This document shows positions 1 to 64,000 of a stretch of DNA of 64,000 nucleotides, piece by piece. Location of the stretch: IMG/VR virus record IMGVR_UViG_3300042889_001503, positions 62,001 to 126,000 of that record. One strand, written 5' to 3'. Positions within the stretch are counted from its first letter, which is position 1; every line of letters starts with the position of its first letter. The notes under the pieces are model-generated. The model saw only the letters and a list, made by a program, of their open reading frames with translations, made no database searches and was not told the origin of the DNA. The translations under genes and the position numbers were made by a program.

Positions 1-1
1 A

Positions 2-3000
2 AGATGTTTTACCGGTTACACTAGAGTTACCTCAGAGGTCACAGGTTTAACAACTTGTGCTTGTTGTAATAATTCTGTTGTTAATAGTAGATGTATCTAT
101 GTTTATCCACCTAGACCAACTAAAGCGGATTGTGATGGTTGTATTAGTTGTGGTTGGGAATATAAAATACACGATTGTCCATTACCTACACCAACACCAA
201 CTCCAACACCAACTCCGATACCGGTCCCTTCAAATTGCGAACCAATCACGGCTTGTACTGCGGGATGTACTTGTGTACAATGTATATCTTGTAACGATTG
301 TCAAACTTGTGATAATTGTAATGTAACTCCGGGTTCAGTTGAGAATACTTGTGAGAGTGACCCATTGTTTGATTCAATGTCAAACGCATTATCATTTAAA
401 TTATGTGGTGACCCACATAACCCTCAAATTGGTGTTAGATTACTAAGATTTACCGGAGGATGTGAGACTAGTGGAAGTTGTTCAACAACAGGAATTACTT
501 ACACAACAGGATACACTATAGACAATTATTGTACACCACCAATTTATCCTTATTGTTTAGAAGTTAATCCAAGTTATTTAGATATGGAACATTGGTTTCA
601 TATTACAGCCGTTTGGGAGAGATATACTTGGTTAGACACTTGTGACTTATGGTATAGAGGGGGTATTGGAGATATCACGGAGAAAAAATATTTAGATGGA
701 TTAGCAAATAACTCAAAAGAGTTAATCACTGTTCCATATACACAAACTTGTGGGACTGACCCACAACAAATTGATTTGGTTAATCTAAATGAGAAATGGT
801 TGATTGATAAGGATTTTAGAAAAGGAAGATTAAAAATATACATTAATGGAAGAATATTCCACACATTTCAAGATATTGAGGAAATTATCCCAAGAGCATT
901 ATCCACAGATAAGGAAAAACAAGTCGGTGTTCCTTATAATATTTCGTGGGGTGGTGGAACCCAAGGTTTAAGAGAAAATTTAACTTTCTCGGCAATTACC
1001 GGAACAACTTATATCCAAGACCCGGAATGTTTACCAACTAACGATTTGTTAGGAACAACGTTTAGTGGATTAACGACTGATATATTATTAGAACAAAATT
1101 TTGGTGGAACATTTGATGGGGGTATATCTCAATTCAGAATGTATGTGGAGCCATTATCATCAGACGAAGTTAAACATAATTTTAAATTATTAAAAGATAC
1201 GTTTGATATGTTTAATCCTGATTGCCCTGATTGTGGTGAAAATTTCTGTCCGGTTGATGATTTTACATATGTGATTAATGGTCCTACTCCAACACCTACC
1301 AATACTCAAACACCAACACCCACATCAGAACCATTAAATTTAACCCTTTTCGTGGAATATACACCGGGTTCTATAATTGCGTATTATAGATTAGTATTGA
1401 ACCGTTCATATAGTGAAGAAATAAATGTTACTTTTGAAAATGTTCTAAATGTCTATAGTGGGACTCCGATTACAATATTTACTGGTGTTACGGTTAGTTT
1501 AGGGGATTTATCAGGACAAACTATTGTTACAATAAATGAAGATTATAACAACTATAATGGGGAACCATTTTTTAGTCAATTATCGGGAACTCCGAATGGA
1601 AGTACGTGGGAAATAATTTTAATCCAACCAACACCAACCCCAACACCAACTAATACCGTAACTCCAACTAATACCATAACACCAACTAATACCGTAACTC
1701 CAACTAATACCATAACACCAACACAAACCTTAACTCCGACTAATACCATAACACCAACACAAACCTTAACTCCGACTAATACTCCAACTGAAACACCAAC
1801 TCAAACCTTAACTGAAACTCCGACAAACACTCCAACTCCGACTATTACAGAAACTCCAACTAATACTCCAACAAATACCTTAACACCAACTCCGACCCCT
1901 ACACCAATTATACCATTAGTTTTAATACAAGGTTTATTTTCTTATGAAGGTTGCATACCTTGTGAGACTTCTTGTTTATTAGGTTTAATTACTTTATATA
2001 CAGAACAATCGTGTGTTGATTTTATTACTGTTGGATGTCACTTGTATCTTGATTCAGAAGGAACAGAAAATGCTGAGAAAGGATATTACAATAGATGGGA
2101 TGGAACACCAGGACTATTGTATATCGATAAGGAAGGGTTAGTATTAAATATAGATGTATGCCCACAACCTACACCAACACCTACTTTGACATCAACCTCA
2201 ACACCTACTCCAACACCACCATCTTTAGTTACAATTAATCTATCTTCGTGGGGGCTTGGTACTCCTTGTACACCATCTGTTCTTCCTACACCTATTACTT
2301 CCTACACCTCTGCAGCATGTTTAGCTGCAATAACAGTAGGATGTATAATATATACAAATAATAGAGGAGCACTCCTTTCTCAAGGATATTATAACTTTTA
2401 TGATGGTTATTTTTATGTAAACAATATAGGAGAAGTGGTAAATATTAATGTTTGCCCACAACCAAACCCAACACCAACAATGACTCAAACACCAACTGAA
2501 ACTCCAACAAATACACCTACTCAAACACCAACTAACACAGAAACACCTACGCAAACTCCGACACAAACCCCAACACCAACTAATACAGAAACACCAACAA
2601 ATACACCAACTGAAACCCCAACAAATACACCAACACCAACAACAACATTAACTGAAACACCGACTCAAACACCTACACCAACACAAACAGTAACCCCATC
2701 ATCAACACCACCACCACCATTTGTTTCTGTTTGGAGAACAACATCCGCTTCAGAATCAATAATATTACCTTATTCATCTTTAGGAACATATTCAGGAACT
2801 ATAGATTGGGGGGACGGAAGTACCTCAGCAAACACAAATGCAAATAAAACTCACACATATACAACACCGGGATACTATACTGTGACTATATATGGTTTAA
2901 TTAATAAATTTAGTTTCGGTAATTACTTTGGAAGTTATGGTAATATTTACGAAATATTACAGTGGGGACCTTATTTTAATTTAGGTGTTGGAACCACTAG

Positions 3001-5134
3001 TCAATTTAGTAATTGTAGTAATTTGTCATTAACAAATGTTAGTGATACATTAAATTTAAGTGGTATAACAAGTTTACAAGGAATGTTTACTAGTTGTAAC
3101 AATTTATCAACAATAAATAATGTAAATAATTGGAATGTTTCTGGTATTACAAGTATGTATGGTATGTTTTTTAACACTCAATTTAATAGTGATATTAGTG
3201 GTTGGAACGTTTCAAATGTAACAACTATGGAGCGAATGTTTTCAAGTTCTAATGGACCATTTAATCAACCAATCGCTAATTGGGATATTTCAAAAGTTCA
3301 AAGTATGCGTTCAATGTTTCAAAATAGTCAGTTTAACCAACCTATTGGAAATTGGAACGTTTCAGGTGTAACCGATATGCAAAATATGTTTGATGGTAGT
3401 CAATTTAACCAACCATTATCCGGATGGAATATTTCAAATGTTAATTTACAACAAATATTTAAAGGGTCACAATTTAATCAGCCAATAGGAAATTGGGACA
3501 TTTCAAAAGTTATTAGTGTACAGGGTATGTTTGATAGTGGTACATTTAACCAACCAATTGAGAATTGGAATATGTCCGGTATAACTAGTATTAGTGCGAT
3601 GTTTAATGGTAACACCTCATTTAATCAATCATTATCGGGATGGAATGTTTCAAATGTAACAAGTATGTTTTTTACGTTTGGTAATTCAATATTTAACCAA
3701 CCTATTGGAAATTGGAATGTATCAAAGGTTACTAATATGGTAGCAGCGTTTCAAGATTCACAATTTAATCAACCATTGTCAGGATGGAATGTTTCAAAAG
3801 TTGTTTCCACTCAACAAATGTTTTATGGGTCACAATTTAATCAACCTATAAATAATTGGAATGTTTCGGGTGTTACTAATATGAGAGCTATGTTTCAAAA
3901 TTCACAATTTAACCAAGATATCTCGAGTTGGAATGTTTCAAAAGTTGATAATATGTACCAAATGTTTAGTGATTCACAATTTAACCAAGATATTGGAAAT
4001 TGGAATATTTCAGGTGTAACCGATTTTACTAATTTTATGTTAGGAAAAACACCAGCAACATTCTCGACAACAAATTTAGATTCTATTTATAATGGATGGT
4101 CCACAAAAAACCCAAAAACAGGAGTAACAATTAATTTTGGTTCAGCCAATTATACATCAACAGGTTCCTCAGGAAAAGCTATCCTTACAGGTTCAACCGG
4201 AAGTGGAGGTTATGCTTGGACAATAACAGATGGTGGTATATTTATTGTTCCAACACCAACACCAACTAATACGGAAACCCCTACACCAACACCAACTAAT
4301 ACGGAAACCCCTACACCAACACCAACATTAACTGAAACACCGACTCAAACACCAACAACAACATTAACCAACACACCTACACCAACACAAACACCTACAC
4401 CAACATCGGCTTCAACACCGACTGTTTTTTCAGCATTTACTGATGATTATAATAGAGCCACATTATCTCCGGGTGGAACACCATCTTTAGTTTATACAAA
4501 CACAAATACTGGTACGGGTAATGCAACAATATCGGCATCAACTTATGTAAATATTGCAAACGGTGGTACTGCGGGACAGTCATATACCACAGTACCTCTT
4601 TCAGGATTTGGTTCACCATTTAACCCAACATTGTCGAGTAATAGTGGAACACTTGAATGGTCGTTTAATTTAAGAACAAATAGAAACTCCATATTCTCAG
4701 GATTTCTTGCGTCGTCATACGGAGGAGCAGTTGTATTAGCAAGTACAACAACTAACCTTCAAAATGCCGGTAACGGATACGCATTAGTTTATGGTAGTGG
4801 GGGAACAAGAAACTGGAGATTTGTTAGATATACCGGTGGTTTAGCGGGAACACAAACCACCATAATTACGGGAGGTGTTTTCGCGGCAAACACTAATTAT
4901 GTTAGTGCGAGAATTGTATACGCTCCGGCAACAAATACTTGGACATATTATTTTAGAGATGATGGTGCTGTTGCTTGGGGTGACCCAACAACTGTAAGTA
5001 CGTTAATTGGTAGTGTGGTTGATAGTACGTATACCTCATCATTAATGAGTTCATTTGGTGTGTTCTTTAACTATTCAACAGGGGCAAATCAAAATTTACA
5101 ATTTGATAATTTAAGGGTATTAATAACAGGTTAA
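2..5134 (+). CDS. Very large modular surface/virion protein, 5'-truncated: Cys-rich region, LamG/concanavalin-like domain, Pro/Thr linkers, PKD + BspA(DUF285) repeats, C-terminal lectin-like domain
   Basis: Frame is open from base 2 (RCFTGYTRVTSEVTGLTTCACC...) into the tracked ORF 365..5134, so the true start lies upstream. LamG-like motifs HWFHITAVW, LKIYING, FDGGISQFRMY..PLS..EV. Repeats FNQPIGNWNVS.VT.M..MF. PKD motif TIDWGDG..THTY.TPG.Y. Confidence 0.8.
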   Translation, partial: RCFTGYTRVTSEVTGLTTCACCNNSVVNSRCIYVYPPRPTKADCDGCISCGWEYKIHDCPLPTPTPTPTPTPIPVPSNCEPITACTAGCTCVQCISCNDCQTCDNCNVTPGSVENTCESDPLFDSMSNALSFKLCGDPHNPQIGVRLLRFTGGCETSGSCSTTGITYTTGYTIDNYCTPPIYPYCLEVNPSYLDMEHWFHITAVWERYTWLDTCDLWYRGGIGDITEKKYLDGLANNSKELITVPYTQTCGTDPQQIDLVNLNEKWLIDKDFRKGRLKIYINGRIFHTFQDIEEIIPRALSTDKEKQVGVPYNISWGGGTQGLRENLTFSAITGTTYIQDPECLPTNDLLGTTFSGLTTDILLEQNFGGTFDGGISQFRMYVEPLSSDEVKHNFKLLKDTFDMFNPDCPDCGENFCPVDDFTYVINGPTPTPTNTQTPTPTSEPLNLTLFVEYTPGSIIAYYRLVLNRSYSEEINVTFENVLNVYSGTPITIFTGVTVSLGDLSGQTIVTINEDYNNYNGEPFFSQLSGTPNGSTWEIILIQPTPTPTPTNTVTPTNTITPTNTVTPTNTITPTQTLTPTNTITPTQTLTPTNTPTETPTQTLTETPTNTPTPTITETPTNTPTNTLTPTPTPTPIIPLVLIQGLFSYEGCIPCETSCLLGLITLYTEQSCVDFITVGCHLYLDSEGTENAEKGYYNRWDGTPGLLYIDKEGLVLNIDVCPQPTPTPTLTSTSTPTPTPPSLVTINLSSWGLGTPCTPSVLPTPITSYTSAACLAAITVGCIIYTNNRGALLSQGYYNFYDGYFYVNNIGEVVNINVCPQPNPTPTMTQTPTETPTNTPTQTPTNTETPTQTPTQTPTPTNTETPTNTPTETPTNTPTPTTTLTETPTQTPTPTQTVTPSSTPPPPFVSVWRTTSASESIILPYSSLGTYSGTIDWGDGSTSANTNANKTHTYTTPGYYTVTIYGLINKFSFGNYFGSYGNIYEILQWGPYFNLGVGTTSQFSNCSNLSLTNVSDTLNLSGITSLQGMFTSCNNLSTINNVNNWNVSGITSMYGMFFNTQFNSDISGWNVSNVTTMERMFSSSNGPFNQPIANWDISKVQSMRSMFQNSQFNQPIGNWNVSGVTDMQNMFDGSQFNQPLSGWNISNVNLQQIFKGSQFNQPIGNWDISKVISVQGMFDSGTFNQPIENWNMSGITSISAMFNGNTSFNQSLSGWNVSNVTSMFFTFGNSIFNQPIGNWNVSKVTNMVAAFQDSQFNQPLSGWNVSKVVSTQQMFYGSQFNQPINNWNVSGVTNMRAMFQNSQFNQDISSWNVSKVDNMYQMFSDSQFNQDIGNWNISGVTDFTNFMLGKTPATFSTTNLDSIYNGWSTKNPKTGVTINFGSANYTSTGSSGKAILTGSTGSGGYAWTITDGGIFIVPTPTPTNTETPTPTPTNTETPTPTPTLTETPTQTPTTTLTNTPTPTQTPTPTSASTPTVFSAFTDDYNRATLSPGGTPSLVYTNTNTGTGNATISASTYVNIANGGTAGQSYTTVPLSGFGSPFNPTLSSNSGTLEWSFNLRTNRNSIFSGFLASSYGGAVVLASTTTNLQNAGNGYALVYGSGGTRNWRFVRYTGGLAGTQTTIITGGVFAANTNYVSARIVYAPATNTWTYYFRDDGAVAWGDPTTVSTLIGSVVDSTYTSSLMSSFGVFFNYSTGANQNLQFDNLRVLITG
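1625..1905 (+). repeat. Pro/Thr low-complexity tandem repeats (TPTNT/TPTQT/TPTET units)
   Basis: Near-tandem acaccaactaatacc-type units. Similar tracts at about 185-215, 1283-1322, 2460-2720 and 4250-4420. Confidence 0.9.
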
Positions 5135-5148
5135 CAAAAAAATAAAAT

Positions 5149-6216
5149 ATGTCAAATACAATAACGATACAAAGTATAAATTATAGTGGGGAGGTTGCAA
5201 ATATTTTGTTTAAACCTAACGGTGTTAATGTGGTTATAAATTTAGGTAATCAAATATTACCTTATGTGTTTAATCCGTCATTATTAACACCACCTCGTAA
5301 TGTATATGGTGTTTACACTATATTAGTTGAGGGGGCGGATTGTCCTGTTATTATGAATGTTCCGGTTCCTACTCCTACACCAACACCAACACCGACTGTT
5401 ACAAACACTCAAACACCGACAGCTACACCAACACTAACCCCAACTCCTTCTTTCAACCCTTGTAAAGTTCCTACACAAACACCAACAACCACCACTACAC
5501 CAACTACCACACCGACCCCAACAATAACACCTACGGAGACTTGTACGAACCCATGTGGATGTTACGCCCCAATACCACCAACACCAACACAAACACCAAC
5601 CAATACACACACTCCGACAAATACACCAACACCAACATTAACACCAACTCCGGTATATTATGCTAAGTTATTTATTGAACCTGTAAGTGGGTCTGAAAGT
5701 ATTGGTCAATGGATGTATGATAGTGGTTCTAATTTCTTTGGTTTTACAAACAATACACAACCAACACAAGACCAAACACAATTTAATATTGATATGAACA
5801 AATATGTTGATTTCAGTGGTTGGACTAGTGGTGAGTTCCCACCAATAATTAGTCAAACGGTTCCTCAAATTTCAGGAGGGCTCGATAGTTTTGGTAACCC
5901 AATAGTTGCCTATAATTTCTTAACAACCGAAGTGTTGCAAGGTTATGTTGGTGGTTTAGGGTGGTATATTTGGATTATCCCAATTTCATTAACTAATAAT
6001 GGAAGACAAACAATTATTGATTTTAATGAAAGTAATGATTCTAATTTATTAACAAATATATATACTGAAGATGCAATTAACACATATACATTTACCTACA
6101 CCGGAACAACAATTCCACAAACAACATACCGAGTTTATACAACATATCCTAACATAATATTTAACATTACCGATAACAATAATATTTATTTTAGAGGTAA
6201 TACCATAACACAATAA
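5149..6216 (+). CDS. Putative virion protein: ~70-aa N-terminal module, Pro/Thr linker, C-terminal beta-rich domain
   Basis: 355-aa ORF with long PT tracts, in the same operon as the adhesin-like genes. Confidence 0.6.
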   Translation: MSNTITIQSINYSGEVANILFKPNGVNVVINLGNQILPYVFNPSLLTPPRNVYGVYTILVEGADCPVIMNVPVPTPTPTPTPTVTNTQTPTATPTLTPTPSFNPCKVPTQTPTTTTTPTTTPTPTITPTETCTNPCGCYAPIPPTPTQTPTNTHTPTNTPTPTLTPTPVYYAKLFIEPVSGSESIGQWMYDSGSNFFGFTNNTQPTQDQTQFNIDMNKYVDFSGWTSGEFPPIISQTVPQISGGLDSFGNPIVAYNFLTTEVLQGYVGGLGWYIWIIPISLTNNGRQTIIDFNESNDSNLLTNIYTEDAINTYTFTYTGTTIPQTTYRVYTTYPNIIFNITDNNNIYFRGNTITQ

Positions 6217-6217
6217 T

Positions 6218-9200
6218 ATGAGTAATTTTTTAAATAACATACCAGTTTCACCTATAAAATCATTAGGTAATCCTTCTGTTCGTAATAACGCAACATTTGG
6301 AACAAATTTCAGTATCCTTCAAACAGGGGGGTATATGGAAGTTTACAATTTAACCGATTTAGATTACATAATCCCTAACGGTTATCAAGGTTTAGTTGAA
6401 TATTCCGGTAATACGATTCCGGTTCAGTTACAAATTGGGACGGGTCAAATTTTTTCACCTAATGTGTTAACATTAAATTCTGACAACATTTCTTCAGGTA
6501 GAAGAAAATTAGGGATGTTAGTTTATGTTTATGAAACCAAAAAAATATATCAATACAATATTGATAATTATGATACGTTATGGAACAACGCTACCGGAGC
6601 AACAGGTCCGGGGGGTTCTACAGTAGTTATATCAAATTTTGGAACAACGGTTAAAAATAACTCACCTGAAGGTATTGTGTTAATTAATGCTTGGACGGCA
6701 TCAACAATATCAGGTATTAATGGTTATGACGATACAAACGCTTCTTGGAGAGTTCTTCAAACATTTACCGGAGGAACAGTAACGGGAGCAACAATATTTA
6801 CAGATGGTTTAACTGCAAACACAATATCGGCAACAACATATCAAAATTTGCCTGCAACACCTTTCTTACCATTATCAGGAGGAACAGTGACCGGAGCAAC
6901 AATATTTACAGATGGTTTAACTGCAAACACAATTTCCGCAACAACATATCAAAATTTGCCTGCAACACCTTTCTTACCATTATCAGGAGGAACAGTAACG
7001 GGAGCAACAATATTTACAGATGGTTTAACTGCAAACACAATTTCCGCAACAACATATCAAAATTTGCCTGCAACACCTTTCTTACCATTATCAGGAGGAA
7101 CAGTAACGGGAGCAACAATATTTACAGATGGTTTAACCGCAAACACAATTTCGGCAACAACATATTATAATTTACCAAAAGACGTTTTTATTACCGGAGG
7201 AACATATTTCCAAGGCAACACTATTTTTACAAATAGTACAGGTGGTACTTTTAATATTTTTGGACCATCTAATTATGACCCGGGAGTTATTAGTGGTAAC
7301 ACAGGTTGGTCAAGTAATAATGACGGGTCAATTAATTTACCGCAGATAACGGTTGCATTATACGACAACCCTAATTTTTTTGAGCCTCTTAAATTTTATT
7401 CAATTTCAAGCGGAACCACAGGTGTCGGGTCACTTCCGGCATTAATAAATAACGACACAAATTATATTATAATTGAATATAATAATGGGGTTCCTAGATA
7501 TAATGTTTTAGATAATGAGGGGACTGTTGATTTTAGTAGTATTCTATTATATATGATTGTCTATCGAACAAATAATTTTATTCACGTTTTAGAGTTTGGT
7601 GATGAGGGTGCGGGTTTACCAAGTAAATTAAATGAACGTATTGTATATACAGATAGATTCGCGAGAGAAAGTGGTTGTTCGTTAGGTTTAAGTGGAAGTA
7701 CAGGTATTGTAACCTTATCTTCAGGTGTTGTTTGGAACGCCACTAATCGTCAAATAGTTAATGACACAACTTCATTAGGACTTTTTTTTAGAAATTTCCA
7801 TTCAGGCGGTACGTGGGTTTATACCACAACAGCAAATACAATTAATAATCTTTACTATGATAATGGTACTGATTTAGTATCAGCAACCGCAGGAAAATAT
7901 TTAGTTAATTGGTATTTTAGAGGACAAGAATTAAATGACCACTTATATGAGGTGGTTAGTGATGGACAATTCGATAATATATTATTAGCGGACGCTTCAA
8001 GTGAACCAAATTTACCTGAACTAATTACATCACACACATTTTTGGTTGGTAGGATTATTATTGAGGTAAGTGCGACAACAGGTATTACACAGTCGGCATT
8101 TTCATCAGTATTTCAACCAAGTGGTGCTCCCGGAGTTCACAATGATTTAACGAACATACAAGGAGGTCTTCCTAACCAATATTATCATTTAGATTCAAAC
8201 AAATATAATAATTTAGCATTAACAAATATTGATAATAATTTTAGTGCGGGACAAACATTTGCATCAGGGTTAACTGCAACTACAATATCCGCAACAACAT
8301 ACCAAAATTTACCACCAACACCTTTCTTACCTTTATCAGGTGGAACGGTAACAGGTCAAGTAATACTAAAAAATAACTCGAGCCCATTAATAATCACAAC
8401 CGATAATTATAGTCCGGGGATATCAGGTAATATACTATTTTACGGGGATATCACGGGGTCAACTAATGGGAAGTCAATTAGTTCTAGGTCAAACGGGGGT
8501 GGAAATCCAGGGAATTTAATCCTTCAAGAATTAGGGAATGGTAATGTTGGTGTTAATACAAATGTTGTCAATCCAATATTAAATTTTAATTTAGATGTAA
8601 ACGGTACTTTTGGTGCGACATCAGTATCAGCAACAACTTATTTTAATTTACCGGCAACACCTTTCTTACCATTATCAGGAGGAACAGTGACAGGTGCAAC
8701 AAACTTTACAGGAGGTTTAACCGCCACTACTATTTCAGCAACAACATACCAAAATTTACCACCAACACCTTTCTTACCATTATCAGGAGGAACAGTAACG
8801 GGAGCAACAATATTTACAGGAGGTTTAACGGCAAATACAATATCCGCAACAACAATAAGTGGGGGAACTGTAGTTCTTAACTCAACCAATCTACCGTCAA
8901 CACCGATTGCTGTTTCAGCATTTACTGATGATTATAATAGAGTTACTCTATCACCCGGAGGTTCACCATCGTTAACCTACACAAATACAAATACAGGTGC
9001 TGGTAATGCAACAATAACGGCATCAACTTATTTAAATATTGCAAACGGAAATCCTGCGGGTCAGTCATACACTACGGTACCATTATCCGGTTTTAACTCA
9101 CCATTTAATCCAACATTATCATTAAATACTGTAAATGTTGAATGGTCATTTAATCTAAGAACAAATAGAAACACCATATTTCCAGGATTCTCAGCCGGTA

Positions 9201-10240
9201 CCTATGGAGCTGCAGTTGTTTTAGCGGGTACTAGTGGAACACTTCTGAATACCGGTAACGGATACGCATTAGTTTATGGTGGAACAGGAACAAGAAATTG
9301 GAGGTTAGTTAGATATACCAGTGGATTATTTGGTACTAGAACAGATATAATTTCAGGAGGTGTTTTCGCGGCAGGTACTAATTATGTTAGTGCAAGAATT
9401 GTATATACGCCATCAACAAATACTTGGACATACTATTTCAGAGACGATGGTGCAGTTGCGTGGGGTGACCCTACAACCGTAACAACATTAATTGGTAGTG
9501 CAGTTGATAGTACATACACGTCTAGTTTAATGAGTTCTCTTGGAGTATTCTTTAATTATTCAACCGCAGCAAATCAAAATTTACAATTTGATAATTTAGT
9601 TGTTAAACTAAACTCACCTTCTGTATTTACTCCTCAAAGTTATTTAACGTTGAAAAATTACGCAAATACTGAAGTATTTGATGTTAAAGATGATGGTTCA
9701 GTAACATCGACCGGACTTATATCATCAACCGGGGGTATCTCAGGAACAACAATTAGTGGTGGAACATATTTTGGTAATGGTAGTGCACTTACGTTGGGTC
9801 AATTTGGTACGATGATAACAGGTTCTACCTCATTACTCGTTACCAATACAACTACATTACTAACATTAATACCGGGATTGACCACTACAATAACTGTACC
9901 TACACAAACTATGGTTTGTATACAAACAAATGGTGGGGTTAATACCGTTGGAACCACAACAACTAGTGGTTCGGCAATTGATGTGGCATTAGTGGTGGAT
10001 GGTATTATATTACCCAACGGTGGATATCAAAGAATGTATGCCGACAACCCAACGGGAAATGCTACGGTAGGAAACTGGGTCGCAAATTGGAATATGTCGG
10101 TTATTATAACATTATCAGCAGGAATTCATACTGTTGAGGTTGATACAGCAACTGTTCAGGGTCAAAACGCCACGGTAAGTGGTGGTTTTGGAGCAATAAA
10201 CCAAGGCACATTAACAATAATGATATTAAAAAATACATAA
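6218..10240 (+). CDS. Tail-fibre-like protein with 36-aa repeats and a lectin-like domain shared with the first ORF
   Basis: 1340 aa, Gly/Thr/Ser-rich. Repeated FLPLSGGTVTG motif typical of phage fibre shafts. AFTDDYNR...NLQFDNL domain also present in the first ORF. Confidence 0.7.
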   Translation: MSNFLNNIPVSPIKSLGNPSVRNNATFGTNFSILQTGGYMEVYNLTDLDYIIPNGYQGLVEYSGNTIPVQLQIGTGQIFSPNVLTLNSDNISSGRRKLGMLVYVYETKKIYQYNIDNYDTLWNNATGATGPGGSTVVISNFGTTVKNNSPEGIVLINAWTASTISGINGYDDTNASWRVLQTFTGGTVTGATIFTDGLTANTISATTYQNLPATPFLPLSGGTVTGATIFTDGLTANTISATTYQNLPATPFLPLSGGTVTGATIFTDGLTANTISATTYQNLPATPFLPLSGGTVTGATIFTDGLTANTISATTYYNLPKDVFITGGTYFQGNTIFTNSTGGTFNIFGPSNYDPGVISGNTGWSSNNDGSINLPQITVALYDNPNFFEPLKFYSISSGTTGVGSLPALINNDTNYIIIEYNNGVPRYNVLDNEGTVDFSSILLYMIVYRTNNFIHVLEFGDEGAGLPSKLNERIVYTDRFARESGCSLGLSGSTGIVTLSSGVVWNATNRQIVNDTTSLGLFFRNFHSGGTWVYTTTANTINNLYYDNGTDLVSATAGKYLVNWYFRGQELNDHLYEVVSDGQFDNILLADASSEPNLPELITSHTFLVGRIIIEVSATTGITQSAFSSVFQPSGAPGVHNDLTNIQGGLPNQYYHLDSNKYNNLALTNIDNNFSAGQTFASGLTATTISATTYQNLPPTPFLPLSGGTVTGQVILKNNSSPLIITTDNYSPGISGNILFYGDITGSTNGKSISSRSNGGGNPGNLILQELGNGNVGVNTNVVNPILNFNLDVNGTFGATSVSATTYFNLPATPFLPLSGGTVTGATNFTGGLTATTISATTYQNLPPTPFLPLSGGTVTGATIFTGGLTANTISATTISGGTVVLNSTNLPSTPIAVSAFTDDYNRVTLSPGGSPSLTYTNTNTGAGNATITASTYLNIANGNPAGQSYTTVPLSGFNSPFNPTLSLNTVNVEWSFNLRTNRNTIFPGFSAGTYGAAVVLAGTSGTLLNTGNGYALVYGGTGTRNWRLVRYTSGLFGTRTDIISGGVFAAGTNYVSARIVYTPSTNTWTYYFRDDGAVAWGDPTTVTTLIGSAVDSTYTSSLMSSLGVFFNYSTAANQNLQFDNLVVKLNSPSVFTPQSYLTLKNYANTEVFDVKDDGSVTSTGLISSTGGISGTTISGGTYFGNGSALTLGQFGTMITGSTSLLVTNTTTLLTLIPGLTTTITVPTQTMVCIQTNGGVNTVGTTTTSGSAIDVALVVDGIILPNGGYQRMYADNPTGNATVGNWVANWNMSVIITLSAGIHTVEVDTATVQGQNATVSGGFGAINQGTLTIMILKNT
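6770..7170 (+). repeat. 108-bp near-perfect tandem repeat (~3.7 copies) encoding GGTVTGATIFTDGLTANTISATTYQNLPATPFLPLS
   Basis: Units start at 6770, 6878, 6986 and 7094. Further copies at about 8270-8355 and 8625-8855. Confidence 0.95.
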
Positions 10241-10241
10241 T

Positions 10242-10742
10242 ATGGAATATACAAATTGGAATTTTTTGACGATTGTTTTATATCAAAATATTTTAGAAAT
10301 AAATAGTCTTTTAATAATGAGAAGGGATATTAATACAATGGATAGTATTTCAGTTAAAAATCTATTGAATGACGTTTCTAATTCTATTGTGTTAGACGCA
10401 ATAAAAACACAAAATGGGATTTCCGATTGTAAGAATTGGGATGCAATCGAAATACGTTTATCGTTAAATGATGAAGTATATAAAAATTTTAAATCAACAA
10501 GAAGTGAATTTGACAACAATCAATTTGATTTAGGTTATTTTTTATATGACGCATTTGTTGCTTTATCATTAGACGATATTGATAATCAACAAATTTATAT
10601 ACCATCAGACACTCTTTATTCGGAAGAGTTAATTATTAACCAAAATGAAGAACCTATTTTTTCCGGTATAACAACTACATTTAAAACCGTTGATGGATTA
10701 ACTGTTGTAATTAAAAATGGGTTAGTAATTTCAATTGGTTAA
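10242..10742 (+). CDS. Hypothetical protein, possibly fibre-associated
   Basis: 166-aa ORF directly after the fibre gene, ending in the beta-rich segment FKTVDGLTVVIKNGLVISI. Confidence 0.45.
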   Translation: MEYTNWNFLTIVLYQNILEINSLLIMRRDINTMDSISVKNLLNDVSNSIVLDAIKTQNGISDCKNWDAIEIRLSLNDEVYKNFKSTRSEFDNNQFDLGYFLYDAFVALSLDDIDNQQIYIPSDTLYSEELIINQNEEPIFSGITTTFKTVDGLTVVIKNGLVISIG

Positions 10743-10773
10743 TTAGGACTATTTATTAAATAATGAATAGTTT

Positions 10774-13416
10774 ATGCAAGTAATTGAAATCACAAGTTTA
10801 TCCGGACATTCCCCATATAACATATCAATATGTGATATAACAAGAACGTATTGTTATGTTGTTGCGACAGCTGTCTCATCAGTCCCGTTAATTCTAAACA
10901 TACCAACAGAATTATCAGGTTCTCAAGAAGTCTTAGTGATAGTCACAGATAACATTGGTTGTGAAGAAATTCAATATCATTTTTGTGGTGAACCTGCTCC
11001 TAGTCAAACACCAACGACAACACCCACTCCCACACCAACAAATTCCGTTTGTAATTGTATCTCAATTGATAACCCTTTAGGGGTAACATTAAATTTTGGG
11101 TATACTCAATGTGACGGGACATTAATCTATGGTGAGATTTACTCGGCAACCACATTATATGTTTGTGGTCAATTTCCGTATGGTGATAGTGGATTAATAA
11201 TTCAGGTTTCATCTAATATTTGTGTTGGGGATGTTTGCCCCGGACCAACACCTACACCAACCACCACTCCGACACCCACTCCAACATTACCACCGATAGT
11301 TGGTTATTTTGAGGATAGTTGTGATTCATCAAACCAATTTACCTTATCAAACATACCAATATCATTTAGTCCTCTGTCAGGAGCGTATTATATTGAAAGT
11401 AGTGGTTTCATTGGATGTGCCACTTATGTTGTTAGTTCATCTACAAACAATTTCTATTCATTTATTGCGATGGGTTCTCAACCGAGTATTTACCATTGTC
11501 AGAAAGCCAATTTTATCTATCCGTGTCCAACATCAACACCCACACCAACACCTACACCATCAATAACACCATCGGTAACTCCGACTCATACACCTACACC
11601 AACTCCGACTCACACTCCCACACCAACAACACCTGTTAAGTATGTGTTGTTCCAAGTTCAATCTTGTTGTGCTAAAAAGATTATAAAATATATTATGTTA
11701 CCGTCTAACTTTTTACCGGGAACTGCGGTTGTCAATTCATTTGGTGAGTGTTTAGAAATTATTAGTGTATCTAAAATTGTGACTTGGGTAACCGATTTTT
11801 GGGACCACGGAACAACATACATTTTTTGTGAGGTATGTGTTAAATATCAAACTTGTAATCCTGTTATACCACCATCCTTTATCTCTGTTTGGAGAACAAC
11901 AACTATAAACGAATCAATTACATTACCATATGAAACTTCGGGGTTTTATTATGGAACAATTGATTGGGGTGATGGGGAAACCTCTAATAATATTTACGAT
12001 AATAGAACACACACATATGTAACTCCGGGTGATTATATAATAACAATAACAGGGACATTAATTGGGTGGTCGTTTGGTGTTAACCCTATTAGTAGAAATA
12101 AAATTAGAGAAGTTCTACAGTGGGGTTGTTTACGTTTGGGTAATAGTGGTTCGTATTTTTCTAATTGTAATAATTTATCATTATCAAATGTTACCGATGT
12201 TTTAGATTTAACGGGAACAAATAATTTATCTTATACGTTTGAGAATTGTACTAATTTAACAACAGTCCCTTTTATAAATTCTTGGAACACATCAAACGTA
12301 ACAAATATGCAAGGTATGTTTTTTGAGTGTCATAATTTTAATGACGACATATCAGGTTGGGATGTTAGTAATGTTACTGATATGGGAGCAATGTTTGATA
12401 ACACTTATTTATTTAATCAGCCAATTGGTGTTTGGGATGTATCAAATGTTCAATCTATAAGTTATATGTTCTTACAAAATACCGTTTTTAACCAAAATTT
12501 AAGTTCTTGGAATGTTGGTAGTGTTACTAATATGAAAGGAACTTTTAATGGTTGCACATCATTTAATAACGGTGGTTCACCAATGATTAGTGGTTGGACA
12601 ACATATAATGTTACTGATATGGGTGATATGTTCCCTTTAACACCATTTAACCAACCAATTAATTCTTGGGATGTTAGTAGTGTTACTAAAATGGATTATA
12701 TGTTTTATCAATCAACATCATTTAACCAACCATTATCGGGATGGAATGTAAGTAATGTTACAGATATGAATTATATGTTTAGTTTATCCCCATTTAATCA
12801 ATATATTAATTCTTGGGATGTATCAAATGTTACAACTATGGAAGGTATGTTCTTTTTTAACACAATATTCAACCAAAACCTTAATTCTTGGGATGTAAGT
12901 TCAGTAACTAATATGGATTATATGTTTTGGTTTGATTACGCATTTGATGGTAATATAACTAGTTGGGACACTTCTAATGTTACAACAATGAGATTAATGT
13001 TTGCTACGTGTAGTATTTTTAATCAAAATATTAGTGGTTGGAACGTTGGTAATGTAACAAATATGCAACAGATGTTTAACGGAGCAACACAATTCAATCA
13101 ACCTATTGGTTCTTGGAACGTTAGTAATGTGACTAATATGTCAAATATGTTTGGTTCAGTAGGATTTAATCAAAATATTGGTTCTTGGAACGTTACCGGC
13201 GTAACAAACTTTAATGGATTTATGAATGGTAAAACATTTAGTGATTACTCAACAACAAATCTTGACGCAATTTATAATGGATGGAGTTCTTTACCAACAT
13301 TAACCTCTGGAATTAACATTAATTTTGGAACAATTAAATATACTGCCGGTAGTTCAGCCGGTAGAGCAATTCTAACCGGAACGTATGGTTGGACAATTAT
13401 TGATGGTGGAATATAA
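10774..13416 (+). CDS. BspA/DUF285-repeat surface protein with Cys-rich modules, Pro/Thr linkers and a PKD-like domain
   Basis: 880 aa. More than 10 repeats of FNQ.I..W(D/N)VS.VT.M..MF, plus GTIDWGDG and PT tracts. Confidence 0.8.
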   Translation: MQVIEITSLSGHSPYNISICDITRTYCYVVATAVSSVPLILNIPTELSGSQEVLVIVTDNIGCEEIQYHFCGEPAPSQTPTTTPTPTPTNSVCNCISIDNPLGVTLNFGYTQCDGTLIYGEIYSATTLYVCGQFPYGDSGLIIQVSSNICVGDVCPGPTPTPTTTPTPTPTLPPIVGYFEDSCDSSNQFTLSNIPISFSPLSGAYYIESSGFIGCATYVVSSSTNNFYSFIAMGSQPSIYHCQKANFIYPCPTSTPTPTPTPSITPSVTPTHTPTPTPTHTPTPTTPVKYVLFQVQSCCAKKIIKYIMLPSNFLPGTAVVNSFGECLEIISVSKIVTWVTDFWDHGTTYIFCEVCVKYQTCNPVIPPSFISVWRTTTINESITLPYETSGFYYGTIDWGDGETSNNIYDNRTHTYVTPGDYIITITGTLIGWSFGVNPISRNKIREVLQWGCLRLGNSGSYFSNCNNLSLSNVTDVLDLTGTNNLSYTFENCTNLTTVPFINSWNTSNVTNMQGMFFECHNFNDDISGWDVSNVTDMGAMFDNTYLFNQPIGVWDVSNVQSISYMFLQNTVFNQNLSSWNVGSVTNMKGTFNGCTSFNNGGSPMISGWTTYNVTDMGDMFPLTPFNQPINSWDVSSVTKMDYMFYQSTSFNQPLSGWNVSNVTDMNYMFSLSPFNQYINSWDVSNVTTMEGMFFFNTIFNQNLNSWDVSSVTNMDYMFWFDYAFDGNITSWDTSNVTTMRLMFATCSIFNQNISGWNVGNVTNMQQMFNGATQFNQPIGSWNVSNVTNMSNMFGSVGFNQNIGSWNVTGVTNFNGFMNGKTFSDYSTTNLDAIYNGWSSLPTLTSGININFGTIKYTAGSSAGRAILTGTYGWTIIDGGI

Positions 13417-13469
13417 TTTCTATTTATCTTTTTATAAAAAATATTATTTTTACAATAAAAAGATATTAA

Positions 13470-14717
13470 ATGAAGATATTTGTCCAAATTGCGTCCTATC
13501 GTGACCCCCAACTTATCCCAACAATTAAATCAATGTTGGAGAATGCAAAGAAACCTAAAAATTTAGTAATCGGTATTTGTCGTCAATATCATCCGGAAGA
13601 TGGTTTTGATAATTTATCAGAATTCAAAGGTGATAAACGTTTTAGAGTTATTGATGTTCTATACACCGAATCCAAAGGGGTTTGTTGGGCAAGAAACCAA
13701 GTTCAACAACTATATAAAGGTGAAGAATATACCTTACAAATCGATTCTCATATGAGATTTGAAAAAGATTGGGACGACACCCTAATCAAAATGGTTAAAC
13801 AACTTCAAAAGAAAGGATTTAAGAAACCTTTACTAACAGGTTATGTTTCTTCATTCGACCCGGACAATGACCCGGCAAGTAGAGTTAAAGAACCTTGGAG
13901 AATGGCTTTTGATAGATTTATACCGGAAGGTGCCGTCTTCTTTTTACCTGAAACAATTCCGGGGTGGGAAAATCTTAAAGAACCCGTTACCTCAAGATTT
14001 TACTCCGCCCATATGGCATTTACATTGGGACAATTTAGTGTCGAGGTTCAACACGACCCTGAATTCTATTTCCACGGAGAAGAAATCTCAATCGCTGTTA
14101 GAGCATTTACACACGGATACGATTTATTTCACCCACACAAAACTGTTATTTGGCACGAATATACTCGTAAGGGTAGAACCAAACAATGGGATGATGATAA
14201 AGAGTGGGGTAAGAAAAATGAATTATCTCATAAAAAGAATCGTCAACTATTTGGTATGGACGGTGAAGACGTTACAATGGACTTTAGTTTTTACGGGTTC
14301 GGAACTGAAAGAACTTTAAAAGATTATGAAATTTATTCAGGTCTTAAATTTTCAAATAGAGCTGTTCAACAATATACTTTAGATAAAAATTACGCACCTA
14401 ATCCTCAAATATTTGAAACTGAGGAAGAATGGTTGGCAAGTTACGCTAGTATCTTTAAACATTGTATCGACATTGGATTTTCTCAAGTTCCTGAAAAAGA
14501 TTACGAATTTTGGGTTGTTGCTTTCCACGATGAAAAAGATGAAACACTTTTTAGAAAAGATGCTGATATCAATGAGATTAATAATATGATGAGAGACCCT
14601 GATGGGTATTGTAAAGTTTGGAGAGATTTCCAAACTGTTCATAAACCAAAATACTGGGTTGTTTGGCCGTTTAGTAAGTCAAAAGGTTGGTGTGAAAGAA
14701 TAACAGGTAATTTGTAA
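13470..14717 (+). CDS. GT60-like (Pfam GlcNAc family) polypeptide N-acetylglucosaminyltransferase with an extra C-terminal domain
   Basis: IFVQIASYRDPQL, ESKGVCWAR..VQQLYKGEEY.LQIDSHMRF..DWD, FHGEEI..AVRAFTHGYDLFHP and WHEY match the Gnt1/Skp1-GlcNAc-transferase family signature. Confidence 0.85.
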   Translation: MKIFVQIASYRDPQLIPTIKSMLENAKKPKNLVIGICRQYHPEDGFDNLSEFKGDKRFRVIDVLYTESKGVCWARNQVQQLYKGEEYTLQIDSHMRFEKDWDDTLIKMVKQLQKKGFKKPLLTGYVSSFDPDNDPASRVKEPWRMAFDRFIPEGAVFFLPETIPGWENLKEPVTSRFYSAHMAFTLGQFSVEVQHDPEFYFHGEEISIAVRAFTHGYDLFHPHKTVIWHEYTRKGRTKQWDDDKEWGKKNELSHKKNRQLFGMDGEDVTMDFSFYGFGTERTLKDYEIYSGLKFSNRAVQQYTLDKNYAPNPQIFETEEEWLASYASIFKHCIDIGFSQVPEKDYEFWVVAFHDEKDETLFRKDADINEINNMMRDPDGYCKVWRDFQTVHKPKYWVVWPFSKSKGWCERITGNL

Positions 14718-14721
14718 AAAT

Positions 14722-15429
14722 ATGGAATATGCGATAGCAACATTTTGTTATGGTGATAGATATTATGCCCAAACAAATAGAATGATAGAATCATTTAAAG
14801 AATTTGAAGATAAACCAAATATTTTCATAGTTACAGATAATCCGGAATCAATTACTAAAGAAGATTATGTATTTGTTTCACATATTAAGGAATATAATGA
14901 AAAATATGTGACATATAATACGAATTATTATGATTTTGATTTTTCAGTTAAAAGATTCTCAGTAAAATTTGCGTTAGATAGTGGATTTACTAAAGTAATT
15001 TTAACAGATACGGATGTTATACCAAACAAATCATTATTCACAAAAAAAAATGTGTTAGAGTGTTTTATACCTAATAGTGTTGCCGGTCAAGTAACCTATC
15101 TTTTTGAAAAAGAGGTTGAGACAAATAGTATGTTAGGAAGACGATACTTACATTATGAAAATAAATTTGACGTTCAATATAATAAAGTGGATATGTGGAT
15201 GCCGGAAGACTGCATTCAATTTTTAGATATTGATAAAGATAAATTTTATTCATTTTTAAAAACTTGGGATGAATGTATTGAGATTAAATATGTTGACAAT
15301 TTATATAATATACCTGCGGGTAATATAGATGAAATGTGTTTCTCAGCATTACATAACGGTGTTGACTTAAAAAACAATTCTAGCAAACACATAAACTTAT
15401 TAATCCCCAATCACGACAAATGGTATTAA
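14722..15429 (+). CDS. Putative GT-A fold glycosyltransferase
   Basis: IATFCYG..Y, IFIVTD, VKRF, VILTDTD (DxD) and late GNIDE motif. Lies within the GT operon. Confidence 0.6.
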   Translation: MEYAIATFCYGDRYYAQTNRMIESFKEFEDKPNIFIVTDNPESITKEDYVFVSHIKEYNEKYVTYNTNYYDFDFSVKRFSVKFALDSGFTKVILTDTDVIPNKSLFTKKNVLECFIPNSVAGQVTYLFEKEVETNSMLGRRYLHYENKFDVQYNKVDMWMPEDCIQFLDIDKDKFYSFLKTWDECIEIKYVDNLYNIPAGNIDEMCFSALHNGVDLKNNSSKHINLLIPNHDKWY

Positions 15430-16265
15430 AAATTATTACATCAGTTTATGAATTAAACTATGAAGATTCCAGAGGTGGTATGGTATATAAATCATATCCA
15501 TTATTAACCCAAACATTACGTAGTATAATTTTTGAAGGTTTTGAATATGTTATTTACACTAATCAATACACTTACGACAAATATCATTTAGGTGAACAAT
15601 TTAACCAACCAAATGTAACCATAAAGTTTCACGAATTAAATTCTGAAAATTACCTAAACAACATAAACCCAATTAGATTAGTTAAATTTGCCGAAGGGGA
15701 AATTTACGATAGAATTTATTGTGTTAAAAATTATGTAGAAGTTATTTTTAATAAGTTACAATTTTTACTCGATGAGTGTGAAGATAATAAAAATGTTGTG
15801 TGGATTGATTCCGGACTTTTTGGAACTAGTTGTCACGATAGATGGAGAGATTACATTAATGTTTTTGCCCATTCAGAATTATTTTTAAATAAAATAAATG
15901 AAAAAATATCTGAGAATGGTTTTATTTGTTTAAGAGGAGAATCAATTCAGGTTAATTACGAATTAAAAGCAGTTCTTGTTAATATGTTTAACACAGACTT
16001 TAAGTTAGTTCCCGGAGGTATGTTTGGAGGGACAAGTGAGTCTATTCAAAAAGTTTTATCTAATTACTTATCGATTTTTGAAACATATTACACAACAACA
16101 GGTAAATTAATTAGTGAACAAGAGGTTTTATCTATATTAACTCACACAAATGACGTTAAATTTTTTAATTTTGGTGATTGGTTAGATTTACAAAGAGGGA
16201 TATTGGACCTTATGGATTTATTGGATGTCGACAAATATAAAATTGATGAGAAATATGATGTCTAA
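15420..16265 (+). CDS. Divergent HtrL/YibB (WlaTC)-like glycosyltransferase
   Basis: VVWIDSG, GGMFGG and SEQEVL motifs parallel FWIDAG, AGFFGG and TEESLF in the 16821 ORF. Confidence 0.6.
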   Translation: MVLKIITSVYELNYEDSRGGMVYKSYPLLTQTLRSIIFEGFEYVIYTNQYTYDKYHLGEQFNQPNVTIKFHELNSENYLNNINPIRLVKFAEGEIYDRIYCVKNYVEVIFNKLQFLLDECEDNKNVVWIDSGLFGTSCHDRWRDYINVFAHSELFLNKINEKISENGFICLRGESIQVNYELKAVLVNMFNTDFKLVPGGMFGGTSESIQKVLSNYLSIFETYYTTTGKLISEQEVLSILTHTNDVKFFNFGDWLDLQRGILDLMDLLDVDKYKIDEKYDV

Positions 16266-16824
16266 CTATTCTTTTAACATTGTTTGCACAACTATTGGAA
16301 GAGAATCATTACCAAGATTGATTGATAGTTTTAAAAATCAGTTAACCCAAAACGATTCTTTTACCATAATATCCGATACAAATCACGAGTTTGTTCAAAA
16401 TGTTTTATCTAATTATGATGTTAATTTTAAATTAAATCACATTATAAATGATGGGGATAGATTAGGTAAGTTTGGACACCCTTTATTAAACAAACACATT
16501 AATAACCTTGACGGTGATTTTATTATGTTTGCGGACGACGATGATTATTATGTTGATGATGCCTTTGAGTATATAAGGGAAGTCGTTACAGAAAAAAAAC
16601 TATACATTTTTAAACATAAATGGGGAGGAACAATTAATTGGACGACAAAAGAAGTAACACTAGGGAATATTGGTAAATGTATGGGTGTCATTCCTAATAC
16701 TAAAAATTTACCAATGTTTCAAGAAGACGTATTCGGGGATGGGTTATTTTACGAAGACTTATCCAAAATTATGGAATATGAATTTGTTGATAAAATAATA
16801 TATAAAATTAGAGATACAATATGA
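16255..16824 (+). CDS. GT2-like glycosyltransferase
   Basis: IVCTTIGRESLPRLIDS, IISD and FIMFADDDDYY. ATG at 16255/16258 overlaps the upstream stop and is a likelier start than 16225. Confidence 0.7.
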   Translation: MMSNYSFNIVCTTIGRESLPRLIDSFKNQLTQNDSFTIISDTNHEFVQNVLSNYDVNFKLNHIINDGDRLGKFGHPLLNKHINNLDGDFIMFADDDDYYVDDAFEYIREVVTEKKLYIFKHKWGGTINWTTKEVTLGNIGKCMGVIPNTKNLPMFQEDVFGDGLFYEDLSKIMEYEFVDKIIYKIRDTI

Positions 16825-18494
16825 GTAAAGTAACATTAGTGACAGGATTATGGGATATAGGTAGAGGAGACCTTCAAGAGGGTTGGTCTCGTTCATTCCA
16901 ACATTATTTAGATAAATTTCAACAACTATTACAAGTTGATGTGAATATGATTATTTTTGGTGACGAAGAGTTAGAGAAATTTGTGTCAAACAATAGACGA
17001 AGTGAAAACACACAATTTGTTCGTAGAAGTTTGTCTTGGTTTAAAGACAACGATTTTTTTGATAAAATACAAAATATAAGAACAAATCCGGATTGGTATA
17101 ATCAAGTCGGATGGTTAACCGATTCAACTCAAGCTAAATTAGAGATGTATAACCCGTTGGTTATGTCAAAAATTTATCTCCTACACGATGCTAAAATTTT
17201 AGATAGGTTTAATTCAGAATATATGTTTTGGATTGACGCTGGGTTAACAAATACAATTCACCCGGGATATTTTACACACGATAAGGTTTTAGATAAATTA
17301 CCTCAATTAGTTAAAAATTTTCATTTTGTTTGTTTCCCTTATGAAACTAATTCTGAAATCCACGGATTTAAATATCCTGAATTATGTGAATTAGCCGGAG
17401 AACCAGTTAAAATGGTTGCTCGAGCAGGTTTCTTCGGAGGAAGAAAAGATGTTATATCAGATATTAACGGTATCTATTACGGGTTAATGAATGATACATT
17501 ATCACAAGGGTTAATGGGAACTGAAGAATCGTTATTTACAATTATGACATACAAATACCCTGAGTTGATTAGTTATTCAGAAATAGAAGATAATGGATTA
17601 ATGGGTAAATTTTTTGAGGACTTAAAAAATAACACGACTCAAGTTAAAGAAAGTGTTTTACCAATTAAACCGAATAGTTTAGACACATCCAAAGTTGGAT
17701 TGTATGTTATAGCATTTAACTCACCTAAACAATTTGAGGTATTAATCCAATCTATGTTAGATTATGATTCTGACTTTATTGATAAACCAAAAAAATTCTT
17801 ATTAGATAACTCAACCGATTTATCAACAACACCAAGATATCTTGAACTATGTGAACAATATGGTTTTGAACATATTAAAAAAGACAACATTGGTATTGTC
17901 GGGGGGAGAGTGTTTGTTGCTGAACATTTTGATGAAACTGATTTAGATTGTTATTGGTGGTTTGAAGACGATATGGCTTTTTATCCAAAAAAAGGTGAGG
18001 TATGTAGAAATGGGTTCCCTCGTTTTGTTGATAAATTATATCAAAAATCAGTAGAGATTGTTAAAAAAGAAAATTTTGATTTTCTTAAATTAAATTTTAG
18101 TGAATTTTTTGGTGATAATAGTGTTCAATGGAGTTGGTATAATGTCCCTCAAGATTTTAGACAATCTCATTGGCCGAATAACCCTAAATTACCGGTTCAA
18201 GGACTAGACCCTAATTCACCTAAAACACAATTTAAGGAGATAAGGACATATAAAGGGTTATCATATGCGACAGGGGAAGTTTATTTATGTAATTGGCCGA
18301 TAATATTAACAAGAGAAGGTAACTATAAGTGTTATTTAGAAACAAAATGGGCTCACCCATTTGAACAGACGTTAATGTCTTATTGTTATCAAGAAACTGT
18401 TAAAGGAAAAATTAATCCGGGATTATTGTTATTAACACCAACGGAACACGATAGATTTGAACATTATGACGGTTCATTAAGAAAAGAAAGTTAA
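16821..18494 (+). CDS. Two-domain glycosyltransferase: HtrL/YibB-like N-terminal domain plus GT-A C-terminal domain
   Basis: TLVTGLWDIGR, RSFQHYL..F..LL, MSK..LL and FWIDAG in the first domain. LYVIAFNSP, LLDNS and WWFEDD in the second. Confidence 0.75.
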   Translation: MSKVTLVTGLWDIGRGDLQEGWSRSFQHYLDKFQQLLQVDVNMIIFGDEELEKFVSNNRRSENTQFVRRSLSWFKDNDFFDKIQNIRTNPDWYNQVGWLTDSTQAKLEMYNPLVMSKIYLLHDAKILDRFNSEYMFWIDAGLTNTIHPGYFTHDKVLDKLPQLVKNFHFVCFPYETNSEIHGFKYPELCELAGEPVKMVARAGFFGGRKDVISDINGIYYGLMNDTLSQGLMGTEESLFTIMTYKYPELISYSEIEDNGLMGKFFEDLKNNTTQVKESVLPIKPNSLDTSKVGLYVIAFNSPKQFEVLIQSMLDYDSDFIDKPKKFLLDNSTDLSTTPRYLELCEQYGFEHIKKDNIGIVGGRVFVAEHFDETDLDCYWWFEDDMAFYPKKGEVCRNGFPRFVDKLYQKSVEIVKKENFDFLKLNFSEFFGDNSVQWSWYNVPQDFRQSHWPNNPKLPVQGLDPNSPKTQFKEIRTYKGLSYATGEVYLCNWPIILTREGNYKCYLETKWAHPFEQTLMSYCYQETVKGKINPGLLLLTPTEHDRFEHYDGSLRKES

Positions 18495-18530
18495 TTCTAT
18501 ATTTTGAAGTATTTATAAATAAAAACTTTA

Positions 18531-19217
18531 ATGGAATTTTTTATAAAGAAAAACGCAACCTTACCTCTTCTTAAACTTCAAGTAGTAAAAGATGGTAGAA
18601 GTGATTACAATAATTTTATGGAATTATTGGAATCCTCAACCATATTCTTTTCTATGGTTAATTCTGAGACAGGTATTCCAAAAATAACTTCAAGACCAGC
18701 GGGGTTTGTTGAAAAAATATTTGACGACCCCAATGCAGAACCTGAATATTATATTTACTATCAATTTACCAAACAAGACACGAGTGTTGAGGGTAGAAAT
18801 GAAGGACAATTTTTAATAAAGACATCTGACGGTAATATAATATTACCAATTAGGGAAAAACTAAACATATATATTCAAGAGTCATTTATTGCTGACGATT
18901 TAGAATATGATACTTGCTACACATCAGTTTATCCTTGTTGTGTATCACATTCTGTTATACCACAACCACCATCACTTGTATATTTTAATTATGAATTAAT
19001 TAAAGACAAAGATTTTATTTATAAAACAATCCCTAATAATAATTTAGATGACGATGTTATACCAAATAACGATATTATAACGAGTAATATTCCTGACAAT
19101 AATTTAGGTGATGACATCATACCAAATAACAATATTATAACAAATAGTATTCCTGATAATAATTTAGGTGATGATATAATCCCAAATAATGATATTATAT
19201 CAAACATTTTACTTTAA
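18531..19217 (+). CDS. Putative structural protein (BppU-like N-terminal beta domain) with an Asn/Asp/Ile repeat tail
   Basis: FFIKKNATLPLLKLQV...YYQF...DT..EG..EGQF.I...G.IILP pattern followed by three 20-aa repeats. Confidence 0.5.
   Translation: MEFFIKKNATLPLLKLQVVKDGRSDYNNFMELLESSTIFFSMVNSETGIPKITSRPAGFVEKIFDDPNAEPEYYIYYQFTKQDTSVEGRNEGQFLIKTSDGNIILPIREKLNIYIQESFIADDLEYDTCYTSVYPCCVSHSVIPQPPSLVYFNYELIKDKDFIYKTIPNNNLDDDVIPNNDIITSNIPDNNLGDDIIPNNNIITNSIPDNNLGDDIIPNNDIISNILL
19029..19208 (+). repeat. 60-bp tandem repeat x3 (IPDNNLGDDIIPNNNIITSN-like)
   Basis: Units start at 19029, 19089 and 19149, each with an internal 30-bp periodicity (IPxNN). Confidence 0.9.
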
Positions 19218-19273
19218 CTTTTTTAAAGTGTTTGATATTTATAAATAAATAAAAAAAAACAAAAAAAATAATT

Positions 19274-20347
19274 ATGTCAATAGGTTTAAGAATTATCAGT
19301 AATAATTTAATAGGTAAAACCGCGTCTGTTACCTTTACTCCAGCATCCGGAGGGACACCACAAAATTTAGGTATTCAGACAATACCATTTAATAATATTA
19401 CACCATATCCATATGGTAATTATGATATTAATGTTTTAGAATATAACTATAGTTACAATTTTAATGTGCCGGCGCCGGCTCCATTACAATCAGGTTATAC
19501 AACTACCCTTAGAGGTATTGTTAATCCGGAAGGTGGTTTAGCATATTCTTCGTCAACGTTATCGGAATCTTGGGGTGAGTATACAAAAGGATTTATTACT
19601 AGTAAAGGTTATTCCCCTGATGATATTATTTACGCCGAAGGTATATGTTCTGATGATGTTGATGGTCCCGTATTTACAGGTGTTGATAATATTGGACAAT
19701 TTCCAACTTCTATGAACACATTTCTTGGTCCGTTTATGTCAGGTGGTTTAGCAGGGTTCCCATTTGTTGGAACTGTTGGGTTAGGTGCTTGGGCTAGCCA
19801 CATTACAAGTGGCGGAACTTTATTTATAACAAGTACACCTCATATTGGTGTAACAATAGATGGTCGTGCGGGAAGAATGTTAAGAAAAGGTAAACCAGAT
19901 AGTATCACAGATAATACTTGTGGAGCTGTGGCGGGAGCCATAGGTGAGGTATTAACAACTTGGAGTGCTACCACACCAACATTTAGTACTTATTCAGGTT
20001 CAGGAGATTATGAATTTTATAAGTTAGTTGATATCTTATGGCCGTTTCGTGGTACATTATCAGGATTTACGGGAACATCGGAAGAAATATATAATAAACA
20101 AATGATTTTTTCAACAAATAAAATTAAAGAAAACGCATTTACTTATTTATTTGCTAATTTATCGGGAGCAACAAATAGTGTGTTATTATCAAGACCTTCT
20201 ACTGAGATATTTTTCACTAGTGGTGTTTTTATTAATACAGATTATGGATATGAATCATACGTTAATATCGACCAATTTTGGAAATATAGTATTAACGGTG
20301 GTTGGGTTGACCTAACATCAGAATATGTTTCAGGATTACCATTATAA
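19274..20347 (+). CDS. LCIB/LCIC-family beta-type carbonic anhydrase fused to an N-terminal virion-protein-like module
   Basis: GICSDD (C125, D127), GPF.SGGLAGFPFVG.VGLGAWASH, PHIG (H190), G..G...R.G (R204) and TCGA (C216) give the Cys/His/Cys zinc-ligand pattern of the LCIB family. Confidence 0.8.
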   Translation: MSIGLRIISNNLIGKTASVTFTPASGGTPQNLGIQTIPFNNITPYPYGNYDINVLEYNYSYNFNVPAPAPLQSGYTTTLRGIVNPEGGLAYSSSTLSESWGEYTKGFITSKGYSPDDIIYAEGICSDDVDGPVFTGVDNIGQFPTSMNTFLGPFMSGGLAGFPFVGTVGLGAWASHITSGGTLFITSTPHIGVTIDGRAGRMLRKGKPDSITDNTCGAVAGAIGEVLTTWSATTPTFSTYSGSGDYEFYKLVDILWPFRGTLSGFTGTSEEIYNKQMIFSTNKIKENAFTYLFANLSGATNSVLLSRPSTEIFFTSGVFINTDYGYESYVNIDQFWKYSINGGWVDLTSEYVSGLPL

Positions 20348-20350
20348 AAC

Positions 20351-20377
20351 AAAAAGACCTTCGGGTCTTTTTTTTTT
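20351..20377 (+). terminator. Rho-independent terminator
   Basis: aaaagacc-TTCG-ggtctttt followed by a T run. Confidence 0.9.
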
Positions 20378-20381
20378 GTAT

Positions 20382-20413
20382 TTGACTAAATGAGATTATT
20401 ACAATATATTTAT
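20382..20413 (+). promoter_or_regulatory. Putative early promoter of the DNA polymerase gene
   Basis: TTGACT-17 nt-TATATT. Can also be read as Bacteroidota-type TTTG...TAnnTTT(A). Confidence 0.6.
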
Positions 20414-20472
20414 AGAAACAAGACAAACCCGATTTATATCGGAGCCAATATGTCAATCTAAAAAATATAATT

Positions 20473-23262
20473 ATGATAACACAAGAAGAAATTAAGGCAT
20501 TCCTTGAAGGGAATGACCCCGAAGAGCACATAGTTGCGATTGAATATGATTACGTATCAGATTCAGTCTACAAAATTAAAGAAATCCCGAGTCAGGGAAA
20601 AATAATCAAAAAAGATACATTTACGGCATTTGCTTGGGTTGGAGACTTGAGAGATTTGAACTTTTATTCAAAATCTAAAGACTTACAAAAAGATGCGATG
20701 AAAAAACACGGAATCATCATTGATAAGTTAGAAACCAAAGGTAATGAGAGATTAGAAAAGGGTCTCAAATATATGGTTAAATCAATGAAGGGTTATCGTT
20801 CACTCATCCAATTCTTTAAAGAGGGTGGTGTAGACCCGTGGGGTGAAAAGACAAAAGGAAAATTAACAGTTCTCCCACCGGTAGAACAATATTTAATTTC
20901 AAGAGAGAAAAGACTATTCAAAGGGTATGAAGAATACAATGACATCACCCGACTCGGATTTGACTTGGAGACGACTGCTCTTGAACCTAAAGACGGTCGT
21001 ATATTTATGATTGGAATCAAAACCAATAAAGGATACCAAAAAGTTATTGAATGTGCGGATGAGGACCAAGAACGAAGAGGATTAGTTGAGTTCTTCAACA
21101 TTATCGATGAACTTAAACCATCAATCATTGGTGGATACAATTCAGCAAACTTTGACTGGTTTTGGATATTTGAGAGATGCAAAGCACTTAACTTGGACAT
21201 CAAAAAAATCGCTAAATCACTAAACCCGGCAAGACCCATATCTCAAAAAGACGGTATGTTAAAACTTGCCAACGAGGTAGAGAGATTCTCACAAACTCAA
21301 TTGTGGGGTTATAATATTATTGATATTATCCACTCAGTTCGTAGAGCACAAGCAATCAATTCAAGTATTAAATCCGCAGGACTTAAATACATTACTCAAT
21401 ACATTAAAGCTGAAGCCCCCGACCGAGTTTATATTGACCACTTAGAAATTGGACCGATGTATGCCAAAAAGGAGGAATATTGGTTAAATGTTGAGAATGG
21501 GAAATATAAAAGAGCCGATAATCCGGACTTTAATAATTTAGATACAAGATTCCCGGGGAAATACTTAAAGGTTACCGGAGATAATATTGTGGAGAGATAT
21601 CTTGACGATGACTTAGAGGAAACGTTGACAGTGGATGATGAATTCAACCAAGGAACGTTTCTATTAGCATCAATGGTACCAACAACATACGAGAGAGTTT
21701 CCACAATGGGAACCGCAACTCTATGGAGAATGATTATGTTGGCTTGGTCTTACAAGAACAAATTAGCTATTCCAGCAAAAGAAGAGAAGACAGACTTCGT
21801 AGGAGGACTTTCAAGACTACTTAAGGTGGGTTACTCTACCAACGTATTAAAACTCGATTACTCTTCCCTATATCCGTCTATTCAATTGGTTCACGACGTG
21901 TTCCCTGAGTGTGATGTTATGGGTGGGATGAAAGGGATGTTAACTTATTTCCGTAATGCTCGTATTATGTATAAAAACTTGGCGTCGGAGTATAAATCAA
22001 TTGATTCTAAAAAATCACTTTCATACGATAGAAAACAATTACCATTAAAAATCTTTATTAACTCGATGTTTGGTGGATTATCAGCACCACACGTTTATGA
22101 GTGGGGGGAAATGAATAGTGGTGAAAGAATTACCTGCACCGGAAGACAATATCTTCGTCAAATGGTAAAATACTTTGTTAAACGAGGATACACACCTTTG
22201 GTACTTGATACGGATGGTGTTAACTTTAGTTTACCGGATGAGGGTGTTGATGATAGAGTTTATATTGGTAAAGGACTAAATTGGTTAGTTAAAGAGGGTA
22301 AAGAATACAGAGGATATTACGCCGACACCGCAGAATACAATGATTTGTTTATGAAAGGTGAGATGGGGTTAGATTGTGATGGAACTTGGGATTCTTGTAT
22401 TAACTTGAGTAGAAAGAACTACGCAACAATGGAATCTAATGGTAAAATTAAATTAACCGGGAACTCAATTAAATCTAAGAAATTACCACTATACATTGAG
22501 GTGTTTTTAGATAAAGGTGTGAAATTGTTATTAGAAGGAAAAGGACAAGAATTCGTTGAGTGGTATTTTGAGTATCACCAAAGAATATACAACCAACAAA
22601 TCCCATTAAAACAAATCGCTCAAAGAGCGAGAGTTAAACTATCTGTTGAAGATTATAAAAAGAGATGTGGTCAGAAAACAAAGGCGGGTTCATTGATGAG
22701 TAGAATGGCTCATATGGAATTGGCTATCAAACACGACTTAAAAGTTTCATTGGGAGATGTTATTAGCTATGTCAATAATGGTTTAAAAGCGTCACACGGA
22801 GATGTTCAAAAAATCACAAAAAACAATTACACTAAAAAAGAATTGGATTTATTTACATCAGTTAATGGTATGGAACCTGAAGATAAGTCTACCTCAACAA
22901 TACAACTTAATTGTTATATGTTGGACCAAACCGAAATTGAGAATAACCCTGACTTAACCGGAGATTATAATGTTGCAAGAGCAATCTCAACATTTAATAA
23001 AAAAGTGGAACCATTATTAATTGTTTTTAATAAGGAGTTAAGAGAAAGTTTATTAATTGCTAACCCTGAAGATAGAGGGTTTTTTACTAAGACTCAATGT
23101 GAGTTGGTTGGAGGTATACCAAATAAAGAAGGGGACCAAGATACGATTGAGGATTTATTAACAATAACTGATTTGGAATTAAAGTTTTGGGATAGAGTTG
23201 GTGTTAGTTCTGAATACATTTATGAATTGGCAGAACCAGGTTGGGAAGAACATATTAATTAA
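20473..23262 (+). CDS. polB: Family B DNA polymerase with 3'-5' exonuclease
   Basis: FDLETT (ExoI), GYNSANFD (ExoII), YLDDD (ExoIII), DYSSLYPSI (motif A), KIFINSMFG (B), LDTDG (C), RKNYA. Confidence 0.95.
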   Translation: MITQEEIKAFLEGNDPEEHIVAIEYDYVSDSVYKIKEIPSQGKIIKKDTFTAFAWVGDLRDLNFYSKSKDLQKDAMKKHGIIIDKLETKGNERLEKGLKYMVKSMKGYRSLIQFFKEGGVDPWGEKTKGKLTVLPPVEQYLISREKRLFKGYEEYNDITRLGFDLETTALEPKDGRIFMIGIKTNKGYQKVIECADEDQERRGLVEFFNIIDELKPSIIGGYNSANFDWFWIFERCKALNLDIKKIAKSLNPARPISQKDGMLKLANEVERFSQTQLWGYNIIDIIHSVRRAQAINSSIKSAGLKYITQYIKAEAPDRVYIDHLEIGPMYAKKEEYWLNVENGKYKRADNPDFNNLDTRFPGKYLKVTGDNIVERYLDDDLEETLTVDDEFNQGTFLLASMVPTTYERVSTMGTATLWRMIMLAWSYKNKLAIPAKEEKTDFVGGLSRLLKVGYSTNVLKLDYSSLYPSIQLVHDVFPECDVMGGMKGMLTYFRNARIMYKNLASEYKSIDSKKSLSYDRKQLPLKIFINSMFGGLSAPHVYEWGEMNSGERITCTGRQYLRQMVKYFVKRGYTPLVLDTDGVNFSLPDEGVDDRVYIGKGLNWLVKEGKEYRGYYADTAEYNDLFMKGEMGLDCDGTWDSCINLSRKNYATMESNGKIKLTGNSIKSKKLPLYIEVFLDKGVKLLLEGKGQEFVEWYFEYHQRIYNQQIPLKQIAQRARVKLSVEDYKKRCGQKTKAGSLMSRMAHMELAIKHDLKVSLGDVISYVNNGLKASHGDVQKITKNNYTKKELDLFTSVNGMEPEDKSTSTIQLNCYMLDQTEIENNPDLTGDYNVARAISTFNKKVEPLLIVFNKELRESLLIANPEDRGFFTKTQCELVGGIPNKEGDQDTIEDLLTITDLELKFWDRVGVSSEYIYELAEPGWEEHIN

Positions 23263-23267
23263 AACAG

Positions 23268-23295
23268 AAAAGGTGTCGAATACGACACCTTTTTT
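23268..23295. terminator. Bidirectional terminator between convergent genes
   Basis: aaaaggtgtcg-aata-cgacacctttt(tt). Confidence 0.9.
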
Positions 23296-23638
23296 ATTGT
23301 AGTTTTACCCCATCACTTGAAAGAATATACCAATTACCGTCAACCCGGAATAATTCAACGGCAGCACCTCTTTCAATTAATATTTCATCATATTGTTCAT
23401 CAATAAGACCCATAAATGGAACTATTAAAACATTAGTTAATGACTTTATTACAATGTGTTCAGTACTACTTTGGTCTAATATTATTTTACAATTAGGGAC
23501 ATCTTTAACTAAGATGAATTCTTCGCCATTAGTTCTATGTTCCGGAACCGTAACTGTTTGAATAGGGTTAGTTGTGTTTAAATTGGACATTGAGCCAAAT
23601 AATTTGTTCCCAATTTTTGTTCTTGTTATAAATGTCAT
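23294..23638 (-). CDS. Hypothetical beta-rich protein, probably neck-associated
   Basis: 114-aa ORF following the neck gene, ending in AVELFRVDGNWYIL. Confidence 0.55.
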   Translation of the reverse strand: MTFITRTKIGNKLFGSMSNLNTTNPIQTVTVPEHRTNGEEFILVKDVPNCKIILDQSSTEHIVIKSLTNVLIVPFMGLIDEQYDEILIERGAAVELFRVDGNWYILSSDGVKLQ

Positions 23639-23643
23639 ATAAA

Positions 23644-24765
23644 TTAAATTACGTATATTTGTCTTGGCATTGCTCTGAACTTTAACTGTTTGTTTAAGTT
23701 CTCTGCGATTAATGCCTCTCGTTCCATTACTTTTTCAGGTTTTAATCTTGTTAACCTACCTTCAGCACCAATCAATTCTTCAATTAATTTAGTCTTTTCA
23801 TCTTTAGCTTCTGTCGCTAATGATTGATAGTCCATTGTTAACTCGCTATCAGGTGTTTTAACATTACCACTAAATTTACCACGAACTCTCGCTAAAGTTT
23901 CTTTAACATAAGCGGTAAACCAACGACGAATCCAAACTTGAGCGGGGTTATTTAAATCTACCCAATCAATTCCTTCTAACGGAACATCTGAAGGTAATTT
24001 AATAATGTCCGGATTTGATTTTAAACATTTGTCTCTATCTGCAGGACCTACGTCATAATACCAATACCAAACTTTACCTCTTTTCATTGTTGCACTACCA
24101 AAGTCAAATTTACCACCGGGAACTTGCATTAAATGTAACGCCTTTTTACCTTCAGGTAAAGCTGTAATTCTATAAGTTAAATCACCGGCAATAATTCTTC
24201 GTTGAATATTATTCTCTTGCATTCTCAATAACATATCAAACGCTGGCATCATAAACATTGAACCTGACATACCCATCTGAGCAAACCCACCCGGTCCACC
24301 AATACCACCGGCACCCAATGAACCAAAAGTCCAAGGGTCTAATAACATACTATTAAGTTCTGCGGGTGTATACCACATAACTTCATTGATTTCTCTATTA
24401 GCAGGGATTTCATAAATTTGTTGATGAGCAACTAAATCAATATAATCTTTTTTAAGTTCCCAATCACCACCGGCTTGTAATCCAACAATTTTTGAATAAG
24501 CGTAAGTGTATCGAGTTTCATAGTCTAAACTTTTAGTTATGAATGCTCTTGATAATGATTGAGTATCTAAGTTAAGATTATATAGGGATGTCCATTGGGA
24601 TTCAATTAACCAATCTTGAACATATTGGGAATAATCACTAATTGACAATTCCATTAAACTATCCATCATTTCGTCTTCGATTTCAATCGAACGAAGTGGT
24701 GCACCCAATAAGTGTTTGATTCGTGTGTAAAGTTGGGTTCTTTCCGGTTCTGCAATTCCAGCCAT
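23644..24765 (-). CDS. Neck/head-tail adaptor protein (T4 gp13-like)
   Basis: RIKHLLGAPLRSIEIEDE N-terminus and WIRRWFTAYVKETLARVRGKFSG...L.MDY..L..EA..E...L..EL C-terminus. Confidence 0.75.
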   Translation of the reverse strand: MAGIAEPERTQLYTRIKHLLGAPLRSIEIEDEMMDSLMELSISDYSQYVQDWLIESQWTSLYNLNLDTQSLSRAFITKSLDYETRYTYAYSKIVGLQAGGDWELKKDYIDLVAHQQIYEIPANREINEVMWYTPAELNSMLLDPWTFGSLGAGGIGGPGGFAQMGMSGSMFMMPAFDMLLRMQENNIQRRIIAGDLTYRITALPEGKKALHLMQVPGGKFDFGSATMKRGKVWYWYYDVGPADRDKCLKSNPDIIKLPSDVPLEGIDWVDLNNPAQVWIRRWFTAYVKETLARVRGKFSGNVKTPDSELTMDYQSLATEAKDEKTKLIEELIGAEGRLTRLKPEKVMEREALIAENLNKQLKFRAMPRQIYVI

Positions 24766-24790
24766 ATAGATTTGTGTTTCTATATAAATA

Positions 24791-25675
24791 TCAGCTAAGA
24801 GTATAAATTAAATTTTCTTCAGGGAAAACAAAATTACCACCCCATATTTTACCGTTTTTATTGTTAAATATCAGGATTTCTTTGTTGTTTTTGGCAAATA
24901 TCAACCAATCGGTATTATATCTTTTAACATTTCCTGAACCCATAACAATAGTGTTACCGTCTTCAGTTTTGGTATTTGTGAATGGTTTAATTTGTGCGGT
25001 TTTTCTCTCACCATCAATAATTATTTCACAATCAATTCCACCAATCATATCTTCACTACTACCAAGTTTACCAACAGCATTTACATTATCTTTACCAAAT
25101 TGTTTTTTAAGGATTTCGACCGTAGTGTCTTCTCGTTTTTGACCCCAAGCGTGGGTTTGTCCTAAAACCATCATAAGAGATTGGAATGTTGATGACTCGG
25201 GATTAAAAATTCTGTCTTTATAATCATCAATAACGTTAACAAAACGTTTAACTTGGTTTAATTGTTCAAATGAGTCTGAGTTTTGAAACGATATTGGTTG
25301 TTGTTTTTGAGATAATAAAACTTTATTAACATCTCTAAGTAACACACAAAAACAACTATAGTTTGTGTTTAATTTGTTTATTACTGAACGACCCTCTTGT
25401 TCTAAATCGTATATTCCGGACATCTCCCCTTCACCATATTTACCTTTTGCGTAATAATTGTTAGGGAACACTTCTCTTAATATATGGTTGATTGAGTTTT
25501 TAAACGACTCTTTCACTCTTGGGTTTGTGTTGAATACTTGTCTAATTTCTTCAACTTTAGATGGTGAGCATTTTTCTGCTTTTGATTCTGATAAAACTAA
25601 TGATATTTTTCTGTCCGTTTCGTTTTTGTTAATCTCTTGAATTAATAGATTAACCTTGTTTTCTGTATTTTTCAT
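24791..25675 (-). CDS. Putative PD-(D/E)XK-fold nuclease
   Basis: GQKRE...EDMIGGIDC...KTAQIKPF arrangement (E...D...QxK). Confidence 0.5.
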   Translation of the reverse strand: MKNTENKVNLLIQEINKNETDRKISLVLSESKAEKCSPSKVEEIRQVFNTNPRVKESFKNSINHILREVFPNNYYAKGKYGEGEMSGIYDLEQEGRSVINKLNTNYSCFCVLLRDVNKVLLSQKQQPISFQNSDSFEQLNQVKRFVNVIDDYKDRIFNPESSTFQSLMMVLGQTHAWGQKREDTTVEILKKQFGKDNVNAVGKLGSSEDMIGGIDCEIIIDGERKTAQIKPFTNTKTEDGNTIVMGSGNVKRYNTDWLIFAKNNKEILIFNNKNGKIWGGNFVFPEENLIYTLS

Positions 25676-25714
25676 ATAGGCTTGTTTATTACGATAAATA
25701 TCTAAACAACCGAA

Positions 25715-27520
25715 TTAACCCCGGTTGTTTATTTTATTCATAAGTTCTCCGATAAAATCTCCACTTTCAGAGATATTGTCCCCCATCACGGTTCCAATGT
25801 TTTGTTTCTTTTGATTTACCATATCGTAAATAATTCCTTCAATTGAGTTATCAAATATTGGGTAGTAAACTGATACCGAATTTTTTTGTCCGTATCTGTA
25901 TGCTCTGTCTTCTGCTTGAGCTAAGTCACCCGGAACAAATGATAAGTCATTAATGATTACTGCTTCAGCGGCGGTTAATGTGATACCTACACCGGCAGCT
26001 TTTACGTTACCAACAAAGACTTTAATCTTTTCATTATCTTGGAATTGGTCAACAGCATATTGTCGTTGAGGTTTTGATGTTGAACCATCTAATCTAACCG
26101 CTTGTTTTCCAAAATGGTCGGCAATTCTGTTTAATGTTTCAGTAAAGTTGGTAAAGATAATAACTTTTTTGTCTTGTTCCAAAATATTTTCAGCTAATTC
26201 TATAGTATCTTTTATTTTTTCTTCAGCAATTACCTGACGAACTTTCATTAACTTACTGAATTGAACCGTCAAAGATGTTGACTCATCGGGATTCTTATTA
26301 TACCAATCATAGTATTCCCCCATCAACCCTTCATAAAGTTTTGACTTTAATCTTAGATAAACCGGTGTAATAATTTTCTCAGGTAAATCTAACACTTCCG
26401 TTTTCAACCTACGTAAAACTTGTCTTGAGGTTCTGTCTCTTAATTCTTCCAAATTGGATGCTCCGGTTACATTCCATATTTTACGAGTTCCTGCGGTGAA
26501 TTGGTAACCTTGACAATATCTAATAGCGTAAGCCATCCAATTCTGAGCCACCGGACTCTCAATAAGAGCCAATAAGTTAAAATAATTCATTGGACGGTTA
26601 GTCATCGGTGTCCCGGTTAATAACCACACTCTTTCACAACTTTTAGAAAAACTATTAACAAGTTTGGTTCTTGCGGCTTGTCCATTACTCACATAATGAG
26701 CCTCATCCAAAATAATTAAATCAAAATTTCCTTGTGTTATTAAAGATTCTGATTTACCTTTCAAATCGTAGAAGTTTTTAAGAATATCGTAATTTACAAT
26801 AACAAAATCGTGTTCTATTGAAAAATTCTTACCTTCAGAGATATAAACACTTCTATCGGTATAGTTCTCAATTTCTCTTTGCCAGTTAATTTTAAGAGAT
26901 GCCGGACAAACAATTAATATTTTCTTTGCACCCGTCTCTAAAGCGGCGATAATGGTTGCGGTGGTTTTACCTAATCCCATATCATCGGCAAGAATAAACC
27001 TTTTAGAACCGGCAAGTTTTTCGATAGCTTCTTTTTGATGTTCTAATGGTGGACGATTAGAGTATTTTGAATAATCTACCACAATATTCTTAATTGTGTG
27101 TGTTTTAATCAAAGCACCTTTAGGTAACCAAAAATCGTGGATTGTTTCAGATTCTAAAACTTTTCCCCAAACGTGGTAGGATTTTTCTTTCTCAACTAAT
27201 AGCTTTTCCACCCATACCTGTTCGGGGATTTTAAGTAATAATTTTTCATCAGCAATTTTTTTGGCAAAGTAGGGGTCTAAATCAACCCATCTTTTGGCTA
27301 CCTTTGGTGTTACTTCGTTAAAATTTATTATGTAGTCAGATTGTGCCCGAGTCGGGAAGAATCTTTTGTTAGTTTCCTTTTGGAATTTTAATTTTAGGAT
27401 ATAGTTATTTGCCCCCTGATAAGTTTCAAGGATAGATATCGCTCGTTGTTCTATTGTTAAATTAGAATTTTCAGATGTATTGTTTTCCAAATTTAATCTT
27501 TTAGTAGAAATATAACACAT
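25715..27520 (-). CDS. SNF2-family helicase/ATPase (SMARCAL1/ZRANB3-like)
   Basis: LADDMGLGKT, VCPASLKINW, ILDEAH, LTGTPM.NRP, GVGITLT, QAEDRAYRYGQ. The true start may be the in-frame TTG at 27490. Confidence 0.92.
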   Translation of the reverse strand: MCYISTKRLNLENNTSENSNLTIEQRAISILETYQGANNYILKLKFQKETNKRFFPTRAQSDYIINFNEVTPKVAKRWVDLDPYFAKKIADEKLLLKIPEQVWVEKLLVEKEKSYHVWGKVLESETIHDFWLPKGALIKTHTIKNIVVDYSKYSNRPPLEHQKEAIEKLAGSKRFILADDMGLGKTTATIIAALETGAKKILIVCPASLKINWQREIENYTDRSVYISEGKNFSIEHDFVIVNYDILKNFYDLKGKSESLITQGNFDLIILDEAHYVSNGQAARTKLVNSFSKSCERVWLLTGTPMTNRPMNYFNLLALIESPVAQNWMAYAIRYCQGYQFTAGTRKIWNVTGASNLEELRDRTSRQVLRRLKTEVLDLPEKIITPVYLRLKSKLYEGLMGEYYDWYNKNPDESTSLTVQFSKLMKVRQVIAEEKIKDTIELAENILEQDKKVIIFTNFTETLNRIADHFGKQAVRLDGSTSKPQRQYAVDQFQDNEKIKVFVGNVKAAGVGITLTAAEAVIINDLSFVPGDLAQAEDRAYRYGQKNSVSVYYPIFDNSIEGIIYDMVNQKKQNIGTVMGDNISESGDFIGELMNKINNRG

Positions 27521-27538
27521 TTTATAATATTTATCAAT

Positions 27539-27856
27539 ATGAACAACAAACCAATAAATCTTGACCGGGATACAAAGTTAATTAGACGATATCTAAATAT
27601 ATCAAAACCTGAAGGGGTCTCAAAGATTGCGTTTGAAATAACTCCCGTAGGAGATGAGAGCGAATATTATATGAAAATAACTTATGTTGTTCCTGATGAT
27701 AGTAAATATTTGAAAGCTAACGACAAAAATTTAATTCCTGTTCGTTACAGAGACGAATGGAATCATCATATAACAAAAGATTTAAAAGATTATTTTGGAT
27801 TAAAAGTGTATATCAACCAATCCGGAACAAGAAACGAAAATTTTTATAATAGATAA
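27539..27856 (+). CDS. Hypothetical protein
   Basis: 105-aa ORF preceded by a TATTTAT motif. Confidence 0.55.
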   Translation: MNNKPINLDRDTKLIRRYLNISKPEGVSKIAFEITPVGDESEYYMKITYVVPDDSKYLKANDKNLIPVRYRDEWNHHITKDLKDYFGLKVYINQSGTRNENFYNR

Positions 27857-27863
27857 AAACAAT

Positions 27864-28376
27864 ATGGATAATAAAGTACCAATTACAAGGATAGGTAAGT
27901 TCTTTGGAGCGGAGGATTTCAAGTTAGAACAAGACTTTGGGACCGAATGGTTACACGGGGATATGAACTTTACATTAGTTCTATATCGTGTTGATAGATA
28001 TAAGACCAAAACGGACGATGTTTATGGTGAGACGGTATCTGACGGTATCAAATTTTTACCACCGGTGGAGTTCAAAGGATATGTTCAAATTATGGCCCCT
28101 GAGAACAAATATTTAGGTAATTCTAAAATTGACCAAATGGAGCCGGGTAATATGAAAGTATCTGTTTATCAAAGAGATTTGGATGAGTTAGAGGTGGAGA
28201 TTAGTTATGGTGATTATATCGGATACTACGAAACAGAAGACAAAGTAAGATATTACACGGTTAATAATGATGGAAGGGTTACTTCTGACAACAAACATAC
28301 TTTGGGTGGATACAAACCATTCTATAGAACAATTATGGCGTCACCGGTTACAAATAACGAATTTAGAGGGTTATAA
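27864..28376 (+). CDS. Head-closure/neck protein (T4 gp14-like)
   Basis: LYRVDRYKTKTDDVYGE..F.PPVE and L.ELEVEISYGDYI motifs. Lies upstream of the tail terminator and sheath genes. Confidence 0.65.
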   Translation: MDNKVPITRIGKFFGAEDFKLEQDFGTEWLHGDMNFTLVLYRVDRYKTKTDDVYGETVSDGIKFLPPVEFKGYVQIMAPENKYLGNSKIDQMEPGNMKVSVYQRDLDELEVEISYGDYIGYYETEDKVRYYTVNNDGRVTSDNKHTLGGYKPFYRTIMASPVTNNEFRGL

Positions 28377-28777
28377 TGAAAGTATTAATAACAGAAAATA
28401 AATTATTTGATTCAATATATTCATATATCGAAGGAGATTTTAATAAAGACGATATTCATTGGACTTATGGTATGGATGACGGTGAGGATGGTGATTTAGT
28501 TGATTATAATGAAAATGAAAACTTATTAATTTTCTATAATGGAGATTGGGAAGGTGAAGAAGATAGTGATGTTATTTTTTATTATTTAGAAGTAGAATAT
28601 TATAGTGACGAACCATCAGCTAAACCATTTAAAGATGATGCACCAACATTAGATGTAACAGGTGAATATTCCGAACATTTAGACTCTATGTTTGGTAACC
28701 ATTGGAAGGGACCAATGAAAAAATGGTTTCAAGATAATTTTAATTTACCCGTTAAAACGGTAACAACATATTACTAA
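28376..28777 (+). CDS. Acidic hypothetical protein with MKVLITE leader
   Basis: 133 aa, D/E-rich, leader identical to that of the next gene. Confidence 0.6.
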   Translation: MKVLITENKLFDSIYSYIEGDFNKDDIHWTYGMDDGEDGDLVDYNENENLLIFYNGDWEGEEDSDVIFYYLEVEYYSDEPSAKPFKDDAPTLDVTGEYSEHLDSMFGNHWKGPMKKWFQDNFNLPVKTVTTYY

Positions 28778-28779
28778 TA

Positions 28780-29226
28780 ATGAAAGTATTAATAACAGAA
28801 TCACAAGCAAACAGAATCTTTGAAGATGTTTCAAATGATGAAGAAAAGGATTACATCGGTAAAAAAGTTATGATTTATTATAATCTACATAAACACACTT
28901 TTTCAATAATATATAAAGGTTTAGTTGTTAATCATTCTGATTACGTCAAACTAAGTGATGTTGAGTTTAGAGTTAGACCGGGAGGAAGAGAAAAGGTAAT
29001 AAAAGAGAAAAGAAAGAATGTTCATTCATTTGTGATTGGAACATTGATGGATTATTGTAAATATCCTTGTGAAAACCTACCAACCGAACCAAATAGTAAT
29101 ATTGTGACTTACAACCCATACAAATACAACTCTTACGTTATGAAAGACACCGAAGAACCTATATATAGAGCCGGTGAGGTAGAAATGATAAATTCAAGAA
29201 ACAAAATATTTATAACAAAACAATAA
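28780..29226 (+). CDS. Conserved phage hypothetical protein with MKVLITESQ leader
   Basis: YYNLHK..FS, V.L.DVEF.V..GGREKV..EKRKNVHSFV.G and YNPY pattern, recalled from other phage hypothetical proteins (not verified). Confidence 0.65.
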   Translation: MKVLITESQANRIFEDVSNDEEKDYIGKKVMIYYNLHKHTFSIIYKGLVVNHSDYVKLSDVEFRVRPGGREKVIKEKRKNVHSFVIGTLMDYCKYPCENLPTEPNSNIVTYNPYKYNSYVMKDTEEPIYRAGEVEMINSRNKIFITKQ

Positions 29227-29227
29227 A

Positions 29228-30262
29228 ATGGGTTTACCAAGTAAAATAAAGAAAAATATACCACTAACGGAGTCCAAAACTCTTTTACCAAGAAGAGAAG
29301 AACTTTTGGATAAAATCAATAAAGACGGAACTTATCTTCCAAAATCTTTATTGCATGCCGATTTAGATAGAGGTTTTTTAGATTTTGTTAGAGATGATTT
29401 AAAAGTGGTGGTTGAGGGTAAAACAATACCAACCGTTGATATTATTGTTACCACACAAAATTGGGCTCAGTTTACTGAAACTTGGAATTTCCAAAATATT
29501 GATAAAAACACGGAACCTCCTTTTATTACAACAATTAGAATCCCGGAGGTTAAATTTGGGACTAACCCGGCTCTTATGTATAATATTCCAAATAGAAGAC
29601 AATATTTTTACGCTCAAGTACCTACTTGGGATGGACAAAGAAATGGGATGGATGTTTATACAATACCTCAACCCGTTCCGGTTGATATAACATATTCTGT
29701 TAAAATTATTTGTAACAGAATGAGAGAGTTAAATAAACTTAATCAGGTTATTTTAGAAAAATTTGCATCAAGACAAGCCTATGCGGTAATCAAAGGACAT
29801 TACATTCCAATTGTTATGGGTGCGATTACTGATGAATCTGTTGTTGATGTTGAGAAAAGAAAATACTACATACAAAGTTATGAATTTACAATGTTAGGGT
29901 TTTTAATTGATGAAGATGAGTTTGAAGTTTCCCCGGCAATAACAAGAGTTTTACAAGTTGTTGAAATAGAAAAAAAAACAACTAAGCGTGGTCGGAAACA
30001 AAATGACGAAACCGGTCTTGGTAGTCAAGCATTGTTTGTTGTTGGTAATAATACGTTAACACAATTGTTTAGTTACATTGTTGATATTAAAATTGGTGAA
30101 ACAATAAATGTTGAATCATTTGATGTGTATATCAATGATGATTACTATGGTTCTGATTTAGAGTTAATACAAATTAACTCCGGAGACGTATTAAGGTTAA
30201 ATATTGTTAAGAAAGATGACTCATTAGAATCAACAATTCAATTTATTGATAAGATACTTTAG
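29228..30262 (+). CDS. Tail terminator/sheath stabiliser (T4 gp15-like)
   Basis: PQPVPVDITYSVKI...M.ELN.L..ILE.F and Y.QSYEFTMLGFL motifs. Lies just before the sheath gene. Confidence 0.65.
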   Translation: MGLPSKIKKNIPLTESKTLLPRREELLDKINKDGTYLPKSLLHADLDRGFLDFVRDDLKVVVEGKTIPTVDIIVTTQNWAQFTETWNFQNIDKNTEPPFITTIRIPEVKFGTNPALMYNIPNRRQYFYAQVPTWDGQRNGMDVYTIPQPVPVDITYSVKIICNRMRELNKLNQVILEKFASRQAYAVIKGHYIPIVMGAITDESVVDVEKRKYYIQSYEFTMLGFLIDEDEFEVSPAITRVLQVVEIEKKTTKRGRKQNDETGLGSQALFVVGNNTLTQLFSYIVDIKIGETINVESFDVYINDDYYGSDLELIQINSGDVLRLNIVKKDDSLESTIQFIDKIL

Positions 30263-30423
30263 TCTTCCCCATAGATATCTTTAGTCGGTTTACATTTTTC
30301 AATAATAAGTCTTTCTAAGAACCGATACATTTTAATACCTTTCTTTTCACAGTAAGTTTTAAGAATCTCGTGTGTCTCCACCGATATCTTTAAATTTTTA
30401 ATCTTTTTGATGTCTTTATCCAT
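30259..30423 (-). CDS. 54-aa ribbon-helix-helix-like DNA-binding protein (absent from the ORF track)
   Basis: Manual translation MDKDIKKIKNLKISVETHEILKTYCEKKGIKMYRFLERLIIEKCKPTKDIYGED. Has its own TATTTAT motif at 30460-30466 on the minus strand. Confidence 0.7.
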   Translation of the reverse strand: MDKDIKKIKNLKISVETHEILKTYCEKKGIKMYRFLERLIIEKCKPTKDIYGED

Positions 30424-30540
30424 AAGTAGAAAAAAGGTAGAAAATAATCTCCCTAAAATATAAATAGTTGCTACGAAGTAAAGTATTTTGATTTTTTTTT
30501 AATATTTATATATAAATAAAATTATAAACAAAACAAACTA

Positions 30541-33500
30541 ATGGCAACAAACAGCAAAGTATTCGTATCTCCCGGGGTATATACTTCCGAAGTTGATTTA
30601 AGTTTCGTAGCACAAAGTGTGGGGGTAACCACATTAGGTATTGTTGGTGAAACACAAAAAGGACCAGCATTCGAACCTATCTTTATACGAAATTTCGATG
30701 AATTCTCAACTTTTTTTGGAGGAACATCCCCTGAAAAGTTTATTAATACACAAATACCGAAGTATGAAGCTTCGTATATCGCAAAATCTTATTTACAACA
30801 ATCAAATCAATTGTTTGTTACAAGAATTTTGGGATTGTCAGGATATGACGCGGGACCATCTTGGTCTTTTAGAACGATAGCGAATGTTGATAAAACAACA
30901 GTTGATTTTGACTGTTCAGGTAGTACATATGATTTTACATCATGTGAATCTATATGTACAGGATATACGGAATATTCATTCACATTACCGTTTACCGGAT
31001 GTAATAATGATATAAGTTCAGTTGTCTTTGGTGCATTTACAGGTGATGAATCGATAATAACAAATAAATTTAATGAAACTTATGAAAATTTTAACGGAAC
31101 ATCGTCAACAATAATTTCAGATTTCCAACAACAAGTTTTCAATGTTATTGTTTCCTCAACAACTTTATCAACTTCAGCAACCTCATTATACTGTTATGGT
31201 ACAATATTAGGTGATGATTACGATAATTTAGTTTCAATAGGTTATACAAACGTAACAAACGTATTCGACGTAAACAATGTTGATTCACATTTAGCTGATT
31301 ATACTGCTCCAGAGAATGACCCTTGGTATTACGCATTATTTGATAATAATAATGGTAGTTATACAGGTAGTTCTTACTATACGGTAATCGATACTCTTGG
31401 ACAAAGTTCTACATCATCAAATTGTTCATCTTTCTATTCATTTAGTGTTCTTGGTGTTGCAGGAAGTATTAATTACAATAACAGCACAATTAGTGTTGTT
31501 TTACCTTTTGCGACTTTTTCAGGAACAAATTTATCAACTATTGTTCCAACGTTTAGTGCTTGTTGTACAGGTGTAACGGTAAATTTATCAGCACAAACTA
31601 GTAATGTATCGGTTGTTAATTTTTCAACAGGTGCTGTTACATATCTTTTAATACCTAACGATGGTAGTTCAACAGGAACATCTTTTAACGTAACCGTTGA
31701 AATACAAAATCCTTGTAACCCACTAACATCAGGTAATACTGGAAACTATACTTCAGGTTCAATTAAAACTTGTTATACGGGTAGTGTTAGAGGTTCTGTT
31801 TATGTTTATACAGGAACATCTTATACAGACTTTGACGATTTAATTCTTGCAACACTTCGTTCAAGAGGTATTGCGACTTATGGTGCGGGTAGTGATGGAC
31901 CAACTTATCAAGTAAATGATGTGACCGATGTAACAATGAATTGTACAGGTGGATACTCAAGTATTGGTAAAAATCCTTATTCTGAATTTGGTTTAAACAT
32001 AACTGATAAGGATAATAATACATTTTTCTTTGAAACCTCATTTAGTGAGTCAGATTCTAAATATTTACCAAAAGTATTTGGTTCTTCAAACTTTGCAAAA
32101 CCAAGAACTACGGTTCCATTATTTGTAGAAGAGAGATTTCAAACATTATTAAACTATGGTTATAATAAAGGTTATATTAGAGGTATTAATTGTAATTTAG
32201 TTGGATTACCAAGAGCTAATAACAGTAATAACGATATGTCTTCGATAGCGTTTTATTTAGAAAAATACCAAACACCGTCTTCCCCTTGGGTTGTATCTGA
32301 ATTAAGAGGTAGTAAAGTATACAATCTATTCAGATTCACAACAGTTTCTGATGGTGATGACGCTAACACTGAGGTTAAAATTTCAATAGCAAATATGTCA
32401 TTTGGTAATTTAACTTTTGATATTTTAGTTAGAGATTTTTATGACACAGATAATAATCCTGTTGTTATTGAGAAATTCACAAATTGTTCGATGAATCCTC
32501 AGGATAATGCGTTTGTTGGACAAAAAATTGGTACTGCCGATGGAGAATACGCGTTGAACTCAAAATACATTATGGTTGAGATGAATGAGGACGCACCGAT
32601 TGATGCGTTACCTTGTGGTTTCCAAGGATTTAGATTTAGAAATTACGCAACTTCTAGACCACCGTTCCCAATTTATAAAACTAAATATGATTACCCTGGA
32701 GAGGTTGTATTTGACCCACCATTTGGATTAAGTTCAGGTTCTAACTTGGCAATCCAAAGTCCGGGCGATAATGTTCGTAGAACTTACTTAGGTATTTCTA
32801 CAGGATATGGTGCAGGATATGACCCTGATTTCTTCCAATATAAAGGTAAACAATTACCATTAGATTTATGTACAGCTGTGGAAGGGAATGATTGGACATA
32901 TAAAACAAGAGGATTCCATATGGATGTTAACGCATCATCAATTGTTTATCCGGGAACATCTAACCCAGAATTCTTTGTTGGTGACGCACCATTTACATCA
33001 GACCCTGATAGTGAAGTTAGTCCTTATTACAGAATTTATTCACGTAAATTCTCATTATTAGTTCAAGGAGGATTTGATGGTTGGGATATCTATAGAGAAT
33101 CTAGAACAAATACCGACACATTTAAATTAGGTAGAAGAGGTTACTTAAACGGGGCTTGTACAAGTATACAATATCCAACGGCAACAGGATGGGGAGCATT
33201 CAAGAAAATTACTGTTGGAAAAAATAATGTTGATTGGGCAAACACCGATTATTACGCTTACTTATTAGGACAACAAACATTCTCTAATCCTGAGGCGGTG
33301 AATATTAACTTATTTGTTACTCCGGGTATTGATTATGTTAATAATTCTGATTTAGTTGAAGATGCGATTGAGATGATTGAATTTAACAGAGCTGACTCAT
33401 TATACGTTTGTACAACACCGGATATTGATTTGTTTATGCCAACAGTAAACTTGGCAACTGATTTAATTTACCCTCAAGAGGCAATAAATAACTTAGAAAC

Positions 33501-34134
33501 TACAGGAGTCGACTCTAACTATACCGCAACATACTACCCTTGGGTATTAACAAGAGATAGTGTTAACAATACACAAATCTACTTACCACCAACGGCAGAA
33601 GTTGTTAGAAACTTAGCGTTAACCGACAACATCGCTTTCCCTTGGTTCGCGGCGGCAGGTTACACAAGAGGTATCGTAAACGCAATCAAAGCGAGAAAGA
33701 AACTTACTCAAGAAGATAGAGACACCCTTTACCAAGGACGTATCAATCCAATTGCAACTTTCTCTGATGTTGGGACGGTAATTTGGGGTAATAAAACACT
33801 ACAAGTGGCTCAATCGGCACTTGATAGAATAAACGTAAGAAGATTATTACTTCAAGCTCGTAAATTGATTTCAGCGGTATCTGTAAGATTATTGTTTGAA
33901 CAAAACGACCAAAAAGTAAGACAAGACTTCTTAGACGCGGTTAACCCTATCTTGGATGCTATCAGAAGAGACAGAGGTTTATATGATTTCCGAGTTACAG
34001 TATCGTCAGATACGGCTGATTTAGATAGAAATCAAATGACAGGTAAGATTTACATCAAACCAACCAAATCGTTAGAATTTATAGACATTACGTTCTATAT
34101 TACTCCAACAGGAGCTTCTTTCGAGAATATATAA
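30541..34134 (+). CDS. Contractile tail sheath protein with large insertion
   Basis: VSPGVYTSEVDLS, GETQKGPAFEP, YYPW, PWFAAAGYTRG, LYQGRINPI, WGNKTLQ, LDRINVRRLL, IKPTKSLEFIDITF. Confidence 0.95.
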   Translation: MATNSKVFVSPGVYTSEVDLSFVAQSVGVTTLGIVGETQKGPAFEPIFIRNFDEFSTFFGGTSPEKFINTQIPKYEASYIAKSYLQQSNQLFVTRILGLSGYDAGPSWSFRTIANVDKTTVDFDCSGSTYDFTSCESICTGYTEYSFTLPFTGCNNDISSVVFGAFTGDESIITNKFNETYENFNGTSSTIISDFQQQVFNVIVSSTTLSTSATSLYCYGTILGDDYDNLVSIGYTNVTNVFDVNNVDSHLADYTAPENDPWYYALFDNNNGSYTGSSYYTVIDTLGQSSTSSNCSSFYSFSVLGVAGSINYNNSTISVVLPFATFSGTNLSTIVPTFSACCTGVTVNLSAQTSNVSVVNFSTGAVTYLLIPNDGSSTGTSFNVTVEIQNPCNPLTSGNTGNYTSGSIKTCYTGSVRGSVYVYTGTSYTDFDDLILATLRSRGIATYGAGSDGPTYQVNDVTDVTMNCTGGYSSIGKNPYSEFGLNITDKDNNTFFFETSFSESDSKYLPKVFGSSNFAKPRTTVPLFVEERFQTLLNYGYNKGYIRGINCNLVGLPRANNSNNDMSSIAFYLEKYQTPSSPWVVSELRGSKVYNLFRFTTVSDGDDANTEVKISIANMSFGNLTFDILVRDFYDTDNNPVVIEKFTNCSMNPQDNAFVGQKIGTADGEYALNSKYIMVEMNEDAPIDALPCGFQGFRFRNYATSRPPFPIYKTKYDYPGEVVFDPPFGLSSGSNLAIQSPGDNVRRTYLGISTGYGAGYDPDFFQYKGKQLPLDLCTAVEGNDWTYKTRGFHMDVNASSIVYPGTSNPEFFVGDAPFTSDPDSEVSPYYRIYSRKFSLLVQGGFDGWDIYRESRTNTDTFKLGRRGYLNGACTSIQYPTATGWGAFKKITVGKNNVDWANTDYYAYLLGQQTFSNPEAVNINLFVTPGIDYVNNSDLVEDAIEMIEFNRADSLYVCTTPDIDLFMPTVNLATDLIYPQEAINNLETTGVDSNYTATYYPWVLTRDSVNNTQIYLPPTAEVVRNLALTDNIAFPWFAAAGYTRGIVNAIKARKKLTQEDRDTLYQGRINPIATFSDVGTVIWGNKTLQVAQSALDRINVRRLLLQARKLISAVSVRLLFEQNDQKVRQDFLDAVNPILDAIRRDRGLYDFRVTVSSDTADLDRNQMTGKIYIKPTKSLEFIDITFYITPTGASFENI

Positions 34135-34142
34135 TAAATAAA

Positions 34143-34173
34143 ATTATGACCCATTGTAATAGTGGGTCATAAT
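34143..34173 (+). terminator. Stem-loop after the sheath gene (terminator or mRNA processing/stability hairpin)
   Basis: attatgaccca-ttgtaatag-tgggtcataat, a perfect 11-bp stem with no clear U tail. Confidence 0.6.
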
Positions 34174-34191
34174 AAGCCTTAATATAAAGAT

Positions 34192-35010
34192 ATGTTAAAA
34201 AATAGAATAAAAGAAGGTATTGACGAGTTTGGTGCCCCCGATGAAAAGTATTACGCGTTTGATTGGGATGATAACATTGTTTCAATGCCAACAAAGATAA
34301 TCTTGAAAGATGAAGAAGGTGACGAAGTAGGAATGTCTACTGAAGATTTTGCAACTTACAGAGAAGAAGTTGGAAAAGAACCTTTAGAATTTGATGGTCA
34401 CACAATCGTAGGGTTTGCAAACGACCCTTTTAGATGGTTTGGTGTAAAGGGTGATAAACAATTTATTGTTGATGCGATAACCGCAAAACCGGGTCCGGCT
34501 TGGGATGATTTTGTTGAGGCAATTAATAACGGTTCAATTTTTTCAATTGTTACCGCTAGAGGACACACACCTTCAATATTAAAAGAGGCTTGTTACAATT
34601 ATATTGTGTCAAATACAAATGGGATTGATTCAGACGAATTGGTTAAAAATTTAGAAAAATATCGTGATTTAGCGGATGAAGAAAATGTCTCTAAAAGAGA
34701 AATGATTCGAGAATATTTAGACTTGTGTAGATTTTATCCGGTAAGTTACGGTGAGGGTTCTGCAACAAATCCGGAACAAGGTAAAATTAACGCATTAAAA
34801 GAGTTTGTTCAATATGTTAAGGCGATGTCTCAACATATACAAAAGAAAGCTTTCTTAAAAAATAAAATAAATAATTATTTTGTCCCTAAGATAGGTTTTT
34901 CAGATGACGACTTAAAAAATGTGGATGTAGTGAAAAAACATTTTGAGCAAGACCCAGAGAATATAATTAAAACATATTCAACAGCAGGAGGAATTAAAAA
35001 AGAATATTAA
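34192..35010 (+). CDS. HAD-superfamily phosphatase-like protein
   Basis: YYAFDWDDNI (motif I), IVTARGH (II), K..AL (III), IGFSDDD..N (IV). Confidence 0.75.
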   Translation: MLKNRIKEGIDEFGAPDEKYYAFDWDDNIVSMPTKIILKDEEGDEVGMSTEDFATYREEVGKEPLEFDGHTIVGFANDPFRWFGVKGDKQFIVDAITAKPGPAWDDFVEAINNGSIFSIVTARGHTPSILKEACYNYIVSNTNGIDSDELVKNLEKYRDLADEENVSKREMIREYLDLCRFYPVSYGEGSATNPEQGKINALKEFVQYVKAMSQHIQKKAFLKNKINNYFVPKIGFSDDDLKNVDVVKKHFEQDPENIIKTYSTAGGIKKEY

Positions 35011-35173
35011 AATATTTATTATAAAATAATTAATAAATAAAAACTATTAATATAAAAACTAGGATTTCTAGAATGATAGATTTTTTAATTCTAAAAGTCA
35101 AGAGAAAAAAATTAAATAGGTTATATTTATAATAAACAAGATAAAAAAATAAAAATTAAAAAACAAATAGAAA

Positions 35174-35662
35174 ATGGCTGATTTATTAATGAAAATGCCC
35201 ATACCGTATGAACCAAAAAGACAAAATAGGTTTATTGTACGATTCCCTTCTACATTAGGGATTAACGAATGGTTTGTAGAGTCGGCTGCTAGACCACATA
35301 TCACTATTAAAGACGTTGAGATACCCTTTTTAAACACTTCAACTTATGTTGCGGGTAGATTTACTTGGGGAACAATTAATGTCAAATTTAGAGACCCAAT
35401 TGGACCTTCAGCATCACAAGCACTTATGGAATGGGTGCGTTTATGTGCGGAGTCTGTTACAGGACGTATGGGATATGCTGCGGGGTATAAGAAAAACATT
35501 GACCTTGAGATGTTAGACCCAACAGGTGTTGTTGTTGAAAAATGGATATTAGAAGGAACTTTCTTATCTGATGTTAACTTTGATACTTTAGCTTATAGTT
35601 CAGACGCATTGGCAACAATTTCTGCGACACTTCGTATGGATAGATGTGTATTAGTTTACTAA
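35174..35662 (+). CDS. Tail tube protein (T4 gp19-like)
   Basis: EPKRQNRF, YVAGRFTWGTINVKFRDPI, YKKNIDLEMLDPTG.VVEKW.LEG. Follows the sheath gene. Confidence 0.9.
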   Translation: MADLLMKMPIPYEPKRQNRFIVRFPSTLGINEWFVESAARPHITIKDVEIPFLNTSTYVAGRFTWGTINVKFRDPIGPSASQALMEWVRLCAESVTGRMGYAAGYKKNIDLEMLDPTGVVVEKWILEGTFLSDVNFDTLAYSSDALATISATLRMDRCVLVY

Positions 35663-35685
35663 TCAATTAAAATAAAATATATTAC

Positions 35686-35714
35686 ACCCTACATTTAATT
35701 ATGTGGGGTTTTTT
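35686..35714 (+). terminator. Rho-independent terminator
   Basis: accctacat-ttaatt-atgtggggt followed by a T run. Confidence 0.75.
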
Positions 35715-35764
35715 ATTTATATAAAAAAAACATATCCTATTATTTATAATAAAAACAAAATTAT

Positions 35765-36520
35765 ATGGAACAAAATTTAATAGACGCTGCAACTGAAAAT
35801 TTCAGCTTACCACACGATGTGGTTCAATTACCAACCGGAGGGATTTTTTATAAATCAAAAAAGAAAGCTGTTAAGATTGGTTATTTAACGGCAAATGATG
35901 AAAATTATTTAATCGGTTCTGGTCGTAATAGTGAAAATATTATATTAAAACTATTGAGAAATAAAATGTATGAACACGATTTACGTCCTGAAGAACTATT
36001 AGACGGTGATGTTGAGGCGATTTTAATTTTTTTAAGAAACTCTTCTTTTGGTTCGGAATATAGTGTTAATTTAATTGACCCGGGAACTGATAAACCATTT
36101 ATTGGTTCGGTTATTTTAGATGAATTAAACATTAGAAAAACTGAAGTTAAACCTGATGAAGATGGGACGTTTACAACTAAATTACCAAGAACAGGTGTTA
36201 CAGTAAAATTAAGACCAACAACTTTTTATGATACTATTGAATTAGATAAAATGGTGGAACAATATCCCGTTGGTAGACAAGCCCCTAAAATTACTTGGAA
36301 ACTGTTAAAACATATTGTTGAAGTTGATGGTAGTTCAGATAAATCAAAAATTGCGTTATTTGTTGATTCACTACCAATTATGGATTCTAAATACATAAGA
36401 AGTTTTTTAAGAGAAAATGAACCGTCATTGGACTTAAAAAGAAGTGTAATCGCCCCTTCAGGAGAATTGGTATCTTTCGAGATAACCTTTGGGGTGGACT
36501 TTTTTCGACCTTTCTTCTAA
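35765..36520 (+). CDS. Tail assembly chaperone / baseplate hub assembly protein (gp26-like)
   Basis: VQLPTGGIFY, YLTANDENYL, LLDGD..AILIFLR...FG..Y, FGVDFFRP. Lies between the tube and tape measure genes. Confidence 0.75.
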   Translation: MEQNLIDAATENFSLPHDVVQLPTGGIFYKSKKKAVKIGYLTANDENYLIGSGRNSENIILKLLRNKMYEHDLRPEELLDGDVEAILIFLRNSSFGSEYSVNLIDPGTDKPFIGSVILDELNIRKTEVKPDEDGTFTTKLPRTGVTVKLRPTTFYDTIELDKMVEQYPVGRQAPKITWKLLKHIVEVDGSSDKSKIALFVDSLPIMDSKYIRSFLRENEPSLDLKRSVIAPSGELVSFEITFGVDFFRPFF

Positions 36521-36659
36521 TCATAGACAATTATTAATTGAGGAATATTTGTACTTAGCTCAAACAATATACGTATCATATTCGGATTTCCACACAATGC
36601 CGACATATGTTAGAAAATATTTAATAAATCGAGTAATCGAGAATAACACACCAAACTAG
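36504..36659 (+). CDS. +1-frame extension of the tail chaperone (probable programmed frameshift product) or small gp51-like ORF
   Basis: Open frame 36486-36659 encodes FDLSSNHRQLLIEEYLYLAQTIYVSYSDFHTMPTYVRKYLINRVIENNTPN. No ATG occurs in its 5' part. TTT TTT CGA lies at 36500-36508. Confidence 0.65.
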   Translation, partial: FDLSSNHRQLLIEEYLYLAQTIYVSYSDFHTMPTYVRKYLINRVIENNTPN

Positions 36660-36707
36660 TGATTTAAAAACTATGTTTGGTGTATTTATTTAGAAACACA
36701 TTTAATT

Positions 36708-38453
36708 ATGGTAGATAAAGCACCGGAGGGTACTTCAACAGGAGGGATAAAAGGACTAGGGGACGCCCTTGGGTCTAATTTTGACCCAATCGCAATAGCA
36801 AAAGTAGTGTTGACACTTGATAATGCGGCAAGTGAAATGCTTAAGAAATTTGGTCAAGGTCAGGCTATGTCGGATTTATTACGTGGTAGTATGGCGGAGG
36901 CTGTTACTTCAGTAAGAAAATTAGGTGGTGATATTGCAGATGTTCTTGCGACACAAAAAGATGCGTCCGAAACTTTAGGTAGAAACGTTGTTTTATCAGA
37001 AAAAACAACTAAAGATTTATACGCAACAATGAAAGTTACCGGACAATCTGTTAAAGATATTGTTGCAGGTATGGCGGACGCGGGTATTGGTGCGGGAAGG
37101 GCAACAAGTGAAATGTTAAAAGTTGTTAATGTTGCTCGAGAATCAGGGGTTAATGCTCAGGCGGTGTCAGGTGCAGTTATTAAAAATATGGAGGCTCTTA
37201 ATAAATTTAATTTTGCTGGTGGTGTTGAAGGTTTGGCAAAAATGGCAGCACAATCAACAGCGTTAAGAGTTGATATGGGTAAAACATTAGAGTTGGCTGA
37301 CAGATTATTTGACCCTGAAAAAGCGATTGATTTAGCCGCATCAATGCAACGATTAGGTGTTTCACAAAGTTCATTATTAGACCCATTAAAATTAATGGAT
37401 TTAGCTCAAAATGACCCTGCTGAATTACAAAATCAAATTGCACAAATGAGTAAACAATTTGTTCAATTGGGTAAAGATGGACATTTTGAAATTATGCCGG
37501 GAGCGAAACGACAATTGAGAGAGATTTCAAGTGCTATGGGGATATCATATAATGACATTACTAAAATGGCGTTAGGTAGTGCCGACTTAGATAAGAAAAT
37601 GAAGGAAATATCCTTTCCAAGCGCGACTGAGGACCAAAAGAAAATGATTGCCAATATGGCAGAAATGGGTGCCGGTGGAACTTATGAAATTAAAACAGCC
37701 GCGGGAGAAACTAAAGATGTTAGTAAATTAACAGGTCCTGAAATAGAAGCTCTTGAAAAAATGGCAAATACCGCTCCTCCAACAATGGAAGAGTTAGCCA
37801 AACAACAATTAACCGCAACACAATCTATTACGGCAGCGATAAATAGTTTGGCGGATAGAACGGGTTTAGGTGCTGCTCGTAGTGAAACTGCAGGTGGGAT
37901 ATTAAAAGGGACGAGAGCGGTTGCCACCGCGGCGTCAGAAATTCCAGGTGAAGGGTTATCAGCAAAAAACATTGCTCAAGGTATTGATAATACTGTGGAC
38001 TCACTAAAAACTGCGATTGCAAAATATGCGGCGACAGGGGAAAAAACAGATGTTTTAGGAAATATTATGTCTAGTTTTGGAGGGTTTGTAAAAAAAGAAT
38101 TAATGGATTCATTTTCAAATGTACAAGTTCAGGCGGATAAGCTAAGTGCGGAATTTCCTATGGCAACAGGTACAATAAAGGCATTCAACCAAATGATGGC
38201 AGGGACCTTACCTCCATCCTCAACAAATTCATCAATACCTCGAGGAACAGTTGGGACTAGTAGTTCACAAGTGTCAAATCAAAAATCAACAATGGACGTT
38301 AATTTAAATGTTAAAGTGGATTCTAATTCTCCAAATATTGATGCAAAACAAATGGAACAAATTTTTACAAATCCCGCATTAATGGAAAAATTAACAGTTA
38401 GTGTTAGAGATGGTATTAATAAAATGAATCCTGTTAAAAATGAACGACCTTAA
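36708..38453 (+). CDS. Tape measure protein
   Basis: 581 aa, Ala/Gly/Met/Gln-rich and helical-looking, at the canonical position after tube and chaperone. Confidence 0.75.
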   Translation: MVDKAPEGTSTGGIKGLGDALGSNFDPIAIAKVVLTLDNAASEMLKKFGQGQAMSDLLRGSMAEAVTSVRKLGGDIADVLATQKDASETLGRNVVLSEKTTKDLYATMKVTGQSVKDIVAGMADAGIGAGRATSEMLKVVNVARESGVNAQAVSGAVIKNMEALNKFNFAGGVEGLAKMAAQSTALRVDMGKTLELADRLFDPEKAIDLAASMQRLGVSQSSLLDPLKLMDLAQNDPAELQNQIAQMSKQFVQLGKDGHFEIMPGAKRQLREISSAMGISYNDITKMALGSADLDKKMKEISFPSATEDQKKMIANMAEMGAGGTYEIKTAAGETKDVSKLTGPEIEALEKMANTAPPTMEELAKQQLTATQSITAAINSLADRTGLGAARSETAGGILKGTRAVATAASEIPGEGLSAKNIAQGIDNTVDSLKTAIAKYAATGEKTDVLGNIMSSFGGFVKKELMDSFSNVQVQADKLSAEFPMATGTIKAFNQMMAGTLPPSSTNSSIPRGTVGTSSSQVSNQKSTMDVNLNVKVDSNSPNIDAKQMEQIFTNPALMEKLTVSVRDGINKMNPVKNERP

Positions 38454-38492
38454 AATAGATTATTAATCTATTTATTATAAAAGAAAAAAAAT

Positions 38493-41400
38493 ATGTCAAA
38501 TAGTACATTATCATTTGCTTCATCATCTTCATTTAGAGATATTTTATTGGCTAAAAATTTAGCCCCATATAATGTTGTCGGAGTATATTCACCACAAGTT
38601 GGTAATTTAACTTATGAAACAGTTTTAAATGTTAGTAATGTTATTGATTCACCAAATGACTTAATTGCTAATGACCCATTTGCTGCACAATTATATCCAT
38701 TAAATGAATATGGTCCTAATGGAGGTTATAACACAATAATAGATTATAATGGAGCTCCTCTTCCGGTAAATTCAAATCAGGGTGAGTATAGTCCGGATGA
38801 TACTGTGTTAGATTTAGTTAATGAATTTTTTATTGATACAGCGTATATTGTAAACTATTATGGACCTGTTGGTGGATTTAGCAATTTGTTTGGGGTTACC
38901 ACACAAATGTTAGCAGCACCAATACATCAACCATATGGGTCTACGTTTATACCTTCAACCTATTCTCCTTATTCAATATTATTATCAACAAATCCTACGG
39001 GTAGTGATGGTTCATTATCTCAGGATTCGTATTTAGCGAGATTAGGTGCTCTACAATTAAACGAGGCGTTTCAAGATAGGATAGCTAGACAAATTTTTAT
39101 AAACACAGTTGGTCAAGTAAATTTAGAATCACTATCGGACCCATTTGAGGCTAGTTTAATTATTTCAGGACAAGAACCTTTAATTTATAGAAATTGGAAG
39201 ATTACGTCACCTGAGGACCCTATTACGGCAGCCGCTGACTTAATTACAAGATTAGGTGGTGCGTATTGGCCTGTTTCACCAATTCCGGGAGATTATTTTA
39301 CAGATAACACAAGAAATGGTCAAACACAACAAACATCAAACGCGTTAAACGTAGTTAATCAATTAACAGGTGGGTTTTTGGGTCCAATTTTAAATGCTAA
39401 AAGAAACCCTTCTGAAATATTTTTGGCGAACACCGGAAATGGACAAAGGTCTGTTTTATTTAGAAATCTAAATTATAATCGTTATCAACCAAGTTATAAT
39501 AAAACTTTTGGTGGGTTATTAGGTGTTGGGCAAGCTATTGTTAGTTTAATAAACCCTGATAATGGAACCTTAGTTGGTGGTTATTATGTTGGTAGTAGAA
39601 ATGCTGAACCATCTACAATAACTTCACCACCAAATCAAGTTCCTGTTAACGCTTTTGGACAACAAGAAGATGTTCCGGTATATGGACCATCTGAATTAGG
39701 TATTTTATTTGAGGGTAATCAAGACACTCTTAACTTTGGACTTGCGGCTAAATCATTAAGTGATGGTGGTGGTATTGATGGACAATTTGTTTGGACATCA
39801 CCAAAATATAAACCAAATGCGGGATTCAAAGCGACACCCGGAGGTGGGTCAGGTTCAGCGGATTCTGAATTTAATTTAATTAGTAGCAATTACCTTAAAG
39901 ACGAATCAACTAATTTTGTGTTTAAAGCAACATCAATTTTAGATGAAACTCAAAGATTAGTAAATTCTGCTGATAATGTTCAAGGAATTTCAAGACTAAA
40001 ACACGTCGGTAATGCTATTAATCAAGTTAGTAAAGTGTTTCACGATGGATATAAAGAAATGACAAAAGGTTCTCAGGTTGTGTCGTATACTGACCAAACA
40101 ACCGGTGGTGAGGCAGGTATTGAATATTGTAGAGTTTTTACTAAAGACACACCATATTACACATATAATGATTTACAAAAAGTAGATGGTATTACAACAT
40201 CAGGAAGAAAATTTGCTAGTTCAGTATTTGACAACACATTTAATTTAAATATTTCACCAACAAGAAATCCGGGGTCGACAAATATTATTGCCGATGGACC
40301 AAATGGTATTGGTGGGTATGCTAAAAAATATATGTTCTCAATTGAGAATTTGGCTTGGAGAACATCAAGTAAACAAGGTTTTACTTATGATGAACTACCT
40401 GTTTGTGAAAAAGGACCAAACGGGGGTAGAGTTATGTGGTTTCCACCATATGATATTAAATTTAACGATACAAGTAACGCTAATTGGACGGAAACTTCTT
40501 TCTTAGGTAGACCCGAACCAATCTATACATATAAAGACACTAGAAGAAGTGGAACATTAAGTTGGAAAATAATTGTTGACCACCCTTCGGTTATGAATGT
40601 TATTGTTGAGAAACAATTAAAAGGACAGAATAAAGAAAGAATTAATTCTATTATTGATTCATTTTTTGCGGGTTGTGTTAAATATGATATTTACGAATTG
40701 GCTAAAAAATTCAATACTGTCCCAACTAAAGATTTATATACTTATCAACAGATATTAAACGACCCTAATTTAGATAAAAATACCGCAAAAGAGGTTATTA
40801 GTAGTAATGAAGGAAATGCGTCGGTTGGAACGGTAACAACGCCTCGTAATAGTTCGACAAAATCAAACCCTGAGTTATCAATTGCCGATTTAAGTAAGTA
40901 TAATAATTTAGGGTTCTATTTTGATAATGATGTTCCGGGACCAAATAATAAAACTGCGGAAAAACCAAACTCATCATATAAGGCGGATTATGATAATTAC
41001 ACTAGTACTATGAATCAAGACCAATATGTTGCGATATCAACAAATACTTTTAGTCCACCAAGTATTAATTTAAATGTTCAACCATTTTTTACTAATGTTG
41101 TTATTGACAATTTTAATCAGATTAACTCTGGTTTTGTTGAAGATGCTTTTAAAATATTAAGTGAAAAAACAGGGACTATTCAAATATTATTAACTAGTTC
41201 AGCTTCCGCTCCTGCGAGTAAAGATTACAATGTAAAATTATCCATAAGACGAAAAAATTCTGTTGTTGAATATTTACAAACAACTAAATTAAAACCATTT
41301 ATTGATGTGGATAAGACACTAACGTTTCTTGATGTTAATAAAGGTGAGGGAGAAGTTGTTTCATTCCCACAATCATCGACAGGTGTTTTTGGTGCGTCAG

Positions 41401-43406
41401 TTAACTGTACTGACGATATTTTATCAAAAACAAATAAAGTTACTAAAGATTCTCAAAAGTATTCTGTTAGTGCAATGGCTTGTCGAAGAGTTACATTAAA
41501 AGATATAAAAGTAACGGCAACACCTGTTGATAAACCGGTAGAACCTATTATTGAGGATGTTATAATACCTCCGGTAGTGGCACCAAAACCAAAACCAAAA
41601 CCAACATATCGAACAGAAAAAACAATAAAGGATGGGATTAGTAAACTAATTGTAAGAAGATTACTTTCTGAATGTGATTATTTTGATGTTGTTAAAAAAG
41701 AGGTTCCTATGTTATATGATTCTATTCAGGAAAAAATCAAATATTTTAATCCTGCGTTCCACTCTATGACACCGGAAGGATTAAACTCTCGTTTAACCTT
41801 CTTGAATCAATGTGTTCGTCCTGGTGAAACAATTCCGGTTATTGGGGATAATGGACAGATAGTTGCAAATGATGCCTTAAATACCTCCTTTGGTGCTCCA
41901 CCGGTATTAGTTTTAAGGATTGGGGATTTTTATAATTGTAAAATAATACCAAAAAGTGTTGCGTTCTCATACGAACCATTAGTGTTTGATTTAAACCCTG
42001 AAGGAATTGGTATTCAACCTATGATTGCTAATGTTTCAATGAATTTTGATATTATTGGTGGTATGGGTCTTGAAAAACCTGTTGAAGAATTACAAAACGC
42101 ATTATCATTCAATTACTACGCTAATACTGAAATTTATGACGAAAGAGCTAAAGCGACCGATGATAGTTGGAAAAAATTAGACAAACAATATTTCCAAGAT
42201 TTAATTGATGAACAACCTACGCAAACTCAAGTTGATAATCAACAAACAAATTCTGCGGGAGAAACTATTGGACAAATTCAAACAACTGTTAATGGTGCTA
42301 GTGGTCAAACAGGTGATATCACTTATATGAAAATTATGGATAGTTTATTGGATGTTAGTAAAGAATATATTGTAAATCTAGTGAATCAATCAGAATCGAC
42401 AATTAAATCATATAATGGTGGTGTTTGGCAATTAATGACTCAAGAAAGACAATATACAGGTGGTGAATTTAATATGGGAACATCAAGTCAATTAGTTACA
42501 ATCTATGGTAAGTCAGTTTATGAACAAAGAGTGATTGATTTATTTTCGGCATTATTAAATGATATATCAAGTGGCACTAATTTTATTATTGTTGGTTTAA
42601 ATAGTGTGTTTACTGACACAACAGCGGTTAGGAGTGTTACAACTAATTTAACAAATTACATTAAAGCAATGCAGACGGATTTCAGTAACGGGATTGAGGA
42701 AATTAGTAATAAGATTGTTGAACAAGAACAGGGTATGGTACAAGTTTTTAGAAAAATTAATTATGTGACAACATTATCTGATGGTGTGTTGATAGATAGT
42801 AAAGCAAAAATTTATACAATTACCGCAACTGAAGAAGTTGACAGAGGTGATACTCAAGAGAGTGTGGACACATTCCAAGAAATGATATTTGATTATGATT
42901 TGGTTGCGACTAGAATGAATAAATATAATGAAACTTTAAGTAGTGTAGATTTTAATATAATTAGTAATGGATATACTGAACCGGGAGGATTTACTTCGGC
43001 GGTGTTTGATGATTTAACTGATAAAAGATTTTTTATGGTTATGGCTCAAGTATTCAATAATAGAAGTAATTTCAACACATTTAAATCTGCAATTATTACA
43101 AATGAGTTGGATAATACTTATGATGACTTATCTAAAAATTTTAACAAAATTGTTGATAAATTTAGAGATAGTGTAATTGAAGAATTAGATTTTGAAGAAA
43201 AAAATATTAAATCTCTTAAAAAATCGCCTGACTATATTGGGTGGACTAAAGATAACATTTATAATAAGGGAAAAGTACGTAAGTTTACGTATACTACAGA
43301 ACCTTCACCAACAAATGATGAACAAACTAATAATTTAATATTATTGTATAAAGGTGATAATACAGGTGATAAAACAATTTGGACGGATAAAACTCAATTT
43401 AATTAA
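38493..43406 (+). CDS. Large baseplate/tube-initiator protein containing an OmpA-like domain
   Basis: FPPYDIKFND...NW....LGRPEPIYTY..T.RSG.L and PPVLVLRIGDFY.....S....Y are tube-initiator-like segments. OmpA-like FYFDND...SASA...YN..LS.RR..SV..YL...RRV lies between them. Confidence 0.65.
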   Translation: MSNSTLSFASSSSFRDILLAKNLAPYNVVGVYSPQVGNLTYETVLNVSNVIDSPNDLIANDPFAAQLYPLNEYGPNGGYNTIIDYNGAPLPVNSNQGEYSPDDTVLDLVNEFFIDTAYIVNYYGPVGGFSNLFGVTTQMLAAPIHQPYGSTFIPSTYSPYSILLSTNPTGSDGSLSQDSYLARLGALQLNEAFQDRIARQIFINTVGQVNLESLSDPFEASLIISGQEPLIYRNWKITSPEDPITAAADLITRLGGAYWPVSPIPGDYFTDNTRNGQTQQTSNALNVVNQLTGGFLGPILNAKRNPSEIFLANTGNGQRSVLFRNLNYNRYQPSYNKTFGGLLGVGQAIVSLINPDNGTLVGGYYVGSRNAEPSTITSPPNQVPVNAFGQQEDVPVYGPSELGILFEGNQDTLNFGLAAKSLSDGGGIDGQFVWTSPKYKPNAGFKATPGGGSGSADSEFNLISSNYLKDESTNFVFKATSILDETQRLVNSADNVQGISRLKHVGNAINQVSKVFHDGYKEMTKGSQVVSYTDQTTGGEAGIEYCRVFTKDTPYYTYNDLQKVDGITTSGRKFASSVFDNTFNLNISPTRNPGSTNIIADGPNGIGGYAKKYMFSIENLAWRTSSKQGFTYDELPVCEKGPNGGRVMWFPPYDIKFNDTSNANWTETSFLGRPEPIYTYKDTRRSGTLSWKIIVDHPSVMNVIVEKQLKGQNKERINSIIDSFFAGCVKYDIYELAKKFNTVPTKDLYTYQQILNDPNLDKNTAKEVISSNEGNASVGTVTTPRNSSTKSNPELSIADLSKYNNLGFYFDNDVPGPNNKTAEKPNSSYKADYDNYTSTMNQDQYVAISTNTFSPPSINLNVQPFFTNVVIDNFNQINSGFVEDAFKILSEKTGTIQILLTSSASAPASKDYNVKLSIRRKNSVVEYLQTTKLKPFIDVDKTLTFLDVNKGEGEVVSFPQSSTGVFGASVNCTDDILSKTNKVTKDSQKYSVSAMACRRVTLKDIKVTATPVDKPVEPIIEDVIIPPVVAPKPKPKPTYRTEKTIKDGISKLIVRRLLSECDYFDVVKKEVPMLYDSIQEKIKYFNPAFHSMTPEGLNSRLTFLNQCVRPGETIPVIGDNGQIVANDALNTSFGAPPVLVLRIGDFYNCKIIPKSVAFSYEPLVFDLNPEGIGIQPMIANVSMNFDIIGGMGLEKPVEELQNALSFNYYANTEIYDERAKATDDSWKKLDKQYFQDLIDEQPTQTQVDNQQTNSAGETIGQIQTTVNGASGQTGDITYMKIMDSLLDVSKEYIVNLVNQSESTIKSYNGGVWQLMTQERQYTGGEFNMGTSSQLVTIYGKSVYEQRVIDLFSALLNDISSGTNFIIVGLNSVFTDTTAVRSVTTNLTNYIKAMQTDFSNGIEEISNKIVEQEQGMVQVFRKINYVTTLSDGVLIDSKAKIYTITATEEVDRGDTQESVDTFQEMIFDYDLVATRMNKYNETLSSVDFNIISNGYTEPGGFTSAVFDDLTDKRFFMVMAQVFNNRSNFNTFKSAIITNELDNTYDDLSKNFNKIVDKFRDSVIEELDFEEKNIKSLKKSPDYIGWTKDNIYNKGKVRKFTYTTEPSPTNDEQTNNLILLYKGDNTGDKTIWTDKTQFN

Positions 43407-43408
43407 AA

Positions 43409-43735
43409 ATGACTAATAGACAAAATTATAATAGGTATAATGAATTTTTAATAAATGGTGAACAGAGTGTTGTCCCATACATCTCCATTTCAAGTAAATC
43501 ATCAGATAAAAGAGTAATTTATAAGATAGGTCAATCTAGATTGGATAAAATATCTCAACAATATTATGGTACACCAACATTTGGGTGGTTAATTTTAGCC
43601 GCAAACCCAATTTTTGGGGGAAATGAGTGGGCTATCCCGGATGCTGCTATATTGACAATTCCATTTCCTTTAGTATCATCTTTACAAGAATATAAATCTC
43701 AATTAGACAATCATTTCTATTATTATGGTAGGTAA
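43409..43735 (+). CDS. LysM-like baseplate wedge protein (gp53/tail X-like)
   Basis: RLDKISQQYYGTPTFGWLILAANP...IP....LTIP. Confidence 0.8.
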   Translation: MTNRQNYNRYNEFLINGEQSVVPYISISSKSSDKRVIYKIGQSRLDKISQQYYGTPTFGWLILAANPIFGGNEWAIPDAAILTIPFPLVSSLQEYKSQLDNHFYYYGR

Positions 43736-46700
43736 ACCCGAAAATATATTAGTCGAATTCGACTATAACAATATTACAATTATTGACCCAAACAAGGTTG
43801 TTGATAGTGATAATAAAGTAAAAGATAGATTTGTAAAGCAAGAAGATTTAGTAATGTATGCCAATCTTGAGTGTAGTGTTTTACCGAGAACTAAATTAGC
43901 TCTTGGTACCGCAAATAATGATTCTATTAGAACAGTATCAATCGCTAAAATTAATTTTTTAAAACCGGGTGATAAACCATATTTAGATAATTCATATACT
44001 GATGAAATAACAGGTAAAGGTGCGATAAGAGGAGAAGGTGTTAACCAACCAACTTTCCAAAGTATTACAAACCCAAATAACAGTGATGATTTTTATCTTA
44101 AACAAACAATTAGTTCAGGGGGTAAACCCGGAGCGGTAGATAATGGTTTGTTAGGAATCACTTCGATTAATATTAGACAAGGGTTAGATTTCTTACCAAC
44201 AATTGATATTACTTTAGTTGATGTGAAAGGACGTGCTTTGTTTGAAGCTGGTGATAACTCACCATATGCGGCATTTTTTAATTTACCATATCCATTATTT
44301 CATTTAACAATTAAAGGGTATTTTGGTAAAGCGGTTAGATTAGGGTTAATGTTACAAAATTTCACAACAACATATGATTCTAATACGGCTAATTTTACAA
44401 TTGCTTTGAAGTTTTACACATACAAATATACTGTTTTAAGTGATGTTACTATGGGTGCTCTTTTAGCAACACCACATATGTATCAATCAAGATTTAATAT
44501 TACTAGAACTAGTGGTGGTCCATCTACAACAACTAAAACAGATAATGTTGTTGTTGAACGAGGTTATCAGAAAATAGTTGAAATGTATAGTGAGTATAAG
44601 TCAAAAGGGTTAATACCTAATGATTTTCCTGAAATCACATTAATGCAGATGAAGGATAGAATAGAAAACTTCATTAAGAATGTTCTTGATTCATTTACAA
44701 AACAAAACTTAGACCCATTAACTAATTTAGACACTTATGGAACCCAATTGAGGGACTATCAAAAAGAAGTGTTTTATACGGTAAAAACTTCGTGGTTTAA
44801 TGAATTTATGGATACTGAGAATTACTATATTTTAAATAAATTAGACACAAAGGTTTACACCTTCAAGAAAAATTTAGACCCTCAAAAGAAAAGTGACGCG
44901 ATTTCAAAACTAAAAGGGTTAATTGGGAAGTATAATACATTACTTAATGAAAATGTTACTTGTGGTAATGTCAATGGTAAAGGTAGTTATACAATCAACG
45001 GGAAAGTTACGAAATGTTCTATTCCAAATAGTGTTAAATACGAAACAAAGGGTGTTTTTACAATAGATATTAACCCTAATGATATTAATTTAACTGAAAC
45101 ATATAAATTACAGAAAAAAAATAGTCAACCAACACCAGAAGATTTAACAAAATTCCAAGCAGAGTTGGCGACCACAAATCTTTTTAATAATACTGAAATA
45201 ACCCTTAAAAATGGTGCAAAAGAAGTTGTTCAAAACTATTTTGTGTTTGAAGGAAAGGGTTCGTTTATCGATTTAACAGATAAAATGAATACTCTTTTAA
45301 CAACTAACAGAGGATTAGTTGAAGACGAGTTAACAAAAGCTCTTGCTGAGTTATTGGAGAATAAAGACAATGGTATCGGGTTTGTACCAACAATTAGAAA
45401 TGTGTTAGCGGTTGTTTTTGCTAATGGAGAGGCGTTTTTACGTTTAATGGATGATGTTCACACAAAAGCTTGGGAGCAAAGAGATTCTAAAATTAGAAAA
45501 GGTGTTATTTTTGACAAACAAATTGCAAACGCTAGTGCGGATAATAAAAGTTCGGGGGACGATAAAAATCAACCGGTATATCCTTGGCCTCAAGTTATTA
45601 AAGAAACGACAGGGGAAAATGGTCAGGAAAAGTATGAGTTAAGATATCCGGGGGATAGTGATATTGTTGGTGAAACTAAAGGTTACCTATATGATGTTTG
45701 GCCGGAAATAGAATTTGTTGAAGAATTCATTAAGGGTTTGACTCAAAAAACACCACCACCACAACCACCAGCTAAAACTTCTAATGACACAAAAGACACG
45801 AATAGAGTTTCATTAGGTGCGATTGAATTTCCTATCAGTAATGAGGTGTATCAAAATAAAGTTATTAGTAAATTTATTTATGAAATATATGAAAGAGTAT
45901 TGTTGACCTCACATTATTCCAAATTAGATAGAACTAATGTTTCAACATCTGAGGCGGATAAAATTGCTAACGTTATTGGTGAAGGAGAAAATATAAATAT
46001 ATCAAAGAGTGTTTCAGATAATAGTGATGTTGAATTAATTAAAACTTTAAAAGAGTATAATCTTAACTCATCTAATTTTCAAAGTGTGTTAAAACATATA
46101 TCAAATGAGGGTGTTTCGGTTAGTTGGCAAAACTACATACGAGGTATTTTCAACACGGGGTATATAAAAAATACTGTTGAAAACGCGTCTTTTGAGTTTA
46201 AAACATCTGATGAAATAAATGATTCAAAATCACAACCATTAGTTTCGTTAAGTAATGAAAAAGATATTGTTGATTATGTTGCGACTTCTACAACATCAAA
46301 TAAGTATGACTTTACTGACACTTATCCGTTTACAGATAAGACTTGGGTAAAAGGTAATTTGGCGAATGGTGTTTCTACAGATGAAACGTTAGCGTTTAAT
46401 ACAACAAAAACGTTAATTTATAACCCCAATAAAAAAGTTATTTCAAATTTCAGTGATATCCAATCTGAAGATGTTAAAAAACCAATAACAAATTTTGTTT
46501 ATAAAAATGTTGTAATGCCAACAATTGTTGACGATGATTTGAGGAATTTTTATAGTACTAGAACATATACTAATCAATTACCAACTGAAGGGGATGTCAA
46601 ATATTTAAATTATAGTGGACTTGTTAGTAGTTATCAAACTACATCAATTTTTAATACACCATATTTTATAAACTCAATTCAAGAGGGTGTGGTGAATTCT

Positions 46701-49700
46701 ATTAATCAAGATGCAAACCCATATATTAGTTCCGCCTATTTGTTTATTAATAGCTTACCTTTATCGACACTAAGGGAAAAATATAAAACATACACAGGTA
46801 ATGATACAAATTATTCTGATGAGAATTTAGACTATATATTCGCGTCTATGAAAAAATATGCGGCTCTTCATAAAGTCCCATATGCTTGGATATTAAAAAT
46901 AGGTTCAATTTGGCATCGTTATAAAAAATATGTTAATACTAATGTTGATATTTTAGATAATTGTTGGAAAAAGTTTGACGCGGTTAAAAATTATGACCCG
47001 GTTAATAATAGTGCCTCAACAGTTTATAATTTTACTATTCCGGGACAAGTTTCTGCGACGACAATGGTGTTGGAAACAACAAACATAATTCCAACATTCT
47101 CAATTCCAATGGGGGCAACTAACGTTCAAACAATAATTAACACAGGATTTTATCCTAAATTAATTAACGATTTTAATGTTTTTTATCAAGGATATAATGT
47201 TTATACAGGTTATACTAGTTCTGATATTCAAAATGGGTTTAGTGAAGGTATATTGTTAAATTATGTTCCTGAGGCGGTTATAAATAATGTAACAGGGACT
47301 ACAACAGGTAATAGTCAAACTATTTCGGTAATCCCTTGGTCTGTATCTATTGTTGCTGATTATGGACAATATATCTATATTCTACCATCTCATGGGGGAT
47401 TAATTAACCAAACTAAAAATGAGTGTTTTGACACATCAGATAATTTAGTTTATCAAGTTACCGGTAATACTGCGATGTACAATGGTTCTGCTAGATTATT
47501 TTGGGGTTCACCTAATTATGGATATTTTGATAATACTAAAGTAATAAAACCGGAACCTATTCACTACCTAAAACAAATCTTTTCAGGTCAAGAAGCTCAA
47601 GAAAATTTCTCCATAAATGGGTTAAGTCAGGACTATACAAAAATTAGTGAAATTTTTTCAGTTTTTGATAGAGACGCTTTAGATAACTTTGAAACAGAGT
47701 TTTTAAATTTCTCAATATCTATCTACGATTATGAGACAGATATAAACTCAACAGATACTGAAACACAAAAATCTTTTAAAAATTTCCAATCATTAATGAG
47801 GAATATGATGAAAATTCCAAATACGGCAACAAATAATGTGGAATGGGTGGAAAATATTCAAAATAAACAGTTATCAAATATTTCAAATATAATTAATCAA
47901 TTTTTAAACTACGATGTTTATTTTAAATTAGGTAACCCATCTTCGTTTAACAAACAATTGTTTTATACGTTCTCAAGTAACCATAGAATTGAAACTCCGG
48001 TTACGTGGGATTATTATAACTATATGACACCAAATTCGTTACCTACGGGAAGAACATTAAATAATTCAATTACGACTTATCCGTTAGAATGGGCGGCTTT
48101 GGAGACATACGTTGGTTTTTCTGAAATACCTCAATTAACGTATAAAGATGGTGGTTCATATATTACTGATTTCTTTATAGATTGTAATGTCGCCTTTGAT
48201 GTGTATAACATTGAAAAATTGGCACCTATTATTAAAATATATGCTACTCAGAAATTAAAAGATAATACTTTAAATTACGAAAAGTTTGTTAAATTAATGA
48301 ATGATTATTTAGATAATTTAGATTTGTTTAACAATAGAATTATCAATAATCTTATGATTAAATTACAAAAATCATTACCAAACGTTAATTTTACACCACA
48401 AACTAAACCTGAAACGGTGTTAGAAAGTAAACAAACTAAACTTGAATTATGGGAATCATTTAAAGCAACAAACGATAAATGGATTTCCGGGACTGACTTT
48501 AAAGAAAAAACATTATTTGAAGATGTCTTACTATTAGATAGAGCGAGTAGAGATGTTGGTAATTTAGTTTTAGTGGATGTTCAAAAATTAAAAGATGATT
48601 TAAAAGAAATTAATGTTGCTTCAACAATGTTAACGTATATTCAAACTATTTTAGTTAGAAATAATTTTGTAGTTATGAATATACCGTCATATGTTAATTT
48701 TTATAATGTCCAAGATGCGGTTAAGAATCCAAAACCAAAACCTGAAGGGACTTTAGAGTTTGCAAACACTTTATTTGGGACATTTATGAATGTTGATTAT
48801 CGAAATTCATCTGCTAAGATGGTTTGTTTTTACGCCGGAAAACCAAGTGAACAATTAGACTTAAAAGAGAATGTTGATTACCGTTATAGAAATGATGCGT
48901 TTGATTTGAGACGTGTTGATAATCCATTGGTTGAAAATCAAATAGGTAAAAATGATTGGGATAAATCAAATAAGGTTGTTGGGTTTAATGTAGATTTTGG
49001 ACCACAAAATCAATCAATATTTCACGGGTTTAATATTAGTCAAAATCCGGGGTTAGCGACTGCGGAATCATTAGAGGTATTAAATCAAATGGCGAATCAA
49101 TCAAATAATAGAGGAGGGGCAACTCAGAATACTTCATTATATAATTTATATAAAAATAGAAGTTATTCTTGTACTGTTAGTATGATGGGTAATGCTATGA
49201 TACAACCAACGATGTATTTTAATTTAAGACACGTCCCAATGTTTAGTGGTCCATATATGATACAAAAAGTTAATCACTCAATAACACCGGGACATTTTGA
49301 TACAACATTTGAAGGTATTAGACAACCAACAGCATCTTTACCCAAGTTAGATAATTATATTCAATCTCTTAAAACAACATTATTACAATCAATAATTGAT
49401 GAAAATAAAAAAAATAAACAGGAAAAAGAAAAGGCGGCACTCTCGGCAACAACCACTAACAGTATTACTCAGAACGCTGCTGTAGTTAGTGATAGTGTTG
49501 ACCAAGATGGTACAACTCAAAGTAATAGTCAAAAATGTCCACCAAGTAAGGTTAAAAATGATAAGTATGTTAAGTTTATCGCGACAGACACTAAAAATGC
49601 GACTAGTGCAACATATAAAGAAGTGGTTGATATAATATCAACAAAAACAACAGACCAAAAAATACGATATGCTGTTTTTGCTAAAATGTATTTAAGCTCG

Positions 49701-50648
49701 TCTCAAAGTGGGTTGTTGCAATCTCAATCATTCAATTATAGTAATACTGATTTGAAACAAGATTGGGGACCATCCGTGGAGACATTCTTTACAACAAAAA
49801 AATATTATTGTAGTGATTCAAATATTCCTTATATTACATTTAAAAGTTTGAGTCAAAATATTGATTTTTTAATTTCAAGATATAAAGATAGAGTTGGTAA
49901 AATTAATAGTATTAGTGCTAAAGATATTACTAAATTTTTAATATTATATGGTGAAAGCGGTATTTCACCGGAGACAGAATATACAACTCTAAACCCGACT
50001 GACGTGACAACAATTGAAAATAATGTTCAAAACGCTATTAATGTTTATAATCCAACAAGTGGGAATAATACTAATCAAACACCTCCGGCGACAACACCGG
50101 CACCAACAGCAATACCACCAACAACTAGTGGGGATAAAGGTATTCTTGAAGAGTCGTTAGTTTTAAACACTTATTTTTTTAAAAATTTAAAAATAAATAG
50201 TAATGGGTCTTTAAGTGGTGATTTTGTTATTCTTAGTAATGGTAATATTTTAAGTCAATCATATCCTGCTAAATTATATCTTCCGGGTCAAATGGATTTA
50301 GTTGAAATTGCTACTTTTACTATGAACACTAATAAAAATAATACAGGTTCATTCATAACTAATGCTAACGTTATTGAGGCGATAGAACTAGTTCGTAATG
50401 ATAATACTTATCAAAATGCTTTTATTGTTAAAATTAATGCGTTTTCAGATTTAAGATTTGTACGTAATAAGGTCATTATGCCGTTGGATTGTCCTGGTGA
50501 AGGATTTACGTATCGTCAAATAATTGATGTTGGTGATTGGGATGCAATTAAAGATGACATATGTTGTAATTGTTACCCTAATCCGTATACCGGTATGGAA
50601 ATTATTTGGGATGGAAAACCTTGTTCTAAGAATGGAACAAAATGTTAA
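43725..50648 (+). CDS. Giant baseplate hub protein (gp27/late-control-D-like fold with large insertions)
   Basis: 2307 aa. N-terminal LGITSINI...P.I.ITLVDVKG and late SCTVSMMGNAMIQP.MYF.L..VPMFSG.Y.I.KV.HSI.PG.F.T.F.G.R hub motifs. Confidence 0.65.
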   Translation: MVGKPENILVEFDYNNITIIDPNKVVDSDNKVKDRFVKQEDLVMYANLECSVLPRTKLALGTANNDSIRTVSIAKINFLKPGDKPYLDNSYTDEITGKGAIRGEGVNQPTFQSITNPNNSDDFYLKQTISSGGKPGAVDNGLLGITSINIRQGLDFLPTIDITLVDVKGRALFEAGDNSPYAAFFNLPYPLFHLTIKGYFGKAVRLGLMLQNFTTTYDSNTANFTIALKFYTYKYTVLSDVTMGALLATPHMYQSRFNITRTSGGPSTTTKTDNVVVERGYQKIVEMYSEYKSKGLIPNDFPEITLMQMKDRIENFIKNVLDSFTKQNLDPLTNLDTYGTQLRDYQKEVFYTVKTSWFNEFMDTENYYILNKLDTKVYTFKKNLDPQKKSDAISKLKGLIGKYNTLLNENVTCGNVNGKGSYTINGKVTKCSIPNSVKYETKGVFTIDINPNDINLTETYKLQKKNSQPTPEDLTKFQAELATTNLFNNTEITLKNGAKEVVQNYFVFEGKGSFIDLTDKMNTLLTTNRGLVEDELTKALAELLENKDNGIGFVPTIRNVLAVVFANGEAFLRLMDDVHTKAWEQRDSKIRKGVIFDKQIANASADNKSSGDDKNQPVYPWPQVIKETTGENGQEKYELRYPGDSDIVGETKGYLYDVWPEIEFVEEFIKGLTQKTPPPQPPAKTSNDTKDTNRVSLGAIEFPISNEVYQNKVISKFIYEIYERVLLTSHYSKLDRTNVSTSEADKIANVIGEGENINISKSVSDNSDVELIKTLKEYNLNSSNFQSVLKHISNEGVSVSWQNYIRGIFNTGYIKNTVENASFEFKTSDEINDSKSQPLVSLSNEKDIVDYVATSTTSNKYDFTDTYPFTDKTWVKGNLANGVSTDETLAFNTTKTLIYNPNKKVISNFSDIQSEDVKKPITNFVYKNVVMPTIVDDDLRNFYSTRTYTNQLPTEGDVKYLNYSGLVSSYQTTSIFNTPYFINSIQEGVVNSINQDANPYISSAYLFINSLPLSTLREKYKTYTGNDTNYSDENLDYIFASMKKYAALHKVPYAWILKIGSIWHRYKKYVNTNVDILDNCWKKFDAVKNYDPVNNSASTVYNFTIPGQVSATTMVLETTNIIPTFSIPMGATNVQTIINTGFYPKLINDFNVFYQGYNVYTGYTSSDIQNGFSEGILLNYVPEAVINNVTGTTTGNSQTISVIPWSVSIVADYGQYIYILPSHGGLINQTKNECFDTSDNLVYQVTGNTAMYNGSARLFWGSPNYGYFDNTKVIKPEPIHYLKQIFSGQEAQENFSINGLSQDYTKISEIFSVFDRDALDNFETEFLNFSISIYDYETDINSTDTETQKSFKNFQSLMRNMMKIPNTATNNVEWVENIQNKQLSNISNIINQFLNYDVYFKLGNPSSFNKQLFYTFSSNHRIETPVTWDYYNYMTPNSLPTGRTLNNSITTYPLEWAALETYVGFSEIPQLTYKDGGSYITDFFIDCNVAFDVYNIEKLAPIIKIYATQKLKDNTLNYEKFVKLMNDYLDNLDLFNNRIINNLMIKLQKSLPNVNFTPQTKPETVLESKQTKLELWESFKATNDKWISGTDFKEKTLFEDVLLLDRASRDVGNLVLVDVQKLKDDLKEINVASTMLTYIQTILVRNNFVVMNIPSYVNFYNVQDAVKNPKPKPEGTLEFANTLFGTFMNVDYRNSSAKMVCFYAGKPSEQLDLKENVDYRYRNDAFDLRRVDNPLVENQIGKNDWDKSNKVVGFNVDFGPQNQSIFHGFNISQNPGLATAESLEVLNQMANQSNNRGGATQNTSLYNLYKNRSYSCTVSMMGNAMIQPTMYFNLRHVPMFSGPYMIQKVNHSITPGHFDTTFEGIRQPTASLPKLDNYIQSLKTTLLQSIIDENKKNKQEKEKAALSATTTNSITQNAAVVSDSVDQDGTTQSNSQKCPPSKVKNDKYVKFIATDTKNATSATYKEVVDIISTKTTDQKIRYAVFAKMYLSSSQSGLLQSQSFNYSNTDLKQDWGPSVETFFTTKKYYCSDSNIPYITFKSLSQNIDFLISRYKDRVGKINSISAKDITKFLILYGESGISPETEYTTLNPTDVTTIENNVQNAINVYNPTSGNNTNQTPPATTPAPTAIPPTTSGDKGILEESLVLNTYFFKNLKINSNGSLSGDFVILSNGNILSQSYPAKLYLPGQMDLVEIATFTMNTNKNNTGSFITNANVIEAIELVRNDNTYQNAFIVKINAFSDLRFVRNKVIMPLDCPGEGFTYRQIIDVGDWDAIKDDICCNCYPNPYTGMEIIWDGKPCSKNGTKC

Positions 50649-50693
50649 ATTAAATTTTTCTTAACTAACAGATATTTATATATAAAAAAGATT

Positions 50694-50918
50694 ATGGATA
50701 CAAAATCATTATTAGAGAATTACTTAGGTAAAAAAACTCGTACTACTGAAAAAGATATGGGTAACGGTTCAAAACAAATTTGTGATTTAGAGTCAGGAGA
50801 TTGTTATACAATTAGAATGAAAGATGGTCTAATAGAAAGAGTTGACAATACAATGAGTCAAAATAGAAAAATTCAAGTTGAAACAACAACTGGTGTAAAA
50901 CAATTATTAAACGGATAA
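50694..50918 (+). CDS. Small hypothetical protein
   Basis: 74-aa ORF with upstream TATTTAT, containing a C-x6-C pair. Confidence 0.6.
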   Translation: MDTKSLLENYLGKKTRTTEKDMGNGSKQICDLESGDCYTIRMKDGLIERVDNTMSQNRKIQVETTTGVKQLLNG

Positions 50919-50919
50919 A

Positions 50920-51576
50920 ATGAAAAAAATAGACAATAGGATTTTAGAAGAGATTGCTAGATATAATTCAATTAATAATTATATTGTAGAGCAAGACGCT
51001 ACATTACCTCCACCACCGGGTGAAGACCCAAACGCTTTACCACCGGCAGGAGGTGCTCCGGCACCTGTTGACCCAAGTATGGCGGCACCGGCAGCACCTA
51101 CAGGACCTCAACCTGTGGATTTATCCAATGACCCTGATGTTGAAAAAGTTGAGGGTGATGGAGAAACAGGTAAAACTGAAGAAATGGATATTACTGATTT
51201 AGTAAAATCTCAGAAAAAAGTTGAACAAAAACAAGAGGAATATTTTGATAACCTATTCCAACATTTAGATAATTTAGAATCTAAGTTAGGTGAAATGGAC
51301 GGTATTATGACTAAGTTAAATGACTTAGAAATGAAAATTGAAAAATATAGAGAAAAAACTCCTCAAGAAAGATTAGAATTAAGAACATTAGATTCAGGAC
51401 CATTCAATCAAAAATTAAGTCAATTCTTTGATGATAAGGAAGAGGATATGGAAAAATCAGGAAAAAATGAGTATGTTTTAACTCAAGATGAGGTTCAAGA
51501 TTATTCACCAATCGAAATTAAAAAAACATTTAGAAATTTTGATGATTCTTCATCAGGGTTCCAACAAGTAAGATAA
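50920..51576 (+). CDS. Acidic coiled-coil protein (possible prohead core/internal protein)
   Basis: ILEE/IVEQ leader, Pro/Ala/Gly linker, heptad LDNLESKLGEMDGIMTKLNDLEMKIEK. Confidence 0.5.
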   Translation: MKKIDNRILEEIARYNSINNYIVEQDATLPPPPGEDPNALPPAGGAPAPVDPSMAAPAAPTGPQPVDLSNDPDVEKVEGDGETGKTEEMDITDLVKSQKKVEQKQEEYFDNLFQHLDNLESKLGEMDGIMTKLNDLEMKIEKYREKTPQERLELRTLDSGPFNQKLSQFFDDKEEDMEKSGKNEYVLTQDEVQDYSPIEIKKTFRNFDDSSSGFQQVR

Positions 51577-51578
51577 TT

Positions 51579-51606
51579 AAAAGGGTCTTAGTACCCTTTT
51601 TTTTTT
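51579..51606 (+). terminator. Rho-independent terminator
   Basis: aaaagggt-cttagt-accctttt followed by a T run. Confidence 0.85.
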
Positions 51607-51616
51607 ACAAAACAAT

Positions 51617-51645
51617 TTGACAAACACACGGCTGACACTTATACT
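51617..51645 (+). promoter_or_regulatory. Putative early promoter of the replication operon
   Basis: TTGACA (51617-51622), 17-nt spacer, TATACT (51640-51645). Confidence 0.7.
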
Positions 51646-51674
51646 TTTATAAACCTTTAAATATTTTAAACACT

Positions 51675-52529
51675 ATGGCGACAAATTCATTAGACGCAGT
51701 TTTGGCTCAATACGAGAAAGCAAAACAAGGTAGTACTTCTTCTACCTCAAAATTTACACAAGAAGAAAGAATGAAAAAATACTTCGCGGCTATCCTTTCA
51801 GATAAGGAAACTCAAGGTCAACGAAGATTAAGAATCTTACCAACTACAGATGGTTCTTCACCATTTAAAGAAGTTTGGTACCACGAGATTCAAGTTGATG
51901 GAAAATTCCAAAAATTTTATGACCCGGGAAAAAATGACAATGAACGTTCACCTTTAACTGAGGTTTACGAAGAACTTCGTTCGACAGGTAATGAAAATGA
52001 CAAAAAATTGTCATCTACTTATTTATCACGTAAATTCTACATTGTTAAAGTTATCGATAGAGATAACGAAGAAGATGGAGTTAAATTTTGGAGATTTAAA
52101 TCTAACTACAAAAATGAGGGTATCTATGACAAAATCATCCCTATCTACAGAAACAAAGGAGATATTGCTGACCCTGAAAAAGGGAGAGACCTTATCCTTG
52201 AATTAACAAAAGCTAAAACTCCAAAAGGGGCGGTTTACACGGTAATTCAGACAGTTATGTATGATGACGCGGCTCCAATTCACGAAGACACAAAACTTTC
52301 TGAAAGTTGGGTTAACGATGAATTAACTTGGGAAGATGTTTACTCTAAAAAACCGGTTGAATACTTAGAAGCTATTGCAAGAGGCGAATCTCCAAAATGG
52401 AATACTGACAAAGGTGGTTACGATTATGGTAACTCTGATGAAAGTGAAACTTCATTTGGTGGTTCTAAACCATCGGCTCCAATTGACCCACAAGCGGGCG
52501 CTGAAGAGGATGATGATATGCCATTCTAA
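51675..52529 (+). CDS. ssb: Single-stranded DNA-binding protein (T4 gp32-like)
   Basis: RLRILP, YIVKVIDR..E.DGVKFWRF, DIADPEKGRDL and acidic tail ending DDDMPF. First gene of the recA-dnaB operon. Confidence 0.75.
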   Translation: MATNSLDAVLAQYEKAKQGSTSSTSKFTQEERMKKYFAAILSDKETQGQRRLRILPTTDGSSPFKEVWYHEIQVDGKFQKFYDPGKNDNERSPLTEVYEELRSTGNENDKKLSSTYLSRKFYIVKVIDRDNEEDGVKFWRFKSNYKNEGIYDKIIPIYRNKGDIADPEKGRDLILELTKAKTPKGAVYTVIQTVMYDDAAPIHEDTKLSESWVNDELTWEDVYSKKPVEYLEAIARGESPKWNTDKGGYDYGNSDESETSFGGSKPSAPIDPQAGAEEDDDMPF

Positions 52530-52541
52530 TCAAAAAAAAAC

Positions 52542-52624
52542 TTGGACAAATAACTTGGACACTAAGACATAATTAGTGTCCAACTTGTCTAAAAAAACTC
52601 AAAAAATTAATTTAACTTAGACAT
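52542..52624. repeat. Intergenic direct and inverted repeats (TTGGACA-type) forming a long hairpin
   Basis: aacttggaca occurs twice. ttggacactaa (52555-52565) and ttagtgtccaa (52573-52583) form a perfect 11-bp inverted repeat. ttagaca lies directly before the recA start. Confidence 0.8.
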
Positions 52625-53644
52625 ATGGCGATTAAAAAACACGATTTTAAGTCCATTAAGGACAAATTCTCGACATCTGCAAAATACAAACCACAAAGGT
52701 TTTTCGACTTAGGTCCTGACTTTTTGGATGCTGTTGGTATTCCGGGACCGGCTATAGGACACTTAAATATGTTCTTGGGTCACTCAGATACAGGTAAAAC
52801 AACTGCGTTGGTGAAATGTGCTGTTGATGCTCAGAAAAAACAAATATTACCGGTATTCATTATTACCGAACAAAAGTGGTCATTTGAACACGCAAAACTT
52901 ATGGGTTTTGATTGTGAAGAAATGGTTGATGAAGAAACGGGTGAATTAGAATGGGACGGGTTCTACATCTTCAATAATAACTTTAGTTATATAGAACAAA
53001 TTACAGATTACATTAATAGTTTACTTGACGCTCAAGAGAAAGGTGAATTAGATTATAGTTTATTGTTCTTATGGGATTCTGTTGGTTCAGTTCCTTGTAA
53101 AATGACTTTTGAAGGTAAAGGTGGTAAACAACATAACGCGGCGGCGTTGGCTGACAAAATTGGTATGGGTATCAATCAAAGAATATCGGGAAGTCGTAAA
53201 GCGGATTCTAAATATGAGAATACTTTGGTTATTGTTAACCAACCTTGGGTTGAACTTCCGGATAATCCATTTGGACAACCTAAAATTAAGGCTAAAGGTG
53301 GTGAGGCGATTTGGTTGAACTCCTCATTAGTTTTCCGTTTCGGGAATGAAAAAGGTGCGGGAACAACAAAGATTACCGCGACTAAAGATAAAAGAACTAT
53401 CAAATTTGCTGTGAGAACTAAAATCTCAGTAATGAAAAACCACATCAACGGATTGGGTTATGAAGATGGTAAGATTATTGTAACACCTCACGGATTCTTG
53501 GCAGGTAAAGAAACTACCGAAGAAAAAGCGTCTATTGAGAAATACAAAAAAGAATACTCTGAATATTGGAAGAATATCATCGGAACAGATGGTGATTACG
53601 ATTTGAAAGAGGTAGAAGAAAAAGAGGTAGAAGAAAAAGAGTAG
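52625..53644 (+). CDS. uvsX: RecA/UvsX-like recombinase
   Basis: GHSDTGKTT Walker A, FLWDSVG Walker B, VIVNQ, KAKGGEAI, KNH. Confidence 0.88.
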   Translation: MAIKKHDFKSIKDKFSTSAKYKPQRFFDLGPDFLDAVGIPGPAIGHLNMFLGHSDTGKTTALVKCAVDAQKKQILPVFIITEQKWSFEHAKLMGFDCEEMVDEETGELEWDGFYIFNNNFSYIEQITDYINSLLDAQEKGELDYSLLFLWDSVGSVPCKMTFEGKGGKQHNAAALADKIGMGINQRISGSRKADSKYENTLVIVNQPWVELPDNPFGQPKIKAKGGEAIWLNSSLVFRFGNEKGAGTTKITATKDKRTIKFAVRTKISVMKNHINGLGYEDGKIIVTPHGFLAGKETTEEKASIEKYKKEYSEYWKNIIGTDGDYDLKEVEEKEVEEKE

Positions 53645-53666
53645 TAACGAATACAAACAAAAACAA

Positions 53667-54671
53667 GTGACTAAAACACTTTTGGTTGACGGAAACAATT
53701 TAGTAAAGATTGGATTCCACGGGGTTAAAGATTATTATCACAATGGAAAACACATAGGTGCCTTATGGCACTTTGTGAATACCATTAGACGTTTCATAGA
53801 CGAACAAGACTTTGATAAGGTTGTTGTTATGTGGGACGGTGATGATAACTCTTCGACTCGAAAACTTATTTATCCCCAATATAAAGAACAACGTAGAGAC
53901 AGAGACAACGAGTATAAGTTAGATTCTTTCACTGAGCAGAAAGAAAGAATCAAACAATACTTGGAGGACTGTTATATAAGACAAATCAACGTAGATAATA
54001 ACGAAGCAGATGATTTGATTGCTTACTACTGCCAAATCTCGGAGAACGAACAAAAGACCATCTATTCGGGGGATAAAGACCTTACCCAATTAATCTCGGA
54101 TAAGGTATCGGTGTTTTATCCGAGAACCAAACAAACTTATCACGTTGGAAGTAAAATCAAATGTGATTTTTACGAATTTCCGCATCAAAACATTAGAACT
54201 TATAAAATTTTATCGGGAGATAAATCGGATAATATTGATGGTATTTCAGGGTTGGGGGAGAAAACACTTATAAAGTTTTTTCCTGAGCTACTTGAAAAAC
54301 CGGTTTCAATCACCGATATTTTAGAAAAGGCAGAAACTCTACTAAAGGAGAATAAAGATAATAAGACATTACAAAATCTTTTATCCGGTAAAACTAAAAG
54401 TGGTGTTTATGGTGATGAATTTTTTGTGATAAATGAAAAAATCATAAACTTATCAAACCCATTAATTACTGATGATGCTAAAGAACTTGTTGAATTGTAT
54501 TATAAAGAAACTTTAGACCCTGATGGTAGGGGTCATAGAGGACTTATTAAGATGATGATGGAAGACGGGTTTTTTAAGTATCTACCAAAGGGGGATGATG
54601 CTTGGGTGAATTTTGTTAGACCCTTTATGAAATTAACAAGAAAAGAAAAAAGAAATTATAAAAACAATTAA
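53667..54671 (+). CDS. 5'-3' exonuclease / T4 RNase H-like flap nuclease
   Basis: LLVDGNNL, VMWDG, R..IYPQYK..R, EADDLIA, SGDKDLTQL, GDKSDNIDGISGLGEKT. GTG start. Confidence 0.92.
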   Translation: MTKTLLVDGNNLVKIGFHGVKDYYHNGKHIGALWHFVNTIRRFIDEQDFDKVVVMWDGDDNSSTRKLIYPQYKEQRRDRDNEYKLDSFTEQKERIKQYLEDCYIRQINVDNNEADDLIAYYCQISENEQKTIYSGDKDLTQLISDKVSVFYPRTKQTYHVGSKIKCDFYEFPHQNIRTYKILSGDKSDNIDGISGLGEKTLIKFFPELLEKPVSITDILEKAETLLKENKDNKTLQNLLSGKTKSGVYGDEFFVINEKIINLSNPLITDDAKELVELYYKETLDPDGRGHRGLIKMMMEDGFFKYLPKGDDAWVNFVRPFMKLTRKEKRNYKNN

Positions 54672-54679
54672 CTAAAGCT

Positions 54680-55132
54680 ATGAAAGACCAAGAATCGGTA
54701 AAATTAGAATTCTTAATGATGGTAAATGATAACATCATTGTGCAAAGATTTTTTAACGTGAGAGAGTTCAATAATGAGGGTAAAAACTCTTTGGAACTTT
54801 ACGAATTACTTCGTGAATTTAAAGACGACATTCAAAAACAATTGTCGTTGAAAACCGTAACGTATATGACGGATAATCTGTACGAAATTATTAACAATCC
54901 GGCTATTTTGGAAACGTCTAATACGGACGGTCCGGAGTACTTTAACATCTTCATCAAACAAAATGATGTGACAATTTGTCATAGACAGGTGGACGCAAAA
55001 GTATACCCTCCAAAGATAAGATATACTGTGGATGTACGCCCACACCTAAAAAACCTATTGATGAACTTGACTGACATCTTTTCATCTAAAAATTTAACAA
55101 AAAAATATCTAGATGTTACCCTAAGTGTGTAG
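54680..55132 (+). CDS. Hypothetical protein in the replication operon
   Basis: 150-aa ORF between the exonuclease and helicase genes. Confidence 0.6.
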   Translation: MKDQESVKLEFLMMVNDNIIVQRFFNVREFNNEGKNSLELYELLREFKDDIQKQLSLKTVTYMTDNLYEIINNPAILETSNTDGPEYFNIFIKQNDVTICHRQVDAKVYPPKIRYTVDVRPHLKNLLMNLTDIFSSKNLTKKYLDVTLSV

Positions 55133-55162
55133 TATTTATTATTACACTAAAAGAAAAAATAT

Positions 55163-56545
55163 ATGGCGTCAAACAAAAATTTCGAGTATCTAGGTAGCAC
55201 CTTTCAGATACAATTACTAAACCAAATCATTATCGACAAAGACTTTTCACGGTCAATTATAGATGTGATTGAAACAAGTTATTTTGAGAATAAATATTTC
55301 AAATTAATCATCCAAATGATTAAGGAGTATTATACAAAATACGAACACACACCAACCTTTGACACATTAGAACAAATTACAAAATCTGAGATACAACAAC
55401 CTCTAGCAGCAAAAATAATTATTGATACCCTTACAAAAGTTAAGGAGTCTACGCTTGAAGGGGCTGAGTTTGTGCAAGAAAAATCGATGAAGTTCTGTAA
55501 ACAACAGGAGTTACAGAAAGTAATGGTTAAAGCTCAAAAAATCATCGACACTGGTGAATTTGAGAGTTACGACACATTAGAAGAGATGGTGAGTAAAGCT
55601 CTTCAGGTTGGGGAACACGATAAGGGAACGGAAAGTGTTTTCAGCAATTTAGATGATGTTCTAAACGAGGATTATCGTCATCCGATACCAATGGGTATTC
55701 CGGGGATAGATAGACTCTTAAAAGGAGGGTTGGCTAAAGGTGAAATCGGTGTTATTTTAGCACCAACAGGTGTAGGTAAATCTACTTTACTTACAAAAAT
55801 CTCAAATCACGCATTTAATTTGGGATATAATGTGTTACAAATATTCTTTGAGGATAACCCAAAGATTATTCAACGTAAACACATTACATTATGGACAAAA
55901 ATCCATCCGGATGAATTGTCTATTAGAAAAGATGAAGTAATAACTAAAGTTCAAGAAATTAAGGAAAAAATGCCTAATGAATTGATACTTAAAAAACTTC
56001 CATCCGATACTGTAACAATGATGCAGATTAAGAATCAAATCAGAAAAATGATTTCAGAAGGAATCAAAATTGATATGGTATTATTGGACTACATTGACTG
56101 TGTGGTACCGGATAAAAACTTGGGGGATGAATGGAAATCTGAAGGGTCTGTGATGAGAGGTTTTGAATCTATGTGTCACGAACTTGATTTGGTAGGATGG
56201 ACAGCGACTCAGGGTAATAGAAGTTCAATATCGTCTGATGTTGTTACAACCGACCAAATGGGTGGGTCTATTAAAAAAGCACAGGTTGGACACGTAATCA
56301 TTTCCGTGGCTAAATCTTTACAACAAAAAGAAATGAAATTAGCAACAATCGCAATTACTAAATCACGGATTGGTGATGATGGTGTTGTCTTTGAGAATTG
56401 TAAATTTGACAATGGTATGTTGGAGATTGATACTGAAAGTTCAGTAACATTCTTAGGATTAGAAGAACAAACCGAAGAAAGAAATAGACAAAGAATCAAA
56501 GACTTGTTAGACAAGAGAAAAGAAAAAAACCAACAACAAAATTAA
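55163..56545 (+). CDS. dnaB: DnaB-family replicative helicase (T4 gp41-like)
   Basis: GGLAKGEIGVILAPTGVGKST, LLDYID, WTATQGNR, KSRIG. Confidence 0.92.
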   Translation: MASNKNFEYLGSTFQIQLLNQIIIDKDFSRSIIDVIETSYFENKYFKLIIQMIKEYYTKYEHTPTFDTLEQITKSEIQQPLAAKIIIDTLTKVKESTLEGAEFVQEKSMKFCKQQELQKVMVKAQKIIDTGEFESYDTLEEMVSKALQVGEHDKGTESVFSNLDDVLNEDYRHPIPMGIPGIDRLLKGGLAKGEIGVILAPTGVGKSTLLTKISNHAFNLGYNVLQIFFEDNPKIIQRKHITLWTKIHPDELSIRKDEVITKVQEIKEKMPNELILKKLPSDTVTMMQIKNQIRKMISEGIKIDMVLLDYIDCVVPDKNLGDEWKSEGSVMRGFESMCHELDLVGWTATQGNRSSISSDVVTTDQMGGSIKKAQVGHVIISVAKSLQQKEMKLATIAITKSRIGDDGVVFENCKFDNGMLEIDTESSVTFLGLEEQTEERNRQRIKDLLDKRKEKNQQQN

Positions 56546-56551
56546 TTTAAA

Positions 56552-57502
56552 ATGAAAGAAAAAATATTAGAACCGAATAATGACCGATTCGTTATCTTCC
56601 CTATAGAACATAACGATATATGGGAATTTTATAAACAACACCAAGCCGCGTTTTGGACGGCAGAAGAAGTGGATTTATCTAACGATATTAGAGATTGGGA
56701 AAATCTATCTGATAATGAGAGGTTCTTCCTTAAAAATGTATTAGCGTTCTTTGCGGCGTCTGATGGTATTGTTAATGAAAACTTGGCTGAGAATTTCTTA
56801 AAAGAAGTTCAATATGCTGAAGCAAAGTTCTTCTACGGATTCCAAATTATGATGGAGAACATTCACTCATTAATGTATTCATTATTGATTGATACTTACG
56901 TATCTGACGAGAAAGAAAAGGATGAATGTTTTCACGCAATTGACAGATTACCTGCCGTTCAAAAGAAAGCTAAATGGGCTCTTGATTGGATTGAAAACTC
57001 TTCATTTCAAGAAAGATTAGTGGCGTTTGCGGCGGTTGAAGGTATATTCTTCTCCGGTTCATTCTGTTCTATCTTTTGGATGAAATCAAGAGGAATTATG
57101 CAAGGATTGTGTAACGCTAATAGTCTTATTTTTAAAGATGAAAACTTACACTGTGATTTTGCTATCCATTTGATTAACAATCACGTTGAGAACAAACCAA
57201 CAGAGAAAAGAATTAAAGAAATTTTATTATCTGCGTTAGAGATTGAAAAAGAGTTTATTACTGAGTCATTACCTGTATCTTTAATAGGTATGAATTCAAA
57301 TTTGATGAAACAATATCTTGAATTTGTAACTGACGGACTATTAGTTAAGTTTGGATGTAAGAAACATTTTAATGTGGAACAACCATTCAAATTTATGGAA
57401 CAAATAGCTGTCGAGACAAAGGGTAATTTCTTTGAGTCAAGAACTATGGAATACCAAAAGGCGAAATTAGGTGAGTCATTAACATTTACAGAAGATTTTT
57501 AA
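56552..57502 (+). CDS. nrdB: Class Ia ribonucleotide reductase beta subunit
   Basis: [52 protein letters not shown]. Confidence 0.97.
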
Positions 57503-57505
57503 AAT

Positions 57506-59920
57506 ATGATGTCATTAAAGATAAAAAAAAGAGGGGGTGACGAGGTGTCGTTTAACCCCCAAAAAATATACAGTCGAGTAAAAAGAGCTGCTAAAGGGTT
57601 AAACGTTAATGCTGATGAGGTATTCATTAAGGTGATTACTTCTGTTCCGACTGAAGGTGTGATTACCACAAAAGAGTTAGATAAATTGGTTTACGAGATT
57701 GCTGCGGCTTATACCGGTAGTCATCACGATTATTCAAGATTGGCTTCTTCGGTGGCTATTTCTGCGTATCATAAAGAAACTGACGAAAGTTTCTGTAATA
57801 CTATGAAACGTTTACACGAGGATGGAGTTATTAATGACATATTAATTGATACTATTAACGAATATGGTTGGGGGGATATTGATTCTGTAATAAATCACGA
57901 GAATGATTACAATTTTGATTATTTTGCGTGGAAATCATTACAGGAAATGTATTTGTTGAAGACTCCACAAGGTGTTGTTGTTGAAAGACCGCAACATATG
58001 TATATGAGAGTTGCTTTATGGGTTACTAAATCATTTGAAGAGGCGGTTGAATACTACAATTCGTTATCAAATCAACTTATCTCTCCGGCAACCCCAATTA
58101 TGATTAATGCGGGAACTAAAACACCTCAATTAGCGTCCTGTGTGTTGAAATACAATAACGGGGATTCAAGACAAGGTTTATTAGACACCTTTAATGATAT
58201 TTCAACGTATTCATCAGATGCTGCAGGTATTGGATTATGTATGTCTAACATTCGTAGTAAAGAGAGTCGTATTAACTCATCAGGTGGATTTGCCGGTGGT
58301 TTATTGAAATACCTAAAGATTGTTAACGAAGGACTGAGATTCTTTAATCAACAAGGTAGAAGACCGGGTAGCGCCGCCATCTACATAGAACCTTGGCATA
58401 AAGACATTATGGACTTACTTGAAATCAAAAAGAATACAGGTGCTGAGGAGTTGAGAGCAAAAGATTTGTTTACGTCAATTTGGTTACCGGACAACTTTAT
58501 GAACGCGGTTAAGAACAATGATGATTGGTACTTATTCTGCCCTAACGACATTGTTAAAGCGGGTATTAAACCATTACAAGAGGCTTACGGTGATGAGTAT
58601 GAATCAAACTACAACAAAGCGGTTGAACTTGGTTTAGGTAAGAAAGTGAAAGCTCAGACAATTTGGAATAAAATTATTGAATCTCAGGTTGAAACCGGAG
58701 TTCCTTACTTATGTTCTAAAGATAGTGCAAACAGAAAAACAAACCATCAAAACATTGGGGTGATTAAACAATCTAACCTATGTAATGAGATTTACCAATA
58801 TACTGATGAAAACACCACAGCAATCTGTACATTATCATCTATGGTATTGAAAAACTTTATTATTAAAGGTGAGTTTGATTTCAAGTTACTTTACAGTGAG
58901 GTTAGAAAGGTTGTTAGAGCACTTAACAAAGTTGTTGACATTAATAGTTACTCAACTGAACAAGGTAGAAAAGGTGGTTTAGAACAAAGAGCGATTGCGA
59001 TTGGAACTCAAGGTCTTGCTGACGTATTCTTCTTAATGGATTATATCTTCACGACTGAAGAGGCAAAACAATTAAACAAAGAAATTTTTGAAACAATCTA
59101 TTTTGCTGCAATCACCGAAAGTATGAACTTATGTAAAACAGGTGAATACAAACCATATAAATTCTTTAAAGGGTCACCAATGTCAAAAGGGATATTTCAA
59201 TTTGATATGTGGGGATTAGATTACGAAGGATTAGGTAGAATGTGGGATTGGGACTCACTTAAATTAGAGGTGTCCAACCACGGGGTTTGTAACTCATTAT
59301 TTACGGCTCAGATGCCGGTAGCATCTTCGGCTAAAATCACAGGTTCATTTGAAATGACAGAACCGGCTCACTCGGCATTATTTAATCGTCGTGTGGTTGG
59401 GGGAGAAATTTTAATTGTTAATAAATACTTAATTAACGATTTTGAAAAGTTAGGTGTTTGGTGTGAGGATTTAAAAAATGAAATCATAATGAATGAAGGT
59501 TCTGTTCAAAACATTAACTTTAATCATTATTTGGACACGGAAGATAAGAATTACAATAAAAAGGTAAAAAGAATTGAACATTTAATTCCTAAATATAGAA
59601 CAATTTGGGAAATATCTCAAAGAGAACTTATTGATATGGCGGCTGACAGAGCACCATTTATTGACCAATCACAGTCGATGAATATCTATATGTCTGAACC
59701 AACATTATCAAAGATTTCATCATCTCACTTCCATTCTTGGGGTAAAGGATTAAAAACTCTTTGTTACTATGTTAGAACAAAAGCAATATCAACCGGGGCA
59801 AAACATTTGGCAGTTGATATTACAAAAGTACAACAACCAAAGACTATTGAAAAACCAACGGTAGATTTAACACAAAAACCTACTGACACAGAATTTGAGT
59901 GTTTTGGGTGTGGTTCTTAA
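57506..59920 (+). CDS. nrdA: Class Ia ribonucleotide reductase alpha subunit with ATP cone
   Basis: IKKRGG ATP cone, ERPQHM.MRVA, SPATP, QSNLCNEI, MPVASSA, DQSQSMN, KTLCYYVR, C-terminal CFGCGS. Confidence 0.97.
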   Translation: MMSLKIKKRGGDEVSFNPQKIYSRVKRAAKGLNVNADEVFIKVITSVPTEGVITTKELDKLVYEIAAAYTGSHHDYSRLASSVAISAYHKETDESFCNTMKRLHEDGVINDILIDTINEYGWGDIDSVINHENDYNFDYFAWKSLQEMYLLKTPQGVVVERPQHMYMRVALWVTKSFEEAVEYYNSLSNQLISPATPIMINAGTKTPQLASCVLKYNNGDSRQGLLDTFNDISTYSSDAAGIGLCMSNIRSKESRINSSGGFAGGLLKYLKIVNEGLRFFNQQGRRPGSAAIYIEPWHKDIMDLLEIKKNTGAEELRAKDLFTSIWLPDNFMNAVKNNDDWYLFCPNDIVKAGIKPLQEAYGDEYESNYNKAVELGLGKKVKAQTIWNKIIESQVETGVPYLCSKDSANRKTNHQNIGVIKQSNLCNEIYQYTDENTTAICTLSSMVLKNFIIKGEFDFKLLYSEVRKVVRALNKVVDINSYSTEQGRKGGLEQRAIAIGTQGLADVFFLMDYIFTTEEAKQLNKEIFETIYFAAITESMNLCKTGEYKPYKFFKGSPMSKGIFQFDMWGLDYEGLGRMWDWDSLKLEVSNHGVCNSLFTAQMPVASSAKITGSFEMTEPAHSALFNRRVVGGEILIVNKYLINDFEKLGVWCEDLKNEIIMNEGSVQNINFNHYLDTEDKNYNKKVKRIEHLIPKYRTIWEISQRELIDMAADRAPFIDQSQSMNIYMSEPTLSKISSSHFHSWGKGLKTLCYYVRTKAISTGAKHLAVDITKVQQPKTIEKPTVDLTQKPTDTEFECFGCGS

Positions 59921-59944
59921 TTAAATTAAAATAATTATAACAAT

Positions 59945-59970
59945 AATCACGACTTCGGTCGTGATTTTTT
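59945..59970 (+). terminator. Rho-independent terminator
   Basis: aatcacgac-TTCG-gtcgtgatt followed by a T run. Confidence 0.92.
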
Positions 59971-60017
59971 ATTTTACTCTATTTATAAGAAATAATTACG
60001 ACACTATATTTATAGTT

Positions 60018-60476
60018 ATGGCAGATGGAACAACATATGGTTTAACTTTTCCTTTCAGAGAATCTTTTGATGGGAAATACTTAGATTTATCAGATTATAA
60101 TGACCAAGAGATTAGGTCTAACTTAATACACCTTTTATTAACAAGAAAAGGTAGTAGATATTATTTACCGGATTTTGGGACAAGATTATATGAGTTTATT
60201 TTTGAACCATTAGATGGTCCAACATTTTCAGAAATAGAATCTGAAATACGAGAATCCGCGGGAAACTATTTACCGGGGATAACAATAACTAACATTAGTG
60301 TCCAAGCCGCCTCAGAGGGTAGTGAAGATAAAGGTAGTTATATAAATGATAACGATGAGAGAATATTTCGGGTACCAAATATGTCGAATAAAGAACATAC
60401 AGCGAAAGTTAAGATTGATTACACCATCAACAATGATGTGTTTAATAGTAGTGACTTTGTAATTATTAATATATAA
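60018..60476 (+). CDS. Baseplate wedge/sheath initiator (gp25-like)
   Basis: IRSNLIHLLLTRKGSRYYLPDFGTRLYEFIFEP. ATG at 60018 preferred because the tracked start (59961) lies inside the terminator. Confidence 0.9.
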   Translation: MADGTTYGLTFPFRESFDGKYLDLSDYNDQEIRSNLIHLLLTRKGSRYYLPDFGTRLYEFIFEPLDGPTFSEIESEIRESAGNYLPGITITNISVQAASEGSEDKGSYINDNDERIFRVPNMSNKEHTAKVKIDYTINNDVFNSSDFVIINI

Positions 60477-60480
60477 AATT

Positions 60481-62319
60481 ATGGCAAACAAGAAAATTTC
60501 CTACACAACAAGGGATTTCCAATCAATCAGAACTGAGTTAATTAACTTCACTAAAACGTATTATCCGGACACGATTCAAAACTTCAATGACGCGTCTGTT
60601 TTTTCTGTATTATTAGATTTGAACGCTGCGGTAACGGATAACTTACAATTTAACATTGATAGAAGTATTCAAGAGACAGTTCTTCAATATGCTCAACAAA
60701 GGTCGTCAGTTTTTAATATAGCAAAAACTTATGGATTAAAAGTTCCGGGTATGAGACCATCGGTTGCTTTAGTTGATTTTTCAATTACAGTTCCTGCTTT
60801 TGGGGATAAAGAAGATTTACGATATTGTGGTATTCTAAGAAGAGGGTCACAAGTTAATGGTGCCGGACAAGTCTTTGAAACTGTATATGATATTGATTTC
60901 TCATCACCTATTAATGGTGAAGGTTTTCCAAATAGACTAAAAATACCTAATTTTGATTCAAATAATAAATTATTAAACTATACAATTACTAAACGAGAAA
61001 CTGTTGTTAATGGAACAACAAAAGTGTTTAAAAAAGTAATAACACCTAATGATGTTAGACCTTTTTATGAATTATTTTTACCGGACAAGAATGTATTGGG
61101 TATAACTAGTGTTTTGTTGAAAGATAGTACACAGTATACTAATATACCGTCAGTTCAGGAGTTCTTAGGGTTAGATAATAGATGGTATGAAGTGGATGCT
61201 TTGGCGGAAGATAGAGTATTTGTAGAAGACCCAACAAAAGTATCGGATTCTCCGGGGATTAAAGTGGGGAAATACATTCAAACAAGTACTAAGTTTATTA
61301 GTGAATTTACACCTGAAGGATTTTTAAAAATTACTTTTGGGGGTGGTTCACAATCTGCGGACGAACAGTTAAGAGAGTTTGCAAGAGATGGTTATCAATT
61401 AAATCTATATAAGTATTCCAACAACTTAGCGTTAGGTAGTACTTTAAAACCAAATACAACACTATTCATACAATATAGAGTTGGTGGTGGTGTAGGTAGT
61501 AATATTGGTGTAAATTCAATTACTCAAATAGGTACAGTATCATTCTTTGTGAACGGACCATCAGATAGTATTAACACAACTGTAGTAAATTCATTAAGAT
61601 GTACAAACGTAACCGCAGCGATTGGGGGAGCTAATTACCCAACAACTGAAGAAGTTAGAAATTTAGTTTCATATAATTTCTCATCACAAAAAAGAGCGGT
61701 AACCGTAAATGATTACGATTCAATAATCCGAACAATGCCTTCACAATTTGGAGCTCCGGCAAAAGTATCAATAACGGAAAACAATAATAAAATTATTGTC
61801 CAAATGTTGTCGTATGATGAAACAGGTAGACTAACAGAGGTAATTTCAAACACTTTAAAGAATAATGTTGCAAATTATTTATCAAACTATCGTATGATAA
61901 ATGATTATGTGTCAATACAAAGTGCTAACGTTATTGATTTAGGATTTAATATTGATGTTGTTTTAGATAATACACAAAACCAAGGAACAGTTATTTCTCA
62001 AATCATTACGATTGTTTCGGAATATTTTAATCCGGAAAATAGACAAATGGGTGAAAATGTTAATATTTCTGAATTAAGAAGATTAATACAAAGTGAAAAC
62101 GGGGTAATTTCATTATCCGATATTCAAGTCTTTAATAAAGTTGGTGGACAGTATTCATCATCTCAAACATCTCAACGATATATTGACAGTACAACTTATC
62201 AGATAGGGTTAATTGATGATACAATCTTTGCGGAACCAAACCAAACTTACCAAATAAAATATGCAAACAAAGATATAAACATTAGAGTTAAAAATTTAAA
62301 AACGGTTAATTTCTCTTGA
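60481..62319 (+). CDS. Baseplate wedge protein (T4 gp6/baseplate J-like)
   Basis: YTTRDFQSIRTEL, AQQRSSVFNIAKTYG, YRVGGGVGSN, SQKRAVTVNDY. Confidence 0.88.
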   Translation: MANKKISYTTRDFQSIRTELINFTKTYYPDTIQNFNDASVFSVLLDLNAAVTDNLQFNIDRSIQETVLQYAQQRSSVFNIAKTYGLKVPGMRPSVALVDFSITVPAFGDKEDLRYCGILRRGSQVNGAGQVFETVYDIDFSSPINGEGFPNRLKIPNFDSNNKLLNYTITKRETVVNGTTKVFKKVITPNDVRPFYELFLPDKNVLGITSVLLKDSTQYTNIPSVQEFLGLDNRWYEVDALAEDRVFVEDPTKVSDSPGIKVGKYIQTSTKFISEFTPEGFLKITFGGGSQSADEQLREFARDGYQLNLYKYSNNLALGSTLKPNTTLFIQYRVGGGVGSNIGVNSITQIGTVSFFVNGPSDSINTTVVNSLRCTNVTAAIGGANYPTTEEVRNLVSYNFSSQKRAVTVNDYDSIIRTMPSQFGAPAKVSITENNNKIIVQMLSYDETGRLTEVISNTLKNNVANYLSNYRMINDYVSIQSANVIDLGFNIDVVLDNTQNQGTVISQIITIVSEYFNPENRQMGENVNISELRRLIQSENGVISLSDIQVFNKVGGQYSSSQTSQRYIDSTTYQIGLIDDTIFAEPNQTYQIKYANKDINIRVKNLKTVNFS

Positions 62320-62350
62320 TAATTTAATCGGTATTCTCTATTTTTAATAA

Positions 62351-63277
62351 ATGGATTATATTACAGATATTTTAACTTTTATTAAAGGGTATAATGGGAC
62401 TTGGTCTCAATGTTTTGTTGCGGGATTATATCTTAACTTCAGATTGATTTGTTCTTTTATTATTTTTTTGATTTTTTTTAATCAAATTAGGGTAACTAAA
62501 AAAGTAACAAAATTTCAAATTTTTTTATTAATAATTGTTAGTTCTTTTATTACTTCAGATATTACCGATTTTAATGAAAGAAGAAAATTAGAAACAATCC
62601 AACACCCCCAAGATTATTTTAATAAAAATACCAAAAATTTAGTTATAGTTGTTGAAGGTTCGTTAGGACCATTCAAGGATGTGTCAGGGGCTAATGAGGT
62701 TCAAATTGACATTTCTAAGTCGAGGGACTTAGATGGTTTGGGTTTGGTTGAAAGTAAGGTCGAAACTAAAGAGACAAGTGTAATTACATATATTGGAACA
62801 AACAACTATAATTTAACGTCCGAAGAGGTTTTTAAAACAGTAAAGTATTTTAGGCTATTTAACCCAACAGGTAAGGTTGTTCTTATTGGACATAGTATTG
62901 GTGGGTATAATGTTGCTCAGGTGTTGGATAATTTAAATAAAGAAAAAATTGGTGTTGATTTAGTTGTTTTCTTAGATAGTGCTAACCAATTGTATAATAA
63001 CTATGATTATCAAATTAAAGATAATGTTGGTTATGTGATAAACTTTATGTCTGTTAAATGGTCGGACAATATGATTTTCTTCACCAATTCAGGGGGACGA
63101 GTGTCCTTATTTAAGGATAATCGAATAACTAAAGTCCTTAATGTTGATATTCCTAATACAACTCACACATCTATTGATAACACTGTTCACAAATATGTTA
63201 TTAGTATTGTTAATAATTTTTTAGAAAAAAAATCAAACCCTATTGATTTTGTTAAACAATATAAGTTTAAACCATAA
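62351..63277 (+). CDS. Membrane-anchored alpha/beta-hydrolase
   Basis: Two hydrophobic N-terminal segments, VVLIGHSIGG nucleophile elbow, VFLDSA, late THTSID histidine. Confidence 0.75.
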   Translation: MDYITDILTFIKGYNGTWSQCFVAGLYLNFRLICSFIIFLIFFNQIRVTKKVTKFQIFLLIIVSSFITSDITDFNERRKLETIQHPQDYFNKNTKNLVIVVEGSLGPFKDVSGANEVQIDISKSRDLDGLGLVESKVETKETSVITYIGTNNYNLTSEEVFKTVKYFRLFNPTGKVVLIGHSIGGYNVAQVLDNLNKEKIGVDLVVFLDSANQLYNNYDYQIKDNVGYVINFMSVKWSDNMIFFTNSGGRVSLFKDNRITKVLNVDIPNTTHTSIDNTVHKYVISIVNNFLEKKSNPIDFVKQYKFKP

Positions 63278-63345
63278 TTTATTTTCAAAAAAAATGTTTT
63301 ATCTTTTAAAAATGGTATATAAACTATTTATTAAAAAAGATAAAA

Positions 63346-64000
63346 ATGTCAAAATCTTATAGAATAAGAACAAAGGTCGGTGTTGACACTTCAGTTAAAG
63401 TATTAATTGACCAAGAGTTCGAACATTTAGAAATATTATCCTTAAAAATATTACAAACAGACATCTATACTAGACAATGTGCTGATTATGGTGTTATTGT
63501 TGGACGTGTTAGTGTTAATAATGGATTTGGTGTTCCAAATGCCAAAGTATCTATCTTCATACCTTTAGATAGTAAAGACCAAGCTGACCCAATTATTTCT
63601 GAGTTATATCCGTATAAATCATTGTTAGATAATAATGATGATGGTTATAGATATAATTTACTACCCTATAAACCATCATATAGTGCTCACGTTCCTACCG
63701 GGACATTTTTCACTAGAACGGATGTTTTAACTAACCCAACTTTAATTGAAGTTTACGACAAGTATTATAAATATAATGCGGTTACAAACGATAGTGGTGA
63801 TTATATGATTTTTGGGGTTCCTGTTGGTGCTCATCTAATTGTTTTAGATGTTGATTTGTCTGACATTGGAGAATTTTCATTATCACCTCAAGATTTGATT
63901 AGAATGGGTCTTGCAACAGAAGCTCAAGTATCCGGAACAAATTTTAAATCATCAAATAATTTAAGAGAATTACCACAAATTGTATCGGTAAATAGAAGTA
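63346..64000 (+). CDS. 3'-truncated probable structural protein with a carboxypeptidase-regulatory-like (transthyretin-type) fold
   Basis: Manual translation MSKSYRIRTKVG...GVIVGRVSVNNGFGVPNAKVSIF...TNDSGDYMIFGVPVG, open to the window end. TATTTAT at 63325. Confidence 0.65.
   Translation, partial: MSKSYRIRTKVGVDTSVKVLIDQEFEHLEILSLKILQTDIYTRQCADYGVIVGRVSVNNGFGVPNAKVSIFIPLDSKDQADPIISELYPYKSLLDNNDDGYRYNLLPYKPSYSAHVPTGTFFTRTDVLTNPTLIEVYDKYYKYNAVTNDSGDYMIFGVPVGAHLIVLDVDLSDIGEFSLSPQDLIRMGLATEAQVSGTNFKSSNNLRELPQIVSVNRS

Follow-up and report, generated by a model that had tools for sequence, protein, structure and literature searches.

A mucin-initiator-family glycosyltransferase beside Thr-Pro-linker proteins in a freshwater jumbo phage that probably sugar-coats its own appendages

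RESULTS

The window (the whole 64-kb stretch of DNA analyzed here) comes from a T4-superfamily jumbo myophage of fresh water whose host is probably a member of the Bacteroidota. Pfam scans of its open reading frames (ORFs) of at least 100 aa found tail sheath, gp19 tube, gp25/gp6 baseplate, gp32, DnaB, and RNR genes, all of which bear out an earlier note that had called the DNA phage from its letters alone. The tail sheath of this phage is enlarged. The same scans detected no genes for nucleotide-sugar synthesis in the window, as that note had also claimed.

The genes between positions 2 and 20347 are tightly packed on a single strand (Table 1). The first strong plus-strand terminator after position 5000 lies at 20351, so the genes of 2..20347 may be transcribed as a single unit. 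Five genes at 13470..18494 form a glycosyltransferase (GT) block with successive gaps of +4, −10, −41, and −4 bp, and this packed or overlapping block lies directly downstream of three ORFs rich in Thr-Pro (PT) tracts, the arrangement first described in the earlier note. A PolB gene follows 2 kb 3' of the block. Neither a transmembrane (TM) segment nor a signal peptide is predicted in any GT or PT protein, which fits modification in the cytoplasm before virion assembly.

Table 1. Coordinates and distinguishing features of the genes and elements discussed in the text
Feature	Position	Strand	Details
Large modular protein, candidate glycan acceptor	2..5134	+	7 Thr/Pro linkers between modules; DUF285 (BspA-like LRR) array
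355-aa protein, candidate acceptor	5149..6216	+	Two long Thr/Pro linkers
Fiber-like protein, 1340 aa, Thr/Ser-rich	6218..10240	+	36-aa repeats; module in common with gene 2..5134
Small ORF, 166 aa	10242..10742	+	Kept together with the fiber-like gene in close relatives
880-aa protein, candidate acceptor	10774..13416	+	Three Thr/Pro linkers, then DUF285 repeat array; directly upstream of GT60
GT60/PF11397 polypeptide alpha-GlcNAc-transferase homologue, proposed initiator	13470..14717	+	Pfam, PHROG, motifs, predicted fold
Retaining-type GT-A glycosyltransferase, GT8/GT6-like fold	14722..15429	+	Model pLDDT 93.9; invariant D96-x-D98
HtrL/YibB-like domain protein	15420..16265	+	hhalign 98.2%, E 3.8e-14; WIDxGL and GGxFGG motifs
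Small GT2-like glycosyltransferase, weak match	16225..16824	+	27.3 bits vs 23.3 cutoff; DDDD motif
Two-domain protein	16821..18494	+	N-half HtrL_YibB, 63.7 bits; C-half with invariant NS.D and EDD motifs
Candidate appendage protein	18531..19217	+	Conserved N-terminal domain, ~140 aa; variable C-terminus, here 20-aa repeats
LCIB/LCIC-type beta-carbonic-anhydrase-like domain protein	19274..20347	+	Last gene before the terminator-like hairpin
Terminator-like hairpin, bidirectional	20351..20372	.	First strong one on + after position 5000
gp19 tube	35174-35662		

Thr/Pro-linker proteins

Across the 64 kb, (T-P)n tracts occur in three ORFs only (among those of at least 100 aa), and every one of them sits no more than 13.5 kb upstream of the GT60 gene. 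Together these ORFs carry 12 linkers of 19 to 89 aa each: seven in 2..5134 (19 to 89 aa; 162 residues in strict tracts), two in 5149..6216 (67 and 33 aa; 54 residues), and three in 10774..13416 (21 to 43 aa; 48 residues). One thousand shuffles of each protein gave at most 6 to 10 residues in tracts, so the many long tracts attributed to these genes earlier are far above what composition yields. The frame of the first gene is open to the window edge, and the gene is therefore truncated at its 5' end; the C-terminal 232-aa module of its product is 81% identical to part of the fiber-like protein. The latter is rich in Thr and Ser, as had been noted (15.1% and 8.7%, respectively), and contains no PT tracts; its 36-aa repeats are encoded by 108-bp tandem arrays at 6770-7173 and 8625-8854. 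We found no family match for the 355-aa product, and the PHROG matches of the PT-rich proteins are to families of unknown function.

The GT60 enzyme and its neighbors

The assignment of 13470..14717 to family GT60, originally proposed from the sequence, holds by profile matches, conserved motifs, and predicted fold. The product matches the Pfam family GlcNAc/PF11397 at 238.1 bits (cutoff, 21; E 2.5e-70), reaching profile position 350 of 352, and matches PHROG 24687 at E 1.6e-168. D92-S-H94 and H229 do not vary among 37 homologues with 36 to 51% identity to the window protein; these residues match what we take to be the GT27/GT60 signature, a metal-binding DxH motif with a distal His, and presumably play the same roles. 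The predicted structure is of high confidence (pLDDT 95.8), and its best 27 Foldseek matches in the PDB are all mucin-type ppGalNAc-Ts of family GT27 (E 3.7e-11 to 2.5e-9). The protein is predicted to be soluble, and past the Pfam domain it bears a beta-rich C-terminal extension of ~110 aa (residues ~300-415). A C-terminal ricin-like lectin domain is typical of GT27 and lacking in GT60 (PMC8724618). Characterized GT60 enzymes transfer alpha-GlcNAc onto Thr of mucin-like proteins (PMC3769586; PMC8724618).

The best structure matches of the GT-A model of 14722..15429 are GT8/GT6 enzymes, and its sequence belongs to an orphan family. The product of 15420..16265 is homologous to ORF332 of phage XacN1, and HtrL_YibB is a Pfam family of unknown function. 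The GT2-like protein aligns with SpsA at E 0.0098. The two-domain protein encoded by 16821..18494 is homologous to XacN1 ORF330 (42% identity), and its gene is the conserved downstream boundary of a variable cassette. No Pfam or PDB sequence match was found for its C-half, so the designation of that half as a GT-like domain comes from its NS.D and EDD motifs only. The earlier count of five GT-like genes with six GT-like domains is accordingly supported for five of the domains and not for the sixth.

Downstream of the block, the product of 18531..19217 is probably a further appendage protein; in relatives, the C-terminus of its homologues consists of modules joined by long PT linkers. The LCIB/LCIC-type domain of 19274..20347 is fused to PT tracts in some relatives.

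Close relatives

In IMG/VR, 436 relatives of the GT60 enzyme were found, and the aquatic jumbo-phage lineage that carries it is abundant. The genes immediately upstream of GT60 fall into 47 distinct clusters, of which 37 have PT tracts; these close relatives are not independent samples, and outside the tracts the upstream ORFs vary greatly in sequence. Long PT linkers are also frequent in the gene that follows the GT block. Between GT60 and the terminal enzyme (the homologue of the 16821..18494 product) lies a hypervariable cassette of 0.8 to 9 kb that comprises 86 protein clusters. A Pfam scan of 85 cassette proteins returned 34 families; the 25 most frequent of these consist only of GTs, methyl-, carbamoyl-, and acetyltransferases, and sugar-nucleotide enzymes. 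GT10, GT11, GT25, GT34, GT7C, and PLOD-GT are among the GT families that occur in the cassettes of relatives.

Unrelated phages and bacteria

GT60 and PT-repeat genes occur together far more often than chance would give, and well outside this lineage. In a marine phage clade, GT60 is flanked on both sides by PT-rich ORFs, and in the member examined (L166) it is the sole gene that matches the window. It is likewise the sole match in a crAss-like contig (L171), where it is placed between PT-bearing ORFs; one of these, together with another gene a few kilobases upstream, encodes a homologue of the muzzle (tail) protein. In phages XacN1 and Xoo-sp13, homologues of GT60, ORF332, and ORF330 lie near a gene for a 3313-aa PT-linker protein, itself located after baseplate wedge genes. 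XacN1 virions yield at least two Schiff-positive bands, i.e., glycoproteins (PMC5852040), and a link between the operon and these glycoproteins has been suggested.

At bacterial GT60 loci, PT-rich ORFs cluster close to the GT60 gene: 11 lie within 1.5 kb, 8 at 1.5 to 5 kb, and none at 5 to 10 kb (p about 1e-4). About 60 of 80 such loci have no PT-rich ORF inside 10 kb. The bacterial partners are VgrG spikes bearing (TP)n tails and small Tat-signal proteins that consist almost entirely of PT repeats. PT linkers are also common in proteins without GT60 nearby. Taken with the upstream-gene clusters of the close relatives, the marine clade, the crAss-like contig, and the bacterial loci speak in favor of the co-occurrence that the earlier note had proposed to examine.

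DISCUSSION

A mucin-initiator-family enzyme encoded beside variable GTs and fiber-like proteins with Thr-Pro linkers indicates that this phage probably dresses its own appendages in sugar. What best accounts for a GT60 block beside PT proteins is, in our view, glycosylation of the PT linkers, and we infer that this is, on balance, the likely explanation. The soluble GT60 enzyme would act in the host cytoplasm, attaching a HexNAc to Thr in the (T-P)n linkers, most likely alpha-GlcNAc with host UDP-GlcNAc as the donor. The putative acceptors are the modular appendage proteins encoded by 2-5134, 5149-6216, and 10774-13416 and, in relatives, also the homologues of 18531-19217. In the presumed order of action, the primer would then be extended by the GT8/GT6-like GT-A, the two HtrL-like domains, the GT2-like enzyme, and the C-half domain of 16821..18494; in related phages, swapped-in GTs and O-methyl-, carbamoyl-, and acetyltransferases would take part. 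The outcome would be virion linkers clad in a strain-specific glycan coat.

Two hallmarks of mucin-type systems can be sought in the genes themselves. Dense Thr/Pro-rich repeat domains are present as the 12 linkers of three neighboring genes, which are candidate acceptors. Judged by sequence and predicted fold, the GT60 enzyme would supply the initiating GT, and the GT-A, GT2-like, and two HtrL-like domains the elongating ones. The mucin-type interpretation put forward earlier is thus sustained in its GT60 identity, its PT co-occurrence, and its phage origin, and it loses its sixth GT-like domain. As for what such a coat might do, we can only speculate that it stiffens the linkers or protects them from proteases, promotes adhesion, or masks and shields the appendages.

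The GT island might instead glycosylate virion proteins mainly at non-PT acceptors, such as Ser/Thr-rich fiber domains, the enlarged sheath, or the capsid, in the manner of mycobacteriophages and chloroviruses. The fiber-like protein is 24% Thr plus Ser without PT tracts, the glycoprotein bands of XacN1 are of unreported identity, and the passages of PMC12619734 that cite Freeman 2023 describe viral systems that modify capsid and tail-tube proteins. We nevertheless consider this reading unlikely: characterized GT60 enzymes work on Thr-rich mucin-like stretches, and it is the PT tract itself, rather than any fiber, sheath, or capsid domain, that recurs beside GT60 in unrelated phages and in bacteria.

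It is somewhat less probable again that the enzymes remodel host lipopolysaccharide (LPS), capsule, exopolysaccharide, or proteins during infection. Such remodeling could block superinfection, keep progeny from being trapped on debris, or serve host takeover, and the cassette would sit by receptor-binding genes because it tracks the host glycan type. In E. coli, HtrL/YibB genes do have LPS-core genes around them (Pfam description); the cassettes include families of the GT25, GT2, and Caps_synth types; the PHROG category of the GT60 family is 'moron/AMG/host takeover'; and PT neighbors are missing at most bacterial GT60 loci. The block, however, lacks an initiating phosphoglycosyltransferase, a flippase, and a polymerase and encodes no membrane protein, and no block protein has a hydrophobic segment of the TM strength expected of a membrane-embedded GT. 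Nor did we find, among the 25 most frequent of the 34 cassette families, the lipid-carrier transferases, flippases, or polymerases that mark O-antigen/capsule (Wzx/Wzy) or Gtr systems. The initiator moreover is of a family that modifies polypeptides and is closest in structure to ppGalNAc-Ts, and the PT adjacency is significant in bacteria too.

The adjacency of GT60 and PT genes could also reflect joint residence in a hypervariable fiber region, with PT linkers as plain flexible spacers and the GT genes as unrelated cargo of a recombination-prone neighborhood. Fiber genes and cassette are indeed both hypervariable and mosaic, and PT linkers are widespread without GT60. Coincidental linkage is nonetheless improbable given that the pairing recurs in phage lineages whose only match to the window is GT60 and that chromosomal bacterial loci join GT60 to Tat-signal PT-repeat proteins and to (TP)n-tailed VgrG spikes.

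Phage GT-A/GT-B enzymes make diverse DNA glycans and are often encoded near DNA polymerase and other replication genes, in pathways that cluster with a ThyS homologue or 5mYOX plus C5-MT (bioRxiv 10.1101/2023.12.21.572611). Even with PolB 2 kb downstream, hypermodification of phage DNA by the cassette (glycans on hydroxymethylated pyrimidines for restriction evasion) is very improbable here: ThyS, 5mYOX, and C5-MT did not turn up in the Pfam scans of window ORFs of at least 100 aa or among the 25 most frequent cassette families, the modeled folds of 13470..14717 and 14722..15429 are ppGalNAc-T-like and GT8/GT6-like rather than beta-GT- or JGT-like, and digestion with BssHII, NaeI, and SpeI served to map the DNA of XacN1, a phage whose operon is homologous, which argues against a bulky cytosine modification.

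Glycosylation of PT linkers has several counterparts among known systems. The protist GT60 enzymes (Dictyostelium Gnt2/modB, Trypanosoma cruzi TcOGNT-2, and cytoplasmic Gnt1, which acts on Skp1 hydroxyproline) share with the window enzyme the Pfam family, the GT-A fold, the DxH motif, and kinship to GT27. Their acceptors are Thr-rich, Pro-containing, and mucin-like, as the putative phage acceptors are, and their GlcNAc primer is then extended by more GTs, with strain-dependent glycan diversity. The window enzyme differs in that its gene belongs to a tailed phage, that it is predicted to be a soluble protein working in a bacterial cytoplasm, where there is no Golgi, and that it has an extra C-terminal beta-rich domain of ~110 aa; its putative acceptors are phage appendage proteins, and the window showed no prolyl hydroxylase.

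To our knowledge, virion self-glycosylation by a phage has been demonstrated experimentally in mycobacteriophages only. According to the account of Freeman et al. 2023 in PMC12619734, mycobacteriophages encode GTs that act in the host cytoplasm on structural proteins of the phage itself, the same kind of target that we propose here. The glycans in that account lie on capsid and tail-tube C-termini and are made by other GT families, whereas the window has a GT60 initiator, internal PT linkers as candidate acceptors, and a hypervariable cassette. The capsid gene lies outside the window.

The serine-rich-repeat (SRR) adhesins of Gram-positive bacteria depend on GtfA/GtfB, accessory GTs, and an accessory Sec system. 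They resemble the scheme proposed for the window block in cytoplasmic O-GlcNAc priming of a long, low-complexity Ser/Thr repeat of a surface fiber and in later extension by variable GTs encoded beside the substrate gene; the likeness is one of logic only. Theirs is a cellular system with a GT4 (GT-B) initiator pair, SRR repeats as acceptors, and SecA2/Y2 export, and neither a GT4 GtfA/GtfB pair nor accessory Sec genes appeared in the window Pfam scans or among the cassette families considered.

Giant viruses (chlorovirus PBCV-1 with its capsid protein Vp54 and Mimivirus with its fibrils) perform their own ER/Golgi-independent glycosylation of virion surface proteins. Their methylated and otherwise decorated sugars likewise come from clusters of GTs and sugar-modifying enzymes, and GT60-like proteins occur in Megaviridae and Pandoravirus too. 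They differ in being viruses of eukaryotes, with an atypical N-linkage in PBCV-1 and no PT-linker acceptor logic. PBCV-1 is mentioned in the XacN1 paper (PMC5852040).

Among phages, the jumbo phages XacN1, Xoo-sp13, and Stenotrophomonas CM1 and RAS14 encode GT60 homologues 46 to 49% identical to the window protein, and in the first two the ORF332 and ORF330 homologues are retained in unchanged order, close to PolB and to a giant PT-linker protein. All four differ in being high-GC phages of Xanthomonadaceae, and in the XacN1-type cassette a carbamoyltransferase replaces the GT-A and GT2 genes and the PT tracts are short.

A wider reading is possible, and we advance it tentatively, with more doubt than conviction. 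GT60 acting on (T-P)n may be a widespread, undescribed cytoplasmic 'mucin-type' O-glycosylation of prokaryotes. In unrelated phages (jumbo myophages, the marine clade, and crAss-like phages) it would work together with hypervariable cassettes resembling O-antigen loci to build a strain-specific fiber glycocalyx, and bacteria would apply it to Tat-exported PT-repeat proteins and the (TP)n tails of T6SS VgrG. The mucin-type O-glycosylation of protists and animals could perhaps have evolved from that pool.

The locus places a eukaryote-type mucin initiator in a jumbo phage, with its likely acceptors on one side and, on the other, a glycan cassette that rivals an O-antigen locus in variability. 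If our reading is true, phage fibers would bear strain-specific glycans, with possible effects on adsorption, on resistance to proteases, and on how hosts or grazers recognize the phage, and the interpretation of proteomics and cryo-EM data on such phages would be affected. PT linkers would then be sites of modification rather than the passive spacers for which they are usually taken. A soluble enzyme and short peptides make the system directly testable. The origin of mucin-type O-glycosylation has long been sought in a cytoplasmic enzyme of prokaryote-like character, and if our reading is true that idea would gain a concrete, testable prokaryotic counterpart.

The GT60 enzyme and the glycosyltransferase block

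The most economical reading of our analysis is that this phage would glycosylate the Thr/Pro (PT) linkers of its own candidate appendage proteins by means of a GT60-family enzyme and the variable gene cassette beside it. The candidate initiator (13470-14717) matches the Pfam GlcNAc family (PF11397, CAZy GT60) with 238 bits and a PHROG glycosyltransferase (GT) family with an E value of 1.6e-168. An alignment of 37 homologues, 36 to 51% identical to the enzyme, shows no variation at D92-S-H94 or H229, and the 27 best PDB matches of its AlphaFold model (pLDDT 95.8) are exclusively mucin-type polypeptide GalNAc-transferases (GT27). These results uphold the GT60 assignment that the earlier note had made from the sequence. 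BFVD matches of the model come from uncultured tailed phages, Megaviridae, and Pandoravirus and bear the name "Glycosyltransferase, GlcNAc." A PDB sequence search with the enzyme gave nothing useful, its match to T7 RNA polymerase being due to chance.

The enzymes encoded downstream are more divergent. The product of 14722-15429 belongs to an orphan sequence family; because its homologues in a set of 5.8 billion proteins carry neither Pfam annotation nor informative names, its fold was predicted, giving a retaining GT-A fold (pLDDT 93.9) that resembles XXYLT1, ABO transferases, BoGT6a, LARGE1, and UGGT. The 15420-16265 protein is homologous to the HtrL_YibB-like N-terminal domain of the two-domain protein at 16821-18494 (hhalign 98.2%, E 3.8e-14), and 16225-16824 is a marginal GT2; a kinship between this GT2-like protein and the two-domain protein was considered and rejected, as hhalign found no relationship. 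Pfam searches at E values up to 10 returned nothing for 14722-15429, 15420-16265, or 17691-18494, NCBIfam added only weak PglI and YibB matches, and the whole two-domain protein used as a profile against PDB sequences yielded nothing useful. The C-terminal half of that protein had been counted as a sixth GT-like domain, but it has no match in Pfam, PDB sequence, or profile searches, which leaves a motif-level guess. Signal peptides and membrane segments are absent from all GT proteins of the block.

PT-rich and fiber-like genes

Seven Thr/Pro linkers of 19 to 89 amino acids lie in the frame at 2..5134 (gene 1), which is open to the window edge, two (67 and 33 amino acids) in 5149..6216, and three (21 to 43 amino acids) in 10774..13416 (gene 5). 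The three genes had been singled out for such tracts correctly: they hold 162, 54, and 48 strict-tract residues, respectively, against maxima of 6 to 10 in 1,000 shuffles per protein, and no further open reading frame (ORF) across the 64-kb window qualifies. The tracts are encoded by imperfect tandem repeats of 6 to 48 bp. Genes 1 and 5 also contain arrays of DUF285 (BspA-like leucine-rich repeats), and the DUF285/PT proteins match only PHROGs of unknown function.

Between them, the fiber-like gene at 6218..10240 encodes near-identical 36-amino-acid repeats and is 24% Thr plus Ser. Its 108-bp tandem repeats lie at 6770-7173 (3.7 copies, 96% matching) and 8625-8854 (2.1 copies), and from their sequence these units look recently duplicated. 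Residues 900 to 1131 of the fiber-like protein are 81% identical to the final 232 residues of gene 1, so modules are exchanged between these genes. Virion acceptors other than the PT linkers are conceivable, and we regard them as unlikely.

No Pfam match was found at E values up to 10 for 5149-6216, 10242-10742, or 18531-19217. The family of the last has a conserved N-terminal domain of ~140 amino acids, to which long PT linkers join C-terminal modules in many relatives; in the window copy, a 60-bp (20-amino-acid) repeat rich in Asn, Asp, and Ile (19038-19204) occupies the place of these PT-linked modules. The closing gene of the fiber/GT block (19274-20347) encodes an LCIB/LCIC-type beta-carbonic-anhydrase domain (PF18599, E 4.6e-27). 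Homologous domains occur upstream of GT60 in some relatives (L043:5299-7125 and L043:7106-8461), fused to PT tracts of up to 318 residues, and the domain may be a fiber module rather than an enzyme. The first strong plus-strand terminator-like hairpin is at 20351-20372, so the fibers, the GTs, the 18531-19217 gene, and the LCIB-like gene may be co-transcribed.

A hypervariable cassette in close relatives

We compared 80 IMG/VR loci of the same lineage, in which GT60 is 77 to 100% identical. The cassette is framed by GT60 on one side and the two-domain protein on the other, both conserved, and the DNA between them ranges from 0.8 to 9.1 kb and encodes 86 protein clusters at 35% identity. Pfam searches with 85 representatives identified GTs (GT25, GT10, GT11, GT2, GT34, PLOD-type, GT7C, RXYLT1-like, and a GT44-type catalytic domain), methyltransferases (FkbM and others), and UDP-GlcNAc 2-epimerase, carbamoyltransferase, DegT aminotransferase, nucleotidyltransferase, HAD, and GNAT families. 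A related phage encodes one cassette protein with a match to PF12919 (E 1.7e-8), the family of the catalytic GT domain of large clostridial toxins, which is a protein-glycosylating GT fold. Modification of the host envelope or of host proteins is a somewhat fainter prospect than other virion acceptors; the 25 cassette Pfam families listed include no lipid-carrier, flippase, polymerase, or DNA-modification family.

Co-occurrence of GT60 with PT-rich genes, as the earlier note had anticipated, holds among these relatives: the ORF directly upstream of GT60 carries PT tracts of at least 12 residues in 37 of 47 clusters (90% identity), and in several of the remainder a shorter PT-bearing ORF intervenes before GT60. 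In one locus (L228) with an 88% identical family-B DNA polymerase (PolB) and conserved downstream synteny, the upstream region is different, and the 9.4 kb before PolB (L228:1-9442) lacks GT60, the terminal GT, the 18531-19217 homologue, and PT ORFs all together. It was the only such locus in a PolB-anchored search, most of which gave little information, since additional PT-rich genes place GT60 outside the 10-kb flank.

GT60 and PT-rich proteins beyond the lineage

The association extends to distant phages and to Bacteria. In a marine clade whose GT60 is 47 to 49% identical, a PT-rich ORF of ~2,000 amino acids ends ~500 bp upstream of GT60, and a double GT32-like enzyme and a second PT-rich ORF follow; apart from GT60, its representative (L166) has no BLAST match to the window. 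In a crAss-like contig (L171), GT60 is flanked by two PT-bearing ORFs; a crAss muzzle C-terminal domain (PF25729) is present in the one directly downstream, and a few kilobases upstream another gene matches a muzzle protein family (PF25731). By these matches, the PT neighbor of GT60 in this contig is homologous to a tail protein.

Only 4 of 50,697 deposited phage genomes have a GT60 homologue: those of the Xanthomonadaceae jumbo phages XacN1 and Xoo-sp13 and of two Stenotrophomonas jumbo phages. The order in XacN1 and Xoo-sp13 is GT60, carbamoyltransferase, ORF332 (HtrL-like homologue), ORF331, and ORF330 (two-domain homologue, 42%), near a 3,313-amino-acid PT-linker protein that comes after baseplate wedge genes. 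XacN1 virions show at least two Schiff-positive bands, and phage GTs were suggested as their makers (PMC5852040).

Around GT60 in 80 bacterial loci from many phyla, we counted ORFs with 20 or more residues of PT tract: 11 are found within 1.5 kb, 8 at 1.5 to 5 kb, and 0 at 5 to 10 kb. The binomial P values for proximity (~1e-4 and ~1e-5) are optimistic because some loci are related to each other. That the linkage of GT60 to PT genes is coincidental seems to us quite improbable.

Several bacterial neighbors are distinctive. Small proteins consisting of a twin-arginine-type signal and then almost only PT repeats adjoin a GT60 homologue or lie within 5 kb of it in Acidimicrobiaceae, Alphaproteobacteria, Caulobacterales, Congregibacter/Luminiphilus, and a deltaproteobacterial MAG; this arrangement suggests cytoplasmic glycosylation before Tat export. 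Type VI secretion VgrG spikes, 46 to 62% identical to one another, have long C-terminal (TP)n tails 1 to 4 kb from GT60 homologues in four Burkholderiales genomes (Ralstonia, Achromobacter, Paraburkholderia, and Paraherbaspirillum). In Gemmatimonadaceae, GT60 is immediately preceded by a gene whose product combines a small N-terminal domain, PqqD-like by eye, with a tail rich in PT/ST. The GT60-like family comprises 4,694 clusters at 50% identity (E ≤ 1e-3), and the giant proteins P0122, P0123, P0124, and P0128 (1,600 to 2,460 amino acids) hold up to four GT60-like stretches each.

Table. Coordinates of PT-bearing and muzzle-related genes near GT60 homologues
Feature	Coordinates	Strand	Remarks
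Muzzle-related ORFs	L171:1705-2745, L171:9643-11055		PF25731/PF25729 matches
Twin-arginine-type PT-repeat proteins	L123:11479-12240, L129:11491-12126, L124:11519-12037, L136:6792-7454, L151:6748-7473, L112:4147-5061		Bacterial chromosomal loci
VgrG with (TP)n tail	L126:12270-15131, L145:15052-17535, L159:15078-17573, L106:13903-16461	-	PDB VgrG match, E 2e-123
PT/ST-tail proteins, Gemmatimonadaceae	L094:8438-9232, L097:9212-9952		

The phage and its host

The window has a GC content of ~33% and nearly all its genes are tightly packed, mostly on the plus strand. Pfam identifies a tail sheath (30541-34134), a gp19-type tube, T4 baseplate proteins, gp25, and gp6/J-like wedge proteins, along with gp32, a DnaB-like helicase, a 5'-3' exonuclease, both ribonucleotide reductase subunits, an SNF2 helicase, and PolB; judged by sequence, the source is a T4-superfamily myophage. 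Identical and related contigs in IMG/VR reach 272 to 322 kb, which makes it a jumbo phage, and its closest isolates by sheath are only ~30% identical. The sheath protein is unusually long (1,197 amino acids), sheath domains matching its final ~280 residues only. Two giant ORFs, 38493-43406 and 43725-50648 (1,637 and 2,307 amino acids), have no Pfam or PHROG match, and no tRNA genes were found in the window. Low-GC contigs with 57 to 84% identical GT60 copies in Bacteroidota/Saprospiraceae MAG bins hint at, but do not establish, a Bacteroidota host.

Proposed glycosylation of phage appendages

Virion glycosylation by phage-encoded enzymes is known from mycobacteriophages, as related in a citing paper (PMC12619734), which also describes core GTs for "moraphage," another aquatic jumbo lineage. 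The GT60-like genes of phages are auto-annotated (PHROG and BFVD). Literature searches (subscription journals fell mostly outside their coverage) returned no prior description of GT60/PF11397 or of PT-linker glycosylation in phages, and no paper linking GT60 to PT-rich phage proteins or describing this hypervariable cassette. GT60 chemistry is known from protists, where these enzymes start mucin-type O-glycans by transferring alpha-GlcNAc onto Thr of Thr-rich stretches, such as the Trypanosoma cruzi peptide KPPTTTTTTTTKPP, and the primer is extended in strain-specific ways (PMC3769586; PMC8724618).

Glycosylation of phage DNA is very improbable: Pfam scans of the window and the cassette families listed contain no ThyS or 5mYOX partner, and both the predicted folds of GT60 and 14722-15429 and XacN1 restriction digests disfavor it. 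For glycosylation of the PT linkers, we infer every step past family, fold, and gene context, namely the glycan, the acceptor site, and the location on the virion. The phage GT60 would add alpha-GlcNAc, in the bacterial cytoplasm, to PT linkers of the phage's own appendage proteins, and the enzymes of the variable cassette would build and decorate a chain on this primer.

What the first reader, a model, noticed from the sequence alone, without database searches (positions are those of the whole stretch)
5149..19485. Shared ~70-aa N-terminal module may be a virion docking tag for unrelated cargo
Seen: 5149 begins ITIQSINYSGEVANILFKP...NLGNQILPY...YGVYTILV...NVPVPTP and 19274 begins LRIISNNLIGKTASVTFTP...NLGIQTIPF...YGNYDINV...NVPAPAP. 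The consensus is I.S.N..G..A...F.P....NLG.Q..P....YG.Y.I.V....NVP.P.P. The downstream parts are unrelated. Inference: a plug-in domain that attaches different payloads, through a Pro-rich linker, to the capsid or tail.
Basis: partly seen in the sequence, partly recalled or inferred. Interest (0 to 1): 0.65.

Follow-up and report, generated by a model that had tools for sequence, protein, structure and literature searches.

The report
Shared N-terminal module on phage proteins
Two proteins of an uncultured 272-kb lake phage, and hundreds of proteins in related phages, start with the same small beta-sandwich domain followed by a flexible stalk and unrelated "payload" domains; this looks like a common attachment handle for displaying different proteins on the virus particle, but no attachment has been shown.

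Summary
Window 5149-6216 (355 aa) and 19274-20347 (357 aa) share a ~68-aa N-terminal domain. Each scores 57-65 bits against a profile of 100 independent relatives; the best shuffled control scores 13 bits.

The genome is a T4-like jumbo myophage from lake water. It holds six copies of the module. A scan of 1.84 billion proteins finds 534 clusters.
- The module starts at residue 1 in 146 of 149 top hits.
- A Pro/Thr linker follows in 121 of 149.
- The cargo falls into at least 37 unrelated groups, mostly adhesin- or lectin-like.

AlphaFold2 gives a confident six-strand beta-sandwich with only generic Ig/FN3-like matches. There is no Pfam or PHROG family, and the module is absent from the nearest database phages.

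One window cargo is an LCIB-type beta-carbonic-anhydrase domain with an invariant Cys-Asp-His-Cys site. The other cargo has an unknown fold. Both fusions are conserved in more than 100 relatives.

The "virion docking tag" reading is the best explanation, at about 0.45, but it is only inferred. The support is:
- no signal peptide;
- cargo of extracellular type;
- four paralogs between the terminase and portal genes;
- a late-promoter-like motif before the second gene.

A co-fold with the capsid protein gave no answer.

The parts
5149..6216 (+). Gene of the first module protein (P0001, 355 aa): module, PT linker, conserved C-terminal domain of unknown fold
   Evidence: ORF and translation. The cargo is 63-75% identical in more than 300 clusters, and 113 of 120 listed relatives carry the module; the other 7 are fragments that start inside the linker.
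5149..5364 (+). N-terminal module of P0001 (aa 1-72)
   Evidence: 56.8 bits against the independent family profile, versus 9.6 for the best shuffle. AlphaFold2 model with pLDDT 87: six-strand beta-sandwich.
5365..5652 (+). Pro/Thr-rich linker (about aa 73-168), with a few Cys
   Evidence: Translation. Tandem 6- and 18-nt repeats at 5479-5648. Linker length ranges from 44 to 122 aa among orthologs.
5653..6213 (+). Cargo domain of P0001 (aa 169-355), beta-rich, no known family
   Evidence: No Pfam hit and only a weak PHROG hit on the linker. No usable Atlas hit. AlphaFold2 model too poor to use, pLDDT 50.
19274..20347 (+). Gene of the second module protein (P0002, 357 aa): module, short PAPAP hinge, LCIB-type beta-carbonic-anhydrase domain
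   Evidence: The full-length fusion is conserved at 52-93% identity in the 120 best of 245 clusters, on contigs up to 320 kb, and 119 of 119 carry the module.
19274..19477 (+). N-terminal module of P0002 (aa 1-68)
   Evidence: 65.1 bits against the independent family profile, versus 12.9 for the best shuffle.
19568..20269 (+). LCIB_C_CA domain (aa 99-332)
   Evidence: Pfam PF18599, E 4.6e-27, 95 bits against a cut-off of 25. PDB 6kfs, E 1.2e-16, and PtLCIB4 5b5y. C125, D127, H190 and C216 are invariant in 120 of 120 orthologs.
19236..19249 (+). Late-promoter-like 14-mer TATTTATAAATAAA, 24 nt upstream of the P0002 start codon
   Evidence: Exact copies also precede the prohead protease gene and a gene beside the portal gene; one-mismatch copies precede the sheath gene. 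There are 22 sites genome-wide against about 5 in shuffles.
18510..18523 (+). Second exact copy of the same 14-mer, 7 nt upstream of the 228-aa gene (18531-19217), which is a conserved neighbour of the module-LCIB gene
   Evidence: The neighbour is conserved in G001, L053 and L061.
2..5134 (+). Context: 3' part of a 1856-aa DUF285/BspA-like repeat protein with PT linkers; it ends 14 nt before P0001
   Evidence: PHROG repeat families. Full ORF at G000 61564-67134. PT runs.
6218..10240 (+). Context: 1340-aa fibre-like protein with 36-aa tandem repeats; its start codon lies 1 nt after the P0001 stop
   Evidence: ORF list. 108-nt repeats at 6770-7173 (96% matches) and 8625-8854. No family.
10774..13416 (+). 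Context: 880-aa DUF285 protein that carries a different ~75-aa N-terminal module, PT linkers and a Cys-rich internal module
   Evidence: Pfam DUF285, E 7e-125. Its N-terminus is similar to G000 154583 and 150727; its Cys-rich module is shared with G000 13829 and 21884.
13470..18494 (+). Context: glycosyltransferase island between the two module genes. It holds a PF11397 GlcNAc-transferase, a GT2 and an HtrL_YibB-like protein, plus two ORFs with no family hit
20473..23262 (+). Context: family-B DNA polymerase, the conserved right-hand neighbour of the module-LCIB gene
   Evidence: Same synteny in L053, L061 and G001.

Best explanation
The two proteins belong to a large, so far undescribed family from uncultured T4-like jumbo phages of lakes. 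The family is defined by a ~68-aa N-terminal beta-sandwich module. Most likely the module is a common attachment handle. It would bind a repeated site on the assembled particle (capsid surface, neck or tail). The Pro/Thr stalk that usually follows would hold the variable C-terminal payload away from the surface; the stalk may be O-glycosylated by the phage's own glycosyltransferases. Payloads are mostly adhesin- or lectin-like, and in one window protein an LCIB-type carbonic anhydrase. New payloads would be acquired by recombination in or next to the linker.

Shown here:
- the homology of the module;
- its strict N-terminal position;
- the linker;
- the diversity and swapping of cargo;
- purifying selection on the module;
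- the predicted fold.

Inferred, not shown: that the proteins are in the virion and that the module is what holds them there.
For: 1. The module is real and constrained.
- It scores 57-65 bits against an independent profile.
- Among orthologs it is as conserved as the cargo: 73.5% versus 71.3% for P0001, and 60.3% versus 57.7% for P0002. The linker meanwhile varies from 44 to 122 aa.

2. The module is position-specific and modular.
- 534 clusters have E<=1e-3.
- 146 of 149 top hits start with it.
- 121 of 149 have a PT linker, and there are at least 37 BLAST-unlinked cargo groups among 113.
- 11 of 84 proteins with the P0001 cargo carry another module subtype.
- At the syntenic locus of a related phage (L053), a P0002-type module sits on a different 700-aa protein.

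3. The module is the only element these proteins share, and it begins at Met1 with no signal peptide. Yet the recognisable cargo is of extracellular binding type: DUF285/BspA LRR, Laminin_G_3, a beta-propeller, Fib_succ_major, PKD, F5/8-C, phage tail collar. For such proteins, leaving the cell as part of the particle is the simplest route.

4. Gene context.
- Four of the six copies form a tight same-strand block between the large terminase and the T4-type portal, upstream of the protease and major capsid genes.
- Relatives have terminase directly followed by portal, so this block is an insertion into the head operon.
- In L050 a module gene lies among homologues of the genes downstream of the baseplate wedge.
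- P0001 sits 14 nt after a 1856-aa DUF285 protein and 1 nt before a 1340-aa repeat protein.

5. P0002 has its own exact copy of a 14-mer containing the T4 late-promoter consensus TATAAATA. The prohead protease gene has the same exact copy, and one-mismatch copies precede the sheath gene.

6. The model is a confident small Ig-like sandwich, pLDDT 87. This fold is common in phage surface proteins.
Against: - There is no direct evidence that any family member is in a virion. No cultured phage carries the module, so no proteome or structure exists.
- No partner was identified. The one co-fold tried, with a single capsid subunit, gave no answer and counts neither way.
- The fold is generic, with Z no higher than 6.
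- The six modules of one genome are only 30-39% identical to the first window copy. That is odd if they all compete for one site.
- The P0002 cargo looks like an active enzyme, and it has no obvious job on a particle.
- The window genes lie in a variable island with glycosyltransferases, and P0002 is next to the DNA polymerase. Context alone does not make them structural.
- A late promoter also fits non-structural late proteins.
Confidence: 0.45

Rival explanations
1. The module is a carbohydrate-binding (CBM-like) or weak surface-adhesion domain. It targets the attached domain to a glycan, for example host envelope polysaccharide or the phage's own glycosylated proteins, in the way CBM, PT linker and catalytic domain are arranged in glycoside hydrolases. 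It may or may not be part of the particle.
For: - Size, all-beta fold and several conserved Tyr residues.
- The PT linker, which is the classical architecture of CBM-bearing enzymes (established knowledge).
- Many glycosyltransferases are encoded next to the genes.
- Some cargo is enzyme-like: LCIB carbonic anhydrase, an arabinofuranosidase-like hit, and a papain-like peptidase on one relative.
Against: - No sequence or fold match to any CBM family.
- Most recognisable cargo is itself a binding domain, so a second binding domain is not needed for targeting.
- A CBM has no reason to be strictly N-terminal and single-copy.
- Without a signal peptide the proteins reach a cell surface only after lysis.
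Confidence: 0.2
2. The module is an N-terminal oligomerisation or folding-nucleation domain. An example would be a cap that brings chains together for fibre assembly. Alternatively it is simply the conserved 5' end that lets cargo cassettes be exchanged by recombination. In either case it has no docking role of its own.
For: - Strict N-terminal position.
- Cargo and module subtypes are reshuffled.
- Conserved Cys residues in most members could form inter- or intra-chain disulfides.
Against: - PT linkers and LRR, lectin or carbonic-anhydrase cargo are not typical of coiled or trimeric fibre shafts.
- Module-only proteins of 69 aa exist, one in this genome and one elsewhere.
- The module is under protein-level constraint as strong as the cargo, which a mere recombination site would not need.
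- Oligomerisation was not tested.
Confidence: 0.15
3. The module is a targeting signal for packaging into the head (internal or ejected proteins), or for a host compartment after infection. The cargo then acts inside the host cell rather than on the particle surface.
For: - Four genes lie in the head-gene cluster next to a T4-type prohead protease.
- T4 uses N-terminal capsid-targeting sequences (established knowledge).
- An intracellular carbonic anhydrase would make physiological sense.
Against: - T4-type targeting sequences are about 10 aa and are cleaved. This is a folded 68-aa domain with no conserved protease motif.
- Long PT stalks and 1000-aa LRR or lectin proteins are unlikely head contents.
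- Adhesin-like cargo points outward.
Confidence: 0.08
4. The similarity is chance or compositional and there is no shared module.
For: The pairwise BLASTP E-value is only 0.005.
Against: - The profile scores are four to six times the best of 2000 shuffles.
- There are six copies in the genome and 534 clusters elsewhere.
- The fold is confident and consistent.
Confidence: 0.01

Closest known systems
Phage T5 decoration protein pb10 (and, with reversed polarity, T4 Hoc)
   Same: A small N-terminal domain anchors the protein to the capsid, and a linker holds an exposed domain outward. Foreign cargo fused to the anchor still binds (PMC5292684, PMC10766600). This is the mechanism proposed here.
   Different: - No sequence or fold match of the module to pb10 or Hoc was found.
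- pb10 and Hoc are single genes per phage with a fixed Ig-like payload. Here one genome has six paralogs, and the family has dozens of payload types and long PT stalks.
- Capsid binding is demonstrated for pb10 and not for this module.
Conserved N-terminal anchor domains of phage tail fibres and tailspikes with exchangeable receptor-binding C-termini
   Same: A conserved N-terminus with a variable, horizontally exchanged distal part, and several paralogs per genome sharing the N-terminus (established knowledge of phage receptor-binding proteins). The gene neighbourhood is one of large fibre-like proteins.
   Different: - Known anchors belong to trimeric fibres with shafts. Here the module is a 68-aa Ig-like domain followed by a disordered PT stalk.
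- The payloads include LRR, lectin-like and enzyme domains.
- No Pfam or PHROG tail-fibre family matches the module.
Dockerin-cohesin and CBM / PT-linker / catalytic-domain architectures of cellulolytic bacteria
   Same: A module of about 70 aa joined by a Pro/Thr linker to many unrelated domains, serving to place them on a scaffold or substrate (established knowledge).
   Different: - Dockerins are Ca-binding helical repeats, usually C-terminal, on secreted proteins. This module is all-beta and N-terminal, and the proteins have no signal peptide.
- No cohesin-like partner was found.
Type IX secretion C-terminal domains (Por_Secre_tail)
   Same: A beta-sandwich tag of about 70-80 aa on unrelated cargo. 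Several such domains are among the best structural matches (Z 5.1-6.0; 7pq4).
   Different: - The T9SS tag is C-terminal and its proteins carry a Sec signal peptide. This module is at residue 1 and there is no signal peptide.
- There is no Pfam match.
- Z values of 5-6 are at background level for this library.
LCIB/LCIC family of beta-carbonic anhydrases (cargo of the second protein only)
   Same: - Pfam PF18599 above its cut-off.
- Aligns with the solved LCIB-family structures 6kfs and PtLCIB4 5b5y.
- The Cys-Asp...His...Cys residues are invariant in 120 orthologs.
   Different: - It is fused to the phage N-terminal module and encoded by jumbo phages.
- No paper in the searched library links LCIB to phages.
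- Activity is untested.

Membership tests
The N-terminal module family itself (unnamed; no Pfam or PHROG entry) | Significant match to a profile built from independent members | tested here: met
   56.8 and 65.1 bits against a maximum of 9.6 and 12.9 in 2000 shuffles each. All six genome copies have E of 1e-29 or better, though those six copies are the seed of that profile.
The N-terminal module family itself (unnamed; no Pfam or PHROG entry) | Module at the extreme N-terminus, followed by a Pro/Thr-rich linker or hinge and a variable C-terminal part | tested here: met
   146 of 149 at the N-terminus and 121 of 149 with a PT linker. P0001 has a linker of about 96 aa; P0002 has only a PAPAP hinge.
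Capsid decoration proteins with an anchor domain (T5 pb10-like, T4 Hoc-like) | Sequence or fold homology of the anchor to a known decoration-protein anchor | tested here: not met
   No Pfam or PHROG hit. PDB and BFVD searches give only generic Ig/FN3-like matches with Z no higher than 6.
Capsid decoration proteins with an anchor domain (T5 pb10-like, T4 Hoc-like) | Binding to the assembled capsid | not testable with these tools
   The co-fold with one capsid subunit gave no verdict. A hexamer exceeds the size limit. No particles or proteome are available.
Phage tail-fibre or tailspike N-terminal anchors | Match to a known fibre anchor family, or a trimeric fibre architecture | tested here: not met
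   No tail-fibre family matches the module. One of 101 cargoes has a phage tail collar domain. Oligomeric state was not tested.
Type IX secretion C-terminal domain (Por_Secre_tail) | C-terminal position on a protein with an N-terminal Sec signal peptide, plus a Pfam match | tested here: not met
   The module starts at Met1 with no signal peptide. No Pfam hit even at E up to 10. There is only a background-level fold resemblance.
Dockerin | Duplicated Ca-binding helical motif, with a cohesin partner | tested here: not met
   The predicted fold is all-beta. No Pfam hit. No partner was identified.
Pfam DUF7061 (PF23200) | Score above the curated cut-off over most of the 232-position model | tested here: not met
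   11.9 bits against a cut-off of 27, covering only positions 31-62.
LCIB/LCIC beta-carbonic anhydrase (cargo of P0002) | Pfam PF18599 above its gathering score | tested here: met
   95.2 bits against a cut-off of 25, covering 6-216 of 223 positions.
LCIB/LCIC beta-carbonic anhydrase (cargo of P0002) | Zinc-site residues (Cys, His, Cys with a neighbouring Asp) retained | tested here: met
   The CSD, PH and CG motifs align with those of the solved structure 6kfs. C125, D127, H190 and C216 are invariant in 120 of 120 sequences. That these are the metal ligands is taken from knowledge of the family, not measured here.
LCIB/LCIC beta-carbonic anhydrase (cargo of P0002) | CO2 hydration activity | not testable with these tools
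   Needs an enzyme assay.

The most novel reading that the evidence does not exclude
A lineage of lake jumbo phages uses a viral "dockerin-like" display system. One small N-terminal beta-sandwich plugs up to six different proteins per genome into repeated sites on the particle. The proteins sit on mucin-like Pro/Thr stalks glycosylated by the phage's own GT60-type polypeptide GlcNAc-transferase. The displayed set includes adhesins, and also a catalytically active LCIB-type carbonic anhydrase. That would be an enzyme carried on, or delivered by, a virion.
Probability: 0.25. Interest if true: 0.8.

Novelty: new variant of a known kind. Interest (0 to 1): 0.55.

Why it matters
If the module is a particle-binding handle, it defines a natural plug-and-display system. 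A 68-aa tag would carry proteins from 69 to over 1700 aa, including an enzyme, onto a phage. That is useful for phage display and vaccine scaffolds in the way T5 pb10 and T4 Hoc are.

It would also explain how abundant uncultured lake phages diversify their surface adhesins, and so probably their host range, by cassette exchange.

Independently of the docking question, three results stand:
- a new, large domain family that databases do not cover;
- a conserved phage-encoded LCIB-type carbonic anhydrase with an intact metal site, a class not previously linked to phages in the literature searched;
- a likely link between phage glycosyltransferases and mucin-like stalks.

Tried and rejected
- **Family scans.** Pfam and PHROGs on the module gave nothing usable. 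The weak DUF7061 hit (11.9 bits, cut-off 27) was rejected.
- **Fold searches with the module model.** Foldseek against PDB and BFVD, and VIA-align against 48,161 chains, gave only generic Ig/FN3/usher/T9SS-CTD-like matches at background level, Z no higher than 6.
- **Cultured or deposited phages.** tblastn of a module and of the whole P0002 against 50,697 GenBank phage records found no match. Profile searches of the nearest database phages by capsid protein found nothing: Microcystis phage Mel-JY01, Flavobacterium phage immuto, and two huge uncultured phages.
- **Cellular genomes.** A pattern scan of GTDB genomes with one module found no relative, but this scan finds only close relatives.
- **Co-fold.** Module with the 623-aa major capsid protein gave "no answer", score 0.00. 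This is evidence neither way, and a capsid hexamer is beyond the size limit.
- **P0001 cargo.** AlphaFold2 with 62 homologues reached only pLDDT 50, so no fold search was made. The ESM Atlas gave no usable hit.
- **T4-type cleavable capsid-targeting signal.** Considered and rejected: there is no conserved cleavage motif, and the module is a folded domain.
- **Literature.** No paper links LCIB to phages. Papers on DUF285 in phages and giant viruses give no virion data.
- **RNA libraries.** Contigs from freshwater RNA libraries cover parts of P0002. They cannot prove transcription or show its level.

No alternative genetic code was needed.

Full report
**What the window is.** The window is bases 62,001-126,000 of a 272,437-bp IMG/VR virus record, linear and estimated 91% complete. 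It is about 32% G+C, with tightly packed genes mostly on one strand.

Hallmark genes show a T4-like jumbo myophage:
- large terminase and T4-type portal;
- prohead protease;
- gp23-like major capsid protein;
- tail sheath and baseplate wedge;
- family-B DNA polymerase;
- a gp13-like neck protein.

The closest database phages by capsid protein are only about 40-46% identical: Microcystis phage Mel-JY01, Flavobacterium phage immuto and huge uncultured phages. Fourteen lake-water metagenome runs hold the second gene in full.

**Checking the observation.** The two ORFs are as described. BLASTP aligns only residues 1-76 with 1-70 (34% identity, E 0.005), and nothing else.

Searching the whole genome with the first module found four more copies outside the window:
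- G000 17021, 803 aa;
- G000 19416, 744 aa;
- G000 21654, a 69-aa protein that is the module alone;
- G000 21884, 1040 aa.

A profile of the six was run against 1.84 billion representative proteins. It found 534 clusters at E<=1e-3 and 349 at E<=1e-10.

As a clean significance test I built a profile from 100 of these, each under 45% identical to either window copy. The two window N-termini score 56.8 and 65.1 bits, against 9.6 and 12.9 for the best of 2000 shuffles each. The shared module is therefore real.

**Anatomy of the family.**
- Among the 149 best hits the module starts at residue 1-10 in 146.
- 121 have a Pro/Thr-type linker of at least 12 aa after it, with a median of 52 aa.
- Protein lengths run from 69 to 1727 aa among hits that carry the whole module.
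- After masking linkers, 113 cargoes of at least 80 aa fall into 37 groups unlinked by BLAST.
- Pfam recognises few of the cargoes. Those it does recognise are binding or adhesion domains: DUF285/BspA-type LRR, Laminin_G_3, a beta-propeller, Fib_succ_major, PKD, F5/8 type C, Y_Y_Y, and one phage tail collar.
- The module has no Pfam or PHROG family. The weak DUF7061 signal fails that family's cut-off.
- With a 149-row alignment AlphaFold2 gives a confident model (pLDDT 87, pTM 0.72) of a six-strand beta-sandwich.
- Structure searches return only generic Ig/FN3, usher-middle-domain and T9SS-CTD-like sandwiches with Z no higher than 6, which is background for that library. Two uncharacterised proteins of uncultured Caudovirales are the best viral matches.

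**The two window proteins.** P0001 consists of the module (1-72), a PT linker of about 96 aa, and a 187-aa C-terminal domain.
- That domain is 63-75% identical in more than 300 clusters, on contigs up to 308 kb.
- 113 of 120 listed relatives carry the module. The other seven are fragments beginning inside the linker.
- Its fold stays unknown: AlphaFold2 reached pLDDT 50 and the Atlas gave nothing.

P0002 consists of the module (1-68), a short PAPAP hinge, and an LCIB-type beta-carbonic-anhydrase domain.
- Pfam PF18599 matches at E 4.6e-27, and PDB 6kfs at E 1.2e-16.
- C125, D127, H190 and C216 are invariant in all 120 orthologs examined.
- The full-length fusion is conserved in at least 245 clusters, and 119 of 119 listed carry the module.
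- It keeps its place just upstream of the DNA polymerase and the gp13-like gene in related 250-320-kb contigs.

Across orthologs the module is as conserved as the cargo: 73.5% versus 71.3%, and 60.3% versus 57.7%. Linker length floats from 44 to 122 aa. In 11 of 84 cases the same P0001-type cargo carries a different module subtype. At the syntenic locus of another phage, a P0002-type module sits on an unrelated 700-aa protein. Module and cargo are thus exchanged independently.

**Context.** Four of the six copies form a same-strand block with gaps of a few bases, together with a 1062-aa DUF285 protein. The block lies between the terminase and the portal, upstream of the protease and capsid genes. 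In Mel-JY01 and in a 335-kb relative (G001, capsid 60% identical) the terminase is directly followed by the portal. The block is therefore an 11-kb insertion into the head operon.

G001 has a single module gene elsewhere, flanked by 1200-1600-aa proteins. Other relatives have one or two module genes. In L050 a module gene lies among homologues of the genes downstream of the baseplate wedge.

In the window, P0001 is wedged between a 1856-aa DUF285 protein and a 1340-aa protein with 36-aa tandem repeats. An island of glycosyltransferases separates it from P0002.

P0002 has, 24 nt upstream of its start, an exact copy of the 14-mer TATTTATAAATAAA. This contains the T4 late-promoter consensus. Exact copies precede the prohead protease gene and a gene beside the portal, and one-mismatch copies precede the sheath gene. 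There are 22 sites in the genome against about 5 in shuffles, and 16 of them lie just upstream of a gene.

**Interpretation.** The module is the only thing these proteins share. It is always first, it is under selection, and it starts at Met1 without a signal peptide. The stalks and payloads, however, look extracellular. Some of the genes sit in or beside structural operons, and one has a late-type promoter.

This is how T5 pb10 works, with an N-terminal capsid anchor, a linker and an exposed domain; cargo fusions still bind (PMC5292684, PMC10766600). It is also how tail-fibre anchors work.

None of this is shown. No relative is cultured and no proteome exists. The fold is generic. The single co-fold possible within the size limit, module plus one capsid subunit, returned no answer. 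I put the docking reading at about 0.45.

The rivals are:
- a CBM-like glycan-binding module, about 0.2;
- an oligomerisation or cassette-exchange N-terminus, about 0.15;
- a packaging or host-targeting signal, under 0.1.

**Comparison and novelty.** The principle of a conserved N-terminal anchor with an exchangeable distal domain is known for phage fibres and decoration proteins. It resembles dockerin or CBM architectures and, by fold only, T9SS sorting domains. Membership in each of these was tested and not met (see the table).

What is new:
- the domain family itself;
- its scale, and its restriction so far to uncultured lake jumbo phages;
- the mucin-like stalks next to a PF11397 (GT60-type) polypeptide GlcNAc-transferase, whose eukaryotic relatives make GlcNAc-O-Thr on mucins (PMC9472816);
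- an apparently intact carbonic anhydrase among the payloads.

I rate it a new variant of a known kind, of moderate interest, with a clear experimental path.

Noticed in passing
window 13470-18494 (also G000 49913-58409, outside the window): A run of glycosyltransferase genes lies between the two module genes. It includes a PF11397 GlcNAc-transferase (E 2.5e-70), a GT2 and an HtrL_YibB-like protein. PF11397 is, from my own knowledge, the CAZy GT60 family; its eukaryotic relatives add GlcNAc to Thr of mucins (PMC9472816). Ten proteins of this genome have Pro/Thr stalks. The stalks may be O-glycosylated by the phage. A 77%-identical transferase sits next to module genes on another contig (L041).
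   Followed up: partly
window 19236-19249 and 18510-18523; G000 2381, 26959, 28453, 38217(-), 150724(-); near-copies at window 30503-30520: A 14-mer, TATTTATAAATAAA, contains the T4 late-promoter consensus. It lies 5-27 nt upstream of P0002, its 228-aa neighbour, the prohead protease gene and a gene beside the portal. One-mismatch copies precede the sheath gene. It is probably the late promoter of this phage lineage.
   Followed up: partly
window 10774-11010; G000 154583-154825(-) and 150727-151299(-): There is a second, unrelated N-terminal module of about 75 aa. It heads the 880-aa DUF285 protein and a 190-aa PT-stalk protein, and occurs alone as an 80-aa ORF (BLASTP E 3e-6 and 7e-4). The phage seems to use at least two such N-terminal handles.
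   Followed up: partly
window 11299-11502; G000 13829 (aa 177-252) and 21884 (aa 201-290): A Cys-rich internal module of about 75 aa, flanked by PT linkers, is shared by three large proteins (51% and 34% identity). This is further evidence of domain shuffling at the linkers.
   Followed up: partly
window 19568-20269: This is a phage-encoded LCIB-type beta-carbonic-anhydrase domain with invariant Cys/Asp/His/Cys residues. It is conserved in at least 245 clusters of jumbo-phage proteins. No paper in the library links LCIB to phages. Its role in a phage is unexplained.
   Followed up: partly
G000 13829-25006 (outside the window): An 11-kb block sits between the terminase and portal genes. It holds a DUF285 protein, three module proteins and a module-only ORF. 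These two genes are adjacent in Mel-JY01 and in the 335-kb relative G001.
   Followed up: yes
G000 21654-21863 (outside the window): A 69-aa ORF consists of the module alone plus the first residues of a linker. A 69-aa counterpart exists elsewhere (P0010). It could be a remnant, or a payload-free plug for the same site.
   Followed up: no
window 6770-7173 and 8625-8854: The 1340-aa protein downstream of P0001 contains 108-nt (36-aa) tandem repeats: 3.7 copies at 96% matches, and again 2.1 copies. It is fibre-like and has no family.
   Followed up: no
window 19038-19204: 60-nt tandem repeats (2.8 copies, 85% matches) lie at the 3' end of the 228-aa gene. The homologues of this gene in relatives are only 117-123 aa.
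   Followed up: no
window 30541-34134; G000 31137-33008: The sheath (1197 aa) and major capsid protein (623 aa) are much longer than the parts matched by their families. Sheath hits cover residues 907-1195, and capsid hits cover 372-600. Both probably carry extra surface domains, which are candidate docking sites.
   Followed up: no
window 19589-20323: Contigs from four freshwater or lake RNA libraries cover parts of P0002, some with only 1 mismatch in 151-256 nt. This is compatible with transcription in nature, but DNA carry-over cannot be excluded.
   Followed up: partly

What the first reader, a model, noticed from the sequence alone, without database searches (positions are those of the whole stretch)
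19274..20347. Phage-encoded LCIB-family carbonic anhydrase, apparently displayed on the virion
Seen: intact C125/H190/C216 with D127 and R204 and the GGLAGFPF.G..G..A..SH motif, a late-type TATTTAT motif upstream, and an N-terminus homologous to a PT-linker protein. Known: LCIB/LCIC proteins are zinc beta-type carbonic anhydrase-fold proteins of algal CO2-concentrating mechanisms with scattered prokaryotic homologues. Inference: this is not a typical cytoplasmic auxiliary metabolic gene but an enzyme tethered to the particle (local pH/bicarbonate control, carbonate surfaces), or a fold repurposed as a structural oligomer. I do not know of a described example, but could not search the literature.
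Basis: partly seen in the sequence, partly recalled or inferred. Interest (0 to 1): 0.85.

Follow-up and report, generated by a model that had tools for sequence, protein, structure and literature searches.

The report
Phage carbonic-anhydrase-like enzyme on swappable adaptor
A very large uncultured phage carries an intact algal-type (LCIB/theta) carbonic anhydrase domain fused to a small N-terminal module that the same phages also put on several unrelated proteins. This suggests an optional enzyme "cargo", possibly carried on the virus particle, and such a gene has not been described in a phage before.

Summary
ORF 19274-20347 (357 aa) hits Pfam LCIB_C_CA (E 4.6e-27). Its model superposes on PtLCIB4 and 6KFS (TM 0.84-0.86). 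It keeps C125/S126/D127, H176, H190, R204 and C216, which stay invariant out to 25-30% identity.

The host genome is a roughly 272 kb T4-like jumbo myophage. The gene belongs to a strongly supported LCIB clade seen so far only in phage or phage-like contexts. That clade is absent from 50,697 GenBank phage records and from BFVD, and I found no paper on it.

New findings:
- Residues 1-68 form an adaptor module that always starts at residue 1. The same phages attach it to at least six other "cargo" types.
- These genes sit in one variable island. A ~700-aa cargo can occupy the exact LCIB slot behind the same promoter-like motif.
- The gene is accessory (9 of 66 relatives carry it near the polymerase gene) and appears to move between phages.
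- The TATTTAT motif is positionally real and shared with sheath, tube and baseplate genes.
- A crAss-like lineage carries LCIB inside its capsid/tail gene block.

Virion attachment is the best-supported reading (about 0.42) but is unproven. A cytoplasmic auxiliary enzyme is nearly as likely.

The parts
19236..19247 (+). Promoter-like palindrome TATTTATAAATA containing the TATTTAT late-type motif, followed by an A-rich leader (19248-19273) with no Shine-Dalgarno sequence
   Evidence: The same element lies upstream of ORF 18531 (18510-18521), sheath, tube, baseplate and gp13-like genes. It is conserved upstream of LCIB in L001, L003 and L094, and upstream of the ~700-aa cargo gene in L096.
19274..20347 (+). 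Complete gene for a 357-aa adaptor-plus-LCIB protein (stop codon included)
   Evidence: dN/dS against the 93%-identical L094 copy is 0.08 in both domains.
19274..19465 (+). N-terminal adaptor module (residues 1-64), predicted as a four-strand small beta domain. It always starts at residue 1 in every protein that carries it.
   Evidence: Fold and language-model leads point only to Ig-like or carboxypeptidase-regulatory-type beta-sandwiches, and none is significant.
19466..19486 (+). Short proline-rich hinge VPAPAPL (residues 65-71). In the paralogue ORF 5149 the equivalent is a ~100-aa Pro/Thr linker.
19487..20344 (+). LCIB / theta-type beta-carbonic-anhydrase-fold domain (residues 72-357)
   Evidence: Pfam hit. 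AlphaFold2 pLDDT is above 90 across residues 70-357. Foldseek E is 2e-17 with TM 0.84-0.86 to 5B5Y and 6KFS.
19646..19654 (+). Codons for C125-S126-D127: first zinc ligand, the 'active-type' Ser, and the catalytic Asp
   Evidence: C125 and D127 are invariant in alignments A1, A2 and A3.
19799..19801 (+). Codon for H176, equivalent to PtLCIB4 His88
   Evidence: Mapped from the alignment. Invariant in A1 and A2.
19841..19843 (+). Codon for H190, second zinc ligand
19883..19885 (+). Codon for R204, the invariant Arg equivalent to the first Arg of PtLCIB4 'ARRG'
19919..19921 (+). Codon for C216, third zinc ligand
20351..20380 (+). Intrinsic terminator (9-bp stem AAAAAGACC/GGTCTTTTT plus a T-run). 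It separates the gene from the DNA polymerase gene, which has its own TTGACT-17-TATATT promoter at 20382-20410.
5149..6216 (+). Paralogous adaptor-module protein: N-module (5149-5370), ~100-aa Pro/Thr linker, then an unknown C-terminal domain
   Evidence: No Pfam, PHROG or PDB match.
365..19217 (+). The variable island that holds the gene: DUF285 (BspA-like) giant repeat proteins, the adaptor-module paralogue, five glycosyltransferase-type genes and ORF 18531

Best explanation
The gene encodes a two-part accessory protein of a roughly 272 kb T4-like jumbo phage. Residues 72-357 are a zinc enzyme of the LCIB/theta carbonic anhydrase family with a complete, selectively maintained active site. 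It most likely interconverts CO2 and bicarbonate. Residues 1-64 are a small beta-domain 'adaptor', followed by a proline-rich hinge. These phages place the same adaptor at the extreme N-terminus of many different cargo domains, and the cargo genes swap in and out of one hypervariable island. The gene has its own promoter-like element of the type that precedes the tail and neck genes, and its own terminator. My reading is that the adaptor docks its cargoes onto a common site of the virus particle, so the enzyme is an optional, late-made, particle-borne accessory. Shown: family, fold, catalytic residues, purifying selection, phage origin, module sharing, cassette swapping, positional promoter motif. 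Inferred: enzymatic activity, late timing, docking to the virion, and what the enzyme does there.
For: Family, fold and site. The catalytic residues are invariant across the family down to 25-30% identity, and dN/dS is 0.08. Phage context: sheath, tube, gp25, gp6, gp13-like and gp32 genes are in the window, and the sequence is 100% identical to loci from IMG/VR contigs of up to 272 kb. The adaptor module always starts at residue 1 and is 50-82% identical across proteins whose remaining parts differ. Its cargoes are a ~700-aa beta-rich family, DUF285 repeats, the C-terminal domain of the Pro/Thr-linker protein, and several unknowns. All of them lie in the island between the DUF285 giant gene and the DNA polymerase gene. 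The ~700-aa cargo occupies the LCIB slot in L096 with the same ATATTTATAAATA element and A-rich leader. The TATTTAT motif is shared with sheath, tube, baseplate and gp13-like genes, whereas gp32 and the DNA polymerase gene have TTGAC(A/T)-N17-TATAnT-type promoters. Independent lineage: in the crAss-like contigs L288 and L299, LCIB lies between the major capsid gene and virion structural or tail-fibre-like genes on the same strand.
Against: There is no proteomic or structural evidence that any adaptor-bearing protein is in a particle. The adaptor matches no Pfam, PHROG or PDB domain significantly. A particle-borne carbonic anhydrase has no known precedent and no obvious physical benefit. The gene is sporadic: 9 of 66 close relatives carry it within 6 kb of the polymerase gene, and 1 of 45 crAss-like relatives carries it in the equivalent slot. 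That pattern also fits a conditional metabolic gene. Other phage LCIBs lack the adaptor, and some sit beside dCMP deaminase, RNA ligase and lysozyme genes. Chlamydomonas LCIB and LCIC keep the zinc site yet show no activity in vitro (PMC5876011). 'Late' is inferred from which genes carry the motif, and a DnaB-like helicase gene also carries it.
Confidence: 0.42

Rival explanations
1. It is a cytoplasmic auxiliary metabolic enzyme. The protein stays in the infected cell and speeds CO2/bicarbonate interconversion. In a heterotrophic host this would feed bicarbonate-dependent carboxylations for nucleotide and lipid synthesis. In a cyanobacterial host it would dissipate the cytosolic bicarbonate pool and shut down carbon fixation. 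On this reading the N-terminal module is an oligomerisation or localisation domain unrelated to the particle.
For: The active site is intact and under purifying selection. The gene is sporadic in variable islands of at least three phage lineages and appears to move horizontally: LCIB is 89-91% identical where the polymerase is only 73% identical (L199, L162). In L085 and L309 tandem LCIB pairs sit next to dCMP deaminase, RNA ligase and lysozyme genes. Some phage-clade members have almost no N-terminal extension. Alpha, beta and gamma carbonic anhydrases have been reported as viral auxiliary genes in viromes (bioRxiv 10.64898/2026.01.21.700432). The closest cultured relative by shared, collinear core genes is a cyanophage, Microcystis phage Mel-JY01.
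Against: It does not explain why the same strictly N-terminal module is fused to DUF285 repeat, Pro/Thr-linker and ~700-aa beta-rich cargoes, or why those swap at the same locus. The promoter-like motif is the one used by structural genes, not the sigma-70-like type found at replication genes. The phage clade sits on a long branch away from all cellular homologues, so this is not a recent host pick-up. The host is unknown.
Confidence: 0.35
2. The fold has been repurposed without catalysis. The LCIB domain would serve as an oligomerising structural or binding unit, on or off the particle, as proposed for the Chlamydomonas LCIB-LCIC complex. The zinc site would be kept for stability or ligand sensing only.
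For: Chlamydomonas LCIB and LCIC retain the zinc site but have no measured activity (PMC5876011). The other cargoes on the same adaptor look like binding modules rather than enzymes, namely DUF285 repeats and a possible beta-propeller-like domain. The propeller suggestion is a lead only.
Against: Conservation extends beyond the zinc ligands. D127, H176 and R204 are also invariant or nearly so out to 25-30% identity. H176 and R204 are most likely the counterparts of the His and Arg whose disorder is blamed for inactivity in Chlamydomonas LCIB and LCIC (PMC5876011); I infer this from residue spacing, not from an alignment. Position 126 is Ser as in PtLCIB4, not the Arg of its S47R mutant.
Confidence: 0.13
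3. It is not really a phage gene, but a bacterial or algal gene on a mis-binned or chimeric contig.
For: LCIB is best known from algae, and bacterial homologues are common.
Against: The gene is flanked on both sides by phage genes in the window and is collinear in many independent IMG/VR contigs from different samples. The best homologue in any genome of the 185,579-species collection is at most 41% identical, apart from one 1.5 kb fragment binned into a metagenome-assembled genome. The tree places the gene in a clade supported at 100% (SH-aLRT) that contains no verified cellular member.
Confidence: 0.02

Closest known systems
PtLCIB4 (PDB 5B5Y) of Phaeodactylum tricornutum and the 6KFS 'CCM related' LCIB_C_CA protein (LCIB / theta-type carbonic anhydrases)
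   Same: Same Pfam family and same fold (Foldseek E about 1e-17, TM 0.84-0.86). The Cys-His-Cys zinc ligands, Asp, Arg and His88-equivalent are the same, and Ser follows the first Cys.
   Different: Identity is only 21-23% in the structural alignment. The phage protein carries a 68-aa N-terminal adaptor absent from the algal proteins, is encoded by a tailed phage, and belongs to a separate long-branched clade. Its activity is untested.
Chlamydomonas LCIB/LCIC (PDB 5K5W, 5B5X)
   Same: Same family and fold (Foldseek E about 4e-9 to 6e-9). The tandem LCIB gene pairs in other phages (L085, L309) recall the LCIB-LCIC hetero-complex.
   Different: Much weaker sequence match (E about 0.01). The algal proteins are chloroplast-targeted and inactive in vitro (PMC5876011). 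Ser126 in the phage protein matches the wild-type residue of PtLCIB4 rather than the Arg of its S47R mutant.
Bacterial single-domain LCIB_C_CA proteins (Bacteroidota, Balneolota, Planctomycetota, Methylobacter and others)
   Same: Same domain, and the nearest cellular branch in the tree.
   Different: Identity is 25-41%. These proteins are about 230-275 aa with the CxD motif at about residue 47-51, so they have no N-terminal extension. None falls inside the phage clade.
Alpha, beta and gamma carbonic anhydrases reported as viral auxiliary genes in viromes (bioRxiv 10.64898/2026.01.21.700432)
   Same: A virus-encoded enzyme for the same reaction.
   Different: Different enzyme classes, treated there as host-like auxiliary genes, and with no adaptor architecture. 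That paper does not mention LCIB, and no LCIB homologue is detectable in GenBank phages or BFVD.
Conserved N-terminal anchor plus exchangeable C-terminal domain in phage tail fibres and tailspikes, and Ig-like decoration domains such as T4 Hoc (recalled from general knowledge, not tested here)
   Same: A constant N-terminal module, variable C-terminal cargo, location in a hypervariable island, and swapping at one locus.
   Different: There is no sequence or significant fold match to any known anchor or Ig-like family. The cargo here is a metabolic-type metalloenzyme, not a receptor-binding domain or depolymerase. Virion location is unproven.

Membership tests
LCIB / theta-type beta-carbonic anhydrase family (Pfam PF18599) | Profile match above the curated gathering score | tested here: met
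   95.2 bits against a cutoff of 25, E 4.6e-27, profile positions 6-216 of 223.
LCIB / theta-type beta-carbonic anhydrase family (Pfam PF18599) | LCIB-type beta-CA fold | tested here: met
   The AlphaFold2 model has pLDDT above 90 over residues 70-357. Foldseek to 5B5Y and 6KFS gives E about 2e-17 to 7e-17 and target TM 0.84-0.86. Classical beta-CAs follow at E about 1e-4.
LCIB / theta-type beta-carbonic anhydrase family (Pfam PF18599) | Cys-His-Cys zinc ligands | tested here: met
   C125, H190 and C216 align to the matching residues of 5B5Y and are invariant in A1, A2 and A3. The zinc-site geometry could not be measured because model coordinates are not exposed.
LCIB / theta-type beta-carbonic anhydrase family (Pfam PF18599) | Catalytic Asp plus the conserved Arg and His that complete the active site | tested here: met
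   D127, R204 and H176 are invariant. H176 maps to His88 of PtLCIB4 using the chain-numbering offset implied by the S47R and H88A entry names. The importance of the His and Arg is taken from PMC5876011.
LCIB / theta-type beta-carbonic anhydrase family (Pfam PF18599) | Measured CO2 hydration activity and bound zinc | not testable with these tools
   This needs recombinant protein. Some family members (Chlamydomonas LCIB and LCIC) are inactive in vitro despite an intact site.
Phage auxiliary metabolic gene | Metabolic-type gene encoded in a bona fide phage genome, patchily distributed among close relatives | tested here: met
   Phage context. Present in 9 of 66 relatives near the polymerase gene and 1 of 45 crAss-like relatives.
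Phage auxiliary metabolic gene | Recognisable recent host origin (a close cellular homologue) | tested here: not met
   The best cellular homologues are 25-41% identical. The phage proteins form their own long-stemmed clade.
Phage auxiliary metabolic gene | Acts in the infected cell's metabolism | not testable with these tools
   The host is unknown, and there are no expression or physiology data.
Virion (structural or decoration) protein | Detected in purified particles | not testable with these tools
   No cultured relative carries the gene.
Virion (structural or decoration) protein | Co-regulated with structural genes | tested here: inconclusive
   It shares the TATTTAT element with sheath, tube, baseplate and gp13-like genes. 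However, timing is inferred, and a DnaB-like helicase gene also carries the motif.
Virion (structural or decoration) protein | Encoded within a structural gene module | tested here: inconclusive
   In the window the gene lies between a glycosyltransferase cluster and the DNA polymerase gene, at the end of a DUF285/adaptor island. In the crAss-like contigs L288 and L299 it lies inside the portal-capsid-tail block.
Virion (structural or decoration) protein | Carries a domain known to anchor proteins to particles (Ig-like, known fibre anchor) | tested here: inconclusive
   The adaptor is modelled as a small beta domain. Only non-significant Ig-like, FN3 or T9SS-CTD-like fold hits (E at least 0.7) and weak language-model leads were found. 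There are no Pfam or PHROG hits.

The most novel reading that the evidence does not exclude
These jumbo phages have a natural 'plug-and-display' system. One conserved 68-aa N-terminal adaptor docks interchangeable cargo proteins onto the particle, and one of the cargoes is an active LCIB/theta-type carbonic anhydrase. That would make it the first metabolic metalloenzyme of this kind carried by a virion. It would act either at the host surface on local CO2/bicarbonate/pH, or after delivery into the cell on the host's inorganic-carbon pool.
Probability: 0.3. Interest if true: 0.85.

Novelty: new variant of a known kind. Interest (0 to 1): 0.68.

Why it matters
LCIB/theta carbonic anhydrases are known as parts of algal CO2-concentrating mechanisms, with scattered bacterial homologues. 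This analysis shows a diverse LCIB clade, seen so far only in phage or phage-like contexts. At least 135 IMG/VR contigs and at least three phage lineages carry it. It is absent from all cultured-phage records and I found no paper on it.

If the enzyme is active, phages are manipulating CO2/bicarbonate chemistry in a way not yet considered. This would matter most if the hosts are cyanobacteria, where a stray carbonic anhydrase is expected to collapse carbon concentration.

Independently, the adaptor-plus-swappable-cargo architecture is a clean, testable case of modular protein display or targeting in uncultured jumbo phages. It also offers a candidate natural scaffold for phage display.

Tried and rejected
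- **PHROGs:** no family for the LCIB protein, the adaptor paralogue, ORF 18531 or the ~700-aa cargo family.
- **GenBank phages:** tblastn with the query and with two other LCIBs (P0131 from the phage clade, P0151 its nearest outgroup) found nothing. Megablast of 20 kb of the window also found nothing.
- **BFVD fold search:** no LCIB or beta-CA fold.
- **First AlphaFold2 run:** the shallow alignment gave a poor active-site loop. A second run with divergent homologues fixed the enzyme domain but lost the adaptor.
- **A misreading corrected:** the apparent '55% LCIB' hit in L096 turned out to be an adaptor-only match to a 694-aa protein.
- **A parallel adaptor in crAss-like phages:** the ~45-aa N-extension of crAss-like LCIBs occurs only on LCIB proteins, so there is no multi-cargo adaptor there.
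- **Context of further clade members:** P0123, P0125, P0129, P0131, P0203, P0172 and P0194 lie only on short contigs, which was uninformative.
- **Host identification:** no tRNAs in the window, and only weak hints: cyanophage-like core genes, almost no Shine-Dalgarno sites, and sigma-70-like early promoters. The host is left open.
- **Literature:** the original PtLCIB4 structure paper could not be read, so residue roles rest on PDB entry names and a review.
- **Contamination or chimera:** considered and rejected.
Full report
**Observation.**
- It hits Pfam LCIB_C_CA (PF18599) at 95.2 bits, E 4.6e-27, against a gathering score of 25.
- C125, D127, H190, R204 and C216 are at the stated positions, and GGLAGFPF.G..G..A..SH is residues 157-176.
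- A phmmer search of the PDB finds 6KFS (E 1.2e-16) and PtLCIB4 5B5Y (E 6e-13), and more weakly Chlamydomonas LCIB and LCIC.
- From that alignment, and the numbering offset implied by the mutant entry names (S47R, H88A), I map C125/S126/D127 to PtLCIB4 C46/S47/D48. H176 maps to H88, H190 to H102, R204 to R116 and C216 to C126.
- The residue after the first cysteine is therefore Ser, as in wild-type PtLCIB4, not Arg as in its S47R mutant.

**Fold.** A first AlphaFold2 run on 28 close homologues gave pLDDT 71 with a disordered active-site loop, but a reasonably confident four-strand N-terminal domain. A second run on 33 divergent homologues gave pLDDT above 90 for residues 70-357. Foldseek against the PDB returns PtLCIB4 and 6KFS (E about 2e-17 to 7e-17, target TM 0.84-0.86). 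CrLCIB and LCIC follow, then classical beta-carbonic anhydrases at E about 1e-4. Model coordinates are not exposed, so zinc geometry could not be measured.

**Genome context.** The window is 32.8% G+C. It encodes:
- a family B DNA polymerase, an SNF2 helicase and a gp13-like neck protein;
- a 1197-aa tail sheath, a gp19-like tube, and T4-type baseplate proteins (gp25, gp6/J);
- gp32, a RecA-like protein, a 5'-3' exonuclease, a DnaB-like helicase and both ribonucleotide reductase subunits.

The DNA polymerase gene and its flanks are 100% identical to IMG/VR contigs of up to 272 kb. This is a T4-like jumbo myophage. The closest cultured relative is Microcystis phage Mel-JY01 (190 kb, 34.4% G+C). 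It shares 9 of 41 window proteins in the same order at 23-42% identity, but has no LCIB.

**Conservation and selection.** More than 245 clusters of full-length homologues (52-93% identity, 355-358 aa) exist in metagenomes, on contigs of up to 320 kb.
- The catalytic residues are invariant in the close family.
- They remain invariant when homologues down to 25-30% identity are added: C125, D127, H176, H190, R204 and C216.
- dN/dS against the 93%-identical L094 copy is 0.08, both in the N-terminal module and in the enzyme domain.

**A distinct phage LCIB clade.**
- A full HMMER scan of 1.84 billion representatives found 724 relatives.
- In 185,579 species genomes the best homologues are 25-41% identical (Bacteroidota, Balneolota, Planctomycetota, Methylobacter, Acidobacteriota). 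The one exception is a 1.5 kb fragment binned into a metagenome-assembled genome.
- A maximum-likelihood tree of 198 domains puts the query in a clade of 29 rows supported at 100% (SH-aLRT), on a long stem of 1.19 changes per column. That clade holds every LCIB for which I could verify a phage context and no verified cellular sequence.
- At least 135 IMG/VR contigs carry clade members.
- No GenBank phage record has a detectable homologue, whether queried with the window protein, another clade member (P0131) or the clade's nearest outgroup (P0151).
- No BFVD structure has the fold.
- Full-text searches found no paper linking LCIB to phages. Alpha, beta and gamma carbonic anhydrases have been reported as viral auxiliary genes in a 2026 preprint.

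**The N-terminal adaptor.** Residues 1-68 are homologous to the N-terminus of window ORF 5149..6216, which continues into a ~100-aa Pro/Thr linker and an unknown C-terminal domain.
- The representative search showed many proteins that match only residues 1-70, at 50-82% identity, while their remaining parts differ.
- In every case the module begins at residue 1 (consensus MAIGxRIxSxNLSGKTAxVTF...PYGxY...EYDYTY) and is followed by a proline-rich hinge.
- In 54 IMG/VR loci the cargoes were a ~700-aa beta-rich family (29 genes), LCIB (20) and at least six other sizes. One carries the C-terminal domain of the Pro/Thr-linker protein. In L001 the cargo is a DUF285 (BspA-like) repeat array.
- All but one of the twelve loci I mapped in detail show the same island: DUF285 giant gene, adaptor gene or genes, an optional glycosyltransferase cluster, the ORF 18531 homologue, then DNA polymerase. 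The exception, L217, has the adaptor gene next to DUF285 genes but away from the polymerase gene.
- In L096 (polymerase 97% identical to the window's) a 694-aa adaptor protein sits about 400 bp upstream of the polymerase gene, in the slot LCIB occupies in the window. It is preceded by the same ATATTTATAAATA element and A-rich leader.
- The adaptor has no Pfam, PHROG or PDB match. Language-model and Foldseek leads point to small Ig-like or carboxypeptidase-regulatory-type beta-sandwiches, but none is significant.

**Accessory and mobile.** Among 66 relatives (polymerase 72-100% identical) with enough upstream sequence, only 9 have LCIB within 6 kb of the polymerase gene. In many of them the ORF 18531 homologue directly abuts that gene. 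LCIB similarity does not track polymerase similarity. L199 and L162 have LCIB at 89-91% identity but polymerase at 73%. L133 has polymerase at 81% but LCIB at 51%. P0147 looks like a frameshifted remnant of the gene.

**Expression signals.**
- TATTTAT is not over-represented in the window as a whole.
- Seventeen sense-strand copies lie within 70 nt upstream of 16 of 41 genes, against 2.2 +/- 1.5 in shuffles of those same stretches and 6 antisense copies.
- The genes carrying it include sheath, tube, baseplate, the gp13-like gene, the DUF285 880-aa gene, ORF 18531 and LCIB.
- gp32 and the DNA polymerase gene instead have TTGAC(A/T)-N17-TATAnT-type promoters.
- The motif is conserved upstream of LCIB in phages whose LCIB is only ~54% identical.
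- A strong intrinsic terminator follows the gene.
- 'Late' is therefore a reasonable but indirect inference, and a DnaB-like helicase gene also has the motif.

**Other phage lineages.**
- L085 and L309 carry tandem LCIB pairs: one copy with a 100-140-aa N-extension and one without. In L085 they lie next to dCMP deaminase, HNH, RNA ligase and lysozyme genes.
- L288 (from a 90 kb contig) and L299 (from a 128 kb contig) are crAss-like (Crass_capsid E 1.7e-31). Their 315-aa LCIB lies on the same strand between portal, capsid and two unknown genes on one side. On the other side lie a PHROG 'virion structural protein', an IHF-like gene and a tail-fibre-like gene.
- There too the gene is accessory, present in 1 of 45 close relatives that span the slot. 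Its ~45-aa N-extension occurs only on LCIB proteins.
- Bacterial homologues have essentially no N-extension.

**Weighing the explanations.** It is established that this is a phage gene for an LCIB-family protein with a fully conserved, selected active site. Two readings then compete.
- *For virion association:* the shared, strictly N-terminal adaptor on cargoes that look extracellular (BspA-like repeats, Pro/Thr linkers, beta-rich ~700-aa proteins); cargo swapping at one locus behind one promoter-like element; use of the motif found at structural genes; and the structural-module position in a crAss-like lineage.
- *For a cytoplasmic auxiliary enzyme:* the low prior for a particle-borne carbonic anhydrase; the patchy, horizontally moving distribution; adaptor-free LCIBs next to nucleotide-metabolism genes; and the lack of any direct evidence that adaptor proteins are structural.
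- I put virion association at about 0.42, a purely cytoplasmic enzyme at about 0.35, and non-catalytic use of the fold at about 0.13. The last overlaps with either location.
- Activity is likely but not certain, because Chlamydomonas LCIB and LCIC keep the site yet are inactive in vitro (PMC5876011).

**Host.** The host is unknown.
- Hints toward a cyanobacterium are the Mel-JY01 relationship and distant polymerase matches to Nostoc and Anabaena phages.
- Only 1 of 41 genes has a Shine-Dalgarno-like site, and early genes have sigma-70-like promoters.
- The crAss-like carriers would more likely infect Bacteroidota (general knowledge), and the nearest cellular LCIBs are largely Bacteroidota.
- I leave the question open.

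**Verdict.** The finding is a new variant of a known kind: a previously undescribed LCIB/theta carbonic anhydrase clade in phages, here mounted on a modular adaptor. Interest is 0.68.

Noticed in passing
window 365-13416; L001, L171-L224: A hypervariable island of giant DUF285 (BspA-like leucine-rich repeat) proteins of 1589, 1340 and 880 aa, interleaved with adaptor-module genes. It is conserved in position next to the DNA polymerase gene but highly variable in content among close relatives.
   Followed up: partly
window 13470-18494: A cluster of five glycosyltransferase-type genes. One matches PF11397 (E 2.5e-70), described by Pfam as the cytoplasmic GlcNAc transferase that glycosylates hydroxylated Skp1. 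There are also an HtrL_YibB-type and a GT2-type gene. The cluster lies next to proteins with Pro/Thr or Pro/Ala linkers. The distant relative Mel-JY01 has an annotated prolyl 4-hydroxylase (L227 46571-47170). This may be phage-encoded protein glycosylation.
   Followed up: no
window 18531-19217 (repeats 19038-19204): A 228-aa protein with a conserved ~113-aa N-terminal domain and 2.8 copies of a 60-nt (20-aa) repeat (IPDNNLGDDIIPNNDIITxx). It has the same TATTTATAAATA element upstream. Its homologue sits directly upstream of the DNA polymerase gene in most relatives. It has no known family.
   Followed up: partly
window-wide; e.g. 20382-20410, upstream of 51675 and 50920: Two promoter-like classes. 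TATTTAT lies upstream of tail, neck and island genes. TTGAC(A/T)-N17-TATAnT lies upstream of the gp32 and DNA polymerase genes, and a TTGACA lies upstream of ORF 50920. Only 1 of 41 genes has a Shine-Dalgarno-like sequence, and most have A-rich leaders.
   Followed up: partly
L085 8001-10067; L309 7560-9693: Other phages carry two LCIB genes in tandem, one with a 100-140-aa N-terminal extension and one without. The two L085 copies fall in different subclades of the phage clade, and the arrangement recalls the algal LCIB-LCIC pair.
   Followed up: partly
L288 57-16175; L299; L310-L389: Environmental crAss-like phages have a 2-4 kb variable slot between the capsid-proximal genes and a 232-aa virion structural gene. 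LCIB occupies it in a minority of them. A 92-aa ORF in the slot matches a domain found at the C-terminal ends of many longer PHROG families.
   Followed up: partly
P0147 (87 aa, metagenomic): This appears to be a frameshifted remnant of the LCIB gene: 82% identical to residues 1-66 of the window protein, then unrelated sequence. It is consistent with the gene being dispensable.
   Followed up: no
window 30541-34134: The tail sheath protein is unusually long (1197 aa). Only the last ~280 residues match the sheath Pfam domains, and about 620 residues align to the Mel-JY01 sheath. It probably has large inserted or N-terminal extra domains.
   Followed up: no
window 38493-43406 and 43725-50648: Two giant ORFs (1637 and 2307 aa) lie downstream of the tube and baseplate genes. 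They were not characterised. Mel-JY01 has similarly placed genes of about 1350 and 2250 aa. They could be tape-measure, hub or fibre proteins.
   Followed up: no
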